Source of the DNA: Orbicella franksi
Lineage: Eukaryota
Assembly: GCA_964199315.1 (NCBI GenBank)
Contig: OZ116702.1
Location: 29,326,001-29,390,000, forward strand
DNA: 64,000 nucleotides
Direction: 5' to 3'
Both the position numbers and the translations under genes were made by a program. Numbering within the stretch: the stretch's first letter is position 1; every line of letters begins with the position of its first letter. The notes under the pieces were generated by a model. The model was not told where the DNA came from, made no database searches, and saw nothing but the letters and a program-made list of their open reading frames with translations. Positions 1-64,000 of the stretch are shown here, piece after piece.

Positions 1-680
1 TCATTCTGTCCTATGATCAAGTCCGTGGCCGTGGGTATGACTTCCGTGGGAAATTCTTTCCTCAAGTGGGGTCCCAAGACGTAACCCGGTTGTCCGTTTT
101 GCAATGTTCCCATCTTGACCCATTTCATCTTCTTGGCCAATTCGATGCCGATGGACATTTGTGGGAAGACGCGTTTACCGTTGATCAGGAGGCTGAGGCA
201 CGTTCTCGAGTTGTCGAGGACGCATTCTCCATTCTCGGCCCGATGCATGACCGTGTACAGCAATTCGGTGGGATCGTCGGGTTTGCTCTTTTTCTTGTAC
301 ATGGTCACGTCGTCATCCGTTCTAGATCTCAACCTATGCATGTATCGATCTCGTATCGCGTTCAGTAACTCGGTACCGGTCCTCGGCGTGAATTCCAAAT
401 CGCCCTCTCTCGTCACTCCAGAGACCTGCGTGTATATGTTTCGATCCGCGTTCACCATATCGATCCACCAGATTTCAAACAGAAGAGAATCTTTCAAGTC
501 CATCTTACGCACCGCGGACGGAAACGAGAGGTCACTGATACCCACTTTCCAACCCGACTCTCTCAACTGCAACGGGTTCAGCAGACGATTCTTGAAACTG
601 TTGGCCTTGTTGTCCGGGAACTCGCTCGTACTGGCATTGCTCATCAGTTGCACGTAAAAGTCGTCGGCAGACTCATTCAT
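1..680 (-). CDS. Polinton penton/minor capsid protein paralogue 2 (partial, runs off the window; absent from the ORF track)
   Basis: Manual translation from the ATG at 680 gives MNESADDFYVQLMSNASTSEFPDNKANSFKNRLLNPLQLRESGWKVGISDLSFP, the penton N-terminal motif. DNA at 581-660 is nearly identical to 1681-1759. Confidence 0.8.
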   Translation of the reverse strand, partial: MNESADDFYVQLMSNASTSEFPDNKANSFKNRLLNPLQLRESGWKVGISDLSFPSAVRKMDLKDSLLFEIWWIDMVNADRNIYTQVSGVTREGDLEFTPRTGTELLNAIRDRYMHRLRSRTDDDVTMYKKKSKPDDPTELLYTVMHRAENGECVLDNSRTCLSLLINGKRVFPQMSIGIELAKKMKWVKMGTLQNGQPGYVLGPHLRKEFPTEVIPTATDLIIGQN

Positions 681-1767
681 ACTTAAAGTGTAATGTCACA
701 GACGTCACGCCCGATTCAAAGTCCACCAATCTTCCGTCGTTCTCGGCCAATTGCACCTCCACTATATCCAAAACGTTGCTGCGCACAGGTTTATATTGAA
801 TCTGATTCGGTTCGTACGTCGTCTTGATCGGGTCGTGGGGGACTTCTCTCAAGAGATCCGTCACTCGATTCCCCGTGATGGTACTACGACCTACATTCGA
901 ATACAGGTACATGGGACTGCGAGGCAGAGGTAGGTCCGGATGAACGACGACTCCACGATGATAGGTCTTGGCGTATTCCTCGTCCAGGTAACTGAAGCGC
1001 CAGTTGCAATAGGGACTGAGCTGTAACGTCCCGCTGCTGTCCAAATTCCAAAAGTTATGAGATCGATTGTCGCTATGGTCGGTCCAGTCTTTCTTGAAAT
1101 CAGACGGAACGGTGTCGTTGGGAAAGATCTTGATCATATTCATGTTCAAGTGAACGGAGTAATACGATTCCTCGTTAATCAAACCCAACTTCTTGACCAG
1201 TTTAGGACCAAAAAACACTCTGGGACGTTGTCTGTCTCCGGACTCGCTGAGGAACGTGTCGGTGTTGTCGATAATCAAATCGTTCCCCTCCCATCGGAAC
1301 ACGGGGTAGTATTTTTTCCCGTCCGGCGCTCGTAGACTTTCGTTGGCGCGATCCATGTAATGATACAGGCGTTCATGAAAACGATTGATGAGGTATTGCA
1401 TGAGAGATTTACCGCTCGTCACTTTGTGTCGGTCACGGTTCAGTTCCTTCCCGTAGACGTCAAATGGTACGCGGTATCGCCCAGGACTCCACGTAGACCC
1501 GTCGGATTGCAAGATGAACGTTTCAATGGTCCACTCAAGACAGAACACATTATCGTCATCGTCAAAGTCGTGCGTTTGAGTGACTGGTACTTGATGCGGT
1601 CGTGACGGAGGAATCGGGTAAGAAACGCTCGCCAATCCCACTTTCCATTCCTTGTCGGATTCAAACAGGAGCGGATACGGCAGACGGTTCTTGAAACTGT
1701 TGGCCTTGTTGTCCGTGAACTCGCTCGTGCTGGCATTGCTCAACAACTGCATGTAAAAGTCTTTCAT
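673..1767 (-). CDS. Polinton penton/minor capsid protein paralogue 1 (364 aa)
   Basis: N-terminal FYMQLLSNAS..EF.DNKANSFKNRLP..L...W.VGLASVSYP and C-terminal MYLYSN..G...DLLREV...EP..IQYKPV...VEVQL..DGRLVDF..GVTSVTLHFK match the Polinton minor capsid pattern. Confidence 0.85.
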   Translation of the reverse strand: MKDFYMQLLSNASTSEFTDNKANSFKNRLPYPLLFESDKEWKVGLASVSYPIPPSRPHQVPVTQTHDFDDDDNVFCLEWTIETFILQSDGSTWSPGRYRVPFDVYGKELNRDRHKVTSGKSLMQYLINRFHERLYHYMDRANESLRAPDGKKYYPVFRWEGNDLIIDNTDTFLSESGDRQRPRVFFGPKLVKKLGLINEESYYSVHLNMNMIKIFPNDTVPSDFKKDWTDHSDNRSHNFWNLDSSGTLQLSPYCNWRFSYLDEEYAKTYHRGVVVHPDLPLPRSPMYLYSNVGRSTITGNRVTDLLREVPHDPIKTTYEPNQIQYKPVRSNVLDIVEVQLAENDGRLVDFESGVTSVTLHFKYE

Positions 1768-2858
1768 TTTTTTGTCTTTGGCTTTTTGGTCACGTACAAG
1801 CCTTTTTTATCCACCCAACTGTCGTACTTGACTGGCCAACCTTTCCAACGCACCAAGACTTTATCCCCTTTTCGTTTGACGATCTTGTCGATGCGGAACA
1901 GATCGTCGTCTTTCACGGACACCTTTTGCAAATCTTGCGCGTAAAACGTGCCTTCGACCGACGTGCCGTCCCATTCTTCCACCTTGTACGTGGTGACCTT
2001 CCCAGGACGCACTCGTCGTATCACAAACACCTCTTCGGTCCAACCGGGTAAATACCCTTTCTTGAACTGTCGGAACTACTTGTTCAGTCTCACACGATCC
2101 CCGACTTTCAGTGAAGGTCGTCTCGATTTCTTTTCCTTTTTACCGTAAAGAGTCTCCCACACGTCCTCGCTATTGCCTAAAGTCACTTGATCGGGAGCCA
2201 TCTTGATACTGCGATGATACGATCGATTGTACCCTCGGACCAGATCTTGTAACACGGGCACAAACTTCATCGTATTCTTCACGGTGAAGTATCGGTACAA
2301 ACGTTCCTTCAGGGTCCGATTGAACCGTTCCACCACACTGGATTTCGTATCCCCACGAGTCGAAAAATGATGAATGCCTTTCTGCTTCATCAAATCCTGA
2401 AACGTCTTGTTGTAGAATTCCTTCCCGTCGTCCGTCTGAAGATTGATGGGTTTTCTACCTCCTTTCAAGATCTTAGCCATGGCTTCCGTCACCGCTTTAC
2501 CCGTCTTGCTCTTCAAGGGTTGGACCCAGGCGTGCTTGGAAAACACGTCCACCACCGTCAAGAGATAACGATACCCTCGATTGTACCTGGCGATATTGAT
2601 CCCCTCGATCAGGTCGGCCGTCCACTGCTCGTCGATTCCGAACACCACCACCGGGACCGTGGGAAACCGACGACGTCCGGGTTTGTGCAACGAGTACCCC
2701 AAATCCCGTTGCAGGACCTCGCGCGCACGTCGTACCGAGATCTTATTGGCCTTGGCGAACCGCGTCAGACCACCCAGACTACCGGGTCTAGAAGGATCCC
2801 GATACCGTCCCAGTAACGTCCCGGTCGAAAGCGGCTTCTTCTTTTGACCTTTCTTCAT
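1764..2858 (-). pseudogene. Polinton retroviral-like integrase (rve + C-terminal chromodomain) interrupted by one in-frame TAG
   Basis: DDE motifs WTADL, LQTDDGKEF and VVERFNRTLK are intact. ORFs 2076..2891 and 1764..2030 share a frame and join as KVGDRVRLNK*FRQFKKGYLPGWTEEVF (TAG at 2076-2078). Chromodomain FRIDKIVKRKGDKVLVRWKGWPVKYDSWV. Likely start is the ATG at 2858. Confidence 0.9.
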
Positions 2859-3169
2859 AATCGATAAAGTTTGTAAACGCACTGTCTCCACAACTCGAAA
2901 CGCTGCTCACGTACCTCGAGATACTTCTTAAATGAATCGGGTTGCTGTTTCAACCACAAGATATAAACGACAAAACGCATCACGTTGGGTTCGACGTCGG
3001 TATAGTCAAACACCTCCAAGGGCGAATCACTGAAATGGTCAGGGATGGGTTCACCCTTACCGTATCGCTCGTAGACTCTAGCGCACTTGGAACACAAGGT
3101 TGTCCAACACCATCGATCGGCCATGGTCTCACACACTCTCGAGATCAACCAACTCAAGGCATGAGACAT
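2855..3169 (-). CDS. Polinton hypothetical protein (104 aa)
   Basis: ATG at 3169 with a TATA-like TATAAGA at ~3203-3209 and Inr-like TCATT upstream; the stop overlaps the integrase ATG (ATGA). Confidence 0.65.
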   Translation of the reverse strand: MSHALSWLISRVCETMADRWCWTTLCSKCARVYERYGKGEPIPDHFSDSPLEVFDYTDVEPNVMRFVVYILWLKQQPDSFKKYLEVREQRFELWRQCVYKLYRL

Positions 3170-3284
3170 AATGATTTGAACCCAATTTTTATTTCAACTT
3201 TCTTATATGTACAAAAACGTCGTGCCTGATTGGTTCTTACGAAAAAACAGATCTGATTGGCTATCGAAAAAGAAGGCGAAAAGA

Positions 3285-4112
3285 CTAGTCTGAATCCGAA
3301 AAGTATCGAACATATTCCGAGTTCTTACATTCTAGACCATACTCATTATCACAGTCTTCCTCATAGGTATCCATGGCATAATATCTACAATTTCTCCAAC
3401 AACAATCCCCTTTACTGGGTCTCCACTTCAGGGCTTCCTCCTCGTCTCCCTTCACATAGAATGCTTGTCGCATACTCTCTCTACACTCCTCACATAGGTC
3501 ATCCTCCTCAGCTTCAAGGGCACGAAAGAAAAACCGATCCTTCCACAGATCACGCTGACGCATGACATCATAGATCAACTCTTCCAACTTCAGACACGTT
3601 TCCTTGTGAGCGCACCTGTTGAAAGTCAGTATCTCCTCCACCCTGGGACTCTTGTCTGACTCCAGCACCCGTCGTGATATGTCTCGAGCGAACCGCAAGG
3701 GTTCAAACAGATCACGGATGGCATCGCTCATCATGTACGTGAGGTTATCCGTGGCAATCAAACAGGAACGATCTGCGTCCACGGCGGGATCCCGACAATG
3801 AATGAACCTGAATTGACCGCTACCACTTCTGTACATCACGCGACACCACTCACCACAGAACAAATACACCTTTTCGTTCCTCTTCATCATCTCCAAAATC
3901 GTACCACCCCAGTCAGGACGACGTCTCATCAAGAGCTCAAAAGACCACAGACAATCGGGTATTTGACCTAACGGTTCGAAGAGATTGTCAAAAATGTACA
4001 TGTCCACTTTTGCATCCGGAATGGCATCGAGATCTCTCAAAGTGTGTACCTTCTGATCCACGATCTGCTCCACTAGGTCCCGAATCTGGTTCGAGTTGCT
4101 ATAGTAAGTCAT
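3285..4112 (-). CDS. Polinton hypothetical protein (~275 aa, acidic Cys-rich C-terminus)
   Basis: Long ORF; the track start at 4127 is TTG and the first ATG is at 4112. AATAAA lies downstream on the minus strand at ~3187-3192. No family recognised. Confidence 0.7.
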   Translation of the reverse strand: MTYYSNSNQIRDLVEQIVDQKVHTLRDLDAIPDAKVDMYIFDNLFEPLGQIPDCLWSFELLMRRRPDWGGTILEMMKRNEKVYLFCGEWCRVMYRSGSGQFRFIHCRDPAVDADRSCLIATDNLTYMMSDAIRDLFEPLRFARDISRRVLESDKSPRVEEILTFNRCAHKETCLKLEELIYDVMRQRDLWKDRFFFRALEAEEDDLCEECRESMRQAFYVKGDEEEALKWRPSKGDCCWRNCRYYAMDTYEEDCDNEYGLECKNSEYVRYFSDSD

Positions 4113-4374
4113 CTCTTGCCTCGTCAAACCTCTTTCTTCCTAGATACGACAATTCAGGATGGTGATTCGGGTCTCCCCAGTCAGTCAGGTGTCTTCGAAG
4201 CCTAGAGAACAAGAGATCAACAACGTGCAATTCCAAGTTAATTATCATCGTATAGATCGCCTTCTTGCCTTCTTTTTCGATTACATCCAAATTGTCAGAA
4301 GCTCGATTCAAATATCGTCTCAGATCTTCAATGATCTCTTCAAAGTCTCTGTCATCCAAAATCCTATGGGTCAT
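4099..4374 (-). CDS. Polinton hypothetical protein (~91 aa)
   Basis: ATG at 4374 lies downstream of TATAAAA (4425-4431) and Inr TCATTC (~4400). The GTG start at 4455 in the track is upstream of the TATA box. Confidence 0.6.
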   Translation of the reverse strand: MTHRILDDRDFEEIIEDLRRYLNRASDNLDVIEKEGKKAIYTMIINLELHVVDLLFSRLRRHLTDWGDPNHHPELSYLGRKRFDEARDDLL

Positions 4375-4394
4375 CACCGCGTCAAGAGCAAGTC

Positions 4395-4600
4395 GAGAAT
4401 GATTCACTGCTTTAAACGGGCTCCTTTTATACCCGCGCCGTGGATCCACTTTCACTCCGTACTTTCACGGATCACGCGCCCTTTTTCAGATCCACCAATC
4501 GAAACGAAGACCTTCACATGATCCCATCACACCACACGTCTACGATTGGGTCGTAAAAAACGTCCATAAAGTCGAACCACGCATTCCATCACGAGTCACT
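4395..4600. promoter_or_regulatory. Divergent Pol II core promoters
   Basis: Minus strand: TATAAAA about 31 nt upstream of Inr TCATTC. Plus strand: CATAAAG at ~4565 followed by Inr-like GCATTC/TCACTT before the ATG at 4615. Confidence 0.55.
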
Positions 4601-4614
4601 TTTCAGCAGTCGTC

Positions 4615-5022
4615 ATGGATTCACACGTCGAACCCGACAGGAAAAAGAGAAAATCGTCCAAAAAGAAGGAGGCGCGTAAGAAACTGAAACTGCTCCTACC
4701 CAAGAGAGTGGAAGGAGAAGTAGGAGGTAAACTACAATCCACATTAGATAGATGGTTATTCAAAAAACCTCGTGCCAGACTACGTTTCAACCAACGCGTC
4801 CTCTTCAAAGAGATCACACCGGACTCTGTCAGTTGGACCACCGTCCCTCTCAAAGGCTTCTCGCAGCCATGGAGCGTCTTTTCGATCAAACGTCAGGAAG
4901 TCAAAAGCCAAATGAAAAGTAACCATTACAAGCGAAGGCAAAGACTGACCCCCAAAAACGTGCGAAAAACCACCCACATCCTAGAAACCATGCTACGGGA
5001 AAACACCTTGTTGGGATACTAA
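4615..5022 (+). CDS. Lys/Arg-rich protein with NLS-like N-terminus; probably supplies the first exon of the zf-GRF gene
   Basis: Good Kozak context (gtcATGg) and KKRK/KKKEARKK motifs. It contains two phase-1 GT donors (4727 GAG|GTAAAC, 4919 AAA|GTAACC) compatible with the acceptor at 5041-5042. Confidence 0.6.
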   Translation: MDSHVEPDRKKRKSSKKKEARKKLKLLLPKRVEGEVGGKLQSTLDRWLFKKPRARLRFNQRVLFKEITPDSVSWTTVPLKGFSQPWSVFSIKRQEVKSQMKSNHYKRRQRLTPKNVRKTTHILETMLRENTLLGY

Positions 5023-5042
5023 CTCAATCTCTATCTTCACAG

Positions 5043-5644
5043 ACTCAAAGCTAGCCGCCATTCAAGGCGGATGCCTGACCGTGATAAGAGAATCACCTCC
5101 TCAAACCATTCAAGTCCTGGAACCCATAGGACTCGACAAATTCAAGAAAGACGAACTCGTAGAATTACCACCTGAAGTGGACGACCAAGGAGAATTCACC
5201 GAAGTACAAGTGTTGCAGGAATTCGACCCCGATCAGTTCCTGAACCAACTGAAAACCCAAGATCACACCTGCCCGCGTTGCATGGTACCCATGGAATTTG
5301 GAAGAGTGAAAACCCCCGAAGGTGGTACCTGGTGGGAGTATTACCGATGTCCCTCTTCCAGATTCTACACCAAGTGTTATGTGACCTGTGGCGCCAAAGA
5401 GGTGAGCGCCTACCTGAGACGCGTCGAAGAACAGACCCACCCCTGCTACAGGAACATCGACCCAGCTCGTTTCCGATGTCTATGCAACAAGTCCCTGGTC
5501 TTAGCCACCTCCCACTCCCAGTCCAACCCGGACAGGCTCTATCTCAAGTGTCCCAAGCGTAACTGCAAGTTCTTCCAATGGATCGACGAATACCCACGTG
5601 GGATCGCCCAAGACATACTGATTCATGGACAGAACCCAAACTAA
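5043..5644 (+). CDS. Zinc ribbon + GRF zinc-finger protein (likely second exon)
   Basis: C-terminal CLCNKSLVLATSHSQSNPDRLYLKCPKRNCKFFQWID is zf-GRF, with an upstream CPRC...YYRCP...KC...C ribbon. No in-frame ATG before 5282. A pyrimidine tract + CAG acceptor ends at 5042. Confidence 0.75.
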
Positions 5645-5648
5645 GAAA

Positions 5649-5720
5649 GGCAGGGTGGCGCAGTGGAAGCGCGTTGGGCTCACAACCCAGAGGTCCGAGG
5701 ATCGAAACCTCGCCCCGCCC
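5649..5720 (+). tRNA. Initiator-tRNA-Met-derived tRNA gene with CAC anticodon
   Basis: Cloverleaf GGCAGGG TG GCGC-AGTGGAA-GCGC G TTGGG-CTCACAA-CCCAG AGGTC CGAGG-ATCGAAA-CCTCG CCCCGCC C, with A/B boxes and a T7 terminator at 5722-5728. Initiator hallmarks A54/A60 and three G-C anticodon-stem pairs are present. Anticodon at 5681-5683. Confidence 0.85.
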
Positions 5721-5791
5721 ATTTTTTTCCAAAAACACACAGGCACATATTTTTGTAAAAAACACACTCTGATATTTTATTTTTTCATATT

Positions 5792-6343
5792 TTACACGTT
5801 GGGTAATCTATCTTTCGCGTCGATCATCGACCGCATTGTTACTTGATTACATTTGTTAAATGTGCTGTAATAAAAATTGATTACATTGACATAACGCTTC
5901 ATCGTGTTCTTTTGTCTCTGAGTCCACGTGGACTGAAAAGGCTCGAAACCGTAGCACAACATAAGTCTGTGAAACGTGATCCGGTCCACGGGCGGCTTCA
6001 CTTTCACGTCCCATACAAGGTTCTTGCGAATAGCATGGATCGCGTTGAATAAGGTTCTGCCGAAACACCTCTCGATGCTCCGGTACCGGTGCTGACTTCG
6101 GGTCCAGTTCTCACGCTGCTCGTCCATAAAGAACAACACCTGGTGTAACATCACCTCGAGCTGGCTCGAATCCCGAAACCTTGTCAACCACCGACGGCCC
6201 GCCAACAAATCCCGGATGGGAAAATTCATGCTCTCGTAAAACCGGGTCCAGGCCTCGTCCATTCGATCGATTGCCTCCTCGTAAGTGACCTCGGGCTTTC
6301 TCGGTCTGAAATCGTTCGGAATATATCTCTCCCTCAAGGCCAT
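5792..6343 (-). CDS. Polinton hypothetical protein (~183 aa)
   Basis: ATG at 6343 in strong Kozak context (accATGg), TATA variant and Inr upstream, AATAAA downstream at ~5776-5781. Confidence 0.7.
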   Translation of the reverse strand: MALRERYIPNDFRPRKPEVTYEEAIDRMDEAWTRFYESMNFPIRDLLAGRRWLTRFRDSSQLEVMLHQVLFFMDEQRENWTRSQHRYRSIERCFGRTLFNAIHAIRKNLVWDVKVKPPVDRITFHRLMLCYGFEPFQSTWTQRQKNTMKRYVNVINFYYSTFNKCNQVTMRSMIDAKDRLPNV

Positions 6344-6347
6344 GGTA

Positions 6348-6590
6348 GCGCTCAATACAAGTTAAAAACTCAGAGTGAAGAGCGGACGATGCTGATTCGC
6401 TTTATGCAGATCCGTCCAGCCAATCACAGATCGAGACGAAGTCACGTGTTACCACAGACCCAGGGGATAGGGGGGTATCCCCCTACCACGCCCACTCACG
6501 GTAGGAGACTGGACACCATTATACCGGGTGTATAAAACGAGCGAGTCGGATCGTTCACTTTCACTCTGAGTTTTTAACTTGTATGAGCGC
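6348..6590. promoter_or_regulatory. Bidirectional promoter flanked by a 31/32-bp inverted repeat containing both initiators
   Basis: TTCACTCTGAGTTTTTAACTTGTA(T)TGAGCGC at 6348-6379 (minus) and 6560-6590 (plus). TATAAAA at 6531 and CATAAA at 6406-6401 each lie ~30-32 nt from the Inr. CCAAT at ~6420, CACGTG at 6443. Confidence 0.7.
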
Positions 6591-6655
6591 CTATTACAGA
6601 AGACTGTGGGTGTTGCTGTGGGTGTTGCTGTGGCTTCTCAAAGTACCAAGTGAGT

Positions 6656-6901
6656 ATGGAAGTATTAGAGCATTGTCATTCCGAGTTGACCGTCATGAGA
6701 AAGCGAGTGCGAGAGCGGATGAAGGATGGAGAGACCCCCTTGTACAGGGAATTTTTAGATATCGTCGGGGTGGCCCTGGACCAACTAGATCTTTTGTTCC
6801 TGGAAGAGAGGCTGGGGGTCGCTGACGAGGACGATATTAACGATTTAGTCATTCATGTAGACTGGGCCCACAACACTTACCATCGACTATTTCAATTTTA
6901 G
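6656..6901 (+). CDS. Polinton hypothetical protein (~81 aa)
   Basis: ATG at 6656 in strong context (agtATGg), downstream of the TATA/Inr; the track start at 6650 is GTG. Confidence 0.6.
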   Translation: MEVLEHCHSELTVMRKRVRERMKDGETPLYREFLDIVGVALDQLDLLFLEERLGVADEDDINDLVIHVDWAHNTYHRLFQF

Positions 6902-6903
6902 AC

Positions 6904-7269
6904 ATGGAACCCGCCTCTTGTTATGTATGCAAACAAACCAGACCATGCTGCCGCCTACCGCTCACAGAGTTGGGTAAACGTGGGACCCACGACAAATTCA
7001 TACGCACACTCTCGGGACCACTGAGAGAAGCCTGGGGACTAGGGTGCGTCTGGGAAACCTGCTGCAAGGCCATCTATGGCATGTATCCCAATTATGAGAC
7101 CTCCCGTTACGAAGCCGTCTTCCTGGGGAGCCATTATGATGAAGCCCTGTCACGTGTCAATCATGTGAAATCTTTTCTTTATTATGATCATGAAGAAGAC
7201 AAAAAGGGCGCCGGTCATCAGGACTGTGCACATGTCCCAACCTGTAATAACAAGTGGAATGTCAAATAA
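6904..7269 (+). CDS. Cys-rich hypothetical protein (121 aa)
   Basis: gacATGg start preceded by an acceptor-like TTTTAG; CxxC/CC motifs; AATAAA overlaps the stop. Confidence 0.65.
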   Translation: MEPASCYVCKQTRPCCRLPLTELGKRGTHDKFIRTLSGPLREAWGLGCVWETCCKAIYGMYPNYETSRYEAVFLGSHYDEALSRVNHVKSFLYYDHEEDKKGAGHQDCAHVPTCNNKWNVK

Positions 7270-7302
7270 AAAGTTGTTTTTTGTTCTATTTTTTCAGACT
7301 CC

Positions 7303-7527
7303 ATGTCACGATTTCCTAAACCCCAATGTATATGGTGTAAGGAAGGATACACTCCCAATCACAGTATCCAAGACTACTTCCTGACACCGTGTTGCGACCA
7401 ATTCTTTCACGGAACTTGTAAAGTCCTCCACACCTGGTGGTTGAAACCCTCCCAAAGACTCTGCCCTCATTGTAAAACCGTGAATTTCGGACTACCCACC
7501 GATGACATCCCCAAAACCAAGTCCTAA
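7303..7527 (+). CDS. Minimal RING-variant/PHD-like (C4HC3) zinc-finger protein (74 aa)
   Basis: CIWC-x17-PCCDQFFHGTC-x14-CPHC ligand spacing (approximate); preceded by a pyrimidine tract + CAG at 7295-7297. Confidence 0.65.
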   Translation: MSRFPKPQCIWCKEGYTPNHSIQDYFLTPCCDQFFHGTCKVLHTWWLKPSQRLCPHCKTVNFGLPTDDIPKTKS

Positions 7528-7933
7528 AGAGGTAAGCGCTTCGATGGTCTAATGGTTAAGACGTTGAGTTGTGGCCTCAAAGACCCAGGTTCGATTCCTG
7601 GTCGGGGCATTAAAAATTCTTTTTTATTTTCCATAGAGACCCCTGGCCTGTAAAATCTGTTTGGACGAACCCCACCCCGACGAAGATGTCATGCTCCTTT
7701 TCCTCAACCAACATTTTCCCCACCCATGGTACATGAGAAGAGACCTCTCCAAGGTCTGGCTCTTCGGACGCGTTTTCGAATCCTCCTCAGGCTTTCACGG
7801 AGAATTTCTCACACCCCAAACCATGATGCTAGCCCTCGTGCATCTGGGAACTAATGACGTGCAAGCACTCAAGATGATGCAAAAAATCACACAACAAACC
7901 ATGTACATTCTCTCGTTAAAGGATCTTTATTAG
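7502..7933 (+). CDS. Two-exon Polinton gene (7502-7531 + 7637-7933, ~108 aa) whose intron hosts tRNA-His
   Basis: Donor GAG|GTAAGC at 7532 and acceptor TTTTTTATTTTCCATAG ending at 7636. Splicing joins ATG 7502 in frame: MTSPKPSPKE|RPLACKICLDEPHPDED... Confidence 0.6.
7538..7609 (+). tRNA. tRNA-His (GUG)
   Basis: Cloverleaf GCTTCGA TG GTCT-AATGGTTA-AGAC G TTGAG-TTGTGGC-CTCAA AGAC CCAGG-TTCGATT-CCTGG TCGGGGC A. His-type loop TTGTGGC, A73, A/B boxes, T6 terminator at 7620-7625. Confidence 0.9.
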
Positions 7934-7957
7934 TTACAGGCATGAATAAAAATTTTT

Positions 7958-8362
7958 TCACTCCTCCGATTCTGGTGACGTCATCGTTTCGATAAATGCT
8001 CGGTACGCCAACTCTTCCCGGTTGTCCCAAGCGCTCTTCCACTCTTTCCATCCGGCCTCAAAACTATCAGGCAACCTCTCCAAACACACAGGTTCCTTTT
8101 TATCCAGAGACCTGTCCTCCAGCATCCTCTTCGACATGGCTTGTCTGAACTTGATCACCTCATCCGCCAGCTTCGTCATTTCTTTCTTCAGGAGGCTATC
8201 CGTACTGTCACTAACGGCGGTTTTCATAATCTTTCCAAGAAGACTATCCTTCACAGCCTCCAAAACCCTCTCCGCAAACTCCCCTCTCGGAATGTCGGCC
8301 GGCAACGCTCCTGCAGGAATACGAATCACCTCCACCTTCGTCTTGCTCTCCTCCGAGGCCAT
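7958..8362 (-). CDS. Polinton terminal hypothetical protein (134 aa, helical)
   Basis: aagATGg start, convergent with the plus-strand block, apparently transcribed from the terminal region. Confidence 0.7.
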   Translation of the reverse strand: MASEESKTKVEVIRIPAGALPADIPRGEFAERVLEAVKDSLLGKIMKTAVSDSTDSLLKKEMTKLADEVIKFRQAMSKRMLEDRSLDKKEPVCLERLPDSFEAGWKEWKSAWDNREELAYRAFIETMTSPESEE

Positions 8363-8439
8363 CTTCTTGTCACCGATATCGAAAACAACAATGCCATCTC
8401 CACCAACTCACAACCATTTTATTCACATCCGAACCCTCT

Positions 8440-8655
8440 ATCATTGGTTCTATTTGATCAATCACGTGACAACCTCGATTTCATGTTGCCTTATTTGGGC
8501 ATGCGCGAGCTGTGACGTCACGGGCGCCATGTTTTGCTACCAAAGGGGCCATCTTGGATTTGAAAATTTAAGAGAATGTATGGGAAAAACTTGGTCACGT
8601 GGTACAATCCCTGGCTCCTGATTGGTTACTGACCCTATCAGCGCTATTCACTACT
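8440..8655 (-). promoter_or_regulatory. Probable terminal inverted repeat region with clustered transcription-factor motifs
   Basis: CCAAT (8443, 8621), CACGTG (8463, 8596), CArG CCTTATTTGG (8489-8498), GCATGCGC (8499), CRE TGACGTCA (8513), YY1-like GCCATNTT (8526, 8548), ending in ACTACT. Confidence 0.55.
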
Positions 8656-10364
8656 TACACCCTATTTATATACTGGCCTAAAATCTCCAACATCGCTGGA
8701 AGTATGTGTAGAAATGTTGAAGTGACCACGGCTGTGAATTGACACTTTGTTCCGCTCAGTCTGCTTATTTGTTCCAAAAAATTAATGTTCCTCTTCGCTG
8801 AAGCTAGACGGGATGTTTCCTCGCCGTAGCACGTACCATGAACATCATCGTATAGATGTTATTGAACTTTCAATTGTAAACACAGAGGCAAGTAATTATC
8901 GTTCTAGTGTCTTGACTCTTGATGGACGATTCATGCAGAAAACTCTACTCCACTGTCGCCGAGGGAAGCAAAAAAAGTGTGGAATTGGCATGAATGTGAA
9001 TTGACGCTTTGTTATTTTACTGCTTGTTTCTCACAGAGACTGATGTCCTTATTTGCTTAAACTAGACGGGAAGTCCTCTTTCAGTAGCACGTGCCACAAA
9101 CATCGGCATGTGACTAAAATTGACCTTTCAATTGCAAACACAAATGCCCATAATATTTTCATTGCTTGCTTTTTTTTAACTGACACAGTGTTTGCCATTG
9201 AAAGGTCATTGAAAGTCATTACGTTCGTGATGCGTATGTTTGCTTCATGTACTGTAAAACTCTAACTGCGTTTTCCATTCTGAAAATAAAGAATTCGGTG
9301 TTCAATAAAGCTCTGTTTTTTTTCTGTTTAAGTGAGCTCCCATGTAAAAGATTTGATTTACATTACATGTGCAATTTGCAAAGCTACTGACTTGTCCTGT
9401 AAAGTGATGGCCGCAATATTCACCTCACATTGTAAATCCATTTCCAGGAGATAAATGAGATTAAAAGCCCGTGTCATCTTCATCATAGATCATAGATTTA
9501 ATGTTTGTTTTCATCTATTTTTCATGAAATCATGGAACGAAGGAACTTTACTCAATTTTTCGGGCTGTTTTCTTACCCAAGATGGCAATATGTATCGCTC
9601 TGAACGATTGATTTTCTCCTTAAATGCGTCTGCAGCGGTTGCGGAAAGATTCTTGCTCGTCGGGGCGCTACAAAGTTAAACTATAGTAGCACGATTTATG
9701 ATCATACTGTAGTTAATCTCCCTTCTTTTGCACAATGGAAAGGTTTTCTGTTTGTTTGTTTGTTTTTTGGTTTTGGTTTTCTGTTTTTTTTTTTTAATTT
9801 AATTTTATCAACTACTATTTTTGTTTATGTTTTACTCTTTACACAGTGGATAGTTACTAAATACTTATCAATTTTCATTTATTGTTTAGAGATTCTTTTT
9901 AGTTTTTGAGTCAAATGTATGTTATAAACTTGCGAGAGCAGCATTTTGGTCATAGCCATGACCAATGTCTTCCGGATTTTGCCGATATAAGTCTTATCTT
10001 CAATGATGTTATAGCTCCGGAGCCGCTAAAGGCTTAGCTTACCTGGAGAGCAGTTTTAAGACAATATATGGGCAACAAAATAACTTACTCGAACATGCCT
10101 ATTTCAATAAATAAATAAAGTCGGGCAAAGAGGTAAGATAAATTTGTTCTGGCTATTTCCAACAACCAGACCATAGCGCGTATAGGCGCCAAAAAGAGCA
10201 TTCATTCTTAATTACCGCAAATATTTTTACCGCCAGCCATCAGAAGATGTCTAGAAGAAACAACCGTGTATTATCTTGCTGTGATAATCGAAATCTGATT
10301 TAACTATTCTCCTTGATTTATTTTTGATTTTTTTCATTTCTTAGTATCGGCATATTTTAATCCC

Positions 10365-10445
10365 CATTTTACCATCCGCATTTTTCCATCCGCCATCCGT
10401 CATCCGCCATCCGAAATCCGCCATCCGCCATCCGCCGCCATCCGG
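10365..10445 (+). repeat. Degenerate (CCATCCG)n tandem repeat
   Basis: About ten imperfect CATCCG units visible directly. Confidence 0.8.
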
Positions 10446-11132
10446 TCAGCATTTTACAGAGACCCGTTTTCCTACCGCAAATGTGTCGTGTACTTGCCTC
10501 TTGTGCCGAGTTTGAAGCCCGTCTGACGCCGTTTAATGAAGTTATTCGTTGAGAAGAGAAGGGAAAGGCAGACCACTCCATCGATCGCTGGCCAGACGTC
10601 ACTCCACAAATCGCTCTCTCCTCAAAAGGAAAAGTCCCGAATCGCAATAAAACCAATAGTTCGACAAAGCCCAATAAATTTCGCTCCACATGCGCGTGCT
10701 TCGGCCGTCGAAGACTCGTGAAGAACGAAAAATTTGGCTTAAAGTTCGCCTCTTCTGCTTTCCTGATATGCTTGTGACCGACCGCGCGCCAACGGGTGCG
10801 TGACTTTGGTTCAAATGGACCAATCAGAGTTGAGGATGAAAACATACACTTGACCTTGCGTAGCGGCCGTTGGTTGGTTGGTGTTTGCATAATGCGCGGG
10901 GGTGTCGTTTTGTGGGGTGGCATTTTTGGTAGGAATGGCATTGTTTTGTTTTTTATTTATGTTGTTATTTCGTTGGTTTCCTCTTGCTGGGAGATAAAGA
11001 GTAGAGAATGTCTATTGCATCTTTGAGTGAGCAAAATAGGAGCTCCTAATTTATCCTTTTCTCAGTACGTTTACTGACTATGGGCCATGGATGGCCATGG
11101 ATGGTGTATCCTTACGAATATATGCAATTAAT

Positions 11133-11355
11133 GCGAATATATGCAATTAAGAAATAGAAAACATGTTCTTCGTGTTTCTATCGAGTGATAGAAACACTCG
11201 TGAAAGTTTGGGAGAACTCGAAAGAGCTGTTGAAACACTCGCCTATCGGCTCGTGTTCCCACAGCATTTCTGGTTCTACCAAACTTGCACTCGCGTTTCT
11301 ATAACTCGTTAGAAACACGGAACATGTTTTCTATTTCTTAATTGCATATATTCGC
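11133..11355. mobile_element. MITE with ~35-bp terminal inverted repeats
   Basis: GCGAATATATGCAATTAAGAAATAGAAAACATGTT ... AACATGTTTTCTATTTCTTAATTGCATATATTCGC. Confidence 0.75.
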
Positions 11356-11788
11356 GGAGCACTTTCCGTTACGTCTTTTTCAAAGATTCTTCGTAAAAAA
11401 CCGCTTTGTAATGGACCACTTTGAGAAAGTCTACTGCGATAAATGTATAGAGTGCTTTTACGTAACCCGTGAAATAGTAACTAAACTTTCAGATAGTATT
11501 ACACGCCAATTCCAATGTTTTCTTTTGTTAAGTTTTGACTATTACGCACTAATTGCTAGTTGTTGTTTACGGGTTGAATAAAATCACTCTAACCTACGTA
11601 TCCTTTTCAGATTCAATTCCTCATGCCGCCACTAGAGGCGTAAAACGTCGGCTTTCAGTTTGGCTTAGTTTCATCTTAGGATCCATTTGGAAGAGTATGA
11701 AATGTGTTGTCAACGACTGTGTAAACTGACAGGTCAATGAACAAGCCTGTGAGGTTCAACGTTACGCTTTTCCCTCGCTGTGTTTAAG

Positions 11789-11805
11789 GGTAGGTTGGAA
11801 AACCA

Positions 11806-11839
<34 letters not shown>

Positions 11840-12742
11840 TTATTAAAAAAAATAAAAAAAATAAATTAAAAAAAAAAATAATCATAATAATAATAAATAA
11901 TAATAATAATAATAAATAAATGTAAAGAAAAAATAAATTATTAATTTAAAGTTATAATAAAACCTAGAATCTGAACTCTGGACTCTTGCGGCTTGACAAT
12001 CAGACGGTTGCAGTTGAGTCACGATATGTGGTCACGCAATACCTTACTTTTAAATTATAAAAAAATATACAGAAAACAAGAAAAAACCTTAACAAGAAAC
12101 ACCCTCACATTCCCTGTACTTTGTTCTTTGTTTCTGAGTAAAAGGTGTGTCACACAAGAGATTTGAAGCTTTGTTAAAGAAGTTATGAATTTGGACGAGA
12201 AGGCTTAGTGATTGGAATTCGGAACATTGGCTTTTTTTAAAAAAGGTTTAATTGTTCTTTCTTTGCATGATATGTTCCGAATTCCAATCACTATGCCTTC
12301 TCGTCCAAATTCATAACTTCTTTAACAAAGCTTCAAATCTCTTGTGTGGCACACCCTTTACTCAGAAACAAAGAACAAAGTACAGGGAATGTGAGGGTGT
12401 TTCTTGTTAAGGTTTTTTCTTGTTTTCTGTATATTTTTTATAATTTAAAAGTAAGGTATTGCGTGACCACATATCGCGACTCAACTGCAACCGTCTGATT
12501 GTCAAGCCGCAAGAGTCCAGAGTTCAGATTCTAGGTTTTATTATAACTTTAAATTAATANNNNNNNNNNNNNNNNNNNNNNNNNNNNNNNNNNNNNNNNN
12601 NNNNNNNNNNNNNNNNNNNNNNNNNNNNNNNNNNNNNNNNNNNNNNNNNNNNNNNNNNNNNNNNNNNNNNNNNNNNNNNNNNNNNNNNNNNNNNNNNNNN
12701 NNNNNNATTCCGAATTCCGAATTCCGGGTTTTCCAACCTACC
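11789..12742. mobile_element. Foldback (fully palindromic) non-autonomous element containing an assembly gap
   Basis: Termini GGTAGGTTGGAAAACC-(GGAATTC)n and the reverse complement. Inner arms 11939-12227 and 12272-12559 are near-perfect inverted copies around a 44-nt spacer. Confidence 0.75.
12560..12706. other. Assembly gap (147 N)
   Basis: Run of N. Confidence 1.
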
Positions 12743-13001
12743 ATTATTCCACTGTCTCAGTATGTTTTGTTTGATTTATCAGCCACCAACGAACTTGATT
12801 GCAAACGGAAAAATATTAAATGAGGACGATCACCCTTCAATGATTGAACCCACAAGCTTTATTTCCTTAAGAACTTAAGGTTATTACATTCCGACGATAA
12901 TGATGATTATATCCCCTTATCATTCCACATCTGACCCTATATTATTCCACTGTTAGAACATCTTACACCGCCGTGTTTCCTGATCCCGTCTGTTGGCTGC
13001 T

Positions 13002-16000
13002 TCATTCTGCAGAGATAAAACGAAAATGATCTTTATCTCGATCACCCTTCTCTTGTCCAAAACTTTGACCCCTCGTCTCCGGTTTTGACTTGTGATATTT
13101 TAGCGAAAGTCGAGAAAAGGGTAACTGCTGTCAAGAAACTCATCCAGCCCTTTTAGAAAATGGATTCGACTGCGCTTTTATGTTTCAGATCCTCATTTAT
13201 AAGTGGCAGAGGAAATTCCTATTCTTATATATTTCATTATCACTCTACTTAGCAACATCTTGACAAGCAAATCGCGGGCTCGGCTATTTTTCGGAGACGG
13301 AAAATCGTAACAGCGCCTAACTGAACCAGTTCTATTTGGTCTCGAATCGTAGCAGTAGCATTCTCCAGGTTTATATAGATAATGTGGAATCTTGATTGAT
13401 CTAAAAACGCTAATTAGAAGACGGAAAGATATTAAAAACTACCTTCTATCCCGTGTACTATTGAAAATTCACGAATCTGATTGGTTCTTCCATTGTTGTA
13501 TATTTAACAATAGCGCGCGTTGGATATGAGATGGTAGATACCCCACGAGGCGCGTAGTGCTGAGTTGGCTATAACGATCTACAGTCGTCTTTACAAAAAA
13601 TAAACACCTATTCTGCATATCGTATTAATCAGGAGTGCACTGTATACTCGTTTAGACGCGCCTGACTAATGTATGGCGAGGGAAGGTCTATAGATAACCT
13701 ACTCACGAATCGTATGGGCCAAGACCAAGAATAGAGAAGTTAATTAAAGATACTCACTGCAGGGCTTTTTCGCGCATTTCTTGGTCTTTGTAGTACTTCC
13801 CTTACAGGGTGGATCACTTTTACATGTCCTTGTTCTTTCCTTTTTACCACCACCACAAGTTTTGCTACATTTGCCCCATTTGCTCCATTTGTTGAACTCT
13901 GAAGAAGAAACAAAATATTAATTAATAGTGACACGCTCCACTAGGGTGAACTGTTTTTTTTTTTTTTTTTTTCGTTTCATTTTTCTCTGGAATAGCTCCC
14001 ATGCACGAAGTTCCTAAAGTTATTCCCGTTTATGCTTCCACTTGCTGAAAAATATGTCGAGGTTTTACCTTTCCGGAATGCAAAGAAAATGAGACTGTAA
14101 ACTTTTAATTTAACAGAGGCCAGCACCAAGTTAAAATCGGCTGAAAAAACTAAATGAATGGATGGACGGAAAAATGAACGAATACGTAAAAATGAATGAA
14201 TCGATGTACAAACGGATGGATGGAAGGATGGACGATTGAGTGAGAGAGATTTGGCAGCAGTTTTAGAAGGTTTCAAATCACTTCGGAAAGCACTTTCTGG
14301 TTTGCTTTGATTTGTGTTTCTAAGTTATTTCATTGGTTCAGTTACTCCTGACGATTTTGTCTTTAATTTTCAGCCAATCAGATGCAGGTATAATTTTTCT
14401 TCGACTTTTGATTGGTTAATTAAGTGTTATTTTTGGCTGTTATCGTCAGCCTAGCTATAAGTCCAAATACTGAACTTACTACATTTTTCCTTATTACACG
14501 ACCGCGAACTCGACGTTTTTCCACGGCAGTCTCTTCCGCCATTTGCAGGTGGAGGATTGGTACAACTGCGATTTCTTGTTTGTTTTCCTTTACCGCAGCT
14601 GTAAGTGCAGTCTGACCAAGATGACCACTGACTCCAACCACCATTCACAGCTAGAAGGAAAAGAAAATATTGAAACATACGCACGCAATGCTTGCGAAGA
14701 GTTCTGGAAAAGTAATTGCAAAGGGATTGGGTGCAATTCCGAGAAAAGTACGGAGGAAAACATGACTGCCTGTCAGTAGAGGCACAAACTGAAAACAAAA
14801 AAGTAGGACTTCTGCCATGCAATTCGAAGACGTTACACAACTACAATTTACAAAGAAACAGATGCAACCAATTTTGATCTTTGTGACGTGCGTGTGCTCC
14901 AAAAAGCTGTCTTCTCCAAAACGAATTATCAAAGCGACGGTAATTTACTATATAGATATATTTTCTATTAGTTTTTAACATATGTAAACTTCGCCTATTA
15001 TTAATAACGAATTATTTTAAATTATTAAATTATCAACAAAGAAAAAATAGATGGCGGCTTAGTCATCATCAAATAACTGTTTATGTAGATAGCAATTCCA
15101 CTGAATATGGCCTCTCTCTCCCATTTGTGACACTATCAATCGCAGCCGAAGCTTAACACGAGACCTGGGCTCATTTTTCTCGCTTTATGTATTGCTTGGG
15201 TTCATCATTCGCTACCTGACCAATAGATACAAGAAATTAGGATATTTTGTTTTCTATTACTCACGTGGGCAAGGGTCCTCATTGCACCTTTGAGACTCAG
15301 TCGAGTCCCCACTGCACTGCGCTCCACCATTAGACGGAGGAGGATTGGTGCAAGTGCGACTGCGCTGTTGGGTTCCACCGCCACATGTAGCACTACAGGC
15401 ACCCCAATCTGACCAGTCAGACCAATCTCCATCAACTGTGCATGCGTTATCAAATAAAACTAGTAAGTAGACTTGGAAGTCAAATTTAAGTGAAAAAAAT
15501 CAGTGATGGTAGTAACATATGCATCAGTGCTTTGGAATTTTAGTTTTAATCATTAGGTGCTAGCTTAAATTTGAATGTTTGTATAACGAGCGCTACTGAT
15601 TCAATGAGTGTTGCCCCTATAAGTTCTTCAGTAATCTATATATTCATAAATGTTCAATAGAGCAAGCAACCGTGAACGAGCATCCTACTGGTATATGTTG
15701 GATCAATAGTAATCTAATCCAGCACATAAAATGATGAATTTTTAGAAAAGCAGAGACCGATACAACAAGGCGTATATTTCGGCTAGCCAAACCAGACTTC
15801 TTCAGGTAGCCGTCTGAACTGTGTAGTTTGAATCTCCTTGTGATTCACGAATTCCTTCCTTTTCTATTTACCTCGTGTAATCATTCCATATTAAACACAA
15901 CGTACCTGGACACAGATTCACGTTACAACGTTGTGTCTCAATGGGCGGACCTAGGGTTACACAGTTGTTTCCACCTCCTGATGGCGGTGGGTTTGTACAG

Positions 16001-17720
16001 CTGCGTTGTCGAATTTGAGTACCACCCCCACAAGTTACAGGACAGTCATTCCAGTCTCCCCACTCTGAGTAACCGCCATCAACTCTTCCTGTGTGAGAGA
16101 GAGAAACGGAAACAAACACAGCAACAATGGCCGCGGTTGAGTTCATGTGAGCTCAATTCAGATAGCGTTTATGCTCATGTCTTTTTCTTATTTCGCTATT
16201 TTTCTTACTATGGTGTCTTACTCGTGGCAAAGTGTTTGAAATTCATGCCTTTCAATTTTGATGGCCTGGACATGATTTCGCCTTCAAGTTCTGATTTTAA
16301 TTATTTTGTGATAAACCCGATGTGGTTGTCTTGCGTTTCGATATGCCGTGAGAGTCATTACAAAACCAGTGAACTAACACACGGTTGGGTGCTGGGGTGG
16401 GGAGGCTCCACCTGAGAGAGGTACCTTTTTAGACTGTAGGTATTTAAAGGGATAGGGATTTCACGGGTTGGAGTATAGAAACGGGTAGAGAAAATTTAAA
16501 AGGACCTTTCAACATATCTCGACGAGACCCACCAAACGGTCAATTTATATGAAAATATTTTAAGGAGTCTGATTCAAGCAAAAAATTAAGAATAGAGATG
16601 CAGTTTCCCTTCTGTCAAAATGTGAAAGGGGGACCATTTTCTATCGAAGGTGAAGGAAAGGGTTAAGGGTTTAGACCGCGAGGCGGAGCGGCGCCCTGTT
16701 TAAAACTTACGGAAACTACCGTATTTTCTCGATTAAACGCCGGGTATCGAATAAACGCCGGGTCTCCAGGATGGAGTTGAAAATAGGCCCCTCCGGTATT
16801 TATTTAAGGTATAATAAGCTGCAGGTATATTAGCAAAATACATTTTTGTCAAAAATAATGATTAAAAAATGTTGCTTTATGAAAACGAGCTCGAATAAAC
16901 TGCAGGAGTCAAATAAACGCCGGGTCCACAAGGCCAAGTTTGAAATAAACGCCGGAGGGTGTCTAATTGAGAAAATACGGTAACACTATTTATTTACCTG
17001 GAACCATTCGGCAGCATCTGATTTGAGTTAGACAGTCAATAGTAGAACATTTTGCTTTATACAATCCTTTCATGAAAAACCCGTCAGGACACTGTTCTGT
17101 TCCATCTTCTGTGAAATCCACATCAACGTCCCTACAGGGCCCGTCTTGATCTGGATGGCTATCCGGTTTACAACACTGACCCTGCCCAATATCAGCCAAG
17201 AAATTTCGCCCAATGGTGAAAAATCCGTGGAAGAAATAACCATCGCGTAGACATGTTGCCCACACGTCATCTCTGAACAGGGAGAATGAAATAAAACGAA
17301 AGAAATACAATCGAATGCCGGTATGAATGTACGAGTTTAAAGACTTTCCCAAAAGGTGTATAATAAAGCTTTTAAAAATATCGAAATTTACAGTTCCCTG
17401 AAAATTCTGCAGGTTCTCATAACTGACCTGTTCAAAGTGGTCCACCAATCCTCCATATAACAGTCATTTCCTTCCTGGGAATATGGAAGATTAACTGCAC
17501 AGCATGTGGCAGCCTTAATGACGGCTGGTCCATTTTCCAGCTGAACATCATATCCTCCGCTCCTCATTCCACTCACATAGGAGACATCATCTTGGCACTG
17601 GGACGTGAAATCGCCATCATTTCCAAACGTACTGCTCCAGTCTTGTTCCGTACACTGCTGACCTCTGGCGGGACTGGTCTCGAATAACAACAGTAACTGG
17701 ATGATTGTAAAAATTCGCAT
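13002..17720 (-). CDS. Secreted triple Cys-repeat + 4x thrombospondin type-1 repeat protein, copy 1 (~412 aa)
   Basis: GT-AG exons 17720-17428, 17272-16998, 16088-15906, 15435-15265, 14650-14480, 13898-13758 and a tentative terminal exon 13006-13002. Signal peptide [20 protein letters not shown]; WSxW...CGGG...RxRxC TSR motifs. Confidence 0.8.
16719..16980. mobile_element. Tc1/mariner-type MITE (left arm only)
   Basis: TIR CCGTATTTTCTC/GAGAAAATACGG, TA TSD, empty site in the right arm near 58250. Confidence 0.8.
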
Positions 17721-20700
17721 GGTTGTCACTGAATCTGAAATGTTTAAATGTTATCAGAACATATCAGAGCCGAGCATAAGGAATGGGTAAAGACAGGTAT
17801 TTAGGATTTTTAATTAATAGTCGCACCAGCGTACTTAGTTCTCAGACTCGTAATCGCAGTTTTCCAGTTCGGCAAAATCCGGGGGAGGGGAAGAGAGGGA
17901 GAGGGGGAGGGGGGGGGGGACTCAGGTATATCAGTGACCGCGGGGTGCGAATAATGGGAAATTTATCAATCCCAAAAAAAAGTTCAACGGCTCAAAACGT
18001 AACGCAAAAAAGTCTTATTTGTCCAAGCATCTAAATTTGCCATATCACGTTATATGTGTGACTGAAACTCGTAGCTATTTGTGAATGAAATCATTTTGCA
18101 TAAAATCAAGTGTGGTCATAAGCTTGAAGCCTACATCTAGGATTAGGGCTCGTGCTGTCTTTCACGAGTTGGCTATTTTTAGGACAAACCTTGCGCGCGC
18201 GAAAATGACGTAGTTTATTGTGAAATGATGGCGTGTTTATCATTTTGGCGTCAGATTATGGCGTCTTCATCATCGCCTTTCGGTCGCGGTCGGCCGCGGT
18301 CGTAATTGTTTTGTGAGCGCCCTTCATTTTGGTGGACTATGAAAAGAAATGTAAAGAAACAGGCAAAACATTTTTCACCATCAGCCCGAAGAAGGTGTTT
18401 TCGATAGCGACGCGTCAAAGGGCAATCAAGACGAAGGAACTGAGGTAAACAAACCGGGTCCAAACGGGAGGCAAGTGCTTCTCTCCAGACTTGCGACTAA
18501 AGCAAGAAAATGTATGACATCGCGTCTTGAAAGAGACCAGGAACAACTGAGAAGCAATGAGGAAAGGGAGAAGGCTAATACTGTAACAGCTCGAGGGCGT
18601 CTTATAACCGATACAAAGTGGCCTAAAATTAAAGTTGTAGACGTGTCTGTTCGCGCTTCTCGCATCCTTCCACGAGCGAACAGCAAATACTTCAACGTGA
18701 TTGGTTACTTGTTCGCGGAAAAGTCGTTCTAAAAATAGCCTACACGCGAAAGACATATCTCAAAGCTCATTACCGGAGATGTAGACTTCTAGTTATGAAC
18801 TTCTGGTGTGGCAGTGTACATTTTTTTTTATCAACCCTAAAACTGAATAGTCCTTGCCAAAATCTTTCTATCAAAAGAAAAACAGTTCGCCAGAAAATTA
18901 TAAAACGCAATTCCCAAAAAATTCCCGAGCCCCAAGAGATAGGCTACATAGCAAATCAAGGAAAGAAATTTTCTACGCATGACCAGGAAAAAATTGAATG
19001 CCAGTTTACCTTGGCAAAGTAAAAACCTTTTCCGGATATCGATGATTTTTACTGAATAATTACTTGCTCATATAAAGCTTTCATAATTTTCACTGTCCTC
19101 GAGGGAATTCAACTCCATTTTGTCGCGCTCCAACCTCGTTCCCAGGGTCTACTCCGCTTTTTAGATGGCTGCTGGGAACGAGGTTGATCGTGCCCATGAG
19201 TAACCCACGCTACACGTCTTCTTCGCGGGAAACACGTAGCAGCCACGCGCGCTTTGACCGCGCGGATGCACAAACGGCAAATTTAGGCTGAGCCTCGCTT
19301 CTCCTGCCTTAAGTTTTGAGTCAATTTTATCAATAATAAATGATTTGAATGTTTTTGTTCACCCTATAACACTTTGCCTCTTTTTCCAAGGCCCTGCCTG
19401 ATGTTTCGAATAAACTTACCCAATCTGCGTATAGGTATATCAAGTGTGTCGATCGCTTTTCTTTTTTCCTAATCCAGAATCACCGGTGTGTGTTTGATTT
19501 TTCAGCCAAAAAATGTTTTAGCAGAGCTTTCACCGAAAAGAAAAACTGTATCCAAATTTCGCTCCAAAACCGCGACGGCTACGCTATGTCGAACTCGTCG
19601 TTATATCGACAAATCGTCTTCAAACTAATCGAAACAAGCAGAATTCGATGGATTTTTTTCATTGAATTCTCGCCAGGAAAAAGAAGTCAAGGAACGACAA
19701 TAAAGGTAAGATGATAGGAAGTCGAACAAGAACCAGCCTACTTTCAATCCGTACTAATCAAGATAGCGAGTTCAAGACCACATTGACATCGACAAGAAAT
19801 ACTTGATACATTTTGATTTATGGAAAATCATTGTTCTCGCAAAGATCTCGATATAGCGTTTGTTTAACTCTGACTTTGAAACTGCATCATCTCCTCACCG
19901 TCAACAACACATTGGTCCTCGGAGAACCAGGGGCAGTTAGTGGGGGCGAGGGAAAGTCGTAACGGGCGACATTTCAAATGGGCGCTCTCTAGCGCAAAGC
20001 ATACACCTTGTACTTAAGGCAACAGTTTTTTACATGTAACATGCTAAGTTTGTCAAGGAATGAAAGTTGAAAAAATTAACCTGCATGAACTGCGGCCGAC
20101 TATGCAGTATTTCTCGGTAACGCTGAAATCAGTGACGTCTTTGTACCTACTTCGGATGTCCGTGAATTAAATGTTTCAAAATGTACTGTAGGCCAATTCT
20201 CGACTCAAGTGAAAAACTGAAACCTTGCAGAAAAACAGGATATACGGTCTGTTTTTCAATTTTAAATGAATTTTCTATTTTAGTTCAAAGAAACACCAAC
20301 TATATACTTCTCAAACTGGTCTTACCTCACTTTCTCCGGCAAACATACGCCTCATTTGCTGTGAACCAAATGGGCTGGTGAAATATGCTGAACTGCAATC
20401 TTTCTATTGTCTGTTAATATTTGCTTAGATCCCTGATTATTCACCCCAATTTTATTTGCCCAACCAACGCAACGTCCCATAGCAGACAAATTAAACCCAC
20501 GTGCCATAATCAATTATGGTATCAGAAAACGTATTTCCTCGAAACTCGACGCGAAGCTTCAATTTCATGTTTTTAGCTCATAAGGTAGACTAGTGTTTTG
20601 ATAACGTTGTATTTTAATGTTTCGTTATTCATTCCGTTGCATATTGTTTGTAAGTGTAGTTTTGAATATTTTTTCCCATCCGAGTTAAAAACTAAGTGGT

Positions 20701-22408
20701 GTGCATAATTCTCTGATGTTGTCTTGGTGCCGATATTCGGCATATATGTCATGGTAAGTCAACATGGCCGCCAACAATGGAAAACATATAGTCGCCCAAC
20801 CACAAAATGAATGCTAACCGCAAGCAAATTGCAGTAAATAAATGTTAACTGCAAGCAAAGCTGCAGGGCGACTATATGGTGTCTTAACATGAATTATATA
20901 CCCGATATTCTTTGTCTGTTTGCTATGCGGGCTTTGTGAATAACAGAATCGAAGACGTCGAGTTTCGAAGCAAATGTTTTGTCTTGAGAACTTTACTATT
21001 GCTTAAACTCCCTAAAACGATAGCCTTTGTAGAAACTCAAAGCTATGTACGGGAAATGGGGATCAGTAAAAAATTAGCATGCATTAATTTTGTTTATTGT
21101 CCAAAATGTTCCTTCAGTAATACTATCGTTTTCATCAAATGTTCAATTTTGGTTTTGGTCACGCCGTTTGTTTTGCGCTTTGTGAAGTTGCCAAATTTCT
21201 ACGATCTTCATTTTTGCCGTCATTTTTATTGCCTCTTCTGGATGAGGCAGCATTATCCGCCTTGGTATACCTATCCCTTTTTCCAACACGACGCAGCCTA
21301 AGGAATTAGTTAAAACCTTTCACAGCGACCTAGAATAAGACTAGTGTTTACCCCGTTTAAAATAAGGGCCTTGTTTATTGTCAAGGATGCCATTCCTACA
21401 GGTTTACGATCGCGAGTGATCTATTGAGTTTTCTTGCGCAGGCTATCCTATTCTCATTTATGTGGCAACTGGCACTGTAACGGCTCATGTTTGAAATAAA
21501 ACTTTGAACTGCTTCGAAACTTTCTAACATAAACAGAAATCTCGGGTTGGCAATATTTTCCACTTTACCTGATTTCTACACTTACAAACAATTAATACGT
21601 AACGTGGAGGTGTATCTTAGAAGTTACGTTGAAAAATGTTGCTTCACATGTTTTGTTTAATTTCGAGGAAATTAGTTTTCTCATGAGTAGTTTAATTTTA
21701 ATTTCAAATGTTTCCAAATCAAGAATAATTTATAATTACGCGACAAATGGGAATAAGGCTAGGCCATTAAGCACGAATCGGCTTTTCAAAAAGATTAATT
21801 ACACTTTAAAGTGATCGTAAATAGATAGGAAGACGTCATGTTCAGATCTTGGTAAATAAAATTAACACTTCCTGGTACATAAAATGTACAATGCAACATG
21901 GGACGAAACGCTTTCATTGAAACACAGTATTATCAAAATGCTGGTATACCTTAAGCATTTAAAAATCTGCAGAAAATAAAAATGTCACTTCAAATTAGGG
22001 TTGTAGGAAATGTGTTTTCTGATACATTAATGGATCGTGATTGATGCTACGTGCGTGGGTACAAACTCAGTGTGGGGCAAAAATTCTCTCCAAGACAAAA
22101 CGTTTGCTTGGAAACTGGTGATTAAAGCCTCTAATGGACTGTTTAATCAACGCAACTTTCTAATTTATATAATCACGAGTTTCGAATTGGCACGCATGTT
22201 AGTCTTTTCGTAAGCCTATCGACTCCTTCAGTGAAAGTAAGGTAGGATCAGCTTTAGACGTAGCATTTTGTAAATTTGTTTCTTTGTACTATAATAGAAT
22301 TTCATCTAAAATTCGACCGTGCACTTTCAGCAGCTTTAGTTCTCTTGAATTTTATTTTTTTATGCGGTTTTCCAGTAAACTCATGTTTGTATTTTTCTTT
22401 CAATAGAT

Positions 22409-25400
22409 ATGGCCGTTAACTGCGGTTTTCTGCTGCTAGTTTTGGTTCTCTGTTGTGATTGTAAGTAGTAGTTCCTATTAATTCATTTTATCATCATTGG
22501 TCCGGTGCCAGCGACACAGCGAAAAATGTCCTCTTGAAACGTCTCAAATTTTCGAAATTTACCCCTTCAAGCGAATAGTTAAGAGAGCCACTGAAAAGTT
22601 AAGCTTTCTATGCTGTTTATGGATAAAAAAATGTGATATCTCTTATCGACCTAGCTTACCAGCTTGTAATTCTCTCTACTACCACCACTCTTTTTGTGAC
22701 TTTATCATTGATTGGCACCTATTTGATTATAAATCGAACTCGAGGAGGCATCATTGTAATCCGCGCGTAAATAGAAGAAGTACTTACAGTATGAATATAT
22801 ATAGTCGATATAACCGGACGAAATCTCGATTTGCCCAAAATGGGCGCGCAAACAGTATCGGGAGTTGTGCAGAATGCCCGCAAGTGGGTATCGGGAGGTG
22901 TGATAAAATTCCTTGTACGGTGATTGGTCAATGATGACATAAGGTGAAGGAATCTCTGCGTGGTGATTGGGTGATGATGACAGCCCATCAGCGCAAGCAA
23001 GTACTTACGTGACAACGTCGAAAAGAAAATTTGCTCTCTTTATTTCGCAAGGTCTCGAAGACGAAAGATACAGCGTTTATTTGTCCAAGAACCATTACGA
23101 ACATATCTACAAATTTCTCCACGATTAACGATAAGCAAGACTCAGTCCAAAACCGCGACTTACCAAATACAAACTACTTGACCGGATAAAAGATTCGATC
23201 AGTCTTCCGGTATTTAAATGAAATTTGTAATTGATCGAGACTTGTCAAGAAGGAAAGAGAATTCAAAAGAGTTCTAAAACTCACGGCAGGCGTTTTCATT
23301 GACAGAGGTGAGAAATCTTTCGGCATCCGTTTCGAGTTCAGCCGTCAAGTTGGTCGCTGTTGCTCGAGTTCCCAGCCCTAATATATTGAAACAGTTGGTC
23401 TCAATTGGTAGTTTTAAAACGTTTGGTTGTTGCTTAAGTTTATCCTCACTGAGATCACTCATTACAGCGAAAAAGGCAAAATGATCTCAGGAAGTTGGGG
23501 ACGCGTTCGTGTAATTAAATTTACGTGGTCATTTATGAGGTCATTTATCTTTTAGAATTTTTGCATATTTTGGCTTTGATTTTCTTATCTAAATTCCTCC
23601 TGAAAGTTTGTTTTAAATGTCACGTCCTCATCCCATGATCTTGAAAAAGAGAAAGCCAAACCTACAAACACCACGTGATACTTTGTGAGCAGAACACGAG
23701 AAAAATTAGTCTTTTCTTCTGAATTATCGCACGACTATTCCAAACAGAAAGCTGATTTTCAATCAATCTAGAAAATAGAAGAGCCAAAATATCAAGCGAA
23801 AGAATTGACTGTAGTAACGGTGCGCTGAGACAAAAAAGACTAACAGCGGGGGCAGCTGTAGTGTTAACTATCCCTAGTCTTATACATTAGTGCCGTTTTG
23901 TTTAATCTTATTTATTCATATATGTTGGTGAAATAATTGTAAATAATTTTATTTATCCTTTTTTTCTTTGCCGAGTATTTAGTTTCCGCTTACGAGTTTT
24001 TCCATGTCCCGCGCATTTAAACGTTGTACGTTAACTTTGTATGTTAAATTTTGTCTCAAAATTTGAAATGTTTCGCCATTGCTGGTATAAACTCAAATCG
24101 CAATTATAGACGAACTCAGAACTGATGATGACCGGTGAACCGATCGAAACATTTCTTCTTAAAAATTGAAAGTTGGTTGTTTATTTTTTTTTTTTTGAAA
24201 AATATCATACGTCCACATCAGTTTTTATTGCTTGGTAAATAACAACTCTTCTTTCTACTTTTTGCAGTTGCTGTTTTAAGCCGGGCACAAGGCAAGTTGA
24301 GTAAGCTTACCATAAACGCAGGCAAATAGCACTATAGTTTAACTTTGTGGTTTTTATAGTTTTTAGTAGTGGCAACAAGTTTATTAATGTTGTGCTACCC
24401 TCTTTACTAGTAAATAAAGAGCTTAGTTACTTAACTTACTTAATTACTAATGTGGAGGTAGTGTAAATTTTGATTTTGTTTTATTGTACAAGTGGTAAAT
24501 ATTTGGTCGTTTTGAACTAATCGACAAATTAATTTTTTAAAGCATCAACCAAGCTTAATAACTGATTTAATTTTAAAATCAGTTTTATCCAATTCCATTT
24601 CAATTTACCGGTACAACATATTTTAGCTATAGTATAATAATAATATTCCATAATAAAACAATTATTCCACTCGCGCTTGTTGGATATGTGATCCCGTGGG
24701 ATCATATCTCACGCGCGCTCGTCGAATAATTGTTAAATATAATATATTACAATATTTATATCTATAATAATATTTGTTTGTGTCTTACAGACAAGCGCTG
24801 TGACAATGGCTGGTCTTTTTATGGTGGAAACTGTTACTTTTGTGAAGGCAGGAAGAAGGCTAGAACAAGCTGGGAAAAAGCTCAGGAAATCTGTGAAAGC
24901 GAGCAAGCCAATTTGGTAACAGTGAATGATGCAAATGAGCAGAAATTTCTTTCCGGTATTCTTGGGAAAAAGGGAAGTTGGTGCGGATTGAATAACAAAG
25001 ACGACGAAAAAGTGTTTAAGTGGGTCAGCGGAGAAGAAAGCAAATACACTAACTGGGCTCCAAAACAACCCCGTAAGAGCAAAAAGGCACGCTGTGTTCA
25101 TATGCAGTGGGCTCGCCACCAACACAAATGGGTAATGCGGAAGTGTGCAAAGAAAGCGAGATTTACTTGTGAGAAAGGTAAGTTCTGTTATTATACATTG
25201 TAGTCAATATCTGTCTTCTCGTTGCCTAAGAGCCTACAGTTCATTCTGGGAATCAGCGCAACCAACACGTTCTTCACTAATCTGCTGATTAGTGAATAAC
25301 TGTAGGTTGTGCGTGCAATGCATGATTTCCAAGAGCAATGTCACGTTGAAATAAAAACATGGCTCATCGATTCGCTTCTTCAACAGAGCGTTTGTCCTCA

Positions 25401-28400
25401 TTCTCTGAAAACAATGAATTTTTTTCAAAAATACAACAATTATAGCTGGCGTGCGTTTCAGGTAAGGGATTTTAAATACCGTTATAGAAATCTCGCGTTA
25501 ATATCAGTGCTAATAAATACGAGTTTAATTTGCTTTTGTTTTCTGACCAGCTGCAAAGCCTTTAGAGCCATGTGCAGGTGAGCCGTGTAAAAATGGAGGC
25601 ACATGCATTGAACAACAGGAAGGATACGAATGCCAGTGTCCCAGCCAGTTTACAGGCGATAACTGTGAAACACAAATTGGTAATAAATGTAACTTACTTT
25701 TGATAAAATACGAAAATTGTATTGATTACACATTAAGAAAATGCACAATATATATAAAGAATAACGTAATATTTTTTATGACTTACTGCTGCTGTTTATT
25801 TGTTCTTCTGATGCCTTTTAAATTGTTACATTATGTTTTCTGATTTATATTTTTTAAACCTAGAAATCAACCCATGTGATGCCAAGCCTTGTTTGAATGG
25901 AGGAACGTGTAAAGCTTCCGATAATGGCTACAGCTGTCAATGTCCAGACAAGTTTACTGGTGACAACTGTGAAACGTGTAAGTATTCAAAAAATATTCCC
26001 TTTACAAAATACGTACAATAGATTTCTTTCAAAGGTAGTGGAACAGGAGCTTATCGCAGATTGATGGTTTCCTTCACCCGTCTTCTTCTGTGTGTTTCGA
26101 TTATGTAATGAAATCTAGAAGTATGATTTTGATTGCTCCATCTCGGGAGCCACGGATTAAATTTTCAACAGCAAAATTGTTCTTGGAATAAATTCTCACT
26201 ATCACATTCATGGGAAACGTGAATCGCAAAATGCCTGTTCAGCAACATATTCCTCTGCACACATAGCATGCCTATAATTTTTTGTTTGCAAATGTGAACT
26301 GTTGTTTGTTTTCAATTCAGCGTTGGATGTTTGTGTCCCAAACCCTTGCAAGAACGGAGCAACTTGTTATGACGTGGGATATAACAAGTACGTCTGCGCC
26401 TGTGTGAGTGGGTTTAAAGGAGTCAACTGCGAACGATGTAAGTTATGAAAAAGGTCTTCTTAATTTTTTGTTGTTGCCTACTCTGGTGACTGGGCTGAAA
26501 TATCTCACGGATCAAGATTCTCGCAGCTCGCGACTTCGCCGCTCGCTTTACATAATTCATATTCATGTTTCCAAATCGCACGCTAGGAAAAGAAATAGAC
26601 TGCTCGCAATCTAAGGTATCCTCCTCCTCTGTAGATAAAATAAATATAAAAAAAGAAAAGAAAAGGCCTAATCGCCTAACAGAACATTAACGTCATTAAG
26701 TTGCAGCCTAGACCCTGGGCGTTTTCCTCCTATCTCGGCCGCGCGCGAGGTTCACGTAAGGGCCTGGTAAGTTATGAATCAAAGATCTCTTCGAGATTCG
26801 CCTATTTTGCATAGAGTATGCGTTGGGGAAATGTTACTATTGAAAGCGATTTGCGATACATTAACCCATTGACTCCCAGTCTAGAAGGCTTTTATTAGCG
26901 CGCGCCCATCCCCTCAAACATTCCTGGCTCTTTAACGGCATTTAACATAAACGTGCGAGTGGGAAAAAATATACCATATGCGTACTAAATTCAGACAAAT
27001 AATTCCTTTCTGAAGTAAACTTTTATTACAACTAGACACGCTGAAAGACCAATTCATGATTTGAAATGTTAATTATCAACCTTGATAAATTGATCCCAAA
27101 CCAAACTTGAAGACGGTGAAAAAAATTTCTTCACCTCCGCGCGTCATTTTAACAACTCGCAAAAACACGAACTCTTTCTACAAAATATAACGCTAGTTCG
27201 AAACACTCTGGTGAAAGGTAGGCTTTCATTCTGTACAACTGTCACTGACATTTATTTAACCACCAGTGGTATTATCTTGGTACAGAAAAGCGGTAACTGG
27301 GGATAATAATTTGCGAATCATGGTGCCGTGAGATAGCGGAAAACTACTGAATTCCTTCCACAAAATAAACACTCACATTGCTTTTTATGCTATCCATCAC
27401 TATAACTAATAACAAAAAAATACTTGTTTGCATTTTCCGAAGTACTGTAGTAAATCTTTGCATGTAAAAGGTCGTAAACTGAACACAATTATTAACTAAA
27501 CAACAACGCGATGGTAAGTCGGCCGCACGCTGCATATCAGATGTCACCATGTGCTTTTCAAATCAATACGCTTCAGAAGCCTAAAATTCCAAACGTTAAC
27601 TGGGCAAATGAAAGAAACTTGAAGGAAGTTTTGTTTTAGATTAATTCTCATTTCAAGATGTAGCTACTTATGTATCAAAGCTTCAAAATTCTGCATATTT
27701 TTGAAGCCGTGAGATCCTGCATTATTCACGCTAAAGCGTAAGTTTAATTATAGCCCGACGGCTTTTTGCAGTCAATTTTTCACTAAGTGGCTTTACCGAT
27801 CCTTCTAAAAATTCCAGTTAAGTTCCATTTAAGTTCGAAGCGATATTGTATATTACCATTTTCCTGTCTGAAGTCTTGAGAAGCTGCATTAAGTCGTGAT
27901 CAAGTCCGTGAATTGTGGTCAAAACAAAAGATTGCGTGACGAGCTAAAAATACTTCTTTCAATGAAGACGACAAACAATAGACTTGTAACAATAGAAAAT
28001 AGCATTGGCCAATATCCTCTGACAATGAAGATTCGCAGCAGCTTTTAAGCATGCAAAACTAAGCGACTCAATCGGTGAACAGCACAGATTTTTGAAAAAT
28101 ACCTACCTGTAGTTTCCAAAAGGCTAGACAGGTTAAATGACGAGCGACGCGTGAAAATAACTTCGGGATCGAGAAGTGCTGGCGCATTCCTATCCAGTGA
28201 CGTTTTTATCGCCCACAGCGAAAAGTATTCCCTTGACAAATTAAAACAGTCCCTTGAGAGTATACAAAAATGTGGGTCAGAGAGTGCAAACCCAATGATC
28301 CCAATTCTTACCATTTTCCTTGTTCCAAGCAAAATAGTCGAAAAAAGGTCTTAATTTTTGGTGTGCCGGCCGGAGACGGTGACGTCACGAAATTTCGCGC

Positions 28401-31400
28401 CAAATCGATAAGCGGGAAGGGAATGCCTGGGTATTAGGCTGATTAATTGTAAATGAGGAATATTTTGTTATAAACTGTATTGAAAAGAAAATCGTGCTAC
28501 AATCAAGCGTCAACCAATGCCGATTTATAGCATCCTTAGCTAACTTCTTATTCTTCTACAAATTACAGCCTGGAGTTTCAAATGCTAAGAGACATTAAGC
28601 ATGTTATACTGTTTTTTCATAACAACCCGACAAGTCAAATTTACCAATACAACTATACCACCAATTAATTTCCCTCACTTGTATTTAGATTCTGTGGGAG
28701 GCGCGGTGGCCTAATGGCTAGTGCGCTGGACTCGGGATCGAACGGTCCGCACTGCGTTGTGTTCTTGGACAAGAAACTTTACTCTCATAGTGCCTCTCTC
28801 CACCCAGGTGTATAAATGGGTACCTGCGAATTTATTGCTGGAGGTAATCCTAAGATGCATTAGCATCCCATCCAGGGGGGAGTAGAAATACTCCTAGTCG
28901 CTTCATGCTACGGAAACCGGGATAAGCTCCGGCCTGATGGGCCACTAGCTCGTATGCAGACTTTACCTTACTGTTTTTTTCATAACAACCCAACTAGTTA
29001 AATTTACCAATACAGCTATACCACCAATTAATTGTCCTCATTTGTTTTTACATTCTGCAGTGAAGTGTGACTCGTGGCCATGCAAGAATGGAGGAACTTG
29101 TTTCGATGATGATCAAGAAAACAGATCATTCTGCAAATGCCCTTCTGGATTTACAGGAACTACATGCGAAGGCGGTAGGTAATTTGAACGGCCATTGCTT
29201 AATCGTATCCAATCAGAAAGAGGCAAGGGAAAAGCGATTTCTCTTCAGCACAACCTCTCGTTGAGGGCTAACTCTGGGCCGTTTGGATGAATTTTCGATT
29301 GGATGATACGAGAAGATTCGTCAAGTCTTCCTCTTTTCTGCTACTCAGCTTAAAAGCTGTGCGATGGGATTTTCAGGTCGTAAATCGACTCGGTGCTAGA
29401 GCGGATCAGATTATAAGCTGTTGGACTTTCCACCCTTTCTTTATAAGATGCGCAGTAAACAGCGAATGATAAATCCTTCAAACTGCCCACTTTCGCCATT
29501 TTGAGCCAAAAGAACGTCAGTACCCAGCAAGAAAGATAAATGTATATTTATTTCGTTGTTTTACGCAATTCTACGAACCATGCTGTAAATCCCATACATT
29601 CGCTTTAAAAATGCAAATGTGCGCACAAACAGTTTGTCTGGGCGACCTGTGGTCTGGTCTCAGTTCAGTATAAATTAGACTACTGTGCAAGTGGAATCAG
29701 TACCAGCGCATATCTACAGTTTCTGTATCATCAATTCCGCCTTCCCCAACCCACCTCACACGCCTCCCCACCTCCCCCCCCCCCCCCAAAAAAAAAATAT
29801 TTGCTGGGCTTCCCAAACAACTTGTTGGTAGCCATTTATACATCTGAGTGGAGAGGGAGGTGCTGAGAGTGTCGACTGCCTTACCTCAGAACACTTCTTC
29901 GCTGGCAACTCGTGATTTTTTTTTTTTTGCTTTTTAGAGGTACCATCCATTACCCAGGATCCTCAAGACTCAACTGGTTTGGAGGGTGATGAAGTCACCC
30001 TATGCTGCAAGGCAGAAGGAACACCTTCGCCCAGCTATCAATGGTATGTTTATTGCAGTTTGATTCCGCCACCAGCTTGAGAAAAGGGTTCAAACATTGT
30101 ATAAGACTGCAATATCAAACAATTACAGTACAAGTCACTTTCTGAATCGAAATATAATTCAGTCCCTGAAAACAATTTTGTTCCACAGATAACGGGCCGC
30201 AGACGAAAAAGCACGGTCACACAGAGTATTTTCAGTTTTAAACTAGAATGTTTTACAAGGCGTCCTTCGTCTGAACAAAGACTGTAGCGGGACTATTTTT
30301 TTATAGTGGTGATCAAGTGTGACATAACTACGGCATAAAATTTTACTAAACAAATGTGGTGTATGAAGCAGTTATAGGAAGTGGACAGTTCTGTTCATCC
30401 AAGTAAAATCGGTTAGGATATTTACAGATAAATGTAAGGTAAACTGAAAATGCGACGAAACGCATTAATTTAATTTTCGAAACATTCCAACTGTATTATG
30501 GTAAGAGTGGCAAGGAGGGGTGTTTCGCTCTGGGCTTTGCCACAGTGCTTTTGCGCCAGCCAGAACCATAGATTTACCGTAGGAATTAAGTGACCTTGAC
30601 TTAAGGTTTTTTTTCTTTGGATATCTTCTCTTAAAGGTTTCGAAAAGGCACTCCGCTGGAGGAGTCAAGCAGCAGCCTACGTTTTTCAAGTTTATCTTTA
30701 GATGACGCTGACTCATACAGATGCCGCGCAACAAATGACTTTGGAGCGATATACTCCAGTGAAGCAAATCTGAACGTGGTTCCTGGTAAGATGTTAAACG
30801 GCGTTGTTGTTCGCGCGAAAATCTTCCAACATTGATTTTTTTTCTAAAACTTTCACCACTGTGAAATTATGGGTTACTCATGTCAGAAATGTAAAAACTG
30901 AAGGGGAAGTTTACCGGATTCGTTGCAGAGATAAGGGGCGCTTTCCATTCGACCAAAAAATCCGGTTTGAATTTCCGAAAATTTTTGTTGGTGATGCAAA
31001 GCTAACGAAAGGAATTTCGGAGCCTATGGCTCGCCAGTGTTCGCACTACGGTATAATTGGGCAATAACAATTATCAGTTATTCGGTTGCTTCTGCGAGCC
31101 ATAATTTTAACAATAACATCGGAAAATTGCCGCGGGCCCGAGGCTCCCCGTCTCCCCTTCAGCCCTTACCTATGTCGCTACTGGCGCAACGATGACACCC
31201 CCCCCCCCCCCCTTCCAGAGCACACCTGTTCTTATATCCAAGAAAAGATATTGGCACTGAAAAATATTTAACTTATAAGCATTTTAAATGGTTTATATAG
31301 CTTAAAAAGCTTTTATGACTTACAATTTCAGGCAGTGGCGACGATTCATGCGACTTCACTCCAAAAGAAAAGGTTGTAGCTTTGCCTCCAGGATGTTCTG

Positions 31401-34400
31401 AAGACAGCAGTGGAAGCAACAACGTCGATGTCGGTACTTGTTCCCATGAACCATGTGTAAAGAGAGGAGAGGCGGGAGGCTGCGGGGGCCAGGACTCCAC
31501 TCGAAAGTGTTGCAGCCCTGCCGCTATTATTGACAGCCCCGTGAGTTGTACTAACGGTGAGAAGTTCACCGTTCAGAAAGTCACCGGTTGTGCGTGCGCA
31601 GATTGTGCTGTACCGGAAATGGTTATTCGTGGAAAAGCAGTTGATCCTGAAGGGAATCCGGTAAAGAAAGGCGAGATAACTGTGGCAGATGGAGGGGGAA
31701 AGTACGCAACAGATCTGAGAGGAAATTTCAAGATTGTCGCTAAACCTGGAACCAAGAGACTGGTGATGACCATAAAAGACAAGCTCCAAGGACTGTTAAT
31801 GGACACGACAAAAGTATTTACACTTCATGAGGGTCAGGTGTCATTCTACACCATCGTGCTACAAAAGAAACCACCTGTTATTAAATTCCAAGCCAACGAG
31901 GAGCAGAAAATACCTCTTGGTGGAATCGATGGAAGACCCAGTTTTGTCGACCTCGGCATTCCAGCAAATTGCTTCGTTACTGCTGACGGGAGTATCTACG
32001 ATGGCGAAATCACAGCAAACATCGGCGTGATCGATCCTAGAAGCGAGGCTGACATGGCAGCAGCTCCGGGCGATTTTTCAGCGATAGACGAAAACGGAGA
32101 GGAGGTGATGCTGGGCACAGCGGGAATGTTGAGGCAGGCTTTTACTGACGATAATGGCCGTCAGCTGAGCCTGAGCAAGAACATCACTGTCCGAATAGAC
32201 GCTGACCTGTTGGATATACCCCCTGGCGTTACAGTTGCGCAATGGTACCTTAGCCAGACAACAGGCCGCTGGGTCAAGTTTGGAGAGCTGCGTCCTGCTG
32301 AAGGCGATGAAGTTTCGGGGCAGAAGAGACAAGCAAGGAAGTTCTTTGTGGGAGAAATTACACCAGATGTTCCTCCGGACAACATTAACTGGGATTACGT
32401 CACTGTTGCCAGCCATGTCCGAATTAGAGCTCCTCCAGGTACCGTGGTGACTCGCATTCATCTGAGCGATGATGGTCAACAGTATACTTCTTACCGTCAA
32501 GAAACCGTTCCCGCCAGTGGAACCCTGTGCATTCTATCTTTACGAGACAAGCGAGCAATTCTGCAGGCAGAACTTAATGGAGCGCCTCTAATTCCACAGC
32601 AGACCAGCAACTTCCCTGCAGCAGTGAACCCGCAAATTATCGAACGATCTCCCGCCGGCACACTTTACAAGCTCCAGTCGTTTCAGTTTACTTCTACTAA
32701 AGTGGATGACAGAGGCCCAGTGTATCTGAAAGGCGAGGAAGGCCGATGCGGGCAACACCAAGCAAGCGACTTGGCGTTTGAATTTGAAGAAGCCAATTCC
32801 GGCCAACTGTTCAACTGGGAAAGTCCTCGAAATGAAAATCCTAACGATCCCCGCTTCTGGGATGTGAGGCCAGATGAGATTTGTTTCGTCAAAGCGCTCG
32901 TTACCGGATCGAGACCCGACTCGGTCATATATGTTAAGAGTACCGGAAAAGCTCCTGGTCAACCTGACGTGAATTACGGTTACAGTGCAGAGAAGAGTGC
33001 AGCGGTCCCCTCAGGCTCAGATGGTATAGTGTGCTTGGAGTACCGATGCAATGAAGGCCCGCAAGTGGCATACCAGACCCACCTACAGTTCCTTACTCTG
33101 ACAGGAACATGCACAATTCAGAGTCTCAATAATGTTCTGGATGGGGCACAATCGCGATGTCCTGTGACACCAGATGGTTCCACTAGCCGCGAGCGCAACT
33201 TTTGTGTGCCAAGTGACTTGGTGGGGGGAGACGCAGGGTTGTACACGGGTGATCCAGCTGTGGCCAAGAACAGGTGTGTCACTGGAAACAACCAGTACAA
33301 TTCAGGACGACCGATTGCCACAACTACAAACCCTACTGTGACACTTAACTGCAGGTTAGTGACCCGGGGAGGGAGGGAGGGAGGGAGGGAGGGAGGGAGG
33401 GAGGGAGGGAGGGTATAGTAAAACTATTTACACGGGGGAAGTCCACACCCTTACCCTTCCATATACCTTATTGTTACAGTACTTTTTTTTTTCAAAAATC
33501 GCGAGATTCAAGAACTGCGTAAAAAAGTTTTCGCGAAAATTAACCATGCGAACTTTAATACCTTTAGTACTATATGATTCTTTAATCGAAGTTAACGTCA
33601 GTTTGTTAATTAGTAAAGGGTGAGTCAGCACTTCCTCCCGAGGCTCCATTTGAAGAAACTGACAATGTCCTTCAGCTGTAAGCGTGAATGGACAGCAATG
33701 TCTTTTACAGCTTTGCTTTGTTGCAATGGAGCATGTCATTTCTTTTTTTAGTTTCTGTTTCTTATATGGTTTTCTTCAGTGTCGTTGGAAATTATTGCTA
33801 TGGAAAATTAAAATTTGTTGTGCCAATTCTGAGGCTAACTTTTTGTTAATGCAGATTGGTATTTTGAACAATTTATTTTCGCGAAATTTAGTTCGTTTGA
33901 ACGTTCTTTTCCGGCCAAATCGCGAAATTTAAGTCCCGCGAAATATGCTATTTTCGCGAAATTAGTTCCCGCGAAAATTAGTAGGTACCGTTTTTGTCAC
34001 AAAAGGTACACCTTTCATAATTATATTACGCGAAAGAAGAGGTACTGCATCCCTATTCTTACTTTTTCACTTGCCAATGAGTAGCTCCGCAAAGGCTGGT
34101 CAGACAACGTGCAAAAGGCGTAAATACAATATTTCGGCTGGCCAACACCAATCTTCTTCAGATCTATTTTGAGTGAAACGTGAACTTACATGGTCGAAGC
34201 TTTATATCAAACTCGGAAATAACATGATATGGCTACGTGATGTGTCAAAATAGAGAAAAAAATTCTGAAATAAAAACGGAAATACGGTTTTATACCGTAT
34301 TATAATAATGAAGATAAGGAAACGTAACTGAATTAGCAATTCGGTGGGTCTGTTCGAGATCGTTTAAAATGTCCTTTTAAATGTCTGACTTTTAAATGTC

Positions 34401-34923
34401 TGAAGGCAGCTTGGCCGCGTCGTTTAGGGCGCTGGTGTTGTAATCCGGAGGTCCCGGGTTTAAGCCCTCCACCCTGCCACTAGCTGGATTTGTTCTCGGT
34501 CGTCCCGAGTTCAAATCCTCGGTCACGCTTTGTATATAGCCAACTGGTCTGCCTCCTGCCAGCTGGGAGTTTTTAACCATGTTATGTTCATTTAAAATAT
34601 CTGTTTCCTCTGTTTCAGTGGCATGCCTGCAAACAAGTTATCTCGAAGCTAAGGGCATGACCACTATAAACAACATTTACATTTTTTACATTTCTTCTGT
34701 ATACTCAAACTCGTGAAATCCTTACCCCTTAATATGCTTTTATATATACAGAGAGCCTGAACATATAGAACACTAATAGCATACCACCTAGTAGGCAATA
34801 GGGAGAAATGTTGGATTCAATTAAATTTCGATCATTAGTTATTTATTAAATGACATCTTTACTTGTTTAACACATCTACGATACTTAATTACAGATTGTT
34901 GTTTTTGTGTTCGTTTCAGCTAA
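22409..34923 (+). CDS. Secreted C-type lectin-4xEGF-Ig-CILP-like protein, copy 1 (~1072 aa)
   Basis: Exons 22409-22460, 24268-24291 (or -24300), 24791-25177, 25551-25679, 25864-25977, 26321-26437, 29061-29174, 29938-30043, 30637-30785, 31332-33354 and 34920-34923 join in frame. The large exon resembles the CILP carboxypeptidase-regulatory-like and C-terminal regions ([22 protein letters not shown]...APGDF...D..G....L.TAGM). Confidence 0.8.
26705..28440. mobile_element. AGCCTAG-type MITE carrying a ~1.6-kb internal insertion (left arm)
   Basis: Same TIRs as the 153-bp copy at 46227-46379; extra sequence ~26767-28360 is absent from the right arm. Confidence 0.6.
28694..28970 (+). mobile_element. 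tRNA-derived SINE (present in both arms)
   Basis: A-box-like GGTGGCCTAATGG head, conserved SINE body, mirror at 45743-46024. Confidence 0.75.
34402..34690 (+). mobile_element. tRNA-derived SINE (left arm only)
   Basis: tRNA-like head GGCAGCTTGGCCGCGTCGTTTAGGGCGCTGG...GGTTTAAGCCC and a (TTTACA)-like tail. Confidence 0.7.
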
Positions 34924-35700
34924 AGGTAGTGATGGAATCGGGAAAGTAAACCACTAGAACGGAACCACAAGAAATCTGCCAGTTCTACAGTAGTCGACGT
35001 ATTAAGGAACAAGGGCATTGCTTAAAATTTGGGGGAATAAAAGTGGGATAAACCAGGTAACTTGAAAATTTAATGAAATGTAGATTCTGTAAACTGGCTG
35101 ATAATAAAGAAGGGTATGACAAGGTTTGGATTTCAATGATTTTTTTTGGATAACCACTTTCCCTATCCTTATCGCTCCTTTTCGTAGCTTTGCCGATAAA
35201 ATGATTGGAAGGGCCAACAAATCGAGCATCGGCGAATTCAACAGCTTTAACTCGGTAGCCTGTTGAGTGTTTTAACACCTGATTTTCTTTTTCTAAGATA
35301 AGAAAGGTTCAATGTTTTGTCAATTTTCTGGTACACGTTGATATTCCTGAGTGCGAAGACGCAGTGTAAAGGTGCCCTACCCCAAAACACAATCGGGCTA
35401 AAAGTATATCCCGGGATTAATGTATGACCCCATCTCATTACAGTAGTATCGATCCGGATAGCTTACATGGGTTCTCCGCCCCCAAAGTCCTGGAGATTAT
35501 TAAAAACCACTGCAGTTACCACAACAAAATTGGATTCAATTTTTTGTTAATCAAATTCTTTACTTGTCTGTTTGACGGTTCATGACAGCAACATTCTACC
35601 CATTTTGAAATCAGCGCAACCCAGTTGTTCAAAAGGTGTATAGCGCTATCCACAGGATAAATGATTAATGAGTGTTGAGAGAACATACTGCACTATCCAC

Positions 35701-35733
<33 letters not shown>

Positions 35734-36644
35734 TATCCTTTGATCAACAACCGGGACCTCTTGATTGTCGACGCGCGCGAGCCAGTGTGCGCAAAAAGGA
35801 AATTGTCAACCAAGAGCTTTTGTCTCGATGCACTTAAAAATTCTCCTTACAAATTCTTCCGTGCCGATCTGTAAGGAGAATTGGTACATAAGTTCCTTTC
35901 CTTTTAATTTTTATTTGGAAGCATTCATGTAACTTGAACCTTACTAACTCCAGATAATCATGATACACAAGAAATCACGATCCAAATCAAAGACTTTCAA
36001 AGCAAGTCGTGATTGTAACTAATAGGAGTACAACACACGCGAGTACGCACGCTGAGCCGCTTTATGCGCGTGAACAGCACGACTTGACTTGACTTGTCCT
36101 CAAACTGCTCGCGGATATTGTTGACTGTTTCCTTTACTGATGATACAAAACATTCTAACAGAGGTTATTCACCGAACACTGGTGTATTATAACTTAGTAT
36201 ACACGAAGCTCCAGCAAAAAGCTGGGCACTCTTGACTTTTAGTTTCACCTGATATTCTTGTCAGTTCTCTACACGCTCATGTCTCATACTTCTTTTTACG
36301 AGTTTTGAGTTTCACAAAAGTTCGCACTTTCTTCTGCCACTCATATCGCAACAAAATTACAAAACATAAAAATTAAATTATTTTTAAACAAGTTTGTCTT
36401 CTGTTATCTTCAGTTGTGAACCACAAGTTACAATGTTGAATTTACAGACATGTAACATGTATTCTGTTATATTTTTTCATTATTAGCATTTCTATTTACT
36501 TATTTCCACTTTGTAACTTGTGGTTTACAACTGAAAGTGACGGAAGATCTGTCGAAACGTGTGTTTAAAAATCAAACATTCTGTCTTTTTTCTAAAAATT
36601 GATCCTTATTTTCAAGACATAGCTAACTCCAGCTAATAACTCAG

Positions 36645-38400
36645 TCATCATTATTCCATTAGGCTCCTCGTGGAGCAAAGGGAGTCCACAATGCTGCGCC
36701 AGCGGACTCTGTTGGCCGCAGTCTTCTCTGCTGTATTCCAGCTGATGTTTGCTTTCTTCAACTCTTCTTCAATTGACCTTCTCCAAGTTTTGACTGGTCT
36801 TCCCACCTTCCTTTTACCCTGGGGATTTCATTTCAAGGCCTGCTTGGTAGTGTCAGTGGCTGGTTTTTGTAGCGTATGTCCTATCCAAGCCCATTTCCGT
36901 CTTGCTATCACCACTGGTATGTGCTCTTGTCCTGTCCTACTCCAAAGTTCTTTGTTACTTATCTTTTCTGGCCAGTGAATCCTGAGGATCTTTCTGAGGC
37001 ATTTGTTGACAAAGCTTTGTAGCTTATTCGATAGAGCTTGTGTCACTTGCCAGGTTTCTGAGCTGTAGAGGAACGTAGCTGTAACATTGGTAGTGAAGGT
37101 GCGCAACTTGATTTTGGTGGAAATCGATGAGGCATTCCAGACCGGTCTGAGCGTGTTAAAGGCCAGTCTGGCTTGGCCTATTCTGCACTTCACGTCCTCC
37201 TCAGTTCCTCTGGATTCTGTGATGATGCTACCCAGATATGTGAAGCTTTTGACATCTTCCAGATCCTCTCCCTGATTTTATCCTTCTGCTTTTTGTTAGC
37301 TCGCATCACTTTGGTTTGCAGATCTCCTTGCTTACCCTGAGACCGGTTTTCCCTGCAATCAGTTCTAGGTTGTTGATTTTGGCTTGCATATTTTGCAGTT
37401 TCTGAGAAAGAAGGCATATGTCATCTGCATAATCCAGGTCGTGGAGTTGAGTTGTTATTGTCCACTGTATGCCTGTCTTATCTGTCTTATCCAATCGACA
37501 ACCATTATAAAGATCATCGGGGACAGCAAACAACCTTGACGAACTCCTGTGGTCATTTAAAAAGAATCTGACAGTTTCTCGTTACGGATGACTTGGCAAG
37601 ATGATGACTCATATAGGTCCTGGATCAGTTTGATGAACTTTGGTGGGATTCCATAGTGGTGCATGAGTTGCCAGATGACGTTCCTGTCAACACTGTCGAA
37701 AGCCTTCTCGAAGTCAATAAAATTCAGGTATAATGGAGTCTGCCATTCCTTCGACTGTTCAATGATTATCCTTGAAGTGGCAATATGGTTGGTGCATGAT
37801 CTATCTTTCCTAAACCCTGCCTGGTTACATCGCAGTTGTTTGTCTAGAGCATCTTTCAACCTTTCAAAGATAATGCGGTAGAATACCTTACTTGGGATAG
37901 AAAAGAGCATAATTCCACGCCAGTTGTTGCAAAGTCCTAGGTCCCCCTTTTTGGGTAGCTTCACCAGATACCCATGCTTCCATTCTGATGGAACTCTCTC
38001 AACTTCCCAGATCTTAAGGAAAAGCGGATGTAACATTTCTGCTGTGGTGATGGGATTGATTTTAAGTACTTCAGGCGGGATTCCATCTGGTCCTGCTGCC
38101 CTCCCGTTCTTCAGCTGTTTTAGGGCTCTTACAATCTCTGCTTTAGATAGCAGGGGTCCTTCTGTCTCGTTGATGTCTGGCATAACAGAAGGGGGTGGTC
38201 TGTTCAATAAGTCATGGAAATGCTCTGCCCATCTCGCTCTTTGTTCTGACTCCGTGGAGATGCCGGTCCTGCCTTCCTTGTTCGTAACTGCCCTAGTCAG
38301 TTTGCTTCTCTTTCCAGACATTGTCCTGGTTATCTCATATAACCTTTTCATGTTTCGCTGCCCTGCTGCATTCTCGGCTTCAGTAGCAAGAGAAGTATTT
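36645..38400 (-). mobile_element. RTE-clade non-LTR retrotransposon, 5'-truncated and frameshifted
   Basis: RT motifs (GPDGIP, FIDFEKAFDSV, LDYADD), C-terminal RRKWAWIGHTL..P...KQALKW, and an ATGATGA-type tail. Confidence 0.9.
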
Positions 38401-39205
38401 ACGACCTGGATTATGCAGATGACATATGCCTTCTTTCTCAGAAACTGCAAAGTATGCAATCCAAAATCAACAACCTAGAACTGATTGCAGGGAAAACCGG
38501 CCTCAGGGTAAGCAAGGAGATCTGCAAACCAAAGTGATGCGAGCTAACAAAAAGCAGCAGGATAAAATCAAGTTAAAGGGTGAGGATCTGGAAGATGTCA
38601 AAAGCTTCACTTATCTGGGTAGCATCATCACAGAATCCAGAGGAACTGAGGAGGACGTGAAGTGCAGAATAGGCCAAGCCAGACTGGCCTTTAACACGCT
38701 CAGACCGGTCTGGAATGCCTCATCGATTTCCACCAAAATCAAGCTGCGCACCTTCACTACCAATGTTACAGCTACGTTCCTCTACAGCTCAGAAACCTGG
38801 CAAGTGACACAAGCTCTATCGAATAAGCTACAAAGCTTTGTCAAGAAATGTCTCAGAAAGATCCTCACAATTCACTGGCCAGAAAAGATAAGTAACAAAG
38901 AACTTTGGAGTAGGACAGGACAAGAGCACATACCAACGGTGATAGCAAGACGGAAATGGGCTTGGATAGGACATACGCTACGAAAACCAGCCACTGACAC
39001 TCCCAAGCAGGCCTTGAAATGGAATCCGCAGGGTAAAAGGAAGGTGGGAAGACCAGTCAAAACTTGGAGAAGGTCAATTGAAGAAGAGTTGAAGAAAGCA
39101 AACATCAGCTGGAATACAGCAGAGAAGACTGCGGCCAACAGAGTCCGCTGGCGCAGCATTGTGGACTCCCTTTGCTCCACGAGGAGCCTAATGGAATAAT
39201 GATGA
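38401..39205 (+). mobile_element. Inverted copy of the RTE 3' part (starts just before the YADD motif)
   Basis: Reverse complement of 36645-37442 with scattered substitutions; ORF 38426..39199 encodes the RTE C-terminus. Confidence 0.9.
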
Positions 39206-40113
39206 CTGAGTTATTAGCTGGAGTTAGCTATGTCTTGAAAATAAGGATCAATTTTTAGAAAAAAGACAGAATGTTTGATTTTTAAACACACGTTTCGACA
39301 GATCTTCCGTCACTTTCAGTTGTAAACCACAAGTTACAAAGTGTATAACAGAATAACAGAATACAATACAATATAACAGAATACATGTTACATGTCTGTA
39401 AATTCAACATTGTAACTTGTGGTTCACAACTGAAGATAACAGAAGACAAACTTGTTTAAAAATAATTTAATTTTTATGTTTTGTAATTTTGTTGCGATAT
39501 GAGTGGCAGAAGAAAGTGCGAACTTTTGTGAAACTCAAAACTCGTAAAAAGAAGTATGAGACATGAGCGTGTAGAGAACTGACAAGAATATCAGGTGAAA
39601 CTAAAAGTCAAAGAGTGCCCAGCTTTTTGCTGGAGCTTCGTGTATACTAAGTTATAATACACCAGTGTTCGGTGAATAACCTTTGTTAGAATGTTTTGTA
39701 TCATCAGTAAAGGAAATAGTCAACAATATCCGCGAGCAGTTTGAGGACAAGTCAAGTCAAGTCGTGCTGTTCACGCGCATAAAGCGGCCCAGCGTGCGCA
39801 CTGTCACGTGTGTTGTACTCCTATTAGTTACAATCACGACTTGCTTTGAAAGTCTTTGATTTGGATCGTGATTTCTTGTGTATCATGATTATCTGGAGTT
39901 AGTAAGGTTCAAGTTACATGAATGCTTCCAAATAAAAATTAAAAGGAAAAGGAACTTATATACCAATTCTCCTTACAGATCGGCACGGAAGAATATGTAA
40001 GGAGAATTTTCAAGTGCATCGAGACAAAAGCTCTTGGTTGACAATTTCCTTTCTGCACACACTGGCTAGCGCGCGTCGACAATCAAGAGGTCCCGGTTGT
40101 TGATCAAAGGATA

Positions 40114-40146
<33 letters not shown>

Positions 40147-40975
40147 GTGGATAGTGCAGTATGTTTTCTTAACACTTATCCACACGATAGCAATTTATCG
40201 AGGCCCAATTAATCAATTTGTCCTGTGGATAGCGCTATACACCTTTTGAACTTCTGGGTTGCGCTGATTTCAAAATGGGTAGAATGTTGCTGTCATGAAC
40301 CGTCAAACAGACAAGTAAAGAATTTGATTAACAAAAAATTGAATCCAATTGTGTTGTGGTAACTGCAGTGGTTTCTAATAATCTCCAGGACTTTGGGGGG
40401 GGGGGGGGGAACCCATGTAAGCTATCCGGATCGATACTACTGTAATGAGATGGGGTCATACATTAATCCCGGGATATATTTTTAACATCTGATTTTCTTT
40501 TTCTAAGATAAGAAAGGTTCAATGTTTTGTCAATTTTCTGGTACACGTTGACATTCCTGAGTGCGAAGACGCAGTGTAAAGGTGCCCTACCCCAAAACAC
40601 AATCCGGCTAAAACACTCAACAGGCCACCTCCGTGCTCTTAGCCAAGTTAAAGCTGTTGAATTCGCCGATGCTCGATTTGTTGGCCCTTCCAATCATTTT
40701 ATCGGCAAAGCTACGAAAAGGAGCGATAAGGATAGGGAAAGTGGTTATCCAAAACAAATCATTGAAATCCAAACCTTTTCATACCCTTCTTTATTATCAG
40801 CCAGCTTACAGAATCTACATTTCATTAAATTTTCAAGTTACCTGGTTTATCCCACTTTTATTCCCCCAAATTTTAAGCAATGCCCTTGTTCCTTAATACG
40901 TCGACTACTGTAGAACTGGCAGATTTTGTTGTGGTTCCGTTCTAGTGGTTTACTTTCCCGATTCCATCACTGCCT

Positions 40976-43900
40976 TTAGCTGAAACGAAAACAGAAACAA
41001 CAATCTGTAATTAAGTATCGTAGATGTGTTAAACAAGTAAAGATGTCATTTTATAAATAACTAATGATCGAAATTTAATTGACTCTAACATTTCTCCCTA
41101 TTGCGTCACTATATGTTCAGGCTCTAGATAGCTATAAAAGCATATAAAAGAGTATTCAGACATTTTTAAATTCAGTTAGGTTTGCTTATCTCCATTATTA
41201 TAATACGGTATAATACCATATCTCTCACACATCACGTAGCCTTATCATGTTATTTCCGGGTTTAATATAAAGCTTAGACGATGTAAGTTCATGTTTCACT
41301 CAAAAAATAGCTGATTTTTTGAAAATCGCGAAAATTAAGTCCCGCGAAAATAAGTAACAATAAGGTATATGGATGTGAAGATATTTTTAGTACCCCCTGC
41401 CTCCCTCCCTCCCTTCTTCCCTCCCTCCCTCCCTCCCTCCCTCCCTCCCCGGGTCACTAACCTGCAGTTAAGTGTCACAGTAGGGTTTGTAGTTGTGGCA
41501 ATCGGTCGTCCTGAATTGTACTGGTTGTTTCCAGTGACACACCTGTTCTTGGCCACAGCTGGATCACCCGTGTACAACCCTGCGTCTCCCCCCACCAAGT
41601 CACTTGGCACACAAAAGTTGCGCTCGCGGCTAGTGGAACCATCTGGTGTCACAGGACATCGCGATTGTGCCCCATCCAGAACATTATTGAGACTCTGAAT
41701 TGTGCATGTTCCTGTCAGAGTAAGGAACTGTAGGTGGGTCTGGTATGCCACTTGCGGGCCTTCATTGCATCGGTACTCCAAGCACACTATACCATCTGAG
41801 CCTGAGGGGACCGCTGCACTCTTCTCTGCACTGTAACCGTAATTCACGTCAGGTTGACCAGGAGCTTTTCCGGTACTCTTAACATATATGACCGAGTCGG
41901 GTCTCGATCCGGTAACGAGCGCTTTGACGAAACAAATCTCATCTGCCCTCACATCCCAGAAGCGGGGATCGTTAGGATCTTCAATTCGAGGACTTTCCCA
42001 GTGGAACAGTTGGCCGGAATTGGCTTCTTCAAATTCAAACGCCAAGTCGCTTGCCTGGCGTTGCCCACATCGGCCTTCCTCGCCTTTCAGATACACTGGG
42101 CCTCTGTCATCCACTTTAGTAGAAGTAAACTGAAACGACTGGAGCTTGTAAAGTGTGCCGGCGGGAGATCGTTCGATAATTTGCGGGTTCACTGCTGCAG
42201 GGAAGTTGCTGGTCTGCTGTGGAATTAGAGGCGCTCCATCAAGTTCTGCCTGCAGAATTGCTCGCTTGTCTCGTAAAGATAGAATGCACAGGGTTCCACT
42301 GGCGGGAACGGTTTCTTGACGGTAAGAAGTATACTGTTGACCATCATCGCTCAGATGAATGCGAGTCACCACGGTACCTGGAGGAGCTCTAATTCGGACA
42401 TGGCTGGCAACAGTGACGTAATCCCAGTTAATGTTGTCTGGAGGAACATCTGGTGTAATTTCTCCCACAAAGAACTTCCTTGCTTGTCTCTTCTGCCCCG
42501 AAACTTCATCGCCTTCAGCAGGACGCAGCTCTGGGGGTATATCCAACAGGTCAGCGTCTATTCGGACAGTGATGTTCTTGCTCAGGCTCAGCTGACGGCC
42601 ATTATCGTCAGTAAAAGCCTGCCTCAATATTCCCGCTGTGCCCAGCATCACCTCCTCTCCGTTTTCGTCTATCGCTGAAAAATCGCCCGGAGCTGCTGCC
42701 AGGTCAGCCTCGCTTCTAGGATCGATCACGCCGATGTTTGCTGTGATTTCGCCATCGTAGATACTCCCGTCAGCAGTAACGAAGCAATTTGCTGGAATGC
42801 CGAGGTCGACAAAACTGGGTTTTCCATCGATTCCACCAAGAGGTATTTTCTGCTCCTCGTTGGCTTGGAATTTAATAACAGGTGGTTTCTTTTGTAGCAC
42901 GATGGTGTAGAATGACACCTGACCCTCATGAAGTGTAAATACTTTTGTCGTGTCCATTAACAGTCCTTGGAGCTTGTCTTTTATGGTCATCACCAGTCTC
43001 TTGGTTCCGGGTTTAGCGACAATCTTGAAATTTCCTCTCAGATCTGTTGCGTACTTTCCCCCTCCATCTGCCACAGTTATCTCGCCTTTCTTTACCGGAT
43101 TCCCTTCAGGATCAACTGCTTTTCCACGAATAACCATTTCCGGTACAGCACAATCTGCGCACGCACAACCGGTGACTTTCTGAACGGTGAACTTCTCACC
43201 GTTAGTACAACTCACGGGGCTGTCAATAATAGCGGCAGGGCTGCAACACTTTCGAGTGGAGTCCTGGCCCCCGCAGCCTCCCGCCTCTCCTCTCTTTACA
43301 CATGGTTCATGGGAACAAGTACCGACATCGACGTTGTTGCTTCCACTGCTGTCTTCAGAACATCCTGGAGGCAAAGCTACAACCTTTTCTTTTGGAGTGG
43401 AGTCGCATGAATCGTCGCCACTGCCTGAAATTGTAAGTCATAAAAGCTGTTTAAGCTATATAAACCATTTAAAATGCTTATAAGTTAAATATTTTTCAGT
43501 GCCAATATCTTTTCTTGGATATAAGAACAGGTGTGCTCTGGAAGGGGGGGGGGATGTCATCGTTGCGCCAGTAGCGACATAGGTAAGGGCTGAAGGGGAG
43601 ACGGGGGGCTCGGGCCCGCGGCAATTTTCCGATGTTATTGTTAAAATTATGGCTCGCAGAAGCAACCGAATAACTGATAATTGTTATTGCCCAATTATAC
43701 CGTAGTGCGAACACTGGCGAGCCATAGGCTCCGAAATTCCTTTCGTTAGCTTTGCATCACCAACAAAAATTTTCGGAAATTCAAACCGGATTTTTTGGTC
43801 GAATGGAAAGCGCCCCTTATCTCTGCAACGAATCCGGTAAACTTCCCCTTCAGTTTTTACATTTCTGACATGAGTAACCCATAATTTCACAGTGGTGAAA

Positions 43901-46900
43901 GTTTTAGAAAAAAAAATCAATGTTGGAAGATTTTCGCGCGAACAACAACGCCGCTTAACATCTTACCAGGAACCACGTTCAGATTTGCTTCACTGGAGTA
44001 TATCGCTCCAAAGTCATTTGTTGCGCGGCATCTGTATGAGTCAGCGTCATCTAAAGATAAACTTGAAAAACGTAGGCTGCTGCTTGATTCCTCCAGCGGA
44101 GTGCCTTTTCGAAACCTTTAAGAGAAGATATCCAAAGAAAAAAAACCTTAAGTTGAGATCACTTAATTCCTACGGTAAATCTACGGTTCTGGCTGGCGCA
44201 AAAGCACTGTGGCAAAGCCCAGAGCGAAACACCCCTCCTTGCCACTCTTACCATAATACAGTTGGTATGTTTGGAAAAATAAATGCGTTTCGTCGCATTT
44301 TCAGTTTACCTTACATTTATCTGTAAATATCTTAACCGATTTTACTTGGATGAACAGAACTGTCCACTTCCTATAACTGCTTCATACACCACATTTGTTT
44401 AGTAAAATTTTATGCCGTAGTTATGTCACACTTGATCACCACTATAAAAAAATAGTCCCGCTACAGTCTTTGTTCAGACGAAGGACGCCTTGTAAAACAT
44501 TCTAGTTTAAAACTGAAAATACTCTGTGTGACCGTGCTTTTTCGTCTCCGGCCCGTTATCTATGGAACAAAATTGTTTTCAGGGACTGAATTATATTTCG
44601 ATTCAGAAAGTGACTCACGGAAATGTAATTGTTTGATATTGCAGTCTTATACAATGTTTGAACCCTTATCTCAAGCTGGTGGCGGAATCAAACTGCAATA
44701 AACATACCATTGATAGCTGGGGGAAGGTGTTCCTTCTGCCTTGCAGCATAGGGTGACTTCATCTCCCTCCAAACCAGTTGAGTCTTGAGGATCCTGGGTA
44801 ATGGATGGTACCTCTAAAAAGCAAAAACAAAATCACGAGTTGCCAGCGAAGAAGTGTTCTGAGATAAGGTACTTGACACTCTCGGCACCTCCCTCTCCAC
44901 TCAGATGTATAACTGGCTACCAACAAGTTGTTTGGGAAGCCCAGCAAATATGTTGGGGGGGGGGGAGGTGTGAGGTAGGTTGGGAAAGGGGGGATTAATG
45001 AGAACATACATTTATACTAATGATTATACCCCAGAAACTGTAGATATGCACAGTTTAATGTATACTGAACCAGACCAGACCACAGGTCGCCCAGACAAAC
45101 TGTTTGTCTGCACATTTGCTTTTTTAAAGCGAATGTATGGGATTTACAGCACGGTTCGTAGAATTGCTTAAAACAACGAAATAAGTGTAGATTTATCTTG
45201 GCTCAAAATAGCGAAACTGGGTAGTTTGAAAGATTTGGCATTCGCTGTTTACTGTGCATCTTATTGTAAAGAAAGAGTGGAAAGTCCAACAGCTTATAAT
45301 CTGATCCGCTCTAGCCCTGAGTCGATTTACGATCTAAAAATCCCATCGCACAGCAATCAAACTGAGCAGCAGAAAAGAAAAAGACTTGACGAATATTTTC
45401 GTGTCCTTCAATCGAAAATTCATCCCAACGGCCCAGAGCTCAGTAGCCCTTGACGAAAAGTTGTTCCGGAGGGACATCGCTTTTCCCTTGCCTCTTTCTG
45501 ATTGGATACTATTAAACAATGGCCGTTCAAATTTCCTACCGCCTTCGCATGTAGTTCCTGTAAATCCAGAAGGGCATTTGCAGAATGATGTGTTTTCTTG
45601 ATCATCATCGAAACAAGTTCCTCCATTCTTGCATGGCCACAAGTCACACTTCACTGCAGAATATAATTACAAATGAGGAAAATTAATTGGTGGTATAGCT
45701 GTATTGGTAAATTCATCTTGTTGGGTTGTTATGTACAAACAGTAAGGTAAAGTCTGCATACAAGCCTAGTGGCCCATCAGGCCGGAGCTTATCCCGGTTT
45801 CCGTAGCATGAAGCGACTAGGAGTATTTCTACTCCCCGTTGGATGGGATGCTAGTCCATCGCAGGGTTACCTCCAGCAGTAAATTCGCCGGTACCTATTT
45901 ATACACTTGGGTCAGGGGGCAGAGGTACTATGAGAGTAAAGTGTCTTGCCCAAGAACACAACGCAGTGCGAACCGTTCGATCCGGAGTCCACCGCACAAG
46001 CCATAAGGCCACCGCGCCTCCCACAGAATGTAAATTAGTAAAATTGACTTGTCGGGTTGTTATGAAAAAACAGTCTCTTAGCATTTGAAACTCCAGGCTG
46101 TAATTTATAGAAGAATAAGAAGTTAGAGAGAGGTGCTATAAATCAGCATTGGTTGACGCTTAATTGTAGCACGATTTTCTTTTCAATACAGTTTGTAACA
46201 AAATATTCCTCATTTGAACCTTAATCAGCCTAGTATCCAGGCGTTCCCTTCCCGCTTATCGATTTGGCGCGAAATTTCGTGACGTCACCGTCTCCGGCCT
46301 ACACGCCAACCCGTTCTCAGGCCCTTACGTGAACCTCGCACGCGCCCGAGAGAGGAGGAGAACGCCTAGGGACTAGGCTGCAACTTAATGACGTTAATGT
46401 TCTGTCAGGCGATTAGGCCTTTTCTTTTCTTTTTTTTTTTAATATTTATTTTATCTACTGAGGAGGAGGATACCTTAGATTGCGAGCAGTCTACCGTAAA
46501 ATTCCGGTTATAAGCCCTGGGCTTATACAACTTCGTAAGGGGTTTTGGGTAGGCTTATAAGCAGAGGGGCTTATATCCGGGGGAGCTTATAAACGGAATA
46601 AAAAAAAAACGTTTCCAAACGAGCCACGGCAGTGTTGATCGAAATACGTTTTTAAGTTAAAAAGTCATAAAAAAAAGCGACATTTAGCCCTGTTCAGTAC
46701 TGCCATCCAGCAGAGGGGGGTTTATATCCGGCGGGGGCTTATAAGCGGATGTATTTTATTGTTTCCAGGTAGATGGGCCTATAACCGGGAGAGCTTATAA
46801 GCAGGGGGGCCTTATAACCGGAATTTTACGGTATTTCATTTCCTAGCGTGCGATTCGGAAACATGAATGTGAATTATGTAAATCGAGATCCAGTAGCGAG

Positions 46901-49900
46901 CGGCGAAGTCGCGAGCTGCGAGAAGCTTGATCCGTGAAATATTTCAGCCCAGTCACTTAGAGTAGGCAACAACAAAAAATTAAGAAGACCTTTTTCATAA
47001 CTTACATCGTTCGCAGTTGACTCCTTTAAACTCATTCACACAGACGCAGAGGTACTTGTTATTGCCCATGTTATAGCAAGTTCCTCTGTTCTTGCAAGGG
47101 TTTGGGACACAAATATCCAACGCTGAATTGAAAACAAACAACAGTTCAGCTAACACACTTAGGAACAAAATATATAGGCATGCTAAGTGTGCTGAGGAAT
47201 ATGTTGCTGGAATCATTCTATACGGACGAGATGCTACTTTTTTGGGTAGTAAATTAGCCTCTTTATTTTCGGTCAATATGCCCTAAACAGGCATTTTACG
47301 ATTCACGTTTCCCATGAATGTGATACTGAGAATTTATTCCAAGAACAATTTTGCTGTTGAAAATTTAATCCGCGGCTCCCGAGATGGAGCAATCAAAATC
47401 ATATTTCTAGATTTCATTACATAATCGAAACACACAGAAGGCTGGTGAAGGAAACTATCAATCTGGGATAAAATGAAATAAATAGATCACTTTATTTAAG
47501 TGTCAGAGTATTTTAGCACTGTTGTACTAATTGTGGACACTGTAAATAAGCAAACAAATATTACAAATAGAACAGAAATTTGTTAAAAATCCGAACTGGT
47601 AGGAGGCTGACCAGCTGGCTATTAACAAAGCGTGGAAGAGTTGAATTCGGGACCACCGAAGACAAATCCATCTAGTGGCAGGGAGGAGGATTTGAACCCG
47701 GGACCTCCAGATTACAAGTCCAGCGCCCTAACCACTAGGCCACGCTGCCTCCATAAATAACCTCCTGTTGCACTACCTTTGAAAGAAATCTATTGTACGT
47801 ATTTTGTAAAGGGAATATTTTTTTGAATACTTACACTTTTCACAGTTGTCACCAGTAAACTTGTCTGGACATTGACAGCTGTAGCCATTATCGGAAGCTT
47901 TACACGTTCCTCCATTCAAACAAGGCTTGGCATCACATGGGTTGATTTCTAGGTTTAAAAAAGATAAATCAGAAAACATAATGTAACAATTAAAAGGCAT
48001 CAGAAGAACAAATAAACAGCAGCAGTAAGTCATAAAAAATATTACGTTAGTCTTTATATATATTGTGCATTTTCTTAATGTGTAATCAATATAATTTACT
48101 TATTTCATCAAAAGTAAGTTACATGTATTACCAATTTGTGTTTCACAGTTATCGCCTGTAAACTGGTTGGGACACTGGCATTCGTATCCTTCCTGTTGTT
48201 CAATGCATGTGCCTCCATTTTTACACGGCTCACCTGCACATGGCTCTAAAGGCTTTGCAGCTGGTCAGGAAACACAAGCAAATTAAACTCGTATTTATTA
48301 GGACTGATATTAACGCGAGATTTCTATAACGGTATTTAAAATCCCTTACCTGAAACGCACGCCAGCTATAATTGTTGTATTTTTGAAAAAAATTCATTGT
48401 TTAATGAAAATAAGAACAAACTCTTTGTTGAAGAAGCGAATCAATGAGCCATGTCTTTACTTTAATGTGTCATCGCTCTTGTGGAAATCATGCATTGCAC
48501 ACACAACCTAAAGGGTTTTTCACTAATCAGCAGATAATCTGTGTGCATTGTGATCGGTTTTAAAATTCGCGGCAATTGTGAACTTTTTTACAACTGAGTG
48601 GTTTTCTTGATTGGGTATTGTGTTAGTCTTGGCAACCAATGTTATTCACTCCTGGACCTAAAACTATAGCTCACTTACTCACGAAGCGCCAATTTCGAAC
48701 GCAACTCCAACCAGCAGTTTTCAAACTCAAAAAATACTAGTTATAGTTCATAAATTTTCAAAATTAAAACGGATTTTGTTAAAGGAAAGTGGTATCTTGC
48801 TTTTGCCATGCGTACGTTCCTCGAAACAATGTAAAATGTTCTTAAAATCACTTTCAAAAATAGTCTCCATACTAAAATATCCTGTTTTTGCTGTGTTTTC
48901 AAGTTCAAAACAATAGTCCTTCCACTTGCTTAATGCTCTGCATTTTAGGCTTAAATTGTAGGTACATCATTCTTCTTCAAAAAGCCGTACGTAGGTTTTA
49001 AGATTTTGACTTCTATAAAGCAGCGAAGCAAGTTTTATCAACGCTACTTGACCAATTTGAGTCCTTTCTTCTCTTATTGTGAGCGCTCTTGCATTCAAAT
49101 TTGCCGCTTCGCGGATTATGAATAATTAGTGATGTCCACGCATTCTGCCCTGTGTGTTGGTTGCGCTGATTCCCATAATGAACTGTAGGCTCTTAGCCAA
49201 CGAGAAGACAGATATTGACTACAATGTATAATAATAGAACTTACCTTTCTCACAAGTAAATCTCGCTTTAGTTGCACACTTCTCCATTACCCATTGGTGT
49301 TGGCGAGCCCGCTGTATATGAACACAGCGTGCCTTTTCGCTCTCACGAGGTTGGTTTGAAGCCCAGTTAGTGTATTTGCTTTCTTCTCCGCTGACCCACT
49401 TAAACACTTTTTCGTCGTCTTTGTTATTCAATCCGCACCAACTTCCCTTGTCCCCCAGAATACCGGAGAGAAATTTCTGCTCATTTGCATCATTCACTGT
49501 TACCAAATTGGCTTGTTTCTTTTCACAGATTTCCTGAGCTTTTTCCCAGCTTGTTGTAGCCTTCTTCCTACCTTCGCGAAAGTAACAGTTTCCACCATAA
49601 AAAGACCAGCCATAGTCACAGCGCTTTTCTGTAAGACACAAACAAATATTATTATAGATATAAATATTGTAATATATTATATTTAACAATTATTCGACGA
49701 GCGCGCGTGGGATATGATCCCACGGGATCACATATCCAACAAGCGCGAGTGGAATAATTGTTTTATTATGGAATATTATTATTATACTATAGCTAAAATA
49801 TGTGTACCGGTAAATTGAAATGGAATTGGATAAAACTGATTTTAAAATTAAATCAGTTATTAAGCTTGGTTGATGCTTTAAAAAATTAATTTGTCGATTA

Positions 49901-52011
49901 GTTCAAAACGACCAAATATTTACCACTTGTACAATAAAACAAAATCAAAATTTACACTACCTCCACATTAGTAATTAAGTAAGTTAAGTAACTAAACTCT
50001 TTATTTACTAGTAAAGAGGGTAGCACAACATTAATAAACTTGTTGCCACTACTAAAAACTATAAAAACCACAAAGTTAAACTATAGTGTTATTTGCCTGC
50101 GTTTATGGTAAGCTTACTCAACTTGCCTTGTGCCCGGCTTAAAACAGCAACTGCAAAAAGTAGAAAGAAGAGTTGTTATTTACCAAGCAATAAAAACTGA
50201 TGTGGACGTATGATATTTTTCAAAAAAAATAAATAAATAAACAACCAACTTTCAATTTTTAAGAAGAAATGTTTCGATCGGTTCACCGGTCATCATCAGT
50301 TGTGAGTTCGTCTATAATTGCGATTTGAGTTTATACCAGCAATGGCGAAACATTTCAAATTTTGAGACAAAATTTAACATACAAAGTTAACGTACAACGT
50401 TTAAATGCGCGGGACATGGAAAAACTCGTAAGCGGAAACTAAATACTCGGCAAAGAAAAAAGGATAAATAGAATTATTTACAATTATTTCACCAACATAT
50501 ATGAATAAATAAGATTAAACAAAACGGCACTAATGTATAAGACTAGGGATAGTTAACACTACAGCTGCCCCCGCTGTTAGCCTTTTTTGTCTCAGCGCAC
50601 CGTTACTACAGTCAATTCTTTCGCTTGATATTTTGGCTCTTCTATTTTCTAGATTGATTGAAAATCAGCTTTCTGTTTGGAATAGTCGTGCGATAATTCA
50701 GAAGAAAAGACTAATTTTTCTCGTGTTCTGCTCACAAAGTATCACGTGGTGTTTGTAGGTTTGGCTTTCTCTTTTTCAAGATCATGGGATGAGGACGTGA
50801 CATTTAAAACAAACTTTCAGGAGGAATTTAGATAAGAAAATCAAAGCCAAAATATGCAAAAATTCTAAAAGATAAATGACCTCATAAATGACCACGTAAA
50901 TTTAATTACACGAACGCGTCCCCAACTTCCTGAGATCATTTTGCCTTTTTCGCTGTAATGAGTGATCTCAGTGAGGATAAACTTAAGCAACAACCAAACG
51001 TTTTAAAACTACCAATTGAGACCAACTGTTTCAATATATTAGGGCTGGGAACTCGAGCAACAGCGACCAACTTGACGGCTGAACTCGAAACGGATGCCGA
51101 AAGATTTCTCACCTCTGTCAATGAAAACGCCTGCCGTGAGTTTTAGAACTCTTTTGAATTCTCTTTCCTTCTTGACAAGTCTCGATCAATTACAAATTTC
51201 ATTTAAATACCGGAAGACTGATCGAATCTTTTATCCGGTCAAGTAGTTTGTATTTGGTAAGTCGCGGTTTTGGACTGAGTCTTGCTTATCGTTAATCGTG
51301 GAGAAATTTGTAGATATGTTCGTAATGGTTCTTGGACAAATAAACGCTGTATCTTTCGTCTTCGAGACCTTGCGAAATAAAGAGAGCAAATTTTCTTTTC
51401 GACGTTGTCGCGTAAGTACTTGCTTGCGCTGATGGGCTGTCATCATCACCCAATCACCACGCAGAGATTCCTTCACCTTATGTCATCATTGACCAATCAC
51501 CGTACAAGGAATTTTATCACACCTCCCGATACCCACTTGCGGGCATTCTGCACAACTCCCGATACTGTTTGCGCGCCCATTTTGGGCAAATCGAGATTTC
51601 GTCCGGTTATATCGACTATATATATTCATACTGTAAGTACTTCTTCTATTTACGCGCGGATTACAATGATGCCTCCTCGAGTTCGATTTATAATCAAATA
51701 GGTGCCAATCAATGATAAAGTCACAAAAAGAGTGGTGGTAGTAGAGAGAATTACAAGCTGGTAAGCTAGGTCGATAAGAGATATCACATTTTTTTATCCA
51801 TAAACAGCATAGAAAGCTTAACTTTTCAGTGGCTCTCTTAACTATTCGCTTGAAGGGGTAAATTTCGAAAATTTGAGACGTTTCAAGAGGACATTTTTCG
51901 CTGTGTCGCTGGCACCGGACCAATGATGATAAAATGAATTAATAAGAACTACTACTTACAATCACAACAGAGAACCAAAACTAGCAGCAGAAAACCGCAG
52001 TTAACGGCCAT
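40976..52011 (-). CDS. Secreted C-type lectin-4xEGF-Ig-CILP-like protein, copy 2 (~1051 aa)
   Basis: Exons 52011-51960, 50150-50127, 49628-49245, 48260-48132, 47948-47835, 47122-47006, 45653-45540, 44813-44708, 44115-43967, 43424-41462 and 40979-40976. All splice sites and the frame are preserved. Confidence 0.8.
45743..46024 (-). mobile_element. tRNA-derived SINE (mirror of 28694-28970)
   Basis: Reverse-complement match with several substitutions. Confidence 0.75.
46227..46379. mobile_element. Short MITE
   Basis: TIR AGCCTAGT.TCCAGGCGTT / AACGCCTAGGGACTAGGCT. Confidence 0.7.
46494..46831. mobile_element. Tc1/mariner-type MITE (right arm only)
   Basis: TIR CCGTAAAATTCCGGTTATAAG / CTTATAACCGGAATTTTACGG, TA TSD; the empty site GAAATAGACTGCTCGC is in the left arm at ~26592. 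Confidence 0.85.
47475..47752 (-). mobile_element. tRNA-derived SINE (right arm only)
   Basis: Head GGAGGCAGCGTGGCCTAGTGGTTAGGGCGCTGG...GGTTCAAATCC; same family as 34402-34690. Confidence 0.75.
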
Positions 52012-53364
52012 ATCTATTGAAAGAAAAATACAAACATGAGTTTACTGGAAAACCGCATAAAAAAATAAAATTCAAGAGAACTAAAGCTGCTGAAAGTGCA
52101 CGGTCGAATTTTAGATGAAATTCTATTATAGTACAAAGAAACAAATTTACAAAATGCTACGTCTAAAGCTGATCCTACCTTACTTTCACTGAAGGAGTCG
52201 ATAGGCTTACGAAAAGACTAACATGCGTGCCAATTCGAAACTCGTGTTTATATAAATTAGAAAGTTGCGTTGATTAAACAATCCATTAGAGGCTTTAATC
52301 ACCAGTTTCCAAGCAAACGTTTTGTCTTGGAGAGAATTTTTGCCCCACACTGAGTTTGTACCCACGCACGTAGCATCAATCACGATCCATTAATGTTCGA
52401 GAAAACATATTTCCTTCAACCCTAATTTGATAATTATTGTTTTAATGAAAGCGTTTTGTCCCATGTTACACTGCACATGTTATGTACCAGGAAGTGTTTA
52501 TTTTATTTAACAAGGTCTGAACATGCTGTCTTTCTTTTTATTGCTTCGTTGTTGACTTTTGAGTTGGGTGATTATTAACCTTGAAATTCTTAGTTCTGAT
52601 CCTATGACAAAACGATCACATTAAAGTGTATTCATCTTTGTGGCATATACGTCATGGTAAGTCAACATGGCCGCCAACAATGGAAAACATATAGTCGCCC
52701 AACCACAAAATGAATACTAACCGCAAGCAAATTGCAGTAAATAAATGTTAACTGCAAGCAAACTACAGGGTAAAATGCTAACCGAAAGCAAACAGCAGTA
52801 AATAAATGTTAACTGTCTGACTTTCAATTAAATTAGCATAAGAAGCAAACACAAGACAAGATGGATTAAATTACTAGAGTAGAATATTTACACACAATGT
52901 ATCACGTAACATGGACCAAAACGATTTCATTGAAATGTAGTATTATCAAAATGCTGGTCTACCTTAAGCATTTAAGCTGCAAAAAATAGAAATGCTACTT
53001 CACTTAAGGATTGTAGGAAATATGTTTTGTCGGCATATGTTTTGATCGTGATCGATTCTAAGCGCGTGGGTACAAACCCTGCGTGGCAAAATGCTACGTC
53101 TAAAGCGGATCCTATCTGACTTTCATTGAAGGGGTAAATAGGCATATGAAAAAACTAACATATAAGTGCCAATTCGAAACTCTTGTTTATATAAATTAGA
53201 AAGTTGCGTTGACTAAACAACCCATTATTTTGTCTTGTTTGGCATTTTTTGCCTGCCATCGGAGGCTTTAATAACCAGTTTCCAAGCAAACGTTTTGTCT
53301 TGGAGAGAATTTTTGCCCCACACTGAGTTTGTACCCACGCACGTAGCATCAATCACGATCCATG

Positions 53365-54034
53365 TATCCGTTAGCCGTTAGCATCAGACCGTTAGACGGG
53401 CCAGCATAACCGTTAGCAAAAACTCTGTATCCGTTAGCACGGCTAGAGAAGCCGTTAGGATCCGTTAGAATAAACTAGCATCCGTTAAACGGGTAACGAT
53501 TCCGTTAGAATGGCATGACATGAATTGAAGTAGAATGTGGTAGCCTAACATAGTGTGAAACGAGAGCAGCTCTTGGCTTCCATTTAGTTCAAAACAATCA
53601 TGAGAGATAACTATCTTTCGACGAGAAGTTTGGCGATTATTATTTTTTGATTATGTGTTTCTAACATCGGACTGAAAGCTACGCTATTCGTTCGTAAGAA
53701 GTCCTTAGATGTAAACCGTTAGACAACCGTTAAACGTCCTAAGATGTAAACCGTTAGACAACCATTAAACCTCTTTAGATGTAGACCGTTAGGCAACCGT
53801 TAAACGGCTCCAGTCATCCGTTAGAACAAATTGCGCAACCGTTAGAACGGTTTCTTCATCCGTTAGGCATACTTAGTTAGCCGTTAGAACGTTAGGAGAG
53901 AGCGTTAGAACGCTTTGATCATCCGTTAGGCACACTTAGATAACCGTTAGACCGTTAGGACAAAACGTTAGAATGCTGTGAAGACCGTTAACTATCCGTT
54001 AGCTATCCGTCCGTTAGCGCCCGTTTAACGGATA
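53365..54034. repeat. CCGTTA(G)-rich element with 9-bp terminal inverted repeats (right arm only)
   Basis: Dozens of same-orientation CCGTTA motifs with variable spacers, bounded by TATCCGTTA / TAACGGATA. Confidence 0.7.
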
Positions 54035-57000
54035 AGCGTTAAGGTACGTTTTCCCGTTCACGGTCACATTTATTTACTGCAATTTGCTTGCGGTTAGTAT
54101 TCATTTTGTGGTTGGGCGACTATATGTTTTCCATTGTTGGCGGCCATGTTGACTTACCATGACATATATGCCGAATATTGGCACCAAGACAACATCAGAG
54201 AATTATTCACACCACTTAGTTTTTAACTCGGATGGGAAAAAATATTCAAAACTACACTTACAAACAATATGCAACGGAATGAATAACGAAACATTAAAAT
54301 ACAACGTTATCAAAACACTAGTCTACCTTATGAGCTAAAAACATGAAATTGAAGCTTCGCGTCGAGTTTCGAGGAAATACGTTTTCTGATACCATAATTG
54401 ATTATGGCACGTGGGTTTAATTTGTCAGTTATGGGACGTTGCGTTGGTTGGGCAAATAAAATTGGGGTGAATAATCAGGGATCTAAGCAAATATTAACAG
54501 ACAATAGAAAGATTGCAGTTCAGCATATTTCACCAGCCCATTTGGTTCACAGCAACTGAGGCGTATGTTTGCCGGAGAAAGTGAGGTAAGACCAGTTTGA
54601 GAAGTATATAGTTGGTGTTTCTTTGAACTAAAATAGAAAATTCATTTAAAATTGAAAAACAGACCGTATATCCTGTTTTTTTGCAAGGTTTCAGTTTTTC
54701 ACTTGAGTCGAGAATTGGCCTACAGTACATTTTGAAACATTTAATTCACGGACATCCGAAGTAGGTACAAAGACGTCACTGATTTCAGCATTACCGAGAA
54801 ATACTGCATAGTCGGCCGCAGTTCATGCAGGTTAATTTTTTCAACTTTCATTCCTTGACAAACTTAGCATGTTACATGTAAAAAACTGTTGCCTTAAGTA
54901 CAAGGTGTATGCTTTGCGCTAGAGAGCGCCCATTTGAAATGTCGCCCGTTACGACTTTCCCTCGCCCCCACTAACTGCCCCTGGTTCTCCGAGGACCAAT
55001 GTGTTGTTGACGGTGAGGAGATGATGCAGTTTCAAAGTCAGAGTTAAACAAACGCTATATCGAGATCTTTGCGAGAACAATGATTTTCCATAAATCAAAA
55101 TGTATCAAGTATTTCTTGTCGATGTCAATGTGGTCTTGAACTCGCTATCTTGATTAGTACGGATTGAAAGTAGGCTGGTTCTTGTTCGACTTCCTATCAT
55201 CTTACCTTTATTGTCGTTCCTTGACTTCTTTTTCCTGGCGAGAATTCAATGAAAAAAATCCATCGAATTCTGCTTGTTTCGATTAGTTTGAAGACGATTT
55301 GTCGATATAACGACGAGTACGACATAGCGTAGCCGCCGCGGTTTTGGAGCGAAATTTGGATACAGTTTTTCTTTTCGGTGAAAGCTCTGCTAAAACATTT
55401 TTTGGCTGAAAAATCAAACACACACCGGTGATTCTGGATTAGGAAAAAAGAAAAGCGATCGACACACTTGATATACCTATACGCAGATTGGGTAAGTTTA
55501 TTCGAAACATCAGGCAGGGCCTTGGAAAAAGAGGCAAAGTGTTATAGGGTGAACAAAAACATTCAAATCATTTATTATTGATAAAATTGACTCAAAACTT
55601 AAGGCAGGAGAAGCGAGGCTCAGCCTAAATTTGCCGTTTGTGCATCCGCGCGGTCAAAGCGCGCGTGGCTGCTACGTGTTTCCCGCGAAGAAGACGTGTA
55701 GCGTGGGTTACTTATGGGCACGATCAACCTCGTTCCCAGCAGCCATCTAAAAAACGGAGTAGACCCTGGGAACGAGGTTGGAGCGCGACAAAATGGAGTT
55801 GAATTCCCTCGAGGACAGTGAAAATTATGAAAGCTTTATATGAGCAAGTAATTATTCAGTAAAAACCATCGATATCCGGAAAAGGTTTTTACTTTGCCAA
55901 GGTAAACTGGCATTCAATTTTTTCCTGGTCATGCGTAGAAAATTTCTTTCCTTGATTTGCTATGTAGCCTATCTCTTGGGGCTCGGGAATTTTTTGCGTT
56001 TTATAATTTTCTGGCGAACTGTTTTTCTTTTGATAGAAAGATTTTGGCAAGGACTATTCAGTTTTAGGGTTGATAAAAAAAAATGTACACTGCCACACCA
56101 GAAGTTCATAACTAGAAGTCTACATCTCCGGTAATGAGCTTTGAGATATGTCTTTCGCGTGTAGGCTATTTTTAGAACGACTTTTCCGCGAACAAGTAGC
56201 CAATCACGTTGAAGTATTTGCTGTTCGCTCGTGGAAGGATGCGAGAAGCGCGAACAGACACGTCTACAACTTTAATTTTAGGCCACTTTGTATCGGTTAT
56301 AAGACGCCCTCGAGCTGTTACAGTATTAGCCTTCTCCCTTTCCTCATTGCTTCTCAGTTGTTCCTGGTCTCTTTCAAGACGCGATGTCATACATTTTCTT
56401 GCTTTAGTCGCAAGTCTGGAGAGAAGCACTTGCCTCCCGTTTGGACCCGGTTTGTTTACCTCAGTTCCTTCGTCTTGATTGCCCTTTGACGCGTCGCTAT
56501 CGAAAACACCTTCTTCGGGCTGATGGTGAAAAATGTTTTGCCTGTTTCTTTACATTTCTTTTCATAGTCCACCAAAATGAAGGGCGCTCACAAAACAATT
56601 ACGACCGCGGCCGACCGCGACCGAAAGGCGATGATGAAGACGCCATAATCTGACGCCAAAATGATATACACGCCATCATTTCACAATAAACTACGTCATT
56701 TTCGCGCGCGCAAGGTTTGTCCTAAAAATAGCCAACTCGTGAAAGACAGCACGAGCCCTAATCCTAGATGTAGGCTTCAAGCTTATGACCACACTTGATT
56801 TTATGCAAAATGATTTCATTCACAAATAGCTACGAGTTTCAGTCACATATAACGTGATATGGCAAATTTAGATGCTTGGACAAATAAGACTTTTTTGCGT
56901 TACGTTTTGAGCCGTTGAACTTTTTTTTGGGATTGATAAATTTCCCATTATTCGCACCCCGCGGTCACTGATATACCTGAGTCCCCCCCCCCCCTCCCCC

Positions 57001-57182
57001 TCTCCCTCTCTTCCCCTCCCCCGGATTTTGCCGAACTGGAAAACTGCGATTACGAGTCTGAGAACTAAGTACGCTGGTGCGACTATTAATTAAAAATCCT
57101 AAATACCTGTCTTTACCCATTCCTTATGCTCGGCTCTGATATGTTCTGATAACATTTAAACATTTCAGATTCAGTGACAACC

Positions 57183-57815
57183 ATGCGAGTTTTTACAATC
57201 ATCCAGTTACTGTTGTTATTCGAGACCAGTCCCGCCAGAGGTCAGCAGTGTACGGAACAAGACTGGAGCAGTACGTTTGGAAATGATGGCGATTTCACGT
57301 CCCAGTGCCAAGATGATGTCTCCTATGTGAGTGGAATGAGGAGCGGAGGATATGATGTTCAGCTGGAAAATGGACCAGCCGTCATTAAGGCCGCCACATG
57401 CTGTGCAGTTAATCTTCCATATTCCCAGGAAGGAAATGACTGTTATATGGAGGATTGGTGGAGCACTTTGCAAAGGTCAGTTATGAAGACCTGTAGAATA
57501 TATTAGGGAAAGGCAAATGCCAATATTTAAGCTCTATTAAGCTCTAAGCCCTATTTAGGGGAGCAGGGGTGGCGCAGTGGTGAGAGCGCTCGCCTCCCAC
57601 CAATGTGGCCCGGGTTCGATTCCGGCCCGGTATCATATGTGGGTTGAGTTTGTTGTTGGTTCTTGTCCTCGCTCCGAGGGTTTTTCTCCGGGTTCTCCGG
57701 TTTTCCTCCCTCCATAAAAACTAACACTTCCAAATTCCAATTCGATCTGGAATACACAGTGTCCCCAATTAGTACACCAGTGCTAAATACATTTGACACT
57801 TAAATAAAGTGATTT

Positions 57816-57847
<32 letters not shown>

Positions 57848-60800
57848 TTTTATTTATCTATTTTACACCTGCTGGGAAAGTCTTTAAACTTGGTACATTT
57901 ATACCGGCATTCGATTGTATTTCTAAGATCATGATAATTTTTTTCATTCTCCCTGTTCAGAGATGACGTGTGGGCAACATGTCTACGTGATGGTTATTTC
58001 TTCCACGGATTTTTCACCGTTGGGCGAAATTTCTTGGCTGACATTGGGCAGGGTCAGTGCTGTAAACCGGATAGCCATCCAGATCGAGACGGGTCCTGTA
58101 GAGACGTTGATGTGGATTTCACAGAAGATGGAACAGAACAGTGTCCTGACGGGTTTTTCATGAAAGGATTGTATAAAGCAAAATGTTCTACTATTGACTG
58201 TCTAACTCAAATCAGATGCTGCCGAATGGTTCCAGGTAAGAAAATTGTGTTAGTTCCCGTACCCAAAAAGTTTTAAACAGGGCGCCGCTCCGCCTCGCGG
58301 TCTAAACCCTTAAGGCGGGGGTACACCCGAATTTGAGTGAACTTTTAAGTGGTTTATAGAAGGGCAAGAGACTCTCTTAAGAAGGGATAGAAGAAAGAAA
58401 ATTATTTTTGGAACACCACCAGACAGTTGACCCCCACGCAAGAGCACCCCAGGTTGTCAGGGGACTGCTTTGGTGTCCATTTACTAATTTTTAACTTCAA
58501 ATTCAAATTTTAAAATTACATTAAGTCTTAAATATTTGTTATTTCTCCAAATTTTACTAATCCTTTGAGAAAAACTATCTCTTCCCAAAAATCACCCAAA
58601 AATTTACAAAACACCGCTAAACATAGCTTTGTGAAATGAGCATAGGGTCTTTGGATTACTTAAAACGCGAACGAGATATTTGCATTAAACCCAAGTTTAG
58701 CGGAGGAAAAACGGGCTTCAGGTGTACCCCCGCCTTAACCCCTTCGTACACTTTCGATAGAAAATGGTCCCCCTTTCACATTTTGACAGAAGGGATGCTG
58801 CTTCTCTGTTCTTAATTTTTTGCTTGAATCAGACTCCTTTAAATATTGTCATAAATTGACCGTTTGGTGGGTCTCGTCGAGATATGTTGAAAGGTCCTTT
58901 TAAATTTTCTCTACCCGTTTCTATACTCCAACCCGTGAAATCCCTATCCCTTTAAATACCTACAGTCTAAAAAGTTACCTCTCTCAGGTGGAGCCTCCCC
59001 ACCCCTACCCTCTAACCGTGAGTTCACTGGTTTTGTAATAACTCTCACGGCATATCGAAACGCAAGACAACCACATCGGGTTTATCACAAAATAATTAAA
59101 ATCAGAACTTGAAGGCGGACTCATGTCCAGGCCCTCAAAATTGAAAGGCATGAATTTCCAACACTTTGCCATGAGTAGGACACTGTAGTAAGAAAAATTG
59201 CGAAACAACAAGAAGACATGAGCATAAACGCTATCTGAAATTGAGCTCACATAAACTCAACCGCGGCCATTATTGCTGTGTTTATTTCCGGTTCTCTCTC
59301 TCACACACAGGAAGAGTTGATGGCGGTTGGTCAGAGTGGGGAGACTGGGATGACTGTACTGTAACTTGTGGGGGTGGTAGGCAATTTCGTCAACGCACCT
59401 GTTCAAACCCACCGCCATCAGGAGGCGGAAACATCTGTGCAGGACTGCCTTTTGAGTCGCAATCTTGTAACGTGAATCCGTGTCCAGGTACGTTGTGTTT
59501 AATATGGAATGATGACACGAGGTAAATATAAAATAAAGGAATTCGTGAATCGCAAGGAGACTAAAATTACATAGTTCAGACGGGCACCTGAAGAAGTCTG
59601 GTTAAAGTACACAATTTCAAGTCATTCTACGCTGTATCGGTCTCTGCTTTTAAAAAATTCCTCATTTATGTGTTAAGCCGATTAGATTACTATTGATCCA
59701 ACGTATACCACCAGTAGGATCATCATCCACGGTTCAGTGCTGCTTGCTTGAACATTTATGAATACATAGATTACTGAAGAACTTATAGGGGTAACACTCA
59801 TATTCACTCAGTAGCGCTCGCTACCGTTAAAACACTAAAACATTAACAGTTAAGAGAGCAGCTAAGGGATTAAAACTAAAATTCTCAAGCAATGATGCCT
59901 ATGTTACTACCATCGCTAAAATTTGACTTCTAATGCCATTCATTAGCTTTTATCCCTAACTTTATTCATCCGCTTCATGGTTTTATTGTGAAATTTAGCC
60001 GCTCAAAAAATAAATTATTTTAAGTTTAGTAAGTCTTCTTATTAGTTTTAATTTCATGACGCATGCACAGTTGATGGAGATTGGTCTGACTGGTCAGATT
60101 GGGGTGCCTGCAGTGCTCCATGCGGCGGTGGAACCCAACAGCGCAGTCGCACTTGCACCAATCCTCCTCCGTCTAATGGTGGAGCGCAGTGCAGTGGGGA
60201 CTCGACCGAGTCTCAAAGGTGCAATGACGACCCTTGCGGACGTGAGTAATAGAAAACAAAACATCCGAATTTCTTGTTATGTATTGGTCAGGTCGCGTAT
60301 TATGTAATCAACCAAAAAATAGAGTGAGAAAATTGAACCTAGGTCCCGCGCTTAGCTTCGGTTTGCGATTAATGGCGTCACAAATGGAAGAGAGAGAAGA
60401 CACTCGGTGGAATTGTTATTTACATGGACAGCTTTTTGATGGTGACTAAAATTCTATCTATATTTTTGTCAATCATTTAATAATTTAAAATGATCCATTA
60501 CTAATAATAGGCTATATTTAGAAAAATTTATATATGTCAAAAACTAATGGAAAAATCTGTCTGCATAGTAAATTACTGTCGTTTTGATATTTAAAGAAGA
60601 CAGCCCTTTTGAGCACGCGCATGTCACATAGATCAAAATTGACTGCATCTGTTTCTTTGTAAATTGTCAATTTGTAACGTCTTTGAATTGCATGACCTAA
60701 GTTCTAAATCTTTGCACGCATTACGTGCGTATGTTTCAATATTTTCTTTTTCTTCTAGCTGTGAATGGTGGTTGGAGCCAGTGGTCATCTTGGTCAGACT

Positions 60801-62552
60801 GCACTTACAACTGCGGTGGAGGAAAACAAACAAGAAGTCGCAGTTGCACCAATCCTCCACCTGCAAATGGCGGAAAAGACTGCCGTGGAAAAAAGTCAGG
60901 GTCGCAGTCATGCAACGAGCAGGAATGCAGTAAGTTCCGTTACTGATAGCTGGGCTGATGATAATAGCCACAAACAACATATAATAAACCAATCAAAATA
61001 TGCCTGCATCTGATTGGCTGAAAAGACAAAAACATCAGGAGTAACTGAACCAATGAAATAGCTTAGAAACACAAATCAAAGCAAACCAGAAAGTGCTTTC
61101 CAAAGTGATTTGAAACCCTCTATACCTACTACTAATTCTCTCACTCGCTCAGTCAGTCAGTCAATCCATCCATCCATCCATCCATCCATCCATCCGTTCG
61201 TCCATCCATCTAGCCGTCAGTCCGTCCATTCGTACATCGATTCATTCATTTTTTACTCATTCGTTCGTTTTTCCGGCCATCATGTTATTTAGTTTTTAAG
61301 TCGATTTTAGCATGGGGCTAGCCTCTTAAAAGTTTATAATCTCATTTTCTTTGCATTCAGAAAGGTAAAACCTCTACATTTATTCTGCAAGCACATTGAA
61401 CAGGCATAATTATAGAAAAGTACAACTTCGTGCAAGGGAGCCAATTTCAGTGAAAAATGAACGACTCACCCTAGTACGGAGCGTGTCATTATAAATTAAT
61501 ATTTTGTTTCTTCTTCAGAGTTCAGCGACTGGAGCAAATGGGGCAAATGTAGCAAAACTTGTGGTTTTGGTACAAAGGAAAGAACAAGGACATGTAACAG
61601 TGCTCCACCCTGTAATGGAAACACTACAAAGACCAAGAAATGCGCGAGAAAGCCGTGCAGTGAGTATTTGTATTGTTTATTGTTCTATTCTTGGTCTTGG
61701 CCCATACGATTCGTGAGTAGGTTATCTATAGACCTTCCCTTACCATACAGTAGTTCGACGCGTCTAAATGAGTATACAGTGCACTCCTGATTAATACGAT
61801 ATGCAGAACATGTGTTTTTTTCTTTCTAAAGATCATTGAAAGAGCTAGGCTTCTCGCTCTCGTTTTAATACGTGAATGGTCAATGAGGCACAGTCGAGTT
61901 GACTATCGCTCACAGAGGGCGAGTAGTCTACTTGTTTTAGGAGACACTCTTATGTATTGAAGTTCAACTGAAAAACCTAAAAAAAAACTACGTGCGATCG
62001 TGTTCTATCAGCGCATATAGAACAATGCAAGAACCAATCAGATTCGTGAATTTTCAATAGTACACGGGATAGAAGGTAATTTTTAATATCCCAAGTTCAT
62101 CTTCTAGCTAGCGTTTTTAGATCAATTAAGGTTCTACATTATCTGTACAAACCTGAAGAATGCTACTGATTTCAGACCAAATAGAAATCAAAAATAGTAC
62201 AGTGAGGCAGTGTTACGATTTTCCGTCTCCGAGAAATAACCGAGCCTGCGATTTGCCTTGCCAGATGTTGCTATGAAGACTGATGTGACGTTATGTATGT
62301 TCCAGGACGAGCTGCCATGAAATATATACGAATCAGAATCTCTTCTGCCACTTATAAATGAGGATCTGAAATATAAAAGCGCAGTCGAATCCATTTTCTA
62401 AAAGAGCTGGATGAGTTTCTTGACAGCAACTACCCTTTTCCTGGCTTTCGCTAAAATATCACAAGTCAAAACCGGAAACGAGGAGTCAAAGTTTTGGACA
62501 AGAGAAGGGTGATCGAGGCAAAGATCATTTTCATTTTATCTCTGCAGAATGA
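57183..62552 (+). CDS. Secreted triple Cys-repeat + 4x TSP1 protein, copy 2 (~410 aa)
   Basis: Exons 57183-57475, 57961-58235, 59311-59487, 60071-60241, 60759-60929, 61519-61659 and a tentative 62548-62552. Confidence 0.8.
57557..57845 (+). mobile_element. tRNA-derived SINE (right arm only)
   Basis: A box GGTGGCGCAGTGG, B box GGTTCGATTCC, AATAAA and an (ATTT)n tail. Confidence 0.8.
58314..58734. mobile_element. Non-autonomous DNA transposon with TTAA TSD (Kolobok-like ends; right arm only)
   Basis: TIR GGCGGGGGTACACC / GGTGTACCCCCGCC flanked by TTAA; single TTAA at the empty site in the left arm (~16663). Confidence 0.75.
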
Positions 62553-64000
62553 AGCAGCCAACAGACGGGATCAGGAAACACGGCGGTGCAAGATGTTCTA
62601 ACAGTGGAATAATATAGGGTCAGATGTGGAATGATAAGGGGATATAATCATCATTATCGTCGGAATGTAATAACCTTAAGTTCTTAAGGAAATAAAGCTT
62701 GTGGGTTCAATCATTGAAGGGTGATCGTCCTCATTTAATATTTTTCCGTTTGCAATCAAGTTCGTTGGTGGCTGATAAATCAAACAAAACATACTGAGAC
62801 TAAAACACAGGGAGGAGGGGGACATTGGGATTTGCGATATTTTTCATGCGGTATTTCGGCAATTTTAATATTGAATTGCGGTAATTGGAAATAAGAGATG
62901 TCCTAACTGCCACCCTACCCTCTCCTCCCCTCCCCCCTCGCATTTAGATCCTTACCCTTCCTCTACGCCTCGAGGACTCGTCATATACGCTACTGGACTT
63001 TATACTCCAATAAACACAAGCGAGGAGTGATCAAGTCCTCAACTTCTCTCTGCCACGTTATTTTTTTCAGGGTTCCAACCCCACCGTCACCGGGAGGGAC
63101 CCGTGCTCAGTTCGCACTCAGTCTACCGCGGAAATCTCATAAACTAATAACGGTCTGCAGTAGGCCGTAACGGAAAAGAGTTCTAACGGTGCCTAATGAA
63201 AACTAACTGAACATGGACTGAATGTTTGAACATGTTGAAATTGTCGCGAGAAAGTGAAATTGGCCACGCTTGCCTTTAATTTCTTGCCCTCTCCCTCAGG
63301 AATTCGCTGACAGAACGGCCTAGTATTTTCGATACAGTGATACCCATCGCGAGTCGCTGTGGGACCGTCATGTAGGCTGGCATTCAATTGTCTTGCGCAA
63401 TTCCCGCTTGTTAAGACAAAAGGCATCGACTGACAACTCACCACCTGCGCGTACTGTTTGTTGATTTATTTCCTGAACTGAGGATGAAGAGGAGGAAATT
63501 ATCTTTTCTAACATTGTTAACAAGGAACAGGGAGTCAGAAGAAAAATTATCTCTTTTACACTCTATACAATTGTAAAAAAAAATGTCCATTCTTCTCGCA
63601 ATACAGAACATTGAAGAAAACGTGAGAAAAAGGGAGGTGATTTCCGATTTGCTTTCTTCTTTGATTCCTGAAAATGTTTTGCGTTGATGTTCTGTTCAGG
63701 TGGTCGGATTGTTGAAAATGTTAATTTACCGTGTGGGACTAAATCTGTTTGCGACGGCAAGTTATTCTCATTGAATAGAAGAGCCAAGAAGAGTACCAAA
63801 TAAACCCAAATCTTACTTTAGACATCATTTGGAGTTTTACTCATATACAGCGAGTTTCGTCTTACTTTCTAAATTTATCCGCTAAAAAATGGTCTATTTT
63901 CGAAAGCGGCCGGGTTTGTTGTGTGAAACAACAGCAGAAAGTCCAGTTTGCGGGTAATAAGATGCACTGAACATTGCGACGAGGCAAAATAATTGCCCGC

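Follow-up and report, generated by a model that had tools for sequence, protein, structure and literature searches.

Two tRNA genes lie inside a Polinton in the genome of the coral Orbicella franksi, and we asked whether they are working cargo of the element or host genes captured in passing, and what they could do for it. The window analyzed is a 64,000-nt stretch (contig OZ116702.1, 29,326,001 to 29,390,000, forward strand); coordinates below are window positions.

The host element

Both genes are held by a 26,097-bp element with terminal inverted repeats of 168 bp that are 98.8% identical, the left one outside the window (−17441 to −17274) and the right one at 8488–8655 (no strand assigned), followed by the 6-bp target duplication. 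Pfam searches detected a protein-primed PolB (PF03175, E 2.8e-40), an integrase domain (PF00665, E 2.1e-12) and an adenain-type protease (PF00770, E 9.5e-5); an A32-like packaging ATPase (PF04665) was counted as present at E 1.6e-4, below the cut-off. The retroviral-type integrase, which also has a chromodomain (PF00385), occupies 1764–2906 on the minus strand. A 461-aa ORF adjoining the protease is conserved in all clades and had no Pfam match; its position and size make it a candidate double jelly-roll major capsid protein. With this gene set, inverted repeats and target duplication, the element is a Polinton/Maverick (adintovirus-like). In the window's copy, which is decaying, in-frame stops break PolB near its 3' end and split the integrase. 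Viral-contig scans found nothing.

Both tRNA genes are complete by ARAGORN and Rfam RF00005 and are followed by T-runs resembling Pol III terminators, as first described: an initiator-Met-derived gene at 5649–5720 (+; 56.4 bits, E 1.7e-9) with a T7 run at 5722–5728 (+), and a tRNA-His gene at 7538–7609 (+; 64.9 bits, E 7.7e-12) with a T6 run at 7620–7625 (+). MFE folds miss the cloverleaf in host and element genes alike and were left unused. Recent capture from the host was ruled out, as the two genes are only 58/72 (His) and 62/72 (Met) identical to host genes.

An element-specific tRNA-His(GUG) under selection

The His gene has the features of a eukaryotic tRNA-His: a cloverleaf, a GUG anticodon, A73, and no G encoded at position −1. 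Within 30 nt 3' of the gene, a T5+ run is present in 40/40 copies from the genome and in 55/59 complete ones from metagenomes; for random element positions the share is 5.9%. Its anticodon loop is identical to that of the host, and its acceptor stem carries conserved tandem wobble pairs (U3·G70/U4·G69), which could alter charging. According to PMC10275265, charging of tRNA-His is determined by GUG and A73, both of which the Polinton gene retains.

In 30 copies ascertained by the neighboring exon 2 alone, the gene was present in all 30. Its nucleotide diversity was 0.016, while fourfold-degenerate sites gave 0.089 and 0.207 and the tail of the intron 0.247; variation is thus 5–15 times below that of synonymous or intron sites and close to that of second codon positions (0.019). 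No indels occurred in the gene, while the enclosing intron spans 103–110 nt. A search motif that leaves the anticodon free recovered GUG in 77 of 79 genomic matches. Across the stems 98.6% of cells were paired, and six pairs had changed on both sides, four of them within Polinton rows. Polinton-type His genes share 59–70 of 72 positions among themselves and 55–60 with host genes, and the lineage is common to families whose PolB proteins are about 45% identical. The 58/72 identity to the host gene, the 30/30 presence, the low variability and the sharing across families with compensatory stem changes together argue against host capture. By these comparisons the tRNA-His gene is element cargo, distinct from host His genes and under purifying selection on structure. 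The preliminary description had proposed such selection in place of passive capture, and it stands: the genes are not confined to one copy, are not decaying neutrally and are not nearly identical to host loci.

Distribution among Polinton families

In metagenomes, all 80 matches of the His motif were flanked by homologues of Polinton genes. The gene occurs in at least six contexts with unrelated flanks, its position varying between families: it lies in predicted introns in two families, and in another it sits shortly before PolB, 26–34 nt past a TATA box. Many coral Polinton lineages carry this element-specific tRNA-His(GUG), conserved in both fold and anticodon. Of 391 PolB candidates, 74 were scored and 20 of those placed on the tree; six spans were checked for tRNAs, one of which held no more than a fragment. 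In two subfamilies with perfect inverted repeats, tRNA-His is absent or a relic only; the gene is therefore dispensable.

Could the tRNA genes be neutral passengers that were captured from hosts long ago and passed between Polinton lineages by recombination, with low diversity due to recent sweeps? Modules do recombine: presence of the Met gene is scattered on the zf-GRF tree, and one element joins a clade-I PolB to a clade-III-like protease/ATPase region. Clade III has a degenerate Asp-like relic, conserved no better than its spacers, and tRNA-less subfamilies exist. However, the compensatory changes within Polinton rows, the lack of indels beside a variable intron and the unrelated flanks speak against this explanation, which is largely refuted for His and which we consider very improbable overall. 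A 'queuosine-tRNA set' suggested by the clade-III Asp-like sequence was rejected, since that sequence is degenerate (1/20 at the default ARAGORN threshold) and its conservation does not exceed that of the spacers; a search for host Asp tRNA turned up only clade-III Asp-like sequences.

Predicted introns and neighboring genes

The tRNA-His gene starts 6 nt past a GT donor-like site (7532), and an AG lies downstream at 7635–7636. These delimit a predicted phase-0 GT-AG intron (7532–7636, +; 105 nt here), with the donor GT kept in 29/30 and 40/40 copies and the T6 run overlapping its polypyrimidine tract. The predicted first exon (7502–7531, +) has 10 codons from an ATG at 7502 and overlaps the end of a Cys-rich ORF in another frame; an ATG 10 codons upstream of the donor was present in 27/30 copies, and an ATG in 38/40. 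The predicted second exon (7637–7933, +) encodes 98 aa and is open for 98–100 aa in 30/30 copies; Pfam and Atlas searches with its protein gave no match. A sister subfamily has a shorter version of the intron with a tRNA relic, and the intron and both exons persist where the tRNA is deleted. Conservation across copies thus backs the intron as a prediction.

Upstream lies a Cys/His-rich ORF with RING-like spacing (7298–7527, +), without a Pfam match, behind a phase-1 acceptor (CAG in 39/40 copies), and before it a 121-aa ORF (6902–7269, +), also behind a phase-1 acceptor (YAG in 27 of the 28 copies holding the ORF). A TATA-like box, an ATG at 6583 and a hydrophobic 22-codon leader exon with a phase-1 GT donor at 6650 (6531–6651, +) keep the ATG and GT in all 28 copies holding the region. 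This donor is in phase with both downstream acceptors, predicting alternative splicing. A 183-aa ORF (5792–6343, −) converges with the zf-GRF gene across the Met-like gene. The zf-GRF exon/ORF (5017–5644, +; PF06839, E 1.2e-6) has a TACTAAC branch point at 5017–5023 (38/40 copies) and an acceptor AG at 5041–5042 (YAG in 39/40). A 135-aa basic ORF (4615–5022, +) has its ATG in 40/40 copies and a candidate phase-1 donor at 4676, in strict GTAAGA form in only 22/40.

Reads of four RNA runs, all long-RNA libraries that do not sample mature tRNA, contained no GT-AG junction of the His intron. Contigs of two runs cover the region, and in one of them (X3) depth is greater across the His bins; contig depth carries no information on strand, level or splicing. 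In raw reads, coverage of the region was 0 in one run and 98 reads on both strands in another. Of the proposed placement of tRNA-His in an intron beside a RING-like gene, a conserved predicted intron and the RING-like spacing were borne out, whereas a Pfam match and a spliced junction were not.

These positions allow that the genes act in cis, as a TFIIIC/Pol III chromatin boundary or transcription block, or by offering RNase P/Z cleavage sites for the processing of the element's Pol II transcripts. The genes lie 4 and 10 nt past same-strand stop codons, Met sits between convergent genes, and one family places His between a TATA box and PolB. Yet a boundary needs only A/B boxes, while anticodon-stem pairing and GUG are conserved; the intron and exons persist without the tRNA, zf-GRF ends the same with or without Met, and gene positions differ among families. 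We regard a cis role as quite unlikely.

A separate initiator-derived gene

The Met-like gene begins 4 nt past the stop of the zf-GRF ORF, confirming its reported place directly after that gene, and a T5+ run follows after 1 nt in 13/16 copies and after 6–16 nt in 3/16. The initiator-like identity first assigned to it holds in part. It retains three anticodon-stem G:C pairs, the A54/A60 T-loop and C3:G70, but the A1:U72 pair is lost, with G1:C72 in 17/17 family-A sequences, and the window's copy has CAC in place of the CAU seen in all 16 sisters. Further differences from host initiator tRNA are G6:C67, an A4·C69 mismatch, U33, G57 and C73. A 'GUG-reading initiator tRNA' was rejected as a feature, CAC being private to the window's copy (1/17), the one with stops in PolB and the integrase.

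A1:U72 is reported to enhance eIF2-GTP binding (PMC3950347), and G1-G2 with an unstable acceptor stem to trigger CCACCA tagging (PMC10275265). From G1:C72, C73, the acceptor mismatch and this tagging signature, we predict that the Met-like RNA binds eIF2 poorly and is short-lived.

The preliminary description had treated the two genes as a pair. They do recur in tandem in a second family (five metagenome loci), in which the initiator-type gene is more host-like and retains A1:U72 in 4/5 loci; an acceptor mismatch and a pyrimidine at 73 mark both Met lineages. However, Met is present in 16/40 copies, His occurs without it in 24/40, and at three loci Met has no His gene within 10 kb. The two genes are not one fixed module, and Met is a separate optional cassette.

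The pair had been read as VA-RNA-like decoys of the eIF2/GCN2/PKR axis. Recurrence in two families and the ribosomal P-site features of the Met-like gene (its G:C pairs and A54/A60) would suit such decoys. Against this, A1:U72 is replaced in the window's family, the VA RNA covariance model (RF00102) gave no match at E≤1, there is no long double-stranded stem, pairing is not obligate, and His keeps its charging determinants. Moreover, uncharged tRNA activates GCN2 and does not block it, and the HisRS-like domain of GCN2 is not known to be His-specific. The decoy reading is weakened, and we now hold it improbable. Adenovirus VA RNAs resemble these genes as Pol III type-2 promoter RNAs in an element of the PRD1-adenovirus lineage; unlike the ~160-nt PKR-binding stems, the genes here are 72-nt cloverleaves with anticodons.

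What the tRNA-His may do

We favor, at roughly even odds (about 0.5), that an element-specific, chargeable tRNA-His tops up the host's pool of His-tRNA, or restores it, during expression of the element's genes. Pol III would transcribe the gene from its internal A/B boxes; host enzymes would mature the RNA, Thg1 adding G−1 (GUG and A73 being kept) and HisRS charging it, to the benefit of the element during active replication. The host's own set numbers at least 29 tRNA-His genes (29 among the 100 matches listed), which counts against a supplement.

RNase L attacks tRNA-His in mammals. Among the pressures that can be named, an RNase L-like nuclease that depletes tRNA-His is probably the likeliest, demand from a His-rich PolB being weaker. 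The PolB segment has 4.0–5.2% His in the two clades carrying the lineage versus 3.3% in clade III, but whole-element His content (2.5–3.9%) is equal in carriers and close non-carriers, so codon demand fails to separate them. Because its loop is identical to the host's, the gene could not resist an anticodon-loop nuclease and could only add mass. The host has an ankyrin-kinase-KEN protein whose best solved relatives are IRE1; domain order is what suggests an RNase L identity. In PMC5648034, the early translation arrest was not caused by loss of tRNA-His. We think it doubtful that an old virus-specific tRNA-His lineage, expressed inside spliceosomal introns and paired with re-engineered initiator tRNAs (U33, pyrimidine 73, and G1:C72 in one lineage) that change translation start, serves animal Polintons against a cnidarian antiviral arm that is RNase L-like and depletes tRNA-His, with integrated copies outnumbering host His genes.

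Alternatively, the genes may be Pol III units yielding uncharged tRNA-like RNAs or tRNA fragments, or a decoy substrate for a tRNA-His-cutting nuclease. TMERs of murine gammaherpesvirus 68 are a precedent for Pol III tRNA-like RNAs. The conserved acceptor deviations (tandem U·G in His, mismatch and pyrimidine 73 in both Met lineages) and the tagging signal (PMC10275265) fit non-translational RNAs, and an anticodon loop that matches the host's exactly would suit a nuclease decoy. Terminators only 1–16 nt past the genes leave no space for a downstream hairpin, however, and His keeps every known charging determinant, which makes this alternative unlikely.

Relation to known systems

The suggestion that tRNAs are an undescribed part of Polintons needs narrowing: they are in print for protist Polinton-like viruses (PLVs; PMC12220804), whereas our literature search found no report of tRNA genes in animal Polintons. 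In both cases tRNAs are cargo of ~20-kb integrating dsDNA elements, and His is the commonest in cryptophyte PLVs (8/10 ARAGORN matches), for which codon compensation or countering of tRNA depletion was proposed (PMC12220804). Here, by contrast, the carriers are animal PolB + integrase Polintons, the element lineage was compared with host genes and found to be under selection across deep clades, and tRNA-His is nested in predicted spliceosomal introns and outnumbers host His genes. Virophages, in one clade of which Met(CAU) is frequent (PMC6905037), and MELD viruses (PMC8502044) are also small dsDNA relatives with tRNAs; they differ in having protist hosts or non-PolB replicases, and the portions of these two reports consulted hold no initiator/elongator or selection analysis. 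Like the MEN-beta tRNA-like RNA and CCACCA-tagged tRNAs, the Met-like gene starts with G1-G2 and has an acceptor mismatch, but it retains an anticodon arm, A/B boxes and a terminator, and its tagging is predicted only (PMC10275265).

The findings support the view that these Polintons are, or were until recently, active in a virus-like phase that uses leader splicing of the adenovirus kind. Their copies inflate coral tRNA gene sets: the assembly holds 79 Polinton-type His motif matches against 29–42 host-type ones, and 30 of 80 initiator-type matches are Polinton copies. Since the tRNA in question is attacked by RNase L in mammals, it becomes possible to test directly for an arms race at the tRNA level in early-branching animals. 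The cargo of endogenous animal DNA viruses can include tRNA genes kept under long-term selection, something associated with phages, giant viruses and protist PLVs.

Two tRNA genes in a decaying Polinton

With 30 kb of upstream sequence added, the element was found to span window positions -17441 to 8655 (26,097 bp), with 168-bp TIRs that are 98.8% identical and a 6-bp target duplication. It carries PolB, protease, A32-like ATPase and integrase genes; because an in-frame stop interrupts each of PolB and the integrase, the window copy is decaying. Coral metagenomes are among the public runs that contain this sequence, and a coral is the probable host. Both tRNA genes proposed in the preliminary description, an iMet-derived Met-like gene (5649-5720, + strand) and a tRNA-His(GUG) gene (7538-7609, + strand), were recovered as complete by ARAGORN and Rfam. 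At window 1-1806 and in the retrieved span L033, three tandem paralogous ORFs of ~350-370 aa adjoin the putative major capsid gene; their number varies from one to three among copies, and they probably encode minor capsid proteins.

Conservation of tRNA-His

We collected 30 family copies by exon 2 alone, the predicted exon downstream of the His gene (window 7637-7933), from 40 loci scored of 85 candidates, and the His gene was present in all 30. Its diversity among them is 0.016; the corresponding values are 0.089 and 0.207 for four-fold sites in the flanking ORFs, 0.247 for the intron tail and 0.019 for second codon positions of exon 2. When the anticodon of the search motif was left free, 77 of 79 genome matches had GUG. 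In an alignment of 19 Polinton and 2 host rows (21 in all), 98.6% of stem cells are paired, and both sides changed at six stem pairs, four among Polinton rows; because part of the 5' side was fixed by the motif, and because related rows inflate the number of both-side changes, these counts support selection and are not a probability. Low diversity and paired stem changes argue that the His gene is under selection, as had been proposed for both genes in preference to passive capture.

Variant His genes pointed to further Polinton families. One scan of metagenome contigs yielded at least 80 loci with the His motif, and Polinton-gene homologues flank the tRNA in 80/80. Of the three deep clades in the PolB tree, two (about 45% identical) contain the His lineage. 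Modules recombine between Polinton clades, so this sharing may reflect exchange rather than descent. One element (G000:C6:26563711-26563986) combines a clade-I PolB, about 62-67% identical to the window's, with a protease/ATPase region that shares 84% identity with clade III, a case of module exchange between deep clades.

Genomic context and predicted splicing

In the window family, the His gene lies inside a predicted phase-0 intron of 103-110 nt (30 copies), with an ATG ten codons upstream of the donor in 27/30, GT in 29/30 and an open exon 2 in all. A second family (PolB 43% identical) places it directly after a GTGAGT donor, with an acceptor 103-105 nt downstream in 4/16 loci, those long enough to show it. 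In a third family a TATA box precedes the gene by 26-34 nt and PolB lies downstream; in a fourth (5 loci) a host-like initiator tRNA comes next in tandem. Because one sister subfamily keeps the intron with a mere tRNA-His relic and another lacks the region, the His gene is dispensable and the intron independent of the tRNA. In the two accessory units, the other acceptors, a branch point and a leader exon are conserved and keep their phase; the exception is the unit with zf-GRF, the ORF upstream of the Met-like gene, whose strict donor is kept in only 22/40 copies. No spliced junction was seen in four sequencing runs mapped to the region.

At window 6531-7527, the donor of a hydrophobic leader exon of 22 codons is in phase with two downstream acceptors; the sequence suggests a single membrane anchor spliced, adenovirus-style, onto several small ORFs. 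Separately, in one metagenomic family-B element the His gene has a tRNA-Ala(UGC)-like gene as its tail-to-tail neighbour (L177:4153-4226).

Met-like gene and relation to host tRNAs

The Met-like gene is optional: of 40 His-bearing copies, taken as the first family-A places in a longer list, 16 carry it. Its distance from the zf-GRF stop takes one of two values, and the carriers are scattered over the zf-GRF tree. Its diversity (0.0165, versus 0.117 at four-fold sites) could reflect selection or a recent sweep. The CAC anticodon is a private change of the window copy.

Host initiator tRNA genes are arrayed on contig C12, and host His genes on C2. The element genes are not recent host captures: identity is 58/72 positions between the element His gene and host His, and 62/72 between a sister-copy Met-like gene and host iMet. 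The latter's ten differences comprise two double changes preserving pairs 1:72 and 6:67, one G.U to G-C change, one G-C to wobble change, one creating an A4.C69 mismatch, and three at unpaired positions 33, 57 and 73. U33 and a pyrimidine at 73 are common to both Met lineages. T-loop A57 occurs in host initiator genes and the tandem-family Polinton iMet, and not in the window family. The host initiator array (L091, G000:C12:21.18-21.24 Mb) also includes tRNA-Ser genes.

The Met-like gene keeps initiator P-site features, and G1:C72 replaces the initiator-type A1:U72, a pair described as enhancing eIF2-GTP binding (PMC3950347). The preliminary proposal of an eIF2/GCN2 decoy is possible and less favoured. 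CCACCA tagging is reported to be triggered by G1-G2 together with an unstable acceptor stem (PMC10275265), so the Met-like RNA is predicted to be short-lived.

Other sequences in clade-III Polintons and host DNA

RF00032 histone 3' UTR stem-loops above the gathering score (L285:4165-4210, L282:3466-3511, L288:3277-3322 and L288:3578-3623) lie within or beside clade-III Polinton spans, and are possibly histone-type 3' processing signals or histone cargo. Between protease and ATPase, at least 20 clade-III copies hold a degenerate sequence resembling tRNA-Asp(GUC) (L286:4925-4994); its B box is broken, and no selection signal was seen in these copies. A weak, tRNA-Thr(UGU)-like sequence whose acceptor stem is broken lies outside the element (window 47675-47749, - strand) and is probably a tRNA-derived repeat. 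Long inverted repeats in host DNA (12185-12314 and 11133-11355), with a below-threshold mir-3202 match and a 226-bp palindrome, are likely non-autonomous transposons.

Putative function of the tRNA cargo

Published work records 558 tRNAs in about 8300 protist PLV genomes, with His accounting for 8/10 tRNA matches in cryptophyte PLVs (PMC12220804), and tRNAs in virophages (PMC6905037) and, as flagged, in MELD viruses (PMC8502044). No report of tRNA genes in animal Polintons was found in the literature searched, which did not cover Repbase or most subscription journals.

Because its anticodon arm and Thg1/HisRS determinants are conserved, the His gene seems to work through an RNA that is read as tRNA-His and to be more than a promoter or cut site. 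A chargeable tRNA-His would top up the pool during the element's active phase, a reading to which we give roughly even odds (about 0.5). Against it, the anticodon loop is identical to the host's, one study did not find tRNA-His loss to cause the early translation arrest (PMC5648034), and codon demand is only weakly suggestive. An intronless ankyrin-kinase-KEN gene with RNase L-like domain order (L344:2294-6157, 1287 aa) was also observed; 20 kb from it lies another KEN match, which contains a stop. The tRNA genes are real, selected, element-specific cargo of the Polinton, with putative expression and a putative function as tRNA.

What the first reader, a model, noticed from the sequence alone, without database searches (positions are those of the whole stretch)
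12754..62800. ~50-kb gene-containing palindrome with ~25-kb arms and a spacer under 1 kb
Seen: two complete secreted-protein genes duplicated in mirror image, all four copies with intact frames and splice sites. The arms differ by substitutions, TEs and indels, so this is not a read-level foldback artefact. Established: long palindromes with short spacers are unstable but can persist by arm-to-arm gene conversion, as on mammalian sex chromosomes. Inference: a maintained amplicon of putative recognition or extracellular-matrix genes.
Basis: partly seen in the sequence, partly recalled or inferred. Interest (0 to 1): 0.7.

Follow-up and report, generated by a model that had tools for sequence, protein, structure and literature searches.

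The report
Old gene-bearing palindrome in a coral
A real ~50-kb mirror-image duplication in the coral Orbicella faveolata carries two intact secreted-protein genes per arm and has been partly re-homogenised by copying between its arms; this behaviour is known from sex chromosomes and nematodes, and I found no report of it in corals.

Summary
The arms are 12754-37442 and 38401-62800 and the spacer is 958 bp. About 20 kb aligns, at 4.2% mean divergence that is extremely patchy (0-0.6% to 14%).

It is not an assembly artefact:
- An independent JGI metagenome contig spans left-arm end, spacer and right-arm start at 99.85% with no gaps.
- The older short-read O. faveolata assembly holds arm-specific pieces of both arms.
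- A gap-free long-read contig of a related coral (2-3.5% diverged) has two inverted copies around the same spot.

Each arm holds an outward-pointing gene with four TSP1 repeats and an inward-pointing Lectin_C-4xEGF-Ig-CILP gene. All four copies have open frames and conserved GT-AG sites.

Trees and site patterns show the duplication is much older than the split from the relative: in the outer block the right arm branches outside left arm plus relative (support 100/99). Three tracts (about 17.4-24.5 kb, 30-33.4 kb and the centre) were converted afterwards.

The centre lies inside a LINE reverse-transcriptase gene and the junction is blunt. The relative's right arm has decayed, so maintenance is lineage-specific.

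This is a new member of a known kind and moderately interesting.

The parts
12754..37442 (.). Left arm of the palindrome (24,689 bp)
   Evidence: Self-alignment. Its boundary is shared with the related coral's contig, where the orthologue of window 11297-11788 directly abuts the arm start.
37443..38400 (-). Single-copy spacer (958 bp). On the minus strand it is the N-terminal half of a non-LTR reverse transcriptase and is contiguous with the LINE part of the left arm.
   Evidence: RVT_1 hit on ORF 37557-38459(-), profile positions 2-107. The YADD motif is read directly at the start of both arms.
38401..62800 (.). Right arm of the palindrome (24,400 bp)
   Evidence: Right-arm-specific pieces are present in the older O. 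faveolata assembly (L004:16675-18752 matches the right arm at 99.5% and the left arm at about 84%).
38389..38412 (.). Fold-back junction (38400|38401), blunt with 0 bp of microhomology
   Evidence: The 24-mer across the junction occurs in independent JGI contig Ga0126338_10099909 (L010), which aligns to window 37273-38583 at 99.85% without gaps. Each of its ends matches the corresponding arm better than the other arm.
13744..17720 (-). Left copy of the secreted TSP1-repeat gene: signal peptide, a Cys-rich N-terminal domain (2 exons, no Pfam match) and four TSP1 exons
   Evidence: Pfam TSP_1 hits. Open exon frames and AG/GT sites.
57183..61790 (+). Right copy of the TSP1-repeat gene. It is intact, with a stop-loss C-terminal extension of 39 codons relative to the left copy.
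   Evidence: Between the copies dS is 0.128, dN 0.048 and omega 0.38.
22409..33418 (+). Left copy of the Lectin_C-4xEGF-Ig-CILP gene: 9 mapped exons, about 1,084 aa, all introns GT-AG
   Evidence: Exon mapping with transcript-derived P0041. Pfam domains.
41335..52011 (-). Right copy of the Lectin_C-4xEGF-Ig-CILP gene: 9 exons, about 1,077 aa, all introns GT-AG
   Evidence: It shares 1014/1056 aa with the left copy. Its lectin type recurs in P0044 and in the spliced transcript P0052 from other datasets.
17394..24500 (.). Conversion tract 1 (mirror about 50450-57510): arm divergence 0-1%. It covers both promoters, the shared intergenic region and exon 1 of both genes.
   Evidence: Site patterns are almost only WL=WR differing from the relative. 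The tree gives (WL,WR) 100/100 inside the relative's copies.
24500..30000 (.). Unconverted block (mirror about 44700-49800): arm divergence 2.4-9%. It holds the lectin exon and EGF exons 3-6 and is rich in arm-specific indels.
   Evidence: The WL=relative, WR-different pattern dominates. The right-arm lectin exon branches outside left arm plus all of the relative's copies, support 94/95.
30000..33413 (.). Conversion tract 2 (mirror 41403-44700): arm divergence 0.4-2%. It holds the Ig exons and the 2.1-kb CILP exon.
12990..17365 (.). Unconverted outer block (mirror about 57860-62560): arm divergence 6-14%. It is the body of the TSP1 gene.
   Evidence: The tree is (Oculina,(WR,(relative-left,(WL, old assembly)))) with support 100/99.
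35671..37442 (-). 3' part of the LINE, duplicated in both arms (mirror 38401-40176, 96.8% identical)
   Evidence: DUF6451 hits in both arms. The same LINE fragment is present only once in the relative.
35270..35403 (.). 134-bp mini-inversion specific to the left arm
   Evidence: This segment matches right-arm 40480-40613 in direct orientation at 97.8%. The relative's left arm has the right-arm orientation.

Best explanation
This is a genuine, old inverted duplication (palindrome) at an Orbicella faveolata locus. A ~25-kb segment was duplicated in mirror image well before O. faveolata split from a related coral that is 2-3.5% diverged. The segment carries a TSP1-repeat gene and, head-to-head with it, a Lectin_C-EGF-Ig-CILP gene. 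Since that split, intrachromosomal gene conversion between the closely spaced inverted arms has overwritten at least three multi-kilobase tracts in the O. faveolata lineage, resetting them to 0-1% divergence. The outer TSP1 gene body and an indel-rich block holding the lectin and EGF exons escaped conversion and keep 6-14% divergence. The result is two expressed-type paralogue pairs: the CILP body, Ig exons and promoters are nearly identical, while the lectin head and TSP1 repeats differ. The present centre lies inside a LINE reverse-transcriptase gene, with a 958-bp single-copy loop and a blunt junction, and looks like a fold-back or template-switch junction. Shown here: the structure, its independence from this assembly, its age relative to the species split, the block pattern of conversion and the intactness of the genes. 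Inferred: the fold-back origin, the idea that indel heterology rather than selection limits the tracts, and the idea that the present centre is a secondary, lineage-specific re-formation.
For: Structure. Independence from this assembly: JGI contig L010 spans left arm, spacer and right arm at 99.85% and carries arm-specific variants at each end. The older short-read assembly GCA_002042975.1 has pieces that match the left arm at 100% (83.7% to the right arm) and the right arm at 99.5% (about 84% to the left arm). The related coral's gap-free contig ctg21001_48x_l carries both copies in inverted orientation around the same spot. Age: in the outer block WR lies outside (relative-left, WL) with support 100/99, and the WR path is about 8 times the WL-to-relative path. 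In the lectin block WR lies outside with support 94/95. Two insertions, of 286 and 339 bp, are shared by WR and the relative's copy L007. Conversion: WL-WR distance is 0.2-0.8% against 2.1-3.5% between WL and the relative in the converted tracts. Site patterns reach 16:0:1 in converted bins against 2:37:6 in unconverted bins. Heterogeneity chi-square is 909 on 45 df. (WL,WR) are sisters at 100/100, nested inside the relative's copies. Genes.
Against: L010 reaches only 170-183 bp into each arm. The relative's centre differs: it is about 7 kb, the LINE fragment is present once, and there is 2.2 kb of unmatched sequence. Its locus also contains further partial copies, so one-to-one orthology of its right arm with the window's right arm is uncertain; in the lectin block that arm groups with the left-type copies. 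There is no microhomology at the junction and no GC bias in converted tracts (9 weak-to-strong against 18 strong-to-weak changes), so two classical signatures are absent. An assembly gap lies 48 bp outside the left boundary.
Confidence: 0.8

Rival explanations
1. Assembly artefact: two haplotypes, or two distant paralogous copies, were joined head-to-head by a chimeric read, so no palindrome with a 1-kb spacer exists in the genome.
For: An N gap lies 48 bp from the left boundary. No read depth or spanning reads could be examined. Corals are heterozygous, and the arms differ by indels as haplotypes can.
Against: An independent short-read metagenome contig crosses both spacer boundaries at 99.85% and carries the right-arm variants at one end and the left-arm variants at the other. 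Both arm versions are present in an older independent assembly. Arm divergence of 6-14% with deep, well-supported paralogy relative to another species is not allelic. An inverted arrangement is also present in a related coral's long-read contig. That contig also runs across the orthologue of the left boundary without a break.
Confidence: 0.04
2. Young palindrome plus ectopic input: the arms duplicated recently (about 0.3% ago), and the diverged blocks (outer TSP1 region, lectin/EGF block) were later imported into one arm from other diverged family members elsewhere in the genome.
For: The family is multi-copy. The relative's assembly has at least three or four copies or fragments. The older O. 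faveolata scaffold holds a third copy of the upstream region, 81-88% identical, that is not in the window. The right-type lectin also occurs in other datasets.
Against: This needs at least two separate imports, one of which would have to end exactly at the arm boundary. The relative already has inverted copies around the same centre, and its arms are 4-9% diverged. The inner arms, at 1.8-2.8% divergence, are not young either. The structural markers shared by WR and L007 are colinear with the arm.
Confidence: 0.12
3. Selection-shaped mosaic: conversion is tolerated or favoured in the CILP body and promoters, while selection for two different recognition heads (lectin, EGF5, TSP1 repeats) removes convertants there.
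For: Fifteen amino-acid differences fall in the 126-codon lectin exon, clustered and charge-changing in the C-terminal loop region, and ten fall in the 39-codon EGF5 exon, with omega 0.62 and 1.3. The Ig exons have none. Both lectin types persist and are transcribed in related samples. Coral proteins annotated as CILP respond to disease (PMC9524840; 10.64898/2026.09.01.748617).
Against: No omega is significantly above 1 and the counts are small. The unconverted block coincides with the densest arm-specific indels (1.6 kb, 618, 339 and 286 bp), which would block heteroduplex formation without any selection. In the relative the right copy is a pseudogene.
Confidence: 0.2

Closest known systems
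Large palindromes of primate and mouse X and Y chromosomes (e.g. P1-P8; PMC8327919, PMC8981503, 10.1101/800185)
   Same: Arms longer than 10 kb carrying protein-coding genes, with a short unique spacer. Arm-to-arm gene conversion is shown in the classical way, by arms being more alike within a species than orthologous arms are between species. Multi-kilobase tracts. The structure is older than the species split.
   Different: There is no indication of a sex chromosome here. Overall arm identity is 95.8%, not above 99%. Conversion is patchy, and roughly half of the arm length was never homogenised. No GC-bias signature was found. The genes are secreted lectin/ECM-type genes, not testis genes.
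Long inverted repeats with convergent or divergent paralogous gene pairs in Caenorhabditis (Zhao et al. 2007, PMC1803023)
   Same: Autosomal, in an invertebrate, with paralogous gene pairs plus the complete intergenic sequence in mirror image. The structure is conserved across species more than the sequence is, which implies ongoing conversion.
   Different: Both lectin-CILP copies are intact here, but the related coral has lost one.
Fold-back inverted duplications with a disomic spacer (Hermetz et al. 2014, PMC3907307; yeast foldback priming, PMC10622511)
   Same: An inverted duplication around a single-copy loop. The 958-bp spacer is inside the reported range of 766-70,466 bp. The junction lies in a LINE, as in some human cases.
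   Different: Human junctions usually show 2-8 bp of inverted microhomology or homologous inverted repeats; here there are 0 bp. Human cases are terminal, de novo and pathogenic; this one is interstitial, fixed or at least shared between samples, and old.
Vertebrate CILP-1/CILP-2 (Pfam CILP, CILP_5th, CILP_C)
   Same: An Ig domain followed by CILP_5th, CILP and CILP_C domains in a secreted protein.
   Different: The N-terminal part is Lectin_C plus four EGF domains. In the window the TSP1 repeats are encoded by a separate, divergently transcribed neighbouring gene.

Membership tests
Sex-chromosome-type large palindrome maintained by gene conversion | Inverted arms of at least ~8-10 kb around a short unique spacer | tested here: met
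   Arms of 24.7 and 24.4 kb and a 958-bp spacer.
Sex-chromosome-type large palindrome maintained by gene conversion | Arm-to-arm identity above 99% along the arms | tested here: not met
   Mean divergence is 4.18%. Identity of 99% or more holds only in 17.4-24.5 kb, 30.5-33.4 kb and the outermost 250 bp; elsewhere divergence is 6-14%.
Sex-chromosome-type large palindrome maintained by gene conversion | Arms within a species more similar than orthologous arms between species (concerted evolution) | tested here: met
   WL-WR distance is 0.2-0.8% against 2.1-3.5% between WL and the relative in the tracts. (WL,WR) are sisters at 100/100.
Sex-chromosome-type large palindrome maintained by gene conversion | GC-biased substitution pattern in converted sequence | tested here: not met
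   Nine weak-to-strong against 18 strong-to-weak polarised changes. The sample is small.
Sex-chromosome-type large palindrome maintained by gene conversion | Location on a sex chromosome or non-recombining region | not testable with these tools
   No chromosome identity or recombination data are available for the window.
Fold-back inverted duplication | Single-copy spacer between the direct and inverted copies | tested here: met
   37443-38400 is unique in the window and contiguous with the left-arm LINE.
Fold-back inverted duplication | Inverted microhomology or inverted repeats at the spacer-inversion junction | tested here: not met
   0 bp at 38400|38401. The junction is old, so an original signature may have been erased.
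Fold-back inverted duplication | Junction exists in genomic DNA independently of the assembly | tested here: met
   L010 spans the junction.
CILP protein family | CILP_5th, CILP and CILP_C domains following an Ig domain | tested here: met
   Pfam hits above the gathering score on the window ORFs and on P0041.
CILP protein family | N-terminal TSP1 repeat in the same polypeptide, as in vertebrate CILP-1 | tested here: not met
   The N-terminus is Lectin_C plus 4 EGF domains. The TSP1 repeats are in the neighbouring gene.

The most novel reading that the evidence does not exclude
The palindrome works as a 'homogenise the body, diversify the head' device for an immune or ECM recognition gene pair. 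Conversion keeps the promoters, Ig and CILP scaffold of the two copies identical. Selection preserves two old, distinct lectin/EGF heads and two TSP1-repeat variants, and the centre was rebuilt in the O. faveolata lineage by a second fold-back inside a LINE.
Probability: 0.15. Interest if true: 0.6.

Novelty: new member of a known kind. Interest (0 to 1): 0.42.

Why it matters
It shows that large gene-bearing palindromes with arm-to-arm conversion are not confined to sex chromosomes or nematodes. They also occur in a reef-building coral, at a locus encoding secreted lectin-CILP and TSP1 proteins, of a class whose members change expression or abundance in coral disease studies (PMC9524840; 10.64898/2026.09.01.748617). 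Practically, it warns annotators that this locus is easily scrambled: the RefSeq model XP_020629250.1 fuses the CILP exon to TSP1 exons. Arm-specific variants must also not be mistaken for alleles in population or expression work. Finally, it offers a dated natural case (converted and unconverted blocks, and an intact and a decayed palindrome in two lineages) for studying what limits conversion tracts.

Tried and rejected
- Exact look-up of the right-arm LINE ORF 38426-39199, to find independent contigs: not on record.
- P0002 look-up: not on record. It was replaced by P0055.
- Twin-priming LINE 5' inversion as the origin of the centre: rejected. The inverted part duplicates 1.77 kb of the 3' part instead of being an upstream segment, and the mirror symmetry continues 22 kb beyond the LINE.
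- GC-biased conversion: not seen.
- Positive selection on the lectin exon: omega is 0.62, so not supported.
- TE identity of the 1,592-bp (left arm) and 618-bp (right arm) insertions: no TSD, no second copy in the window, and no TIR was found in either.
- The 24-nt micro-exon encoding residues 18-25 of the relative's transcripts: not located. Skipping it is frame-neutral.
- Species identity of ERZ25067872, SRR31168959/991 and Ga0126338: not found in the literature.
- Earlier scan notes hold no other large gene-bearing palindrome in this genome, only TE-scale ones.
Full report
OBSERVATION. A self-comparison finds 25 colinear inverted-repeat blocks that together form one palindrome. The left arm is 12754-37442, the right arm is 38401-62800 and the spacer is 37443-38400 (958 bp). 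No homology continues outside 12754 or 62800. Of the arms, 20,004 bp align with 837 mismatches (4.18%). Divergence per 500-bp bin ranges from 0.0% to 14.3% (chi-square 909 on 45 df), and the longest identical run is 828 bp. The only N run in the window (12560-12706) lies 48 bp outside the left boundary. Next to it is a 620-bp self-complementary element at 11939-12559.

ORGANISM AND COMPARATORS. The terminal CILP exon finds scleractinian proteins. Contig pieces of the older short-read Orbicella faveolata assembly (GCA_002042975.1, locus L004) match the window at 99.5-100%, so the window is O. faveolata. Other comparators:
- A gap-free contig of an ENA assembly (ERZ25067872, ctg21001_48x_l; loci L011, L006, L005, L009, L012). 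It is from an unnamed related coral that differs from the window by 2-3.5% substitutions.
- A second contig of that same assembly (L007).
- Logan contigs L002 and L003.
- Two Oculina patagonica loci on chromosome CM126640.1 (L001 and L008).

IS IT REAL? Three independent lines say yes.
1. A 24-mer across the novel junction 38400|38401 was searched in the JGI metagenome collection and hit one contig, Ga0126338_10099909 (L010, 1,324 bp). That contig aligns to window 37273-38583 at 99.85% without gaps. It covers 170 bp of the left arm, the whole spacer and 183 bp of the right arm, and each end matches its own arm better than the other arm. A chimeric long read in this assembly cannot explain a short-read contig from another project.
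2. L004 contains pieces specific to each arm: 100% to left 13973-15663 (83.7% to the right arm) and 99.5% to right 59048-61124 (about 84% to the left arm).
3. In the related coral one uninterrupted contig carries a left copy (L006/L005) and, starting 189 bp beyond the end of L005, a right copy on the opposite strand (L009). An inverted repeat is already visible inside L005 (13483-13891 against 20898-21311). The same contig runs from the orthologue of window 11297-11788 straight into the arm start, which supports the left boundary and the scaffold join across the gap.

GENES. Each arm carries two head-to-head genes.

The outward-pointing gene (left 13744-17720 on the minus strand; right 57183-61790 on the plus strand) has a signal-peptide-like start, a Cys-rich N-terminal region of about 190 aa with no Pfam match, and four TSP1 exons. 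All acceptor and donor sites are conserved in both arms, and the TSP1 exons are symmetric phase-1. The right copy has lost the stop codon used by the left copy and runs 39 codons further. Between the copies dS is 0.128, dN is 0.048 and omega is 0.38, so both have been under purifying selection.

The inward-pointing gene (left 22409-33418 on the plus strand; right 52011-41335 on the minus strand) was modelled with the transcript-derived protein P0041. It has nine exons, GT-AG at all eight introns and open frames of about 1,084 and 1,077 aa, and the copies share 1014/1056 residues. The domain order is signal peptide, Lectin_C, 4 x EGF, Ig (I-set), CILP_5th, CILP, CILP_C. A 24-nt micro-exon present in the relatives' transcripts was not located.

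Differences between the two copies are concentrated in a few exons: 15 in the lectin exon (omega 0.62), 10 in EGF5 (omega 1.3), none in the Ig exons, and 13 in the 675 aligned codons of the CILP exon. The left-type and right-type lectin sequences both recur in other datasets: P0043 is left-type (139/141), while P0044 and the spliced P0052 are right-type.

Secretion is inferred from the N-terminal hydrophobic segments and the domain types.

AGE AND GENE CONVERSION. I compared the window's left arm (WL) and right arm (WR) with the relative's left arm (RL), right arm (RR) and third copy (L007).

Unconverted outer block. In the outer TSP1 block the tree is (Oculina,(WR,(RL,(WL, old assembly)))) with support 100/99. 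The WR path is about 0.17 against about 0.02 between WL and RL. The arms therefore separated long before the two corals did.

Converted tracts. WL-WR distance is 0.2-0.8% in 17.7-20.7 kb, 22.8-24.65 kb and the CILP exon, while WL-RL distance there is 1.1-3.5% (2.1-3.5% in most of these segments). Three-way site patterns in 500-bp bins are almost purely 'WL=WR, relative differs' from 17.5 to 24.5 kb, from 30 to 33.5 kb and near the centre; one bin, for example, reads 16:0:1. In 22.8-24.65 kb the tree is ((WL,WR) 100/100, RL) with (RR, L007) outside at 97/96. This means the right arm was overwritten with left-type sequence there.

Unconverted interior block. From 24.5 to 30 kb the dominant pattern is 'WL=relative, WR differs'; one bin reads 2:37:6. 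WR's lectin exon branches outside WL and all of the relative's copies with support 94/95. Two insertions (286 and 339 bp) are shared by WR and L007 but are absent from WL and RL.

A single duplication cannot give this interleaving of 0.2% and 9% blocks, so post-split conversion in multi-kilobase tracts is required. The unconverted interior block coincides with the largest arm-specific indels (1,592, 618, 339 and 286 bp). Heterology is therefore a sufficient, non-selective explanation for where the tracts stop, and selection for two lectin heads remains possible but unproven. I found no GC bias.

THE CENTRE. On the minus strand the spacer encodes the N-terminal half of a non-LTR reverse transcriptase (RVT_1 profile positions 2-107) and continues into the left arm at the YADD motif. 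The right arm begins at the same YADD in the opposite orientation. So the breakpoint lies inside a LINE whose 3' 1.77 kb is present in both arms at 96.8% identity.

This is not a twin-priming inversion. The inverted part duplicates the 3' part rather than being an upstream segment, and the mirror symmetry runs on for 22 kb beyond the LINE. The junction is blunt, with 0 bp of microhomology. The 958-bp loop falls in the range of human fold-back inverted duplications (766-70,466 bp), but those usually show 2-8 bp of microhomology (PMC3907307).

In the relative the LINE fragment occurs once, the centre is about 7 kb with 3.65 kb and 2.2 kb of sequence that has no match in the window, and arm homology resumes at the equivalent of window 35255/40617. 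The inner arms of the window differ by 1.8-2.8%. One reading, which is inference only, is that the present centre was re-formed in the O. faveolata lineage around or after the split. The alternative is deletion in the relative. A 134-bp mini-inversion (35270-35403) is specific to the window's left arm.

NOT UNIVERSALLY MAINTAINED. The relative's right arm has an LTR-retroelement insertion (a 1,456-aa pol ORF), tandemly re-duplicated EGF exons and a deletion of the equivalent of window 41263-45810 (exons 6-9). Its right copy is therefore a pseudogene, and its arms are 4-9% diverged. Its locus also holds further partial copies outside both arms.

In Oculina the two paralogues are also convergent but lie 113 kb apart. 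They share only the gene body and group together in trees, which indicates either an independent duplication or separate homogenisation. Only the Oculina copy in L001 has the TSP1 neighbour, and it is colinear with a whole window arm.

COMPARISON AND VERDICT. The behaviour matches large sex-chromosome palindromes and the Caenorhabditis inverted gene-pair repeats (PMC8327919, PMC8981503, PMC1803023). It fails the '>99% identity along the arms' criterion and shows no GC bias. Searches of the paper library found no coral example, and the scan's earlier notes for this genome list only transposon-scale palindromes. I rate it a new member of a known kind.

Noticed in passing
window 11939-12559 (and N gap 12560-12706): A 620-bp segment that is 93.9% identical to its own reverse complement (a fold-back or hairpin element) lies directly against the assembly gap. 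Relative to the related coral's contig, the window has about 965 extra bp here, exactly at the palindrome's outer boundary.
   Followed up: partly
window 1-11300: The left flank is GC-richer (48-50%) and holds an integrase-core (rve) ORF at 2076-2891 and a GRF zinc-finger ORF at 5081-5644. Earlier notes call part of it a Polinton. It has no counterpart in the relative's or the Oculina loci fetched here.
   Followed up: no
L004 (GCA_002042975.1 MZGG01000586.1) and protein P0042 = XP_020629250.1: The RefSeq model 'CILP 2-like' is a chimera of the CILP terminal exon and TSP1 exons of the neighbouring gene. It arises because the short-read scaffold has the arm pieces scrambled between 100-N gaps.
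   Followed up: partly
L004:13765-16491: The older O. faveolata scaffold holds a third copy of the gene's upstream region, 81-88% identical to the arms, that is not in the window. This suggests further family members nearby.
   Followed up: no
L007:9259-15483 (ERZ25067872 ctg19414_31x_l): A third copy of the lectin-EGF part in the related coral is cut off by a block of ORFs that includes a collagen-repeat protein and a Pox_A32-type packaging ATPase. This looks like a Polinton-like insertion.
   Followed up: no
L001 and L008 (Oculina patagonica CM126640.1, 3.93-4.11 Mb): Oculina also has two convergent Lectin-EGF-Ig-CILP paralogues, but they are 113 kb apart with other genes between them, including an RRM-domain gene. 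The two group together in trees, so concerted evolution or recurrent inverted duplication of this gene may be a wider pattern.
   Followed up: partly
window 33367-33413 and 41395-41449: A (GGGA)n microsatellite lies inside the 3' end of the CILP ORF in both arms. The window ORFs run about 21 codons past the position where the relative's protein P0041 ends.
   Followed up: no
window 16993-17720 (-) and 57183-58273 (+): The Cys-rich N-terminal region (about 190 aa) of the TSP1-repeat gene has no Pfam match at E below 0.01.
   Followed up: no
window 12754-13000 / 62555-62800: The outermost ~250 bp of the arms are 99.6% identical, although the next 4 kb are 9-14% diverged. This is a small isolated conversion tract right at the boundary.
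   Followed up: no
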